NCBI GenBank assembly: GCA_027001995.1
Contig: JALTLO010000186.1
Location: forward strand, 1-26,615
Direction of reading: 5' to 3'
Length of the DNA stretch: 26,615 nt
Source of the DNA: Planctomycetota bacterium
Lineage (GTDB): Bacteria; Planctomycetota; GCA-002687715; DRQF01
The stretch's first letter is position 1. Each line of letters begins with the position of its first letter. The position numbers were made by a program, and so were the translations under genes. The notes below the pieces were generated by a model. It searched no databases. It was not told the origin of the DNA and saw only the letters and a list, made by a program, of their open reading frames with translations. Positions 1 to 26,615 of this stretch are shown here, one piece after another.

Positions 1-1
1 G

Positions 2-1984
2 TTCCTCTGTTTGTTCATTGGACTCATTCCCTTTAACAACATCTTTCCTCGGTTCGCCGGGGTGATGGCAGATCGTTACCTTTATGTATCCTTGATGGGA
101 CTGGGAATTTTCTGCGCTGGAATCGGCCTTCGATTCCAACAGGGGATGGCAAGACAAGTTTTTTCCGCCTTCCTCTTGGTGTTCGTTTTCGGTTTGGCCT
201 TCTTGTCGAATCGGCGTTCTGAAGTTTGGCGAGACAGTGAGACACTTTGGTTGGATGCCATGGATTCAGCGCCCCAGGCTATTCTCCCTTATCTTCAATT
301 GGGTCAGGTCTATGAAGAAAGGGCTCAGGGAGAATCGCTGACGAAAGCGAATTCACTTCTTGATGAAGCGGCAGTTTTGTTCGCCAAGGCCACGAGCCTG
401 GGGAAAACGCCTCGGGAGAAATCTCAGGCTCTGATCAAGTTGGCGTCTTTGGAAGCGCGGCGGGGGCGTTATCAAAGTGCCTTAGATGCCTTCAAACGCT
501 TAGATCAAGAGCTGCCCCCAAACTTGTCGAAAGCTGAGATCGAAGAGTTGGACCATGGGGCTGTCACCCGTGCATCTGCCCTGGCCGGTTTGGGCCGTTT
601 TGAGGACGCTCTCAAAGTTCTCGAGGGAGTGGGGGTTAAGTCACCTGCTGATCGGGAGGCTAGGCACAACCGTGCTGTGGTCAAGATTTTGATGGCCGAC
701 AAAATGCTACGAAGTGCCCACAGCGACGCTGGCCGACAAGCAGCTGTTGATGCCTATAATCAAGGGCTGTTGGCCTATCGGGCGATTGTTGAGTTGTGGC
801 CAGACTATGAAGTGGCTCGGCACGACTATCTGAACGCTTACATCCCAGCTATTTGGCTGAAGGATTATCACATCGACATCACCAAAATGGCCAATGCCTT
901 GGTGCGTGATTTTCCGAAATCTGGCCGTGCCTATTACTTGCGGGCCCGTGTCCTGAAAGAGGTGGATCCAGAAGGAGCTTTGCGTGACCTGAAGACCAGC
1001 GTTCAGCTCGATCCCTACCGAGAAGAGCCTTACTTGTTGGTTGTTCAATTGCTCCGCAGCACCGGAAAGAACAAGGAGGCCAAGCTTGTTATTGACAAGG
1101 GGTTGGCATCACTTCCTGACTCAAGTCGATTGAAGTCGGCGCTCTGCGAAACCTATGTTTCCTTCGGCTACCACCATAAGAACACCCAGCGCCTTGACTA
1201 TGGGGCGGAGGCCGCGGCTAGGGCGCGGGCCATTCAACCAAATTCAATCTCTGCTTGGCAACTCACGGCGGAGGTTATCCAGGAGCAAGCGGAAGTTGCC
1301 CGCAGCCCGTCGGAGAAAAAGCGACTGTGGAACCAAGCCAACAAAGCGTTCTTGAAATTGGAAGAATTGGATCCAGGGAACACCGTGGCTTTGTTGGGGC
1401 GTGCACGCTATCACCGCATCAAAGGGTATGCTTATCTTTACACCAACTTGCCGAAGAACATTGCCAAAGATGTGCGCAAACGTCAGCGCCAAGAGATTCG
1501 CCGACAAGCTATGGAGGAGTTTCTGGTGGCGACAAGGCTGGCCCCCAGTGCAGAGGACTTGCGGGAAGTGAAAGTCTTGCTGGATGCCTATGCGTCTGAG
1601 TTCCGTGGCCGGGCGGAAGACTTGCTGCAAATCAATGATGTCCCCAGGGCATCGGTGGAGATCGAAAAGGCCATTCACTTCGCTCCCAACTCTGCGGAGA
1701 ATCAAAGCACTTTGGCGCGCATCCTCTTGAGCTCTCTCCGTTTCGACGAAGCGGAGGAGGCGTATGAGGCTTGCTTGGGTTTTGAGCCTGAGAACCTACG
1801 GGCGCTTTTCGAGTTGGGGAAGTTACGATTTGATCGTCGAAGATTCGCTCAAGCGCTGTCGCCTCTGAAAAAGTTCCTCAAGGTCACCACCGGAAACAAG
1901 AGCCCTGCTCTTGCGGACATTCGTAAGGCTGCCATGGCGCTGATCGAGACCTGCGAAAAGAAATCAAAGAAGAAGGATACTTAA
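2..1984 (+). CDS. 5'-truncated membrane protein with long TPR C-terminus (TMTC-like / GT-C-type putative protein O-glycosyltransferase)
   Basis: The frame is open from the window edge. 'LIPFNNIFP...MADRYLYVSLMG...TM...RRSEVWRDSETLW..A....P' matches the last membrane segments of bacterial TMTC-like proteins, followed by many TPR-like helices. The TAA stop overlaps the rsmE ATG (TAATG). Confidence 0.75.
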   Translation, partial: FLCLFIGLIPFNNIFPRFAGVMADRYLYVSLMGLGIFCAGIGLRFQQGMARQVFSAFLLVFVFGLAFLSNRRSEVWRDSETLWLDAMDSAPQAILPYLQLGQVYEERAQGESLTKANSLLDEAAVLFAKATSLGKTPREKSQALIKLASLEARRGRYQSALDAFKRLDQELPPNLSKAEIEELDHGAVTRASALAGLGRFEDALKVLEGVGVKSPADREARHNRAVVKILMADKMLRSAHSDAGRQAAVDAYNQGLLAYRAIVELWPDYEVARHDYLNAYIPAIWLKDYHIDITKMANALVRDFPKSGRAYYLRARVLKEVDPEGALRDLKTSVQLDPYREEPYLLVVQLLRSTGKNKEAKLVIDKGLASLPDSSRLKSALCETYVSFGYHHKNTQRLDYGAEAAARARAIQPNSISAWQLTAEVIQEQAEVARSPSEKKRLWNQANKAFLKLEELDPGNTVALLGRARYHRIKGYAYLYTNLPKNIAKDVRKRQRQEIRRQAMEEFLVATRLAPSAEDLREVKVLLDAYASEFRGRAEDLLQINDVPRASVEIEKAIHFAPNSAENQSTLARILLSSLRFDEAEEAYEACLGFEPENLRALFELGKLRFDRRRFAQALSPLKKFLKVTTGNKSPALADIRKAAMALIETCEKKSKKKDT

Positions 1985-2730
1985 TGAGCCTCGAAAGATT
2001 CTATCTTGATGGGACACTTGCTCCCCTCGGTGCTATGGTTTCCATTGATGGGTCGGAGGCTCTCCATATGCTGCGTGTCATGCGTAAGAGCGAGGGGGAT
2101 GAAGTCACGCTCTTTGACGGTCATGGGCATGAGGTAAGGGCTCTGATTGAAACCTGCGATCGACGCAGCGCCAAGCTCAAGATTACCAAACTCGTGGAAT
2201 CTCAGCCCCATGAACAATGCGTCTTGGAGTTGGCGGTTGGTCTTCCCCGAGGTGGTGAAGCGGTCGACTTGGTACGGCGTGCCATTGAAGCTGGAGCTGA
2301 TATTGTTCGTCCTCTTGTTTCCCAGCGTTGTGTCCATCGGCCAGACAAGAAGAAAGAAGAAAAACGAAAGGATCGTTTTCGCCAAGCGGCGATCACGGCC
2401 TTGAAACAATGCAACCGCAATAATATGCCCGGATTTCCCTCTCCCACAAAGTTGCGAAAGCTCGTCCTGGGAGAAGGACAAATTGGCGTCTTTGGTTCGA
2501 CAAAAGAGGGTCTCAGTATGCGGACCTTCGAGAAGACCATGGGAGGAGTTCCCAAGAAAATGATGGTCGTGGTCGGGCCAGAGGGTGGATTCACGGACGA
2601 TGAGGAAGAGTTCTTGCGCGCTGCTGGTTTTCATGGTTTGACCATGGGGAAGCACGTCTTAAGGGTAGAAACCGCGGCGGTGGCCATGTTGAGTTTCTTC
2701 TCTTCGGCGGCTCCTGGGGAATTGGCTTAG
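1984..2730 (+). CDS. rsmE: 16S rRNA m3U1498 methyltransferase RsmE
   Basis: Motifs 'HMLRVMR..GDEVTLFDG', 'KQCNR', 'VVVGPEGGFT..E' and 'GKHVLRVETAA' are diagnostic of the RsmE SPOUT family; 248 aa. Confidence 0.95.
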   Translation: MSLERFYLDGTLAPLGAMVSIDGSEALHMLRVMRKSEGDEVTLFDGHGHEVRALIETCDRRSAKLKITKLVESQPHEQCVLELAVGLPRGGEAVDLVRRAIEAGADIVRPLVSQRCVHRPDKKKEEKRKDRFRQAAITALKQCNRNNMPGFPSPTKLRKLVLGEGQIGVFGSTKEGLSMRTFEKTMGGVPKKMMVVVGPEGGFTDDEEEFLRAAGFHGLTMGKHVLRVETAAVAMLSFFSSAAPGELA

Positions 2731-2844
2731 CTCGACCATTTTTCCCAACAGAATTCTTGATTCTTCCTTGGCGTCTTCTGTCCAAAGTTCGTTATCCCGG
2801 TCAAAGTCCTTGCTCAAATAGGAAAGGCCTCGCATCATAGGATT

Positions 2845-4818
2845 ATGTCAGTTCGATTCTCCTTAGAGCATGACGGGGTGACCCGTACTTTTGAATTGCG
2901 CAAGAGTGTGGTGACTTTTGGGCGCTCCCATAGCTGTACTGTTCCCATTGATGACCCCGCTTTGTCGCGAACCCACTGTCAGCTTGAAGTTGAAGGTGCG
3001 GGTTGCTTTGTGCGCGATCTCAATTCCCGCAATGGGACTATTGTTGATCTCGAACGCATTGACCGTTGCGAACTAAGAAGTGGTGTCGAGGTTGCCATTG
3101 GCAATACCCTTATTACTTTTTTGGGGCAAGGTGAGGTTGCCTCTTCGACTTCCTTACCATCAAAAACCAGACGATGGACAGAGCGACTGTTTTCCAAAGA
3201 GAAAATTCGCGGCCCCAAGGGTCAGTCAACGGCTGGCACCCAAGAGCTCAAACGTCTACGTCGTTTGCTTGAGATTAACCGCCAGATCGCCAGTGAAATT
3301 GAGCCCGAACGTGTGCTCTCCAATATCTTAGATGCAGCAGTTGAGTTTGTGGAAGCTGAGAGGGGTTTCCTCATGACTGTTGAAGATGACCAACTTTATA
3401 TTCCGGTGGCTCGCGACTTTTGGCGCAAGGACATTCAGGCCCCGGCATTTGAGGTCTCCCGTTCGATTGCCTTGGAAGTGGTTAAGCGCGGCAAAAGTGT
3501 CATCACCGAGGATGCTAGCGAAGATGGCCGGTTTGAGGAGATGGTCTCGGTCTACAATTTGAAAATTAGATCTGTTCTGTGTGTCCCCTTGGTCAATCAG
3601 CGCAGTGTTGTTGGTGCGATCTACTTGGACAATCGTTTTACGCGGGGAAGTTTTTCTCCGGATGACATGGAAGCCATTGAAGCCTTTGCTGACCAAGCTG
3701 CCATATCCTTGGTTAACAGTGGTATGATCGCCAAGGAAAGAGAAGTGTCTGCAGGATGGCGGGAAGAGGCTAAACGTCGTTTCGTTGAGCTTCAGTCGGC
3801 TCAGGACCAGCTCAGCCAATTAGACGAAATCACGGGTTTGCGAGGTGAGTTTCAGGCGATCGTTGGACGTTCCGAGTCTATTCGTGCTTGTTTGTCTGTG
3901 GTTGATCGGGTTGGCCCCAGTGATCTGGCTGTTCTGATCCGTGGGGAGAGCGGCACGGGGAAGGAACTGTTTGCTCGCTGCATTCACCAAAACAGTTTGC
4001 GTGCCGAAGGACCGTTTGTCGTCCTCAACTGCGGGGGCTTCCCGGACGGGCTTATCGAGTCCGAGTTGTTTGGCGCCGTGGCCGGTGCCTACAGTGGGCT
4101 TAAAGAATCGAAAGCTGGTCTGATTGAGGCTGCTCACGGTGGGACGCTGTTCTTGGACGAAATTGGCGACATGCCTGAACCCCAACAACGGACTCTCCTG
4201 CGGGTCTTAGAATCGGGCGAAGTACGGCGCCTCGGGGAGAGTCAACGGCTTAAGGTTGATGTCCGTATCATCTCGGCGACCCACCAGGATCTGGAGGCTC
4301 GGGTGGAAGAGGGGCTGTTTCGAGAGGATCTTTACTATCGTCTCAAAGGACTGGAACTCCGAGTGCCAGCTCTCAGAGATCGATCTGGAGACGTGGCCGC
4401 CTTGGTTCATCATTTTGCCAGCGAACAAGATATCCCATTCAGTTTCTCGGAGGAGGCCATGGAAGCCATGAGGGCTTACTCTTGGCCTGGGAATGTCCGG
4501 GAGTTACGCAATGAAATCTGCCGCTTGTCAGTCCTGGGCCGTTCCAACGTTGGGCTTCATGATCTTTCCGAGCCCATCCAGAATCCTCGGGTTGATCAAA
4601 TGCCTGGAGGCCTCAAAGGTTGTGTGGAGGCTCTGGAAAAGCAGTTGCTGTCCGCGGCTCTCAAGCAGTTTGACGGCAACAAGACCAAGGTCGCTGAGCT
4701 CTTGGGGTTGTCACGTCTGGGGCTACGCAAGAAGTTAGCCCGCTACGGAATGGGTTTCGATTCCCCCAAGAAAAGTCCCTCCGCAAGCAAGAAGAATCCC
4801 GAACCGAACGTTGAATGA
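2845..4818 (+). CDS. FHA-GAF-AAA+-HTH sigma54-interacting (Fis/NtrC-family) transcriptional regulator
   Basis: N-terminal FHA ([16 protein letters not shown]); GAF ([17 protein letters not shown]...D); Walker [15 protein letters not shown]; Walker [28 protein letters not shown]-terminal [17 protein letters not shown]. Confidence 0.93.
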
Positions 4819-5010
4819 TCTCGAATACGGTATCCGGTCAAGTTCGCCAGTTTTTCGGGTGAATCCGCACCTTGCAAATTCTGCCAAAGACTTGGACTAT
4901 TCGGTCCATGCAACATCTGATCAGAGAACTGGCGAATCCGAATGGTACCCAAGTCAATATTTTCCGGTCCACTCCCCAAAAAGATGACGTCTTCATGGTA
5001 GGAGTTCATT

Positions 5011-6075
5011 GTGAAACCAAACAACCATGATCGTTTTCTTCGTAACGTCTTCTCAACTCCGGCTCATGCTGCGGCGATGTTGGTGAAGTTCTTGGGCCGG
5101 CAATTCGCTTTAGACCATGACCTCTCCACATTGGAGCTCGTCCCTGGAAACTTCGTTGACTCGGGACATCTCAGGCACGAAGTGGACTTCCTTTTCAAAG
5201 TGAAGAAGTCTGGGGGCAAGTCTGTCTACATTTACCTCTTGGTGGAACACCAAAGTACGCCCTTCGCCATGATGCCTGTGAGGCTATTTCGATACGTATC
5301 CAGGATCTTCGAATCCTCGGATGCGGAAAATAGGTCCCCTCGCGATGTTCCGGAGGTCATTCCCGTGGTTCTTTACAATGGGCATCGGAAGTGGAATTCC
5401 CCCACCAAGCTCAGTGATTTCTATGACCGTGAGGACCCCAGCGAGTCTCTCGGTGATGCTGCGGTGGAGCTCAAGTACAGGTTGGTGGATTTGTCCAAGG
5501 TGTCTGACCAGCAGATTCGCCAGGAGGGTCCCGCCAATACCCATACCACCATCCTGGCCCTCCTATTTTTAAAACATATTTACGATGAGTACTTTGGTGC
5601 CTTGCTCAAGGAATGGGCTCACTACTTCGAGCAGGCTTACCGAGAAATCCAAGGAGAAAGCTTCTTGGAGAGCGCCACATATTATATTCTGGAGTCAACC
5701 GACGTAGCCCATGAGGAACTCATTGACTGTGTTGTTCCTTACACTGAACCGGAGGTGGAAACATTGATCAAAACAACAGGCCAAAAGCTCAGAGAAGAAG
5801 GTCGAATCCAAGGCCGCGCGGAAGGCCACATGGAAGGACGCAAGAAAGGCCTCATGGAAGGGCGCAAAGAGGGCCGTGCGAAAGGCCGCCAAGAAGGCCG
5901 CCAAGAAGGCCTTCAGGAAGCCACGGCTAAGGCCCTTCGAATCGTCCTGATCTCGCGCTTTTCTGAACTGACTGACGAGCAGAATCGTAAGATTGATGGC
6001 GCCAATCTCGATCAATTGACCAACTATTTGGAACGGGTTTCTGGGGCTAAAACAGTTGATGAAGCATTGCGATAA
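5011..6075 (+). CDS. Rpn family recombination-promoting nuclease / putative transposase (YhgA-like, PD-(D/E)XK)
   Basis: GTG start with AGGAG at 5000-5004. Motifs HDRFLR, 'VDFLFKV...YLLVEHQS', 'MPVRLFRY' and 'IPVVLYNG..W'. EGRxEG repeat tail and a DUF4351-like C-terminus (SRFSEL...IDGANLDQL). Confidence 0.92.
   Translation: MKPNNHDRFLRNVFSTPAHAAAMLVKFLGRQFALDHDLSTLELVPGNFVDSGHLRHEVDFLFKVKKSGGKSVYIYLLVEHQSTPFAMMPVRLFRYVSRIFESSDAENRSPRDVPEVIPVVLYNGHRKWNSPTKLSDFYDREDPSESLGDAAVELKYRLVDLSKVSDQQIRQEGPANTHTTILALLFLKHIYDEYFGALLKEWAHYFEQAYREIQGESFLESATYYILESTDVAHEELIDCVVPYTEPEVETLIKTTGQKLREEGRIQGRAEGHMEGRKKGLMEGRKEGRAKGRQEGRQEGLQEATAKALRIVLISRFSELTDEQNRKIDGANLDQLTNYLERVSGAKTVDEALR
5764..6075 (+). CDS. 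Putative intragenic small protein RpnS (103 aa), in frame with rpn
   Basis: GGAGGT at 5751-5756 lies 7 nt before an in-frame TTG at 5764 (LIKTTGQKLREEG). This is where Rpn proteins have their internal start (MTxAExLxxEG), just before the repeat tail. Confidence 0.55.
   Translation: MIKTTGQKLREEGRIQGRAEGHMEGRKKGLMEGRKEGRAKGRQEGRQEGLQEATAKALRIVLISRFSELTDEQNRKIDGANLDQLTNYLERVSGAKTVDEALR
5797..5916 (+). repeat. 12-bp-period coding repeat (10 x xGxx: EGRI QGRA EGHM EGRK KGLM EGRK EGRA KGRQ EGRQ EGLQ)
   Basis: Visible AAGG periodicity of 12 nt; exact copies aaggccgccaag-aaggccgccaag-aaggcc at 5882-5911. Confidence 0.9.
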
Positions 6076-6241
6076 TCGCAACCACCACTGCGCCGCCCAT
6101 CAATTCAAACATCGTTCCGAAGCCGAGTTCGTCGTTCAGCTTCATAACTCTCAAGAATAGGGCGTCCCCTGGTACGTGGTTGCCTGACATAGGATTCTCC
6201 TTTCTCGTTCACTATTGCGCTGCTCGGTCGTCGCTGTTTTT

Positions 6242-6421
6242 TTACAGCAACATGTCAAAGCCGATGGGCTGAAGTTTGGTCTGGAGCCCTTTGCTGTTGA
6301 GATACTGCGTCATCTGGTCTTGGTGAGCTTCCCCGCTATCCATGACGGTGTCGTCCGTGGCTTTAGCGCGATCGCCCAAGAGCACTTGTTCCGGAGAGTT
6401 GACGGCAATCTGCTTCTCAAC
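6242..6421 (-). pseudogene. hsdR: C-terminal remnant (~59 aa) of a type I restriction endonuclease R subunit
   Basis: VEKQIAVNSPEQVLLGDRAKATDDTVMDSGEAHQDQMTQYLNSKGLQTKLQPIGFDMLL* resembles, from memory, the HsdR C-terminal consensus 'QIANNsPEQAMLGDFxKAvDDAVMDSxEAHQNQMMQYL...VFDMLL'. No helicase part upstream. Confidence 0.65.
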
Positions 6422-6724
6422 TTTTTGGAGCAGGGGATCTTCTCGAACCTCCAACACGCACTCAAGTCGCTGAAGAATCGTGAATGGTGGACCCACCTCC
6501 CTCAATTGAGATCGTTTGAAGTCATCCTGGAGTCAATCAAGTTCCAGATGTATGCCGCTGTTTGGGATAAATTGGTCGCCTGCGTTCTCCTTTACCTTTG
6601 TCCAGAGTCCAAAACCCAATTCAGGGAGCCCAACGGCAAAGCGATCCGACCCTAGGTGCAGATTCTGCAAGAATGCCCCGGGGAACAAGCCAACTGGGGG
6701 ATTTCCACAAAACGTCACGACTTC

Positions 6725-6742
6725 GCTGTCGGTGGCGACAGC
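6725..6742. promoter_or_regulatory. Perfect palindrome GCTGTCG-N4-CGACAGC, candidate upstream activator site for a sigma54 activator
   Basis: 7-bp perfect inverted repeat with TGT...ACA half-sites, about 170-180 bp upstream of the -24 element. Confidence 0.45.
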
Positions 6743-6857
6743 TTGGGCTAACTATGTTGACTATCAAGTGAATCGATGGGGGGGGCATAGGGGATACTGG
6801 CAACTAAGTTTCCGCCCGCTCTTTGCTGGTTTACGTTGCTCACCAGGGCAGCAGCCT

Positions 6858-6882
6858 TAAGTGCTTTGTTTTGAGTCACTTA
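6858..6882. promoter_or_regulatory. TAAGTG-N13-CACTTA palindrome, IHF-like bending site candidate
   Basis: Two imperfect opposed matches to WATCAA-N4-TTR, located between the candidate UAS and the -24 box. Confidence 0.4.
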
Positions 6883-6907
6883 TGGCTCTTGCTCTTTTGA
6901 TGGCTGA

Positions 6908-6923
6908 TGGTATGTTCTTTGCA
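6908..6923 (+). promoter_or_regulatory. Sigma54 (RpoN) -24/-12 promoter
   Basis: TGGTAT-GTTCT-TTGCA: GG(6909-10)-N10-GC(6921-22), close to TGGCAC-N5-TTGCW; intergenic, ~110 nt before the ATG at 7031. Confidence 0.75.
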
Positions 6924-7030
6924 CTTCTCTTGGGGCCGGTCTTTCCCGGCCTATGTGCTGAGCCCTTTGCCCAGTACACATCCACCTAAAGATCATGGGA
7001 CCTACACTGGGGTCTCGGAATTATTGATTT

Positions 7031-9469
7031 ATGGCGAAAATCATCGTGAATGATGGAGATGGCGACAGCGAGTTCGCTCTTTCCGATCAGGGTGCCACCA
7101 TTGGCCGGGTCGCGAAGCACTGCGACATTGTCATCAAGGTCCCGGAGGCATCCCGGCAGCACTGTCGGCTGAAGATGGAAGGCTCATCCTGGTTCGTGGA
7201 AGATTTGGGTTCCAGCAATGGGACCCGTGTGAATGGCCGTAAGGTTACAACCTTCGAGCTTCAGGACGGCGACGAGATCATGGTTGGCAAAGCTCGTCTC
7301 CGTTTTCTTGAATCTGATGTGGTGGTGGACGAGATTTCCTTGGATGACGACGAGGAAATGGAGCTCGAGATTTCTCTTGAGGAAGACGCGTTCTTGCGCT
7401 TCCTCAATACGGATCGCCAAGGGCAAAAGGTGGATTTCGCTGGCCGTATGACCTTTGGCCGACGCTCGTCCAATTCCGTTCCTTTGAACGAAAAGGGAGT
7501 GTCTGGCAGCCATACGGAGTTCATACCCGAGGACGGTATCTGGATCTGCCGCGACTTAGGCAGCACAAATGGCACGTTTGTGAATGGTGAACCGGCTGTA
7601 GAAGCTCGCTTGGAACCTGGGGATCGTGTTCGCATCGGAACAGTCGAGTTCGTCTTTGGTGTGGGAGAAAACGAAGGCGACGCGGAGATGGCATCGACGG
7701 TCATCATGACTGAGGTGCCTTTGGAAGACGAGATTTTCGCCATCTCCGAAGCCAACATGAAGCGCAAACAGAAGGCCGCCACGTTCTTGTGGCTTGGTTT
7801 GATTGTTGCGGTGGGGGGCGCTGGTGGCTGGTGGCTGACTCAGGGTTCAACACGTTCAGCATCGGTCAAGACAATTGCGACGATCGAAGGGAATCAATTA
7901 GGTGTTGACGGAACATTTGAACCAAGAGATTTGGATGATGATTATCTGGTGACAGATTCGGATGCCGTTGATTTCGTCGAAACATCCAAGCGCAAGTCGT
8001 CGGGGGAAATGGGGCTTGAAGTTAAGGTCACTGACAGTGACGGTGATCATTACCTGTCATTTACCCACGAAATTGAGCACATATCTACCGCTGATCGTAT
8101 CGAAGTTGGCGGCAAGATACGTACATCTGGGGTGAGTGGTGGGGCTGTTGGTTTTTCTTTGATCTGGAAAGACGCCAACGAGCGAGTTCTCGGTTATTCT
8201 CATGCCAATGCACCTATGGGAGAAGGAAAGTTCGTTGAGGTACGGGGCATGTTCATGCCACCATACGGGACGGATCATGCCGCAGTTGCAATCGGCTTCC
8301 ATGATGCTCAAGGTAAGGCCTATGTCGATGACGTTTTTGCTCTTAGGTCACGTGGTGGCGGTGCCACTTTGACCGCTCATGGTCATGATCTCTTGTTGGA
8401 CGCTTCCGGTGCTCTTGTTGTGAGTCGCGATGGAACAGAAATTTTGGATCATGGTGGCTTCTATCAGGTTGAGGGCAAGACCCCCCATTTTCTGGGCCGC
8501 TTATTTGCCCCGGAGAGTATGGAAAGCAGCGATCAAGGGCGCTCTGTTTCTGGTTACTTGTCCTATGGCGCTGGCGGCAACGCATCGTTCTCCCTTGGGT
8601 TGGAAGCGAATGGTGTGGTTTGGCAGGGGATGTTCGCTGGTGACGCGCATGTCAAACTGGGGTTTGCAGTTGATGTGGGGGAAGGACTGGTGACGGTCGG
8701 CGCTGAAGGTGCCCTACGACACAATGAAGACTTTAGTCGAGACGGCGTGACGGAGCTTGTTGTGGCGACTGGGCCTCGAGCGCTTCGCCTCATCTTTGTT
8801 GAGCCCACAGCCATTGAAATGATTACCAAGGATCGCCGCAGCATCGTCCTCTTACCTTTGGGATCTGGAGCGGAAGGGGGTGTTGCATTCAATCACAAGA
8901 TCCAATTAAGTTTCACCGAAGAACTTAGCCAGGTGAACGCTCTCAGCGAAAAGGCCAGGAGCGCAGACAATGTTCAGAAACGCTATGGTGCCGCGATGGT
9001 TTATTACCGTGAAATCGTCAACCGCTTCTCATTTCAAAAATCTGCCAGCGAGAGCGCATCGCTTCGTTTGGGTGAGTTGGTCAAGAGAGCCGAGCGAGCC
9101 AAGGAACGGCTGACCAAAGCGGTCGATGATGTCCTTTTCTTTCGCACCTTTGATGCCAGTTATAAGCCTTTGAATGAAGAACTCTTGGGCTTGGTAAGCA
9201 GCTTTTCAGGTTCAGAATACGAAGAACAATTCGCCGCAATTCAGAAACGTTTGGATGATGCCTGGAAGGAATCCCAGGGATCACGCCGTTTGGCTTTGGC
9301 CAAGAATCACTTGGAACGAGGTCAGGATCTCATGGAGCCTGGGGCATCCACACCGGCCTTGGCCCGGGGATTCTTCTTGTCAGTGATTGAGCTGGCACCC
9401 GAATCCGAATTGGCTGAGAAAGCCAAAGCGGAATTGAAGAAAATTGAAACACTGTTGGGTGCAAAATGA
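7031..9469 (+). CDS. Tandem-FHA bitopic membrane protein with extracytoplasmic CBM4/9-like domain and helical/TPR-like C-terminus
   Basis: FHA1 (IGR..SRQH..DLGSSNGT) and FHA2 (FGR..SGSH..DLGSTNGT); acidic linkers; TM FLWLGLIVAVGGAGGWWL; 'NQL..DGTFE...SG..L.V...W.D...P.GT..A...AYVDDV' galactose-binding-like sandwich. Confidence 0.8.
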   Translation: MAKIIVNDGDGDSEFALSDQGATIGRVAKHCDIVIKVPEASRQHCRLKMEGSSWFVEDLGSSNGTRVNGRKVTTFELQDGDEIMVGKARLRFLESDVVVDEISLDDDEEMELEISLEEDAFLRFLNTDRQGQKVDFAGRMTFGRRSSNSVPLNEKGVSGSHTEFIPEDGIWICRDLGSTNGTFVNGEPAVEARLEPGDRVRIGTVEFVFGVGENEGDAEMASTVIMTEVPLEDEIFAISEANMKRKQKAATFLWLGLIVAVGGAGGWWLTQGSTRSASVKTIATIEGNQLGVDGTFEPRDLDDDYLVTDSDAVDFVETSKRKSSGEMGLEVKVTDSDGDHYLSFTHEIEHISTADRIEVGGKIRTSGVSGGAVGFSLIWKDANERVLGYSHANAPMGEGKFVEVRGMFMPPYGTDHAAVAIGFHDAQGKAYVDDVFALRSRGGGATLTAHGHDLLLDASGALVVSRDGTEILDHGGFYQVEGKTPHFLGRLFAPESMESSDQGRSVSGYLSYGAGGNASFSLGLEANGVVWQGMFAGDAHVKLGFAVDVGEGLVTVGAEGALRHNEDFSRDGVTELVVATGPRALRLIFVEPTAIEMITKDRRSIVLLPLGSGAEGGVAFNHKIQLSFTEELSQVNALSEKARSADNVQKRYGAAMVYYREIVNRFSFQKSASESASLRLGELVKRAERAKERLTKAVDDVLFFRTFDASYKPLNEELLGLVSSFSGSEYEEQFAAIQKRLDDAWKESQGSRRLALAKNHLERGQDLMEPGASTPALARGFFLSVIELAPESELAEKAKAELKKIETLLGAK

Positions 9470-9504
9470 GCCTCAACAAGAACATGTCTAACAAGGAGTA
9501 AAGC

Positions 9505-11187
9505 ATGGCTTTGCTTACCGGTATAGATCCGGGAACTTACAGTATCAAGGTTGTTCAAGGTCAGATGAATGGGCCTTTGTTCAAGTTGTTGAGAGTTGCC
9601 GAGTTTGAAGTGGACCCCTCAGGAGATGTAGAGTCGGACATTCTGCGGCTGTTGCAGTCTGAGTTACCCGGGCTGGGTTTGAAACCTGGGATCGTCCGGG
9701 CTGGGGCGACAGGGCGTGACCTGATGATACGCTATACATCCGTTCCCCCAGTGCCTTTGTGGCGGTTGCGCATGCTGATGGATTTTGAAGTCCAAGACAT
9801 GTCAACATCCAGTGGGGATGTATTGGTCGCTGACTACAATATTCTTCACTCTGAAGTTGATGATGGCGATGAGACGGTTTTGGTCTCTTTAGTCAAAAAT
9901 CACTTCTTGGAAGGCCGACTGAGGGCCATCAAGGGCGGTGGCTTTGAAGTCAAGGCAACGACTCCCAATTGTATCGCACTCTTCAACTCTTTTCTGTCCT
10001 TTGGTGAGATGGAAAGCGGGGAGTTCACTTTTCTGGTGGACATTGGCGATCAGAATATCGAGATGGCCATCATCCGGGACGGCGAGCTCTTGTTCGCCCG
10101 CAATGTGTCTGGCGGTGGTGAGATGTTCTCCAAGGCAATTGCCGAGAACTGGGGAGTTGGAGTTCCTAAGTCCCGGAGTTTGAAGCACGAATATGGCAAC
10201 GTGACTCCGAGAGGGCGGGCTTCCTACCAGTCGAGCCAAGAGGAGAAAGTGGCAAATGCCATCATGGGGGTCGCCGGACAACTTTCTGGCATGATCCAAT
10301 CGACTATGAATTTCGCCAAGAGTCAAAATGGCTTGCGCGACATGCAGATTGGTCGAGTCATGATCTCCGGTGGTGGAGCTTCCTTGACCGGCTTAGACAG
10401 CTATTTGGAGCAAAACCTCAACACGCCAGTGATGCGATTTATTCCAGATGCGGGCTTAGACCTCAGCGCTTTGCCTGCGGAGGAAGCCGAATTGTTTGAG
10501 GCTGACCCGGGGCGTTTTGCTTGTGCCTTGGGCTTGGCACGGATGTCTTCTGACGGCGATGCCTTCCTCATTGACATCATTCCGGAGGCGACGAAGAAAA
10601 AACGTCGCTTCATGTCTCGGCACATCTACATGATTGGCGCAGCTGTCGCCTCGGTGATCTTCCTTGGTATCTTGTGGGCCAGTCTTAGTGGCCAGGTCGC
10701 TGACTCCGCTAAAGAACGGCAAATGGCTGAACGGGAGAAACGGAAGTTGTCTGGGATACGCAAACGCTTTGACAACAAGTACGCGGACGCTCTTCTCATG
10801 AAAAAGAAGACCAACCGTTTGGCATGGGAAAGCCGTGGTGGCACTTTTCTGGTGCGGGGGCAGGGATTGGTGCAAAGATGTGCTCACCAATCCATCTGGA
10901 TCAAATCCATTGATGTTGGGGTTAAGAACCAATCTCCTCCGGGAAAAGAGAACGATCGCAAGTCATCCGTTCAAAAAATGTTGGTCACTGTCAAGGGGGA
11001 GATTCGCCAGTTGGGTGCAGGAGTGACCGCAAGCTTTAACCACTTTGTCGAAGGGCTGCGAAAAGACGAACACAATCCACTGGTGAATATCGTGAACAGC
11101 CCCATGGACGCGGGTGGCGAATTCGAGGTAACCATTGACTACGTCGGCTGGCCGAATGACGCGGACGGCGAAGGAGAGACAGAATGA
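9505..11187 (+). CDS. pilM: PilM actin-like alignment protein fused to PilN-like membrane/periplasmic part
   Basis: GIDPGTYSIKVV, LVDIGDQ, FARNVSGGG, ISGGGASLTGL and FACALGLA (PilM); then IDIIPE (PilN INLLP-like), a TM, a coiled coil and IWIKSI. AAGGAG RBS at 9493-9498. Confidence 0.88.
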   Translation: MALLTGIDPGTYSIKVVQGQMNGPLFKLLRVAEFEVDPSGDVESDILRLLQSELPGLGLKPGIVRAGATGRDLMIRYTSVPPVPLWRLRMLMDFEVQDMSTSSGDVLVADYNILHSEVDDGDETVLVSLVKNHFLEGRLRAIKGGGFEVKATTPNCIALFNSFLSFGEMESGEFTFLVDIGDQNIEMAIIRDGELLFARNVSGGGEMFSKAIAENWGVGVPKSRSLKHEYGNVTPRGRASYQSSQEEKVANAIMGVAGQLSGMIQSTMNFAKSQNGLRDMQIGRVMISGGGASLTGLDSYLEQNLNTPVMRFIPDAGLDLSALPAEEAELFEADPGRFACALGLARMSSDGDAFLIDIIPEATKKKRRFMSRHIYMIGAAVASVIFLGILWASLSGQVADSAKERQMAEREKRKLSGIRKRFDNKYADALLMKKKTNRLAWESRGGTFLVRGQGLVQRCAHQSIWIKSIDVGVKNQSPPGKENDRKSSVQKMLVTVKGEIRQLGAGVTASFNHFVEGLRKDEHNPLVNIVNSPMDAGGEFEVTIDYVGWPNDADGEGETE

Positions 11188-11999
11188 ACTTCGAAGAAGT
11201 TTGGCAAGAAAACAAATCCTTCATCCTCATGATCTTTGCTGGCTTGGTGGTGTTTGGAATCGGTTACTTGGTGATCAACAGCTCGTTCTCTGACGAAATC
11301 GCGGCCAACAAACGAGGTACGGCGGCAGCGAAACGACGAGCCAAGAAGCTACCCAGTGGAGCCATGAAACGGGTCGAACGTCGTTTGAACGAGATCGAAG
11401 AAAACCTCAATTTGCTTGAGAAGGAATTGGCCTACAAGCCAAGCCCGGGTTTCACCCTTGTGGGCGTGAATCGTTCTCCTGACATCTACTTCAATGAAAT
11501 GATTCAGCGTCTTTTGAAAGAGAGGGTCGAACCGGCTGCATCTCTCGATATTCGTGTTCCCGCTACCTTGGGGCTCAACGGCATTACTCCCAAGACGAGC
11601 GCTGAACGAGAATGGTACTTAAACGGTCTCGATGTCGTGAGCCGTTGTTGTTTGGCTGGGATGGCTGCGGGTGTTGAATCGATCGAACCGATTCGCATTG
11701 CAAAGATGTTGAAGAAGAGTCGATCTCGGCGCAACGAAACGACCCCTTACCTCAAACCTCTTGATGTGAAGATGACAGTCAAGGGCAAACCTGGCGCGAT
11801 CGACAACATGCTCCGCGACATCATGTTGCCTGGAGCCCGTTTGGCCATCGCCAAGGCGCGTATTACTTCATTGGACCAAGATGGGAAGAAACGACAGTCT
11901 TTTGTCGACGAGTCTCTTGTCGTTCTGGAGCTGACAGTACGGGCACTTCTGCTCGATCCGGAAGGAGAGCCCATGAGCCCCAAGTCTGGGCGGCTCTAG
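11184..11999 (+). CDS. PilO/GspM-like alignment protein
   Basis: ATGA overlap with pilM; N-terminal TM, coiled coil and C-terminal ferredoxin-like pattern (LDVKMTVKG....IDNML...I..ARI...LELTV); position directly after PilMN. Confidence 0.6.
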   Translation: MNFEEVWQENKSFILMIFAGLVVFGIGYLVINSSFSDEIAANKRGTAAAKRRAKKLPSGAMKRVERRLNEIEENLNLLEKELAYKPSPGFTLVGVNRSPDIYFNEMIQRLLKERVEPAASLDIRVPATLGLNGITPKTSAEREWYLNGLDVVSRCCLAGMAAGVESIEPIRIAKMLKKSRSRRNETTPYLKPLDVKMTVKGKPGAIDNMLRDIMLPGARLAIAKARITSLDQDGKKRQSFVDESLVVLELTVRALLLDPEGEPMSPKSGRL

Positions 12000-12006
12000 G
12001 AAGAGA

Positions 12007-15000
12007 ATGATGAAACTGAACAAAGAACAAATCGCATTCACTGTTGTCATTTTGATTGTTTCTTTTCTTGCTTACCAGGAGTTGGGGGGCAAGAAACCCG
12101 ACTACACGGGCAGCAAATGGAAAAGCAGAAGACGGGTTACGACAACCGTATCTGACAACGACCTGGTGACTATGAAATTCGCCCTCGTGTCACCTGATGA
12201 AGAAACATGGTTGGAGTCGGGGCGCAACATTTATCGTGCGCCTAAAGATCATGTCCCCATGCCACCCTTGAGCCTCTCAGCTCCACCTCGTTCCATGGTG
12301 GTGACGAGCAAACCTCAATCGAATCCCGGACTGGATCCCTATCATCGTCTGGATTCGGTTGGCCCGGTGGTTCCTGTGGAAGGTGTTGAATTGTCCCCAA
12401 GAACTGTCGCCCAAGGGGGGGAAGAGGCTGCGGATGATCTGAGCAATGAAGAAGAGGGGGAAGATCCGTCCATGATCCCTGTGGAAGGGTTGGGGGGCGA
12501 GGATGAAGTGGCCGATGAGCTGGCTGCATTGGAGCAGAAACTAAGCGAGGTGGGTAAGGCAGTTCAAGAAGAGAAGAAGCCCGAAAACTCTAAGAAGGCT
12601 AAACGAAGGGTTAAGAGTATTCTGAACTTGCGTGAGCGTTTGGCTCAAGACGCGGAAGCCAAAATTGCCAAAGAGCGCGCGGCCCGTCAGAAGTTGAAAG
12701 ATGAGGCTGAACGTCGCCGCCGTCTTGACAAGATTCACTGGCTGACTGGAGAAATTTGGTACGGAACGATCGAAAATGATCGTGTTGCTCCCAAGGGCAG
12801 CGATAGTCTGGACAAGTACGCCATCAAACTGCGAATTGATGAGATTCGACAAAAGACAACAGCGAGCGCCTCCGAGCTGCAAGCTATGTTGAGTGATCGT
12901 TTGCTTGAGATTGAGTTTAAGCGGTGGACGAAGCAGAAGTGGAGTGCCAAAAATAAGGTCTCGCCGGTTAACGTGGCATCGATCGAATTCGCAGAAGGCG
13001 AAACATCGGGGGCGTACACCGTGGATCAATTTGAGTTGGATCGACGTCTCACACCAACATCTCAGATCGAACGTCATATGGCCATGGTCAAGAAGTTGGG
13101 AACTATCGGTGAATTCGGTTTGGCGAAACAGCATTTGGAACGAATCTTGAAGGAAGGCCATGAAACTCGGGCTGTCTATCAAGCTCTCGCTTTGGCTGCT
13201 AATCGCGACTTTGACTACAACGTTGAACTCATGGCTGTTCGTGATGGTCTGGCCAAGTTTCCTGAGGATGCGATCTTGATGGCCAGTGCCGCCGACCTCT
13301 ACAGTCGTTTGGGCTTGGATAAACTGGCGACTGAAATGTTTGAGAAAGCAGAGGCATTGGCGCCCAGGAATGCGGTGGTCAATGCTCGGCATGGCAGGCA
13401 TCTGTTTCACGAAAGGGAAGGGGGCAGTGCCAAGCTAACCATCGCTAAGAAACTGCTGGAGAAAGCTTCTTCTGGCCGATTCGAAATCGCCAGCGAGAAG
13501 CTTCTTGTTGTTCTCGACCTGGGTGAAGCCAAACTCGCCACCGGTGATATCCCTGGTGCCAAACGGGCATTCGAGAGGGTTAATATCAGTCAACCTGGTA
13601 ACGTCCGGGCCTTGATCGGTTTGGCTGCCGTGTCTTTGGCCAAGGGCTCCATTGAAGAAGCCCGTGGCTTCCTGAAAGACGCCCTCGAGAGAGATCCTGA
13701 ATCAGGAAGCATTTACTACAACTTGGCTCTCTGTGCCCTGCATGAAGGCAAGTGGGAGGAAGCACGGGATCAATTCTACGATGCCATGGATGCCGATCCC
13801 TTCTTGACCGCTAAATCGAATTGTGGTTTGGGTTTCTTGTACGAGAGCATTGGCAAGATTGGAGAGGCTCAAGCCGCCTATGCCGCGGCCTTGGTTGCCG
13901 ATCCTGAGGATGGGGAAGTGCTCTACTGGAATGGCCGTGGGTTCCTTCTGGTGGGAGACTATGAACAAGCTTTTACATCTCTCAGATCTGCCCTTGTCCG
14001 CTTGCCGAATCAGTTCGACATCTTGGCTGCTCTTTCTGATGCCAGTTTCCATTTGCTCAAGTTTGACGATGCCTTGCGGTATATTGATGCTGCCATGGCC
14101 TTGAGGCCGAAATCTCCAGGGTTGCTGATCAGAAAAGCTCAGACCCTTGTGCGTTTGCGGCGTTTCATCGATGCAAAAAAATGCTTGGATGCGTCGAAAC
14201 AACAAGAAGCGAGTGACGAAGTCGAGATGAGCTTGGCTTATTACTACTACTTGGACGGCAACCACGAAGAAGCCTTGAAGCGTTTTAGAAGTGTTGAGCG
14301 CACTTTGGATCGAAGAGATGAAAGTCCACTAGCAAGCTATGTCCGGAGATACGCCAAAGAAATCGCCGACAATCTTTCTAAACGGGTTTGGCAAGATCAC
14401 TTCAATCGTGTTTCAACTGGACGAGACTTGTTACGCGGCTGGCGATCCTATGCTCCTTTGAGTGGGATTTCTGTGAATCTGCTGAATAACCATGTGAGTT
14501 TCTCTGGTACCCAAAAGGCGTCCGATGTGCCCTCGTGCATTTTCCAGCGTCGTAGTGGCCGGGAGTTCGTTTCCTTCGAAGCCGGAATCACAGTCATGCC
14601 AGACTCAGAATCTATCTGTGGCGTGGGGTTGTTCACTTTTCGTAAGAATACCGGTGATCAAAATTCCTTTGTGGACGTTGATTCCGGCGGTATCGCCTAT
14701 GATGGTTTGATCGTAGCGAAGAATCGCGAAGGCCGCTTGGCCTATCGCGAGGTGACGCGCTATCAGTTGGGCCGCTGGAAGAAAATTGATCTTCCATGGC
14801 CCCCAGCAGTGGACGGGAAAGCTCAGCAGATCGTTTTGGGTATCGCCAGCGAAGACGGCAAGAAGGGGACGTTTGCTATCTTGGTGAACGGTAATCCGGT
14901 TGTCACAGGTTTAGAAATTCGGGGCCTTCGCCGCACCACAAAAGACTTGCAGCTTTGGGCTTTCACTCAAGCTGAAATTGATCGCCGTATCGACATGAAA

Positions 15001-15045
15001 GTGGATGATGTGCGCATCGTGACAAAAGACAGAAAACGCAGGTAG
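12007..15045 (+). CDS. Large membrane-anchored TPR protein with C-terminal beta-sandwich
   Basis: N-terminal TM/signal anchor; GRNIY motif; Pro-rich and acidic linkers; coiled coil; more than 10 TPR-like units (e.g. YYNLALCALHEGKWEEARDQFYDAMDADP); beta-rich C-terminus starting WQDHFNR. Confidence 0.8.
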   Translation: MMKLNKEQIAFTVVILIVSFLAYQELGGKKPDYTGSKWKSRRRVTTTVSDNDLVTMKFALVSPDEETWLESGRNIYRAPKDHVPMPPLSLSAPPRSMVVTSKPQSNPGLDPYHRLDSVGPVVPVEGVELSPRTVAQGGEEAADDLSNEEEGEDPSMIPVEGLGGEDEVADELAALEQKLSEVGKAVQEEKKPENSKKAKRRVKSILNLRERLAQDAEAKIAKERAARQKLKDEAERRRRLDKIHWLTGEIWYGTIENDRVAPKGSDSLDKYAIKLRIDEIRQKTTASASELQAMLSDRLLEIEFKRWTKQKWSAKNKVSPVNVASIEFAEGETSGAYTVDQFELDRRLTPTSQIERHMAMVKKLGTIGEFGLAKQHLERILKEGHETRAVYQALALAANRDFDYNVELMAVRDGLAKFPEDAILMASAADLYSRLGLDKLATEMFEKAEALAPRNAVVNARHGRHLFHEREGGSAKLTIAKKLLEKASSGRFEIASEKLLVVLDLGEAKLATGDIPGAKRAFERVNISQPGNVRALIGLAAVSLAKGSIEEARGFLKDALERDPESGSIYYNLALCALHEGKWEEARDQFYDAMDADPFLTAKSNCGLGFLYESIGKIGEAQAAYAAALVADPEDGEVLYWNGRGFLLVGDYEQAFTSLRSALVRLPNQFDILAALSDASFHLLKFDDALRYIDAAMALRPKSPGLLIRKAQTLVRLRRFIDAKKCLDASKQQEASDEVEMSLAYYYYLDGNHEEALKRFRSVERTLDRRDESPLASYVRRYAKEIADNLSKRVWQDHFNRVSTGRDLLRGWRSYAPLSGISVNLLNNHVSFSGTQKASDVPSCIFQRRSGREFVSFEAGITVMPDSESICGVGLFTFRKNTGDQNSFVDVDSGGIAYDGLIVAKNREGRLAYREVTRYQLGRWKKIDLPWPPAVDGKAQQIVLGIASEDGKKGTFAILVNGNPVVTGLEIRGLRRTTKDLQLWAFTQAEIDRRIDMKVDDVRIVTKDRKRR

Positions 15046-15057
15046 AAGAGACGCATT

Positions 15058-15705
15058 ATGAATTCCAATCAAGTTGCCGAAAATGGGTTTACTCTCGTCG
15101 AACTCTTGGTCGTGATCGCCATTATCTCATTGCTTGGCACTCTTATGATCACAACTTTTACCGGGGCCCAGCGAGACGCTGAAGAGTTTGAAGCGGAAGC
15201 ATTCATCAAGTCCATTGAGGCAACCCTTGACGTCTACAGAAGTGATCGTCGCAATGGCGTTTTTCCGCCATCGACTTTGGAAGGGTTTCCAGCTTTGGGA
15301 AGCAAACTTCCGAACAAAACAAACTTAGGAATCGAAGCTTTGGTGGTTTGTCTTTCGGCTCCGGGCTTTGATGGTTTGGGGAATGACAGTGAAGCCTTTG
15401 AAGGGGCTTTGACCAATACGGATGAAGACTTTTCGAGTCGCCGGATGACTAAGTTCGGGGCTAAGGATTTGTTCGAACTCCAAGACCCTTGGGGGAATCC
15501 TTACGCCTACTTCCGCGCTCAAGATTATGGCAATCGCAATCTGCAGGCCTATTGCTTGGGGGATGGTGAGATTGTCACCGTGAAGCCTTGGGTCAACCCC
15601 AAGACCAAGAGCCCCTACAATCAGAACGGGTTTCAACTCTTTTCCGCTGGACGTGATGGCGAATACAACACCGAAGATGATATCGGGAACTGGAGAGAGC
15701 AGTGA
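15058..15705 (+). CDS. gspG: GspG-like major (pseudo)pilin
   Basis: Class III signal G|FTLVELLVVIAII; 'LDVYRSD...G.FP'; DPWGNPY; FQLFSAGRDG..NTEDDIGNW (T2SSG C-terminal motif). Confidence 0.88.
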   Translation: MNSNQVAENGFTLVELLVVIAIISLLGTLMITTFTGAQRDAEEFEAEAFIKSIEATLDVYRSDRRNGVFPPSTLEGFPALGSKLPNKTNLGIEALVVCLSAPGFDGLGNDSEAFEGALTNTDEDFSSRRMTKFGAKDLFELQDPWGNPYAYFRAQDYGNRNLQAYCLGDGEIVTVKPWVNPKTKSPYNQNGFQLFSAGRDGEYNTEDDIGNWREQ

Positions 15706-16679
15706 TTCGAAGTTGGGGGCGCGAACAGGGTCTCACAATCATTGAGCTTTTGGTAGTCATGGGGCTCATCGCTGTTCTTTCGGGTATTGGCGTTGGCATG
15801 ATGCGTAAGCGCGATTCGAATCTCACCACGGAAGTCAACGGGCGTCTGCTCCGATCGATTCTGCGTCAGGCTCGTAACTCAGCTAAGACCTCCGGTGCTG
15901 GGGTCGTCGTGCGTTTAGATCCAGAAGAGAATCTCGTCGAGGCCAGTCCCATAAGTCTCGGAGGTTGTTGGCATTTCGAGGACGAAACTGGGTCGCGTAA
16001 CATGCAGATACAATCGGCGGTTGAGCTGGTTGATGATGGCTGGATGGGGCGCGCTCTCAAGCTCTCTGGGGGCAGTATCGATTTGGGCAATTCTCCTTTC
16101 TTTGAAGCAACTCAGGGGTTTCGATTGCGCTTTAAGCTCAAACCGGATGCCGGAAGTAAAGGTGTCCTGATTAAGCGGCAAAACGGTTTCAAACTGACGT
16201 TGACAGAAGAAGGTGCAATTCGTGGTGAGATTATTGCTGGCAAGCAGAACCAGACGGTTTCTTTGAAAACCAGGCCTGGATTGGTGACCGCGGATCGCTG
16301 GCAAGACGTTTCTTTCATCTATGACCGTTTGGAGATGGCGATTGAGATTGACGGGGTTCAGTATGCAGCCAAGGCAGAGCACCGTCGCCTGTTCGTTGAT
16401 CCCAAAGCGCATTTGCTTGTGGGAGGGGATAGTTTCAAAGGTCTTCTCGACGAGCTGCGCTACGACGTTGCTTTGGATGGTAAGATTGAAGAATTTACCA
16501 CGGGGGTGGATGTTGTTGCTGGAGCGGACCTCATCGTTCGTTTTGATGGCAACGGAAGGCTTGATAAGCGCTTTCACAAGAAACCCGTCACCTTGATTTT
16601 GCAAGGGGATGCACCTGACGAAGAAAGCGATCCGGTTCGGGAGGAAATTCGCATCGAATTCACGGGAGTCATCCGATGA
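15702..16679 (+). CDS. GspH/FimT-like minor pilin with inserted LamG/ConA-like domain
   Basis: GTG start overlapping the gspG stop; G|LTIIELLVV; LRQARNSA..SG..V.V (GspH/FimT); WHFED...G..GRAL...W..V..YD....IDG...FKGLLDELRY (LamG); IVRFDGNG (GspH C-terminal part). Confidence 0.8.
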   Translation: MIRSWGREQGLTIIELLVVMGLIAVLSGIGVGMMRKRDSNLTTEVNGRLLRSILRQARNSAKTSGAGVVVRLDPEENLVEASPISLGGCWHFEDETGSRNMQIQSAVELVDDGWMGRALKLSGGSIDLGNSPFFEATQGFRLRFKLKPDAGSKGVLIKRQNGFKLTLTEEGAIRGEIIAGKQNQTVSLKTRPGLVTADRWQDVSFIYDRLEMAIEIDGVQYAAKAEHRRLFVDPKAHLLVGGDSFKGLLDELRYDVALDGKIEEFTTGVDVVAGADLIVRFDGNGRLDKRFHKKPVTLILQGDAPDEESDPVREEIRIEFTGVIR

Positions 16680-19600
16680 GAGAAGACATCCAAACGATGG
16701 GGCGTCCCAACCTCGAAGCCGTGGACGTGTCTTTCATGGAACACAGAAGCGATTCTGGCATCGCCCTCATCGTCGTGATGAGTGTTTTGGCTATGCTCAT
16801 TGTGATTGCCACTCCATTCTTGCTTCAGTCACGGAAAGACCATGCGAGTGCCGTTACCGTTTCTGAACGACACCGGGCCAGGCAAGTGGCGAATAGTGCT
16901 CTCGAATGGGCCAAGATTGGTTTACTGGACACCCACCAGGGCGTCGAATCTCAGGGGCGGGGAAAAGGTACACCCTATTGGGATGGCCCGGAAGAATTCC
17001 GCATCGACGAACATCCGAAATCTCTCAACGATTTGATCGGTGTCGAAGGTCCCCGTTTCATGGGAGACCCCAAAGGTGACATGTGGGCCATCAAGGTGCG
17101 GGATGAAAGCGGCTTCATTAACGCGAACACAGCGCCCCCGTTTTTTTGGTCGAGTTTGGTGGGACGTACGGTTGTCACCCAGGAAGTGGAGCCCAACTCT
17201 GGCTCTATTGAAGTGGAGTCGACAGCAGGTTTTCCTCCCACCAAAGGTGAAATTGTTGTCGGCGGTCGGGTTTTCTCCTATCGCAAAGCAAAGGGCTCAT
17301 CTTTCACGGGGGTTCCGATCAAATCGGCTATTCCCCAAGGTGCCATCGTCATGACTAAGATGGCATGGGACCTTGCCATGTTCGGACAAAAGGTCAAGCG
17401 AGCTGGCTATGGGCTTACTGAGCTGGCTTCCATCACGGAACTCAAAGACGTGGCTTCCTACGGTAACCAAGCCCTATCGGAAGAGAAGCTTTCAGCCATC
17501 TTGGGCCCCATGACTCATGTGGGTTTTCGCGAGAACGCCGGTGGCTGGTTAGCGCCTCAACGCATCACAGCAGAGCTTGACCCAGACAGCTTCGAGCCAG
17601 AAAGTGATGGGCAACCGGTTCGGGTGAGTAACCCAGATTTCTTCAATCCGGGGACAGTGGTGAAGATCACCGACGGCCAATCGACTGAGTACAACATTGT
17701 GCGTTATTCTCGTCGCACGGGGAGTGGTGGAGTTCTTTCCCTTCTCAATCAAGTTTCTCGGGGCTACGCCTACGAGACAGCAACGATTTCTGCGGAGATG
17801 CGCCACCCTGTTAATATCAACAACTGCTCGAAGCGCGTGCTCACACTTCTTCTTGACGGCATTGATTATGCCCCTCGGTGGCGGAAGCACTCCAATGAGG
17901 AAGATCGAGTTTCGTCCAGCTTGGCGGCCAATGTTGCTGAGGTACTTATCAAGAATCGTCCCATTCGAGGAACCGAGCATCTCGTCGATTTATTGGCAGC
18001 TCTTTTTCATGTGAAGGCTGGTAGCTTCACCGAAGGAGAATCCCAGATCACCGCGGACATGGTGGCTGTCCCTGGATTTGACAATGTTTCGATGACGGCG
18101 AACCATGCCTTGGGTATTGTGCAGAATGCCCTCAATGCCAACCATCGTTCACTCATCAATTCGACGATGCCTTTTTCTTATGTTAGCCACGACTATTTTA
18201 CTGTTGAGACAGCTTCCAGCGTGAATGACGGAAGCGGCTCAGAGCTGGCCCGGTTTCACATGCGGGAGACCTTTCGTAGCGCCCCCTCTCAGGAATTGCG
18301 CCACCGATTACAATCTCAGGCAGATTTTGAGCAGTCGATCGTGGCCGGGCGGGCTGGGAAGAACATTGAAACCTATCCCAACTTGATGACTTTTTTTACC
18401 GCTGAAACCGCCAAACCCGAGCAGCGCCTATTTCGCTATCTCCACAATTTTGATGACCCATCAAAGATTGGTTTTCGACCATCCCGCGTTGAAGGTGATG
18501 TACGTTTGCAACCAGCTCGACTCTATGGAGGCTGGACGGAACATTTTGATGGCAACTTGTCCGGACCTGTGGCTCGAGGCTTAAGGACGACGAAGAGAAC
18601 CACCGCCAGAACTGAGTTTATCTTTCCGGAAGGTCTGCCACTCAATACTGGTCCTTACCGTTTGGACATGACTGTTCGCGGGCAGACCTTGGGCACTGGC
18701 CAGAAGGCCACGGCTATGGCTGATCGCAATGGCCTCAATCCTTTCGTCGTTGAGTTCTTCATGAAGCCCGCCAGTTTCAGTGGGGGACAGGCTCTCTTCT
18801 CAGCCTTGGGGCGGGAGCCAACTGCTGATTTTATTCGCGCTTGGTATGATTCTTCTCAGAGGGTTTTTCGTTTTCAGGTGCACGATATCGCCTTCGATGA
18901 CCTGCGGGCACGGGTGCCCAGTGTTGCTGAAGTGAGTTGGAGTCCGCCCCAAAGTTCGATTGAGGATGACACCTGGTATCACTTCTCTCTTCATGTCACG
19001 GGGACGAAACCCGGGGAGATGAGCCTTCATGTTGATGGCTTTAAGAGGGGGAAAACAAGGTTCCAAACAAAGTTGGCATCTAGCCTTTCTGAGAGTGCCA
19101 CATCCTTCACTGTTGAGGATGCCTCAGATTGGCCAGACCAGGGGGTTTTCTTGGTGGGAACGGAAGTTGTGAATGCCACGAGGCAAGGCAACAATTTTAC
19201 TATTTTCCAGAATCCCAACAGCGGCCTTTTGCCTTTGGGACGTGGAGCGCGTGGGTCGCGGGTCTTGTCTCACAGTGCCGGTGAGCGCGTGACCCTCTTT
19301 GGCTATTCCAATGTTTTGCGGCGAACCGGCGTGGCTGGGGGAGAGGTCTTGCCCATTGGCGGGGCTGGTTTAGCTGCCGAGTTGGCGCCTTTCTCTTCTT
19401 TGGGAATTGGTGATGATGGGACGATGGTGGAAACCTACACTTCGCCAGGCGCCCAGGGCTCCCCACCTATGGCCACAAGTTATGAAGTGCTCGACCTTGG
19501 GACTGTGAATGCTATTGAGCTTGCACCTTTACCGACGCAGAACCTAAATTCGGCAGTGCGGACTTTTCAGACAAGTGGCGGTTATGCCATTGTCGCCGGG

Positions 19601-21817
19601 TTGGTGTATCCGAGTACGCCGTCCGCATCCAACGTACAACCGGTGAATCTGCAAAGAGCTTGTGTTCTCATCCGCTACAGTGGCCGGAATGGCAACAGGT
19701 TGACAGGGGTCTCTTTGGCCCGGCAAAGTTTCAACGCAGATCTGGTAGACGGTCAGTTCTTGATGAGGTCTGGCAGTAGTACGCAGGCACAGGGAGCCAG
19801 GGACCCCAAATTCTATTGCTCCACCCCGCAGAAGGTCATCACGCGGGATCCCAGTGGGGGATCCACTGCCCCTCTTCTGGCCCAAGTTTTTCCCATCTCT
19901 GTGCGCTTGACTGGGAATGTGGGCTACAAGGGACCTGAGGTCGATCAGAATGGCATCTTGTTTCCCGAATTCATTCAATTGGGAACACCCAATTTGGCCC
20001 CCGATCTCAGAAACTTCTCCAATCACGCGATTGAGTGGGTGGCTTACTACGGTGTTGATCGGACAAGCAGTGATTTCTTGTGCCACGACGAAGTGTCATT
20101 GCTTAACGCCGTGAATATCCTGTTAGATACTGCCGGACTCAACGTCAACACGAATACGAATTTGGCTAACGCGAGCGGATTTGCCCTGCCTTCCATACTC
20201 CAGGCCGGTGCCCAATTGCGTTGGCGAGGCCAAGCTCAGACCTTGCAGTTTGGTTGGACAGATATCAATAATTCAGCTCACACCCACAATGCCGGCAGTC
20301 TTGCTATTCCTACATTTCGAGTGGCGAATGTTGGTGGCAGGGCACCTGGGTACGGCGATGCGGTTTCTCTTCTCACCGCAGGGAATCAGAACCGAGAAAT
20401 TCAATTCATATCTTGGGCAGCAGATGTATTGCCCCCGGCCTCTTGGCCTTCAAATCGGCCAGTCCAACTCGATACTCGCGCTTGTTTCACTGCCAATGTG
20501 CGCTCCCAGCTCAATCAAATTGCCTTACCCGCGGTCAGTGGAAGTAACTTGGCCAATGGTCCTGCGGTTTGGGATCGACGGCGCTATACCAGAATTGCCA
20601 AGTTTCCCTCTGGGGAGCTTCCTCTCATCACCAGTCAAGGGGATAGTCAAATAGGCGGTGATCTTGTGGGCGGTATTCGATCCTCTGGTATGTTGGATGA
20701 GATTCGTGTGCGCGCGGTTCAGCGCAATCGTTACGTCTTGTGGGATGACAACCGGGCGGACTACCTTAATTCGCCGCCGAATCCTTATCCTCTGGGCGTG
20801 TCAACCAATGCCACGGAAATCCCTATTGTCAGCGCACTTTGGGTGCCAGCTCGTGACCCTCTGAATGCGTCGATAGCGAACTTCTGGTTGCCTGATGGGC
20901 AACAGCTTGACACCGCAGACCCACTGATTGAATTGGGCGCCGATGCTGGTTTGGTGATGATTGACGATGAGATTATCGCGTTTCGCAGTGTGGCCCCTGG
21001 CCCCGGCAATGCTGGACAGGTTTTGTCGGATTGCCTGCGGGGTTTCATGAACACCATTCCCAGTGAGCACTCCTTCGGGGCTCCCATTGTCTTTCTTGAT
21101 TTTAGGGCCACCAGCAAGCTATTGCAGTCTACCTCCCGAGAGAGCTTCCGTTTTCAGATCGCCGACGCTCAAGATTTTGGCGTTAGTGATGGTAATGGCA
21201 GAGGTGGTGGGACCGTCCTGATTGGCAATGAGATGATTCACTTCACGTCAGCGGCGGGCAATGTTTTGCAGATGCCAAGGAAAATCGATCGTCAGTCCGG
21301 AGAGACCGTCGGTATCTTCAGAGCTCGTTATGGCACGCGTACTCAAAGCCATGGTTCAGATGACATCGTTCTGGATATGCCGTTTCGATTCTGGGATCGC
21401 TATGTTCCTCAATCTGACGATCCTGAGTTGAGCTTCTATCAATTCGGTGTGAATGAGCCACGAGCCTTCTTCAAGCGCATATCCTGGCATCATCGTTCAG
21501 AGAAATCACGCCTGGGAATGAAAGTGCTGCTCCGCTTCGACCCCAAAGTTCCATGGGATACAGACCCAGCGAATTCCAATGGTGCCTTGCTCTTGTTGGA
21601 TGCTAATTCGGGACAAGGTCAAGATATCTTGAGCCAACACTTGCTCAACAGGCAGGCGCGAGGGCTGGAAGCTCGGGTGTTCTTCGTTTATGAGGCAAAC
21701 GCTTTTGACCCGGTGACTTTGCGAAGCAATGATTGGAAAGAAACTCCTCAGCTTCTTGATATTGAGTTGCGTTACTTGGCGGCACCCTATGTTATCTCTC
21801 GGGAGACGCTGAAATGA
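16676..21817 (+). CDS. Giant GspK/PilX-like minor pilin (1713 aa) with LamG-like and repeated beta modules
   Basis: G|IALIVVMSVL lacks Glu5, as in GspK/PilX; IKVRDESGFINANTA, PVNINNCS..VL..LL and SHDYFTV are GspK motifs; long C-terminal extension. Alternative start ATG at 16736. Confidence 0.8.
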   Translation: MREDIQTMGRPNLEAVDVSFMEHRSDSGIALIVVMSVLAMLIVIATPFLLQSRKDHASAVTVSERHRARQVANSALEWAKIGLLDTHQGVESQGRGKGTPYWDGPEEFRIDEHPKSLNDLIGVEGPRFMGDPKGDMWAIKVRDESGFINANTAPPFFWSSLVGRTVVTQEVEPNSGSIEVESTAGFPPTKGEIVVGGRVFSYRKAKGSSFTGVPIKSAIPQGAIVMTKMAWDLAMFGQKVKRAGYGLTELASITELKDVASYGNQALSEEKLSAILGPMTHVGFRENAGGWLAPQRITAELDPDSFEPESDGQPVRVSNPDFFNPGTVVKITDGQSTEYNIVRYSRRTGSGGVLSLLNQVSRGYAYETATISAEMRHPVNINNCSKRVLTLLLDGIDYAPRWRKHSNEEDRVSSSLAANVAEVLIKNRPIRGTEHLVDLLAALFHVKAGSFTEGESQITADMVAVPGFDNVSMTANHALGIVQNALNANHRSLINSTMPFSYVSHDYFTVETASSVNDGSGSELARFHMRETFRSAPSQELRHRLQSQADFEQSIVAGRAGKNIETYPNLMTFFTAETAKPEQRLFRYLHNFDDPSKIGFRPSRVEGDVRLQPARLYGGWTEHFDGNLSGPVARGLRTTKRTTARTEFIFPEGLPLNTGPYRLDMTVRGQTLGTGQKATAMADRNGLNPFVVEFFMKPASFSGGQALFSALGREPTADFIRAWYDSSQRVFRFQVHDIAFDDLRARVPSVAEVSWSPPQSSIEDDTWYHFSLHVTGTKPGEMSLHVDGFKRGKTRFQTKLASSLSESATSFTVEDASDWPDQGVFLVGTEVVNATRQGNNFTIFQNPNSGLLPLGRGARGSRVLSHSAGERVTLFGYSNVLRRTGVAGGEVLPIGGAGLAAELAPFSSLGIGDDGTMVETYTSPGAQGSPPMATSYEVLDLGTVNAIELAPLPTQNLNSAVRTFQTSGGYAIVAGLVYPSTPSASNVQPVNLQRACVLIRYSGRNGNRLTGVSLARQSFNADLVDGQFLMRSGSSTQAQGARDPKFYCSTPQKVITRDPSGGSTAPLLAQVFPISVRLTGNVGYKGPEVDQNGILFPEFIQLGTPNLAPDLRNFSNHAIEWVAYYGVDRTSSDFLCHDEVSLLNAVNILLDTAGLNVNTNTNLANASGFALPSILQAGAQLRWRGQAQTLQFGWTDINNSAHTHNAGSLAIPTFRVANVGGRAPGYGDAVSLLTAGNQNREIQFISWAADVLPPASWPSNRPVQLDTRACFTANVRSQLNQIALPAVSGSNLANGPAVWDRRRYTRIAKFPSGELPLITSQGDSQIGGDLVGGIRSSGMLDEIRVRAVQRNRYVLWDDNRADYLNSPPNPYPLGVSTNATEIPIVSALWVPARDPLNASIANFWLPDGQQLDTADPLIELGADAGLVMIDDEIIAFRSVAPGPGNAGQVLSDCLRGFMNTIPSEHSFGAPIVFLDFRATSKLLQSTSRESFRFQIADAQDFGVSDGNGRGGGTVLIGNEMIHFTSAAGNVLQMPRKIDRQSGETVGIFRARYGTRTQSHGSDDIVLDMPFRFWDRYVPQSDDPELSFYQFGVNEPRAFFKRISWHHRSEKSRLGMKVLLRFDPKVPWDTDPANSNGALLLLDANSGQGQDILSQHLLNRQARGLEARVFFVYEANAFDPVTLRSNDWKETPQLLDIELRYLAAPYVISRETLK

Positions 21818-23100
21818 CGCAGTCGAGACAACGGGGACTCACCCTCATTGAACTCATGACAGCCATGGCCATTTTTGCCATGTTAGGCGGTTTTCTTTTT
21901 ACCTTGATGCGAGACTCTCTTGGGATCTACCGAAAATCCCGGTCGTCTGGTGAAATCTACGACAAGTATGATCAGGTCTCCCAGGCTCTGCAAGATGATC
22001 TGACCTGTGTCGCTATTGGCGATCCAGAGGGCCCAGGTATCAAACTAGAGTTCTTACAAAGTCGCGATCGTCAGTACGTCCCGTCAAAGGACGTGACTTT
22101 GAGCAAGGAAGCTTTGGCAACCGCGGAGCGAGCTTCCGGTGACCCTCGCTCTTTTCTCTTACGTTTTGTCCGTAGTTTTCCTGGCGGTGAAATGAATGAC
22201 ACTGTTGGGCGATTTGCTGGTACTTATCCAGGTGCCAGTCAGTCGATTGACGGAGATGCGGACCTCGCGGAAAGCCGCCATGGGGCGATCATTAAGGCTC
22301 AGCTGAAAGAGGGAAAGCCGAGCAAATCGGATAATGATCAAAAAACTCCAGGTCTGAAGCCTCCGGGTAATCTCATGGAGGTGATGTATTTTTGTGAGAA
22401 TGGTCCTTATGACGAACCTGGAACATTCACCCTCTATCGCGCTTTTCGTTCTCCGGTGGGAGGCTCTGGCTCTTTCTTTGATGACGCCACGATCAAGGCT
22501 ATGACACCGGAGTGGATCGAACGATACGCGAAGCCTGTAGTTTCAGGGCTTGTCTATTTTGGTGCAGTGTTGTGGGGCCAAGACACAAAACAATGGGATA
22601 TCGAAAGAGTCTTGAATGGAGATGGAATTGGAGGTCGTGTAAGCACGGGTCTTTCCGAGCTCTGGTGGGACAGCCGACGGGCTCGCTACCCTAACTTCTC
22701 CATGCACATAGGCGACAAGTCAGCCCTCTTCTACGAAGACGACGTTTTTCCTCGCCGGATTCAATTTTTGATGACTTTTGTTCAAGGAGGCAAGGTCTCT
22801 CCTGATGCCCGTCTTCTCGGTTCGCTCAGGGGAACATCCCGCAACCTGACTTTGGACAACGGCAAGATCTTCGATAACAGCGGTGGAGGTGCTGTGCCGA
22901 CTCATCTTTTGATTGACAACGAATGGATGGAAGTTTCTAGCGGGTCTGGAAGTCGGTTGACGGTGGTTCGGGGATCCAGGCGTACGGCCCCGGCCAAACA
23001 TGAGACTGGGAGTGCCGTACATGTGGGGCGCTCTTTCAAACTGACAGTGGATATCCCTGCTTACCGATTTAGTTTTGACAGCCAGGGAGGTGGGCGATGA
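21814..23100 (+). CDS. GspJ/PulJ/PilW-like minor pilin
   Basis: G|LTLIELMTAMAIFAML; 'LQDDL'; 'EVMYF....LYR'; 'FPRRIQF' near the C-terminus; ATGA overlap with the upstream gene. Confidence 0.8.
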   Translation: MTQSRQRGLTLIELMTAMAIFAMLGGFLFTLMRDSLGIYRKSRSSGEIYDKYDQVSQALQDDLTCVAIGDPEGPGIKLEFLQSRDRQYVPSKDVTLSKEALATAERASGDPRSFLLRFVRSFPGGEMNDTVGRFAGTYPGASQSIDGDADLAESRHGAIIKAQLKEGKPSKSDNDQKTPGLKPPGNLMEVMYFCENGPYDEPGTFTLYRAFRSPVGGSGSFFDDATIKAMTPEWIERYAKPVVSGLVYFGAVLWGQDTKQWDIERVLNGDGIGGRVSTGLSELWWDSRRARYPNFSMHIGDKSALFYEDDVFPRRIQFLMTFVQGGKVSPDARLLGSLRGTSRNLTLDNGKIFDNSGGGAVPTHLLIDNEWMEVSSGSGSRLTVVRGSRRTAPAKHETGSAVHVGRSFKLTVDIPAYRFSFDSQGGGR

Positions 23101-23570
23101 ACACATCTCGATCAAGATTCGCTCAGGGCGGATTTACTTTGGCGGAAATTCTCGTGGCCATGAGTGTCTTGCTCATCGGCATGGCGGGGATTATCAGCTT
23201 GTTTACGGCAGGTCTCAACTTGGAGCGACGAAGCAGTTTGGCCATTGATACGGCGGTTGCTCTCAGGGATGTTGAACCTTTGGTTCGGGCGGAGACAGTT
23301 CGGCGTTTGGCATCGGGAGATAAAGAGAACGATCTCGATATTCTTCGCAGGCCAATTCCTGGTTGGGTTGGTTTGGATTACACCGCCAAGATTTTGCCCA
23401 TGGAAGGAAATGAGTCCAACGAGGGCTACGTCATGAAGATTACGGTAATCCCCAGAGGAGCCCCTGAGGACAAGGGGATTAGCTATGGCTATTTGCCTCT
23501 GCGTTTCGGGCCAACCTATGAAGAAATGGTGCGGGCCGCGTCGCAAGAGACCCTCACCAAGAAGAAATAA
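23097..23570 (+). CDS. GspI/PilV-like minor pilin
   Basis: G|FTLAEILVAMSVLLIGMAGIISLF; short (157 aa); ATGA overlap. Confidence 0.8.
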   Translation: MNTSRSRFAQGGFTLAEILVAMSVLLIGMAGIISLFTAGLNLERRSSLAIDTAVALRDVEPLVRAETVRRLASGDKENDLDILRRPIPGWVGLDYTAKILPMEGNESNEGYVMKITVIPRGAPEDKGISYGYLPLRFGPTYEEMVRAASQETLTKKK

Positions 23571-23571
23571 G

Positions 23572-23587
23572 GCTGAGATTTCTCAGC
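23572..23587 (+). other. Small intergenic hairpin GCTGAG-ATTT-CTCAGC
   Basis: Perfect inverted repeat right after the last pilin stop; no U-tract; followed by an AAGGAG RBS. Confidence 0.5.
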
Positions 23588-23605
23588 GTTGAAAAGGAGC
23601 AGAGC

Positions 23606-25072
23606 ATGAAGCAGCTCACCACAGCATTCTTAGTTTTGATTATGGCAGGCATTCTGACTGTAGAGTCGAAGGCTGAAATTGTCTTCCTTAAAGACGGTCG
23701 TCTTCTACACGTCAAGGTTATCAATGGCGATGAAGCTGGGATTCAAGTTGAGAGACTCGACAATCACGGCAAGTTGTTCATTCGCTGGGCACTCTTGAGG
23801 GAAGAAGACCGACTGCGCCTACGCATTCGTTTTGGACTAGAGGATGATAACTCTGGGGCCGATCTCCTCATTGATGGTCACCGCGTTTTTGTGGTCCGAG
23901 GGGACTACTATGACGGTCTGATTGAAGACCAAGATCAGAGTGTCGTAAATCTGCGCCGCCAAGATGGCATGATGCATCTTCGGAGGGATGCAGTGAGGAG
24001 AATCGAAGAACGCAAAGTCAGCATCTTCGAGGTCTATACTCCAGAAGAACTCTACAAGCAAAAGCTCGATGAGTTCTTGCCCGAAGATGATGATGTCGTT
24101 GGTCAAATGGAGTTGGCAAAGTGGGCTACAAAAGTTGGTCTCTATTCTGAAGCCTTGATTCACTATGCGAAGATCGTTGAAGCGGATCCTGAATACAAGA
24201 AGGACTTTGTCAGCAATCAAGTCAAACGGCTAAAGATTCTGGACAAGAACAAGACTGTTCGTGACGCGATTCGCACCGCGGAGAAAGAGGGTTTGGCTCA
24301 CAAGTACGTCGAGTGCATGGCTCACTTTGAAGAGATTCTTGCTTCCGCCAAACTCGATAAAATTACACGCAAAGATGTTCTGAAGAAGATGTTGCGTTTC
24401 AAGAAACGTCGCTGGAAGTACTATTCTCAATTGATTGTGCGGGACTATCACCGTGAAGTCGTGAAGCGCATCAAGAAGATGGCATCAAGCAAAGAAATCC
24501 GAGCGCGAGATAAGGACAAGCGCCTGACTCTCAGTTCGGCTATGAACTTCGTTCGCGGCCAACTTCATAAAGAGATTGTGACGTATCTCGCGGAGACCCA
24601 TGAACTCGACCCTAAGAAGGAGGTTGAGGAGATGTGGAAGAATCGCAAGACGCGCATCAAGAGAACCGCGACCTATGGCTCGGGGACATTTGTCGTCGAA
24701 GGCAAGAAAGGTAGCCAGGGCGGAGCCGGTGCCCAAAACCGGAGAGTCCAGGAAGCGCTCGACCGCATGCGTCGTCAGCGGGGTGGTCGGCGTGGAAATG
24801 CAGCGCCAACCCAGCAGACAGCTCAACCCAAGTTGGTGAGCAAAGAAGGATGGTGGCAGGGAGCGAATTCCAGTCAGCGCTCATTCTTCCTGCGCGCCTA
24901 TTATGCTGAGAAAAGTGGTCACATGGAGGTGATCTCGACTTCCTGGCGGGTGTGCCCCGAATGTGGTGGCACAGGGACCATCAAGAAGCTGGGAGCTCAA
25001 GGGGGGCTGGTCAAAGTAACCTGTCCACGGAGTCATGGCCTGAAAGGTGACAAAATGATCTATTATCGTTAA
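23606..25072 (+). CDS. Secreted hypothetical protein with C-terminal DnaJ-type Zn-finger-like motif
   Basis: AAGGAG RBS; Sec signal MKQLTTAFLVLIMAGILTVESKA|EI; 'IVFLKDGR' beta motif; TPR-like helix pair; CPECGGTG...CPRSHG at the C-terminus. Confidence 0.75.
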   Translation: MKQLTTAFLVLIMAGILTVESKAEIVFLKDGRLLHVKVINGDEAGIQVERLDNHGKLFIRWALLREEDRLRLRIRFGLEDDNSGADLLIDGHRVFVVRGDYYDGLIEDQDQSVVNLRRQDGMMHLRRDAVRRIEERKVSIFEVYTPEELYKQKLDEFLPEDDDVVGQMELAKWATKVGLYSEALIHYAKIVEADPEYKKDFVSNQVKRLKILDKNKTVRDAIRTAEKEGLAHKYVECMAHFEEILASAKLDKITRKDVLKKMLRFKKRRWKYYSQLIVRDYHREVVKRIKKMASSKEIRARDKDKRLTLSSAMNFVRGQLHKEIVTYLAETHELDPKKEVEEMWKNRKTRIKRTATYGSGTFVVEGKKGSQGGAGAQNRRVQEALDRMRRQRGGRRGNAAPTQQTAQPKLVSKEGWWQGANSSQRSFFLRAYYAEKSGHMEVISTSWRVCPECGGTGTIKKLGAQGGLVKVTCPRSHGLKGDKMIYYR

Positions 25073-25156
25073 ATCTCGATAATTTGTGGACAAGATTGGA
25101 TGGGGGAAGCCGGAGAATAATGAAGAGGTCCCCCCTCTGTCCAAGTTCTTTTTTTT

Positions 25157-25193
25157 CGTACGGTGTGTATGCGCACCGTACGTTTTTCGTTTT
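25157..25193 (+). terminator. Probable intrinsic terminator
   Basis: CGTACGGTGTG-TATG-CGCACCGTACG (11-bp stem, one G-U pair) followed by TTTTTCGTTTT. Confidence 0.65.
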
Positions 25194-25203
25194 GGGGGAA
25201 GTC

Positions 25204-26235
25204 ATGACGCTTTCATTCACTTTTCGTGTTCTTGTCATTGTGGCCGTCGGATTGACCAGTGCATGTGCGAATCGACCGGACTGGCGTGGCAAGCGCGTTC
25301 CCCATGGGGAGGAAGAGGAAAGAACTCCGTCTCGGGTCATCACTATGCCGAAGCAGGGCGCGGCGGCAGCCTCTTTCTCTCAGGAATCTCTGGTGGGGAA
25401 AGGGCCTGATTTTCTGGCGTTTTCAAAAGCCGATGATCGTGTCATTGCCCGGGTCGGAGATGAAGAACTCCATAAAAGTCAAGTCTTTGATGCCATGGTC
25501 GAAACTCAGCCAGAACAGGTGAGGGCGACGATCGCCGTATTGCTTGGTAATCGAGTTTTGGCAGCCCAATGCGAAAACCACAACATCAGAGTAGATGACC
25601 GTGAAATCGCAGCCTGGTTTGCTGGCCACCGTAATTTGATGCTTCAGCAAGCTGTCGTCGACTTTGGCAAGGGGACTGACTTTCGCACTTGGGTTCGGCT
25701 TCGTTTTGGCCAGTCCCTTGCTGATTACGAAAGGATCGCCTGCAACCGAGAGAAGGCAAAAAGGCTCTTAGGGCGCTTGATTCGCTTCTTCGAACTCAGG
25801 GAAGATCGAGTGCAGATCCGCATCATCAGTATGACCAACAGAAATCAAGCGGTCGCGGTTCAAAAACGTGCCCTTGAAGGCGCCGATTTTGCCACTTTAG
25901 CGGAGCAGAACAGTGTGCATCCTTCTGCGGAATCAGGAGGGCTCATGCCGCCGATTTGGCGAGCTTCCTTGAATCCGGCGTTGGACGAAATTGCTTTTGA
26001 GCTCCCCATTGGTGTGATCAGCGATATTGTTCAAGCCGAAGACCAAAGTCACCGCCAGAGATACCAGATTATTAAAGTGATCAAACGTATGCCTGGTGAT
26101 CCTCAGCTCAGCTATGCTTCGGTGGAAGACAAGATCATAGCTGGCCTTGCCAATCAACCTCTTACCCAAGATGAATGGTACATGTGGCAGTTGAAGCTGG
26201 AAAAAATGGCCAAAATGAGCGTCGAGTCGTTTTAG
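25204..26235 (+). CDS. PrsA/SurA-like parvulin-type peptidyl-prolyl isomerase / foldase lipoprotein
   Basis: ATG at 25204 after GGGGGA gives a lipobox signal (VGLTSA|C); 'VIARVGDEEL'; 'GADFATLAEQNS...GG....AFELPIGVISDIV...IIKV' rotamase domain. The ORF-track start at 25084 is probably too early. Confidence 0.82.
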   Translation: MTLSFTFRVLVIVAVGLTSACANRPDWRGKRVPHGEEEERTPSRVITMPKQGAAAASFSQESLVGKGPDFLAFSKADDRVIARVGDEELHKSQVFDAMVETQPEQVRATIAVLLGNRVLAAQCENHNIRVDDREIAAWFAGHRNLMLQQAVVDFGKGTDFRTWVRLRFGQSLADYERIACNREKAKRLLGRLIRFFELREDRVQIRIISMTNRNQAVAVQKRALEGADFATLAEQNSVHPSAESGGLMPPIWRASLNPALDEIAFELPIGVISDIVQAEDQSHRQRYQIIKVIKRMPGDPQLSYASVEDKIIAGLANQPLTQDEWYMWQLKLEKMAKMSVESF

Positions 26236-26402
26236 CTATGAAGCTTCCTTGGGTGAGTGTTGATTGGGGAAAAAATCGGGCGCTGGGGAAGTGGGGCCCC
26301 CAGGATCTTAAAGAGAGACAAACGACCTGCCCTCTCAGCCTTCCTCTGTCTGCCTAGGTGGTTAGACTGTTGCCTCAGCTTAATGGACTTAAAGGACGAA
26401 TC

Positions 26403-26615
26403 ATGCCCGAGCTTCAGCCAGAAGAAGAGACTCCTAGGACACCAGAAGGTGAGGTCGAGGAGATCGTCCCGTCCAAGGAAGAATCTGATCCGGGACTCTA
26501 CCCTGAGGAAGCTTCACTGAGTCCTGCCGCTGATTCGCCGGTTGAAGAAAAGGCAGAGGTTGAAGACGATGGTCGTCGCAAGCGACAATGGGGCCAAGCC
26601 CGGGTGGAAGCGGCA
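26403..26615 (+). CDS. 3'-truncated ORF with acidic/Pro-rich N-terminus, product unknown
   Basis: AAGGA 6-7 nt before ATG 26403; open to the window end (MPELQPEEETPRTPEGEVEEIVPSKEESDPGLY...KRQWGQARVEAA). Confidence 0.55.
   Translation, partial: MPELQPEEETPRTPEGEVEEIVPSKEESDPGLYPEEASLSPAADSPVEEKAEVEDDGRRKRQWGQARVEAA

Follow-up and report, generated by a model that had tools for sequence, protein, structure and literature searches.

A conserved planctomycete gene block for one half of a type IV pilus-like machine, with a giant tip pilin of predicted lectin-like and phage-tail-like domains

A planctomycete contig carries a run of genes in which T2SS-type pilins stand beside type IVa-like alignment proteins, which raises the question of what kind of filament they encode and what it would do. 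The original prediction saw in this block an operon for an undescribed type IV filament subtype, a candidate lectin-tipped fibre, running from a promoter to a terminator. Here we analyse the window (i.e. the whole stretch of 26,615 nt), whose features are:

2..1984, + strand: 3' part of a TMTC/PMT-like membrane glycosyltransferase-TPR gene (TPR matches), with its 5' part on contig C162
2845..4818, + strand: FHA-GAF-AAA-HTH sigma54 activator (bEBP; Pfam)
6797..6834, + strand: conserved non-coding block, candidate upstream activator site (alignment)
6908..6923, + strand: sigma54-type -24/-12 site, TGGTAT-N5-TTGCA (motif search)
7031..9469, + strand: FHA-FHA-TM-CBM(4/9-like)-beta domain-helical protein, 812 aa (Pfam: two FHA domains)
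9505..11187, + strand: PilM-PilN fusion (PilM-N), 560 aa (profile matches; TM 374-392)
11184..11999, + strand: PilO/GspM-like protein, 271 aa (weak profile matches; N-terminal TM)
12007..15045, + strand: membrane-anchored TPR protein, 1,012 aa (TPR matches; alignment)
15058..15705, + strand: GspG-type pilin G with C-terminal calcium loop, 215 aa (T2SSG above Pfam cut-off)
15702..16679, + strand: H-type minor pilin with LamG/ConA domain, 325 aa (N_methyl; Laminin_G_3)
16676..21817, + strand: K-type tip pilin, 1,713 aa, about 184 kDa mature (AlphaFold models; fold comparison; PHROG)
21814..23100, + strand: J-type minor pilin with one phage-tail-like barrel, 428 aa (N_methyl)
23097..23570, + strand: I-type minor pilin, 157 aa (N_methyl; weak PilV and GspI matches)
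23606..25072, + strand: 'Zn gene', for a secreted protein outside known families, 488 aa, with a TPR-like segment and Cys pairs at the C-terminus (no Pfam)
25157..25190, + strand: intrinsic-terminator-like hairpin (stem 25157-25182, 11 pairs plus T-run)
25204..26235, + strand: PpiC/SurA-type PPIase (Rotamase; probable start 25204)

Extent, conservation and control of the block

All ten predicted open reading frames (7031-25072) were confirmed on the + strand and are as tightly coupled as had been proposed, with five of the nine junctions being 4-nt overlaps (four ATGA, one GTGA) and the remaining four gaps of 7-35 nt. Across 30 loci anchored on PilM the order of genes was always preserved and all ten were present in 24, the FHA, TPR and Zn genes thus being syntenic with the pilins; the lack of such synteny, which would have refuted the original prediction, was not observed. 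A PPIase gene (likely a folding chaperone) follows the Zn gene in 25 of the 30 loci, usually directly, and a hairpin with T-run comparable to the one found here was seen in 1 of 19 compared loci (the same-genus locus), so that it is apparently genus-specific. Since the PPIase gene usually lies directly 3' of the Zn gene and the hairpin is hardly conserved, we consider the conserved unit to comprise eleven genes: the predicted terminator exists as a hairpin, but the ten-gene boundary that it was taken to mark does not hold. In the synteny comparison the Zn and PPIase genes were not detected in several lineages and, judged by gene content, look accessory. The protein encoded by the former (Atlas clusters in which Planctomycetota is the commonest phylum, without a common Pfam) has conserved cysteines; the second Cys pair of the putative Zn-finger here reads C-P-R-S-H.

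A -24/-12 promoter had been proposed for the operon. The site is present, although the pattern used has 22 matches genome-wide (a single site being weak on its own) and the strict TGGCAC consensus, with one mismatch allowed, misses it at 6908; the proposal is supported by the motif GG-N8-TTGC, which in 12 of 29 related loci precedes the FHA gene by 30-220 nt, versus 5.3% of random windows and 1-4 of 24-31 loci for five internal genes. A search for rpoN found none in this 92%-complete assembly, and the gene was present in all nine other genomes tested, both same-genus genomes among them. The bEBP gene, which is directly upstream of the block and on the same strand in 14/30 loci and has a variant activator loop (GAYSGL, from sequence), likely encodes the regulator of the operon, and the non-coding block (alignable in all three relatives compared) would be an upstream activator site.

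The block is widely conserved in mostly uncultured planctomycetes. The K family was found in 246 of 401 sampled Planctomycetota genomes (sizes 2-12 Mb), among which full-length K was not found in two large classes. As K was not found in the class inferred to be that of Planctopirus and Gemmata, the dextran-binding fibres of these genera (PMC5394234) are probably not the K system.

Pilins and alignment proteins of mixed affinity

In G, H, J and I the class III signal peptide has E5, and each of these pilins matches Pfam N_methyl above cut-off. G is likely the major pilin: its top PDB match is PulG (5wda), calcium loop included, with D200, D207 and D208 conserved at 90% or more, and it scores 62.7 bits against TIGR01710 (cut-off 88.85, hence below it). 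By these matches G is not of PilA type, its PilA matches being restricted to its N-terminal part. H matches Laminin_G_3 (31.8 bits, cut-off 27.6), and J the tip attachment protein of phage JBD30 (8rk3_o, E=0.0017), the profile of the J barrel detecting three copies in K.

K has a GspK-type motif (G|IAL) without E5, and its AlphaFold models (pLDDT 86.6, pTM 0.82; pLDDT 87.8, pTM 0.86) predict a GspK core with inserted barrels, followed by a compact head in which a discontinuous ConA/LamG domain is joined by more barrels. The modelled core, which shows the GspK fold with its inserted alpha-domain (NF037980 being below cut-off), compares with GspK (3ci0_K: VIA Z 13.7, 238 aligned, rmsd 3.7) and XcpX (Z 13.1), and the lectin-like domain with the ConA fold (Z 12.9, 171 aligned, rmsd 3.1), its fold relatives being ConA, CBM40 and pentraxin; neurexin, laminin and pentraxin rows are also present in the same comparison. 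ConA, LamG and pentraxin folds also serve as protein-binding or structural domains elsewhere. The barrels are akin to phage depolymerase and tail-tip domains (7w1c Z 11.2; 8vjh Z 9.2; also 8rk3), and K matches phage tail PHROG 1101 (E=1.7e-7). Modelled as a sphere, K would measure at least 7.5 nm in diameter, near the limit of a secretin pore. Lectin-like folds, as had been predicted, are thus supported in H (Pfam), K (predicted structure) and the FHA protein (CBM).

Two comparable systems come from outside the phylum. In the available part of its description, S. sanguinis PilC is a tip pilin with a ConA module and a proven glycan-binding lectin (PMC9934059); the PilA-PilB-PilC system shares with the block a ConA-like module grafted on a tip pilin, but it is monoderm and its PilC is of 53 kDa, whereas the ConA domain of K is discontinuous and surrounded by barrels. 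The Verru_Chthon cassette A-D (TIGR02600, 02598, 02599, 02596) is a PVC set of four pilins, one of them very large and K-like (1,296-position model); 6/29 K members match the cassette models weakly. By these models the block does not belong to the cassette (16.9-20.7 bits, far below cut-off, on the N-terminal pilin helices alone).

On the side of the alignment complex, PilM-N is by its sequence type IVa-like, matching M. xanthus PilM (5e-42) and PilN (9.5e-7); its 17 PDB matches are to PilM, MreB, FtsA and PilN, with GspL absent among them, and actin-fold ATP motifs are retained (in 15-23 of 31 sequences by strict pattern). The TIGR01175 match is below cut-off, as is that to the Amuc_1101 family (NF045709: 130 bits, cut-off 650). 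The PilO-like protein weakly matches PilO of M. xanthus (E=0.01) and P. aeruginosa (0.25) and Amuc_1100 (0.47). The TPR protein occupies the PilP/GspC gene position and has no PilP family match; a conserved RNxF motif after its TM resembles the PilP motif, and the look-alikes of its C-terminal beta-sandwich domain (from alignment) are at lead level only: clusters of sialidase-like CBM and of GH16-like proteins and, at E=0.007, a galectin-domain fibre protein. Of 30 sequences of the FHA protein, 29 contain a phosphothreonine-binding motif and 21 have it twice, a hydrophobic segment spans 249-267, and the CBM matches 4d0q (E=4e-6) and 2w5f (6e-6), CBM_4_9 being detected in 5/30 members. By prediction this CBM is periplasmic, as is the TPR protein's C-terminal domain.

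These matches confirm the predicted mixture of a T4P-type PilM with T2SS-type G (PulG-like) and K (GspK-fold). Fusion of PilM to PilN is also the architecture of GspL. The individual parts are not new, since both a PilM-N fusion (Akkermansia MUL2) and lectin tip pilins (S. sanguinis PilC) have precedents; a literature search found neither a described subtype with such an architecture nor the combination of PilM-N fusion and lectin-type tip pilins in print, and we take the block for a previously undescribed variant in the type IV filament superfamily.

Machinery encoded outside the block

Of the components that characterise this superfamily, the block supplies class III pilins, while ATPase, platform, secretin and peptidase genes are absent from it and present only in trans. 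What it encodes is not a whole filament system but one half of a type IV pilus-like machine, i.e. the pilins and an inner-membrane alignment complex. Genome-wide we found 10 T2SSE-family matches, four PilC/GspF genes, six secretins above cut-off, one PilD and four PilT-like ATPases, with an orphan PilB-PilT-PilB-PilC locus on C25, a separate GspD-E-F-G-H-I-J locus on C141 and a canonical PilMNO-PilQ-PilT-PilC-PilA set on C204.

The glycosyltransferase-TPR gene is split between C162 and the window (aa 96-341 of its orthologue in genome G017 correspond to the end of C162, aa 384-1037 to window positions 11-1927; the G054 orthologue has a weak PMT_2 match, below cut-off), which connects the window to an upstream secretin-ExbBD cluster; judged from this split gene, the cluster probably lies directly upstream of the block. 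Of 16 genomes with both on the same contig, 6 (six families) have a pair of secretins, a second set of PilM-N and an ExbB/ExbD/ExbD motor no farther than 30 kb from the block, the secretin cluster and block being contiguous and co-directional in G017 and G099; in the other ten the distance to the secretins ranges from 77 kb to 3.2 Mb, and in 22 of 38 genomes they are on different contigs. The linkage may represent an inherited neighbourhood. In G232 a secretin lies directly 5' of a PilM-N of the cassette clade, and ExbB, two ExbD and TPR proteins stand between paired secretins in 8/9 cassette-bearing genomes where the pair was read (pairs on contigs of their own included). For the linked secretins the scores to MshL/Amuc_1098 exceed those to GspD. 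As weaker matches to their family also occur in 17/20 cassette-negative genomes, and a C25-type PilC in 59/59 genomes, co-occurrence singles out neither partner.

The block's PilM-N forms its own clade (99/98), separate from a secretin-adjacent paralogue on C66 (148 bits to the Amuc_1101 family, below the cut-off of 650). Akkermansia MUL2 (Amuc_1098-1102), for which the available part of its description gives a PilM, a pilin and a proposed role in glycan attachment and uptake (PMC13174399), is similar in its PVC-superphylum PilM-like fusion adjoining a PilO-like gene and in the family to which the linked secretins score. It differs in that the block's PilM-N falls far under the Amuc_1101 cut-off, the C66 paralogue being the closer counterpart, and, as described there, MUL2 has neither an H-I-J-K cassette nor an FHA protein.

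Proposed function and alternatives

We tentatively favour, at somewhat under even chances, a short retractile capture-and-uptake device whose giant tip would bind polysaccharides or cell-surface glycans and be retracted through secretins probably encoded just upstream. By analogy with T2SS and type IVa biology, the single PilD would process the pilins, and K-I-J-H would nucleate a tip underneath which G polymerises; a PilB/PilC motor with PilT encoded elsewhere (the C25 locus being the best candidate) would extend and retract the filament. Linkage suggests that PilM-N, PilO and the PilP-like TPR linker may align it with one of the two paralogous secretins, and that the ExbB/ExbD/ExbD set may energise or gate import. 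As the folds suggest, polymer may be bound by the ConA and barrel domains of K, H and J and held by the periplasmic CBM of the FHA protein. The sigma54 promoter, the adjacent FHA-bearing activator and the cytoplasmic FHA domains would, as conservation supports, place it under Ser/Thr-phosphorylation control. Against such a device speak the calcium loop of G, the bulk of K relative to a secretin pore, the protein-binding and structural uses of its lectin-like folds elsewhere, the distant secretins of many genomes and the co-occurrence data, which single out no partner. A bolder version, to which we give about one chance in four, takes a supercluster of ~45 kb as a lineage-defining macromolecule importer of non-model planctomycetes, a 'T2SS in reverse' under sigma54/phosphothreonine control, in which a retractile pseudopilus with the phage-tail-like, receptor-binding K tip, twin secretins and ExbB/ExbD/ExbD proton motor would bring intact polysaccharides or prey-surface polymers to the periplasm.

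A specialised T2SS, in which G would be a short periplasmic endopilus and the H-I-J-K tip would dock large folded proteins and push them out via the linked secretin, is rather unlikely. The block shares with the T2SS (GspC-M; GspK-I-J tip, 3ci0; PulG endopilus) its calcium-loop pilin, the H, I, J and K set with a core superposing on GspK and XcpX, and a PilM-N plus PilO layout equal to GspL/GspM, to which the coupled PPIase gene and the bulky K head may be added. Yet its K, which carries ConA and barrel domains, is ~5x longer, extra domains are also found in H and J, the actin-fold domain is PilM-type with ATP motifs kept and not assignable to GspL, and FHA-CBM, TPR, Zn and PPIase partners occur without GspC, GspD, GspE or GspF. 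GspE and GspF are also absent from the flanks of all 30 loci (as is GspD, save for one divergent secretin), the genome already has the C141 system, the linked secretins are nearer MshL/Amuc_1098 by score, and a conserved substrate gene was not recognised.

Somewhat less probable, and in line with the original prediction, is a long pilus on the cell surface by which the cell would adhere or make contact with prey or partner cells, K being the receptor-binding tip. Family searches including PHROG recognised neither a toxin nor an effector gene in the block, which leaves the proposed predation without direct support, and presence in 246/401 genomes suggests a general rather than predator-specific role. 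In common with the type IVa pilus (PilM/N/O/P/Q, PilB/T/C, FimU-PilV-PilW-PilX, PilY1) there are an ATP-motif PilM, PilN- and PilO-like domains, motor and secretin at other loci and PilT in the genome; the differences are the fused PilM and PilN, the GspG-like major pilin, the 1,012-aa TPR protein at the PilP position, and adhesin-like mass fused to K in place of a recognised PilY1 (no Pfam or NCBIfam match to the PilY1/PilC beta-propeller among the 15 window proteins). The FHA and TPR partners are reminiscent of the myxobacterial Kil system, and the tip combines phage receptor-binding-like barrels with a lectin fold; elsewhere, modular tip pilins act as adhesins (PMC8179133, PMC9934059). Against it, the calcium loop of G is, in the available part of PMC13081927, a feature of periplasmic T2SS endopili, the FHA-protein CBM and TPR C-terminal domain are predicted periplasmic, and the C204 set can supply long pili.

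An envelope or motility machine, with the lectin-like folds as protein scaffolds and the secretins, ExbB/ExbD/ExbD and TPR proteins coupling the proton gradient to surface movement or membrane shaping, is improbable: the ExbBD-TPR set between secretins (8/9 genomes) recalls the AglRQS gliding motors and the FHA-TM protein weakly scores to gliding protein GltG, but that match covers the FHA part alone, ExbBD is tied to the block by neighbourhood only, and ligand contact is the better fit for an H-I-J-K tip that is complete and conserved while its accessory domains vary.

Taken together, these observations extend type IV filament biology by a hybrid that pairs T2SS-type pilins with alignment proteins of type IVa kind, and by a GspK-fold pilin with predicted discontinuous ConA/LamG domain and phage-tail-like barrels that is double the length of the largest modular pilin (860 residues) named in the available part of an InterPro survey (PMC8179133) and has domains in common with phage tail tips. 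The lectin-like domains of the K head, H and the FHA protein are soluble and thus amenable to culture-free study. The macromolecule uptake system of planctomycetes has been described as still uncharacterised (PMC5394234), and the block would offer a defined, conserved candidate uptake machine for many mostly uncultured classes beyond the two best-sampled ones.

Conservation and boundaries of the gene block

The source genome (5.2 Mb, 92% complete) carries in the window, as originally predicted, ten tightly coupled genes running in the same direction (FHA, PilM-N, PilO-like, TPR, the pilin genes G, H, K, J and I, and Zn), to which a PPIase gene adds an eleventh member. All 23 genomes of the class have a PilM-N orthologue, as do, at E<=1e-40, 192 of 401 genomes of the phylum (some few may be paralogues). 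Among 30 PilM-anchored loci, picked for long contigs, the gene order was kept in all 30, which excludes chance or artefact as the origin of the block; all ten genes were present in 24 and all eleven in 23, and among the incomplete loci one stops at a contig end and two (in the genomes G099 and G288) have K elsewhere. A further 19 genomes, chosen in many cases for a weak or absent PilM match, showed the full FHA-to-I order in six, runs from PilM-N or PilO onward in four and split or partial arrangements in nine, with the Zn gene detected in only one. The N-terminal profile of K (the giant tip pilin, 1,713 aa) had matches in 246 of 401 genomes, a count that includes the profile's own source genomes, and yielded 489 clusters at 50% identity (E<=1e-30). 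Named K homologues came from Planctomycetota MAGs, and the J homologues include one MAG labelled Hyphomicrobiaceae and one labelled 'bacterium'. In two large classes, of 151 and 101 genomes, the same profile gave only three and nine matches respectively, all within its first 141 positions. As two tested genomes of the first class contain 44-55 DUF1559 genes, an abundance that marks Planctomycetia, we take it to be that class; the second is presumably Phycisphaerae.

Departures from the common arrangement were also observed. In two families K stands alone outside the operon (L108-L111; G288, G249, G391 and G118), and in the two loci with ORFs listed it follows a gene that appears to resemble an anti-sigma factor. 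One operon (L051-L052, G272) has two tandem K paralogues, and other genomes of its family have 4-6 K profile matches each. In a rearranged locus (L091, G232), G-H-K-J-I is succeeded by a two-component pair and a secretin, which is directly followed by PilM-N of the block's clade, then PilO and a short protein similar to the N-terminus of the TPR protein.

The following elements flank the ten genes in the window:
4901-6080: Rpn/YhgA-like gene, an insertion 3' of the activator gene and 5' of the promoter
6081-6860: no gene assigned; contig C1 holds a partial copy at 82% identity; belongs to the Rpn/YhgA-like insertion
6908-6923, + strand: -24/-12 promoter site
25084-25145: second hairpin with a T-run, in tandem ahead of the main terminator-like hairpin and before the PPIase gene

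The proposed -24/-12 promoter holds as a site whose upstream position is conserved in relatives, its sequence alone being unremarkable (22 pattern matches genome-wide). Of 29 related loci, 12 have the motif GG-N8-TTGC ahead of the FHA gene, versus a 5.3% background; an FHA-GAF sigma54 activator gene lies directly 5' of the block in 14 of 30, and nine of these 14 have the motif (kin not being independent in any of these counts). A strict sigma54 consensus scan missed the 6908 site and was uninformative, and counts of sigma70 promoters (8 vs 11.4 in shuffles) and terminators (27 vs 21.6) stayed at shuffle level. The hairpin 3' of the Zn gene, predicted as the terminator, is real but apparently genus-specific. 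While rpoN was not found in this 92%-complete assembly, its presence in nine of nine other genomes tested, together with 19 activator-like ORFs here, indicates that an assembly gap is likely. Related copies or fragments of the Rpn/YhgA-like gene, at least seven in all, occur in other parts of the genome; the gene has entered the stretch ahead of both the promoter and a second conserved block, and the gap that follows the activator gene measures 2,212 nt here versus a few hundred in relatives.

Encoded proteins and relation to described systems

The PilM-N protein matched type IVa PilM (5e-42) and PilN, not GspL, in profile searches, and in its tree (built without reference sequences) a 99/98 branch separates 27 sequences of the block from six further ones, four of them MUL2-like paralogues. 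The PilO assignment is weak (E=0.01), and the TPR protein is membrane-anchored and occupies the gene position of PilP or GspC; searches with its C-terminal domain returned repeat artefacts and lead-level Atlas matches only. G, the likely major pilin, has PulG as its nearest match and retains the calcium loop, a calcium site being presented as an endopilus feature in PMC13081927; the minor pilin H carries a LamG domain. The FHA protein combines canonical FHA domains, one transmembrane segment and a CBM4/9-like domain, the latter predicted by topology to be periplasmic. The Zn protein belongs to no known family (only generic TPR matches were found) and, being missing in several lineages, was rejected as an essential PilY1 equivalent.

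The structure of K was predicted in two parts with good confidence, and the usable domain matches came from VIA-align. In these models, the stretch 57-539 can be laid over GspK (Z 13.7) and XcpX (Z 13.1). Matches to the barrel inserted at 285-376 include a domain of a phage capsule lyase (Z 11.2), a tail tube (Z 10.7) and a tail tip (Z 9.2); since it also matches EF-Tu-type barrels (Z 6-8), this fold is a common one. Within the modelled head (560-1713, pTM 0.86) lies a discontinuous domain of ConA/CBM40/pentraxin fold (best Z 12.9), and K, taken as a sphere, would measure at least 7.5 nm across. At the sequence level, phage tail matches to the barrels of K and J include PHROG 1101 (E=1.7e-7) and the tip protein of JBD30 (E=0.011 and 0.0017), with a GTA Rcc01698_C match at the cut-off in one homologue. 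Foldseek searches with the multi-domain K models gave low-TM matches only, GspK not among them, and sequence-profile PDB searches with K21-560 and K560-1713 gave nothing below E=0.01.

Tested for membership, the block failed for the T2SS, the type IVa pilus, the Akkermansia locus MUL2 and the Verru_Chthon cassette (a four-pilin cassette of the PVC group); from its genes and folds it is predicted to operate as a cross between the first two. MUL2 is described as a PilM protein plus pilin conserved in Akkermansiaceae and proposed for glycan attachment, and MUL1 is likened to Sus (PMC13174399); the ConA-module pilin PilC is a lectin, and modular pilins are widespread, the most extreme one named having 860 residues (PMC9934059, PMC8179133). 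The block was rejected as the probable source of the dextran-binding fibres that PMC5394234 reports in Planctopirus and Gemmata. The string 'planctomycet' is absent from the main text of PMC6668835; Saltatorellota are stated to encode type IV pili in the main-text portions of bioRxiv 10.1101/817700, which do not describe the block (its supplementary gene tables could list the genes). The literature searched, main texts mostly outside the subscription journals, contained no description of the operon. We consider the block real and widely conserved, a variant within the type IV filament superfamily that has apparently gone undescribed; its ingredients have precedent, and their combination and the size of K, as far as we found, do not.

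Secretins and motor genes outside the block

The block encodes no ATPase, platform, secretin or peptidase, and a self-contained system was rejected. Elsewhere the genome holds a T2SS (C141), a type IVa set (C204), a GspE/F/D-like locus (C179), a MUL2-like PilM-N/O/P/secretin set (C66) and a secretin paralogue (C162). An orphan PilB-PilT-PilB-PilC locus was also observed (L064, C25:17962-23523), both PilB of which have the MshEN c-di-GMP-binding motif above cut-off; co-occurrence designates no motor for the block, as C25-type PilC is present in 59 of 59 genomes.

C66-type secretins are paired (<15 kb apart) in 24 of 38 block-bearing genomes. Secretin and block lie on different contigs in 22 of the 38, and in the 16 genomes where they share one they are <=30 kb apart in six and far apart in ten; weaker relatives of this secretin occur in 17 of 20 genomes lacking the block. 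The interval between the paired secretins holds a pair of TPR genes, ExbB and two ExbD, often joined by a sulfatase. Behind the secretin pair come HAD, GT2, AsnB and TMTC-like genes, and these are followed by the activator and the FHA gene; in G017 and G099 the whole run is unbroken and reads in one direction. The link between secretins and block is one of neighbourhood. In our genome, split genes give the order C66, reversed C162, window, so that the outer-membrane partners likely lie just beyond the window's 5' end; no contig-end overlaps were found among C66, C162 and C186 (the window's contig, of which it covers positions 1-26615), and the order comes from the split genes. The twin-secretin locus is itself conserved (L063, L069 and L117-L126; own C66 and C162, G017, G053, G054, G099 and G265), with a sulfatase-TPR gene among those between the secretins. 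GT2, AsnB-like and TMTC/PMT-like genes were observed between this locus and the block (window 2-1984; L118, L122, L124 and L126), hinting at glycosylation of machine subunits.

Predicted function

On gene content, synteny and predicted folds, we tentatively favour a short retractile filament for capture and uptake. An export piston of T2SS type, for which the GspG/GspK pilins and the bulk of K argue, appears unlikely. A long pilus for adhesion or predation, uses raised in the original prediction, is somewhat more doubtful still, and a role in motility or the envelope seems improbable. The capture-and-uptake reading draws on the type IVa-like base, on PilT being encoded in the genome, on the domains of a binding type carried by three of the tip pilins, on the CBM predicted to be periplasmic and on the ExbBD set beside the secretins. 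The twin-secretin locus that houses this set deserves study as a separate system.
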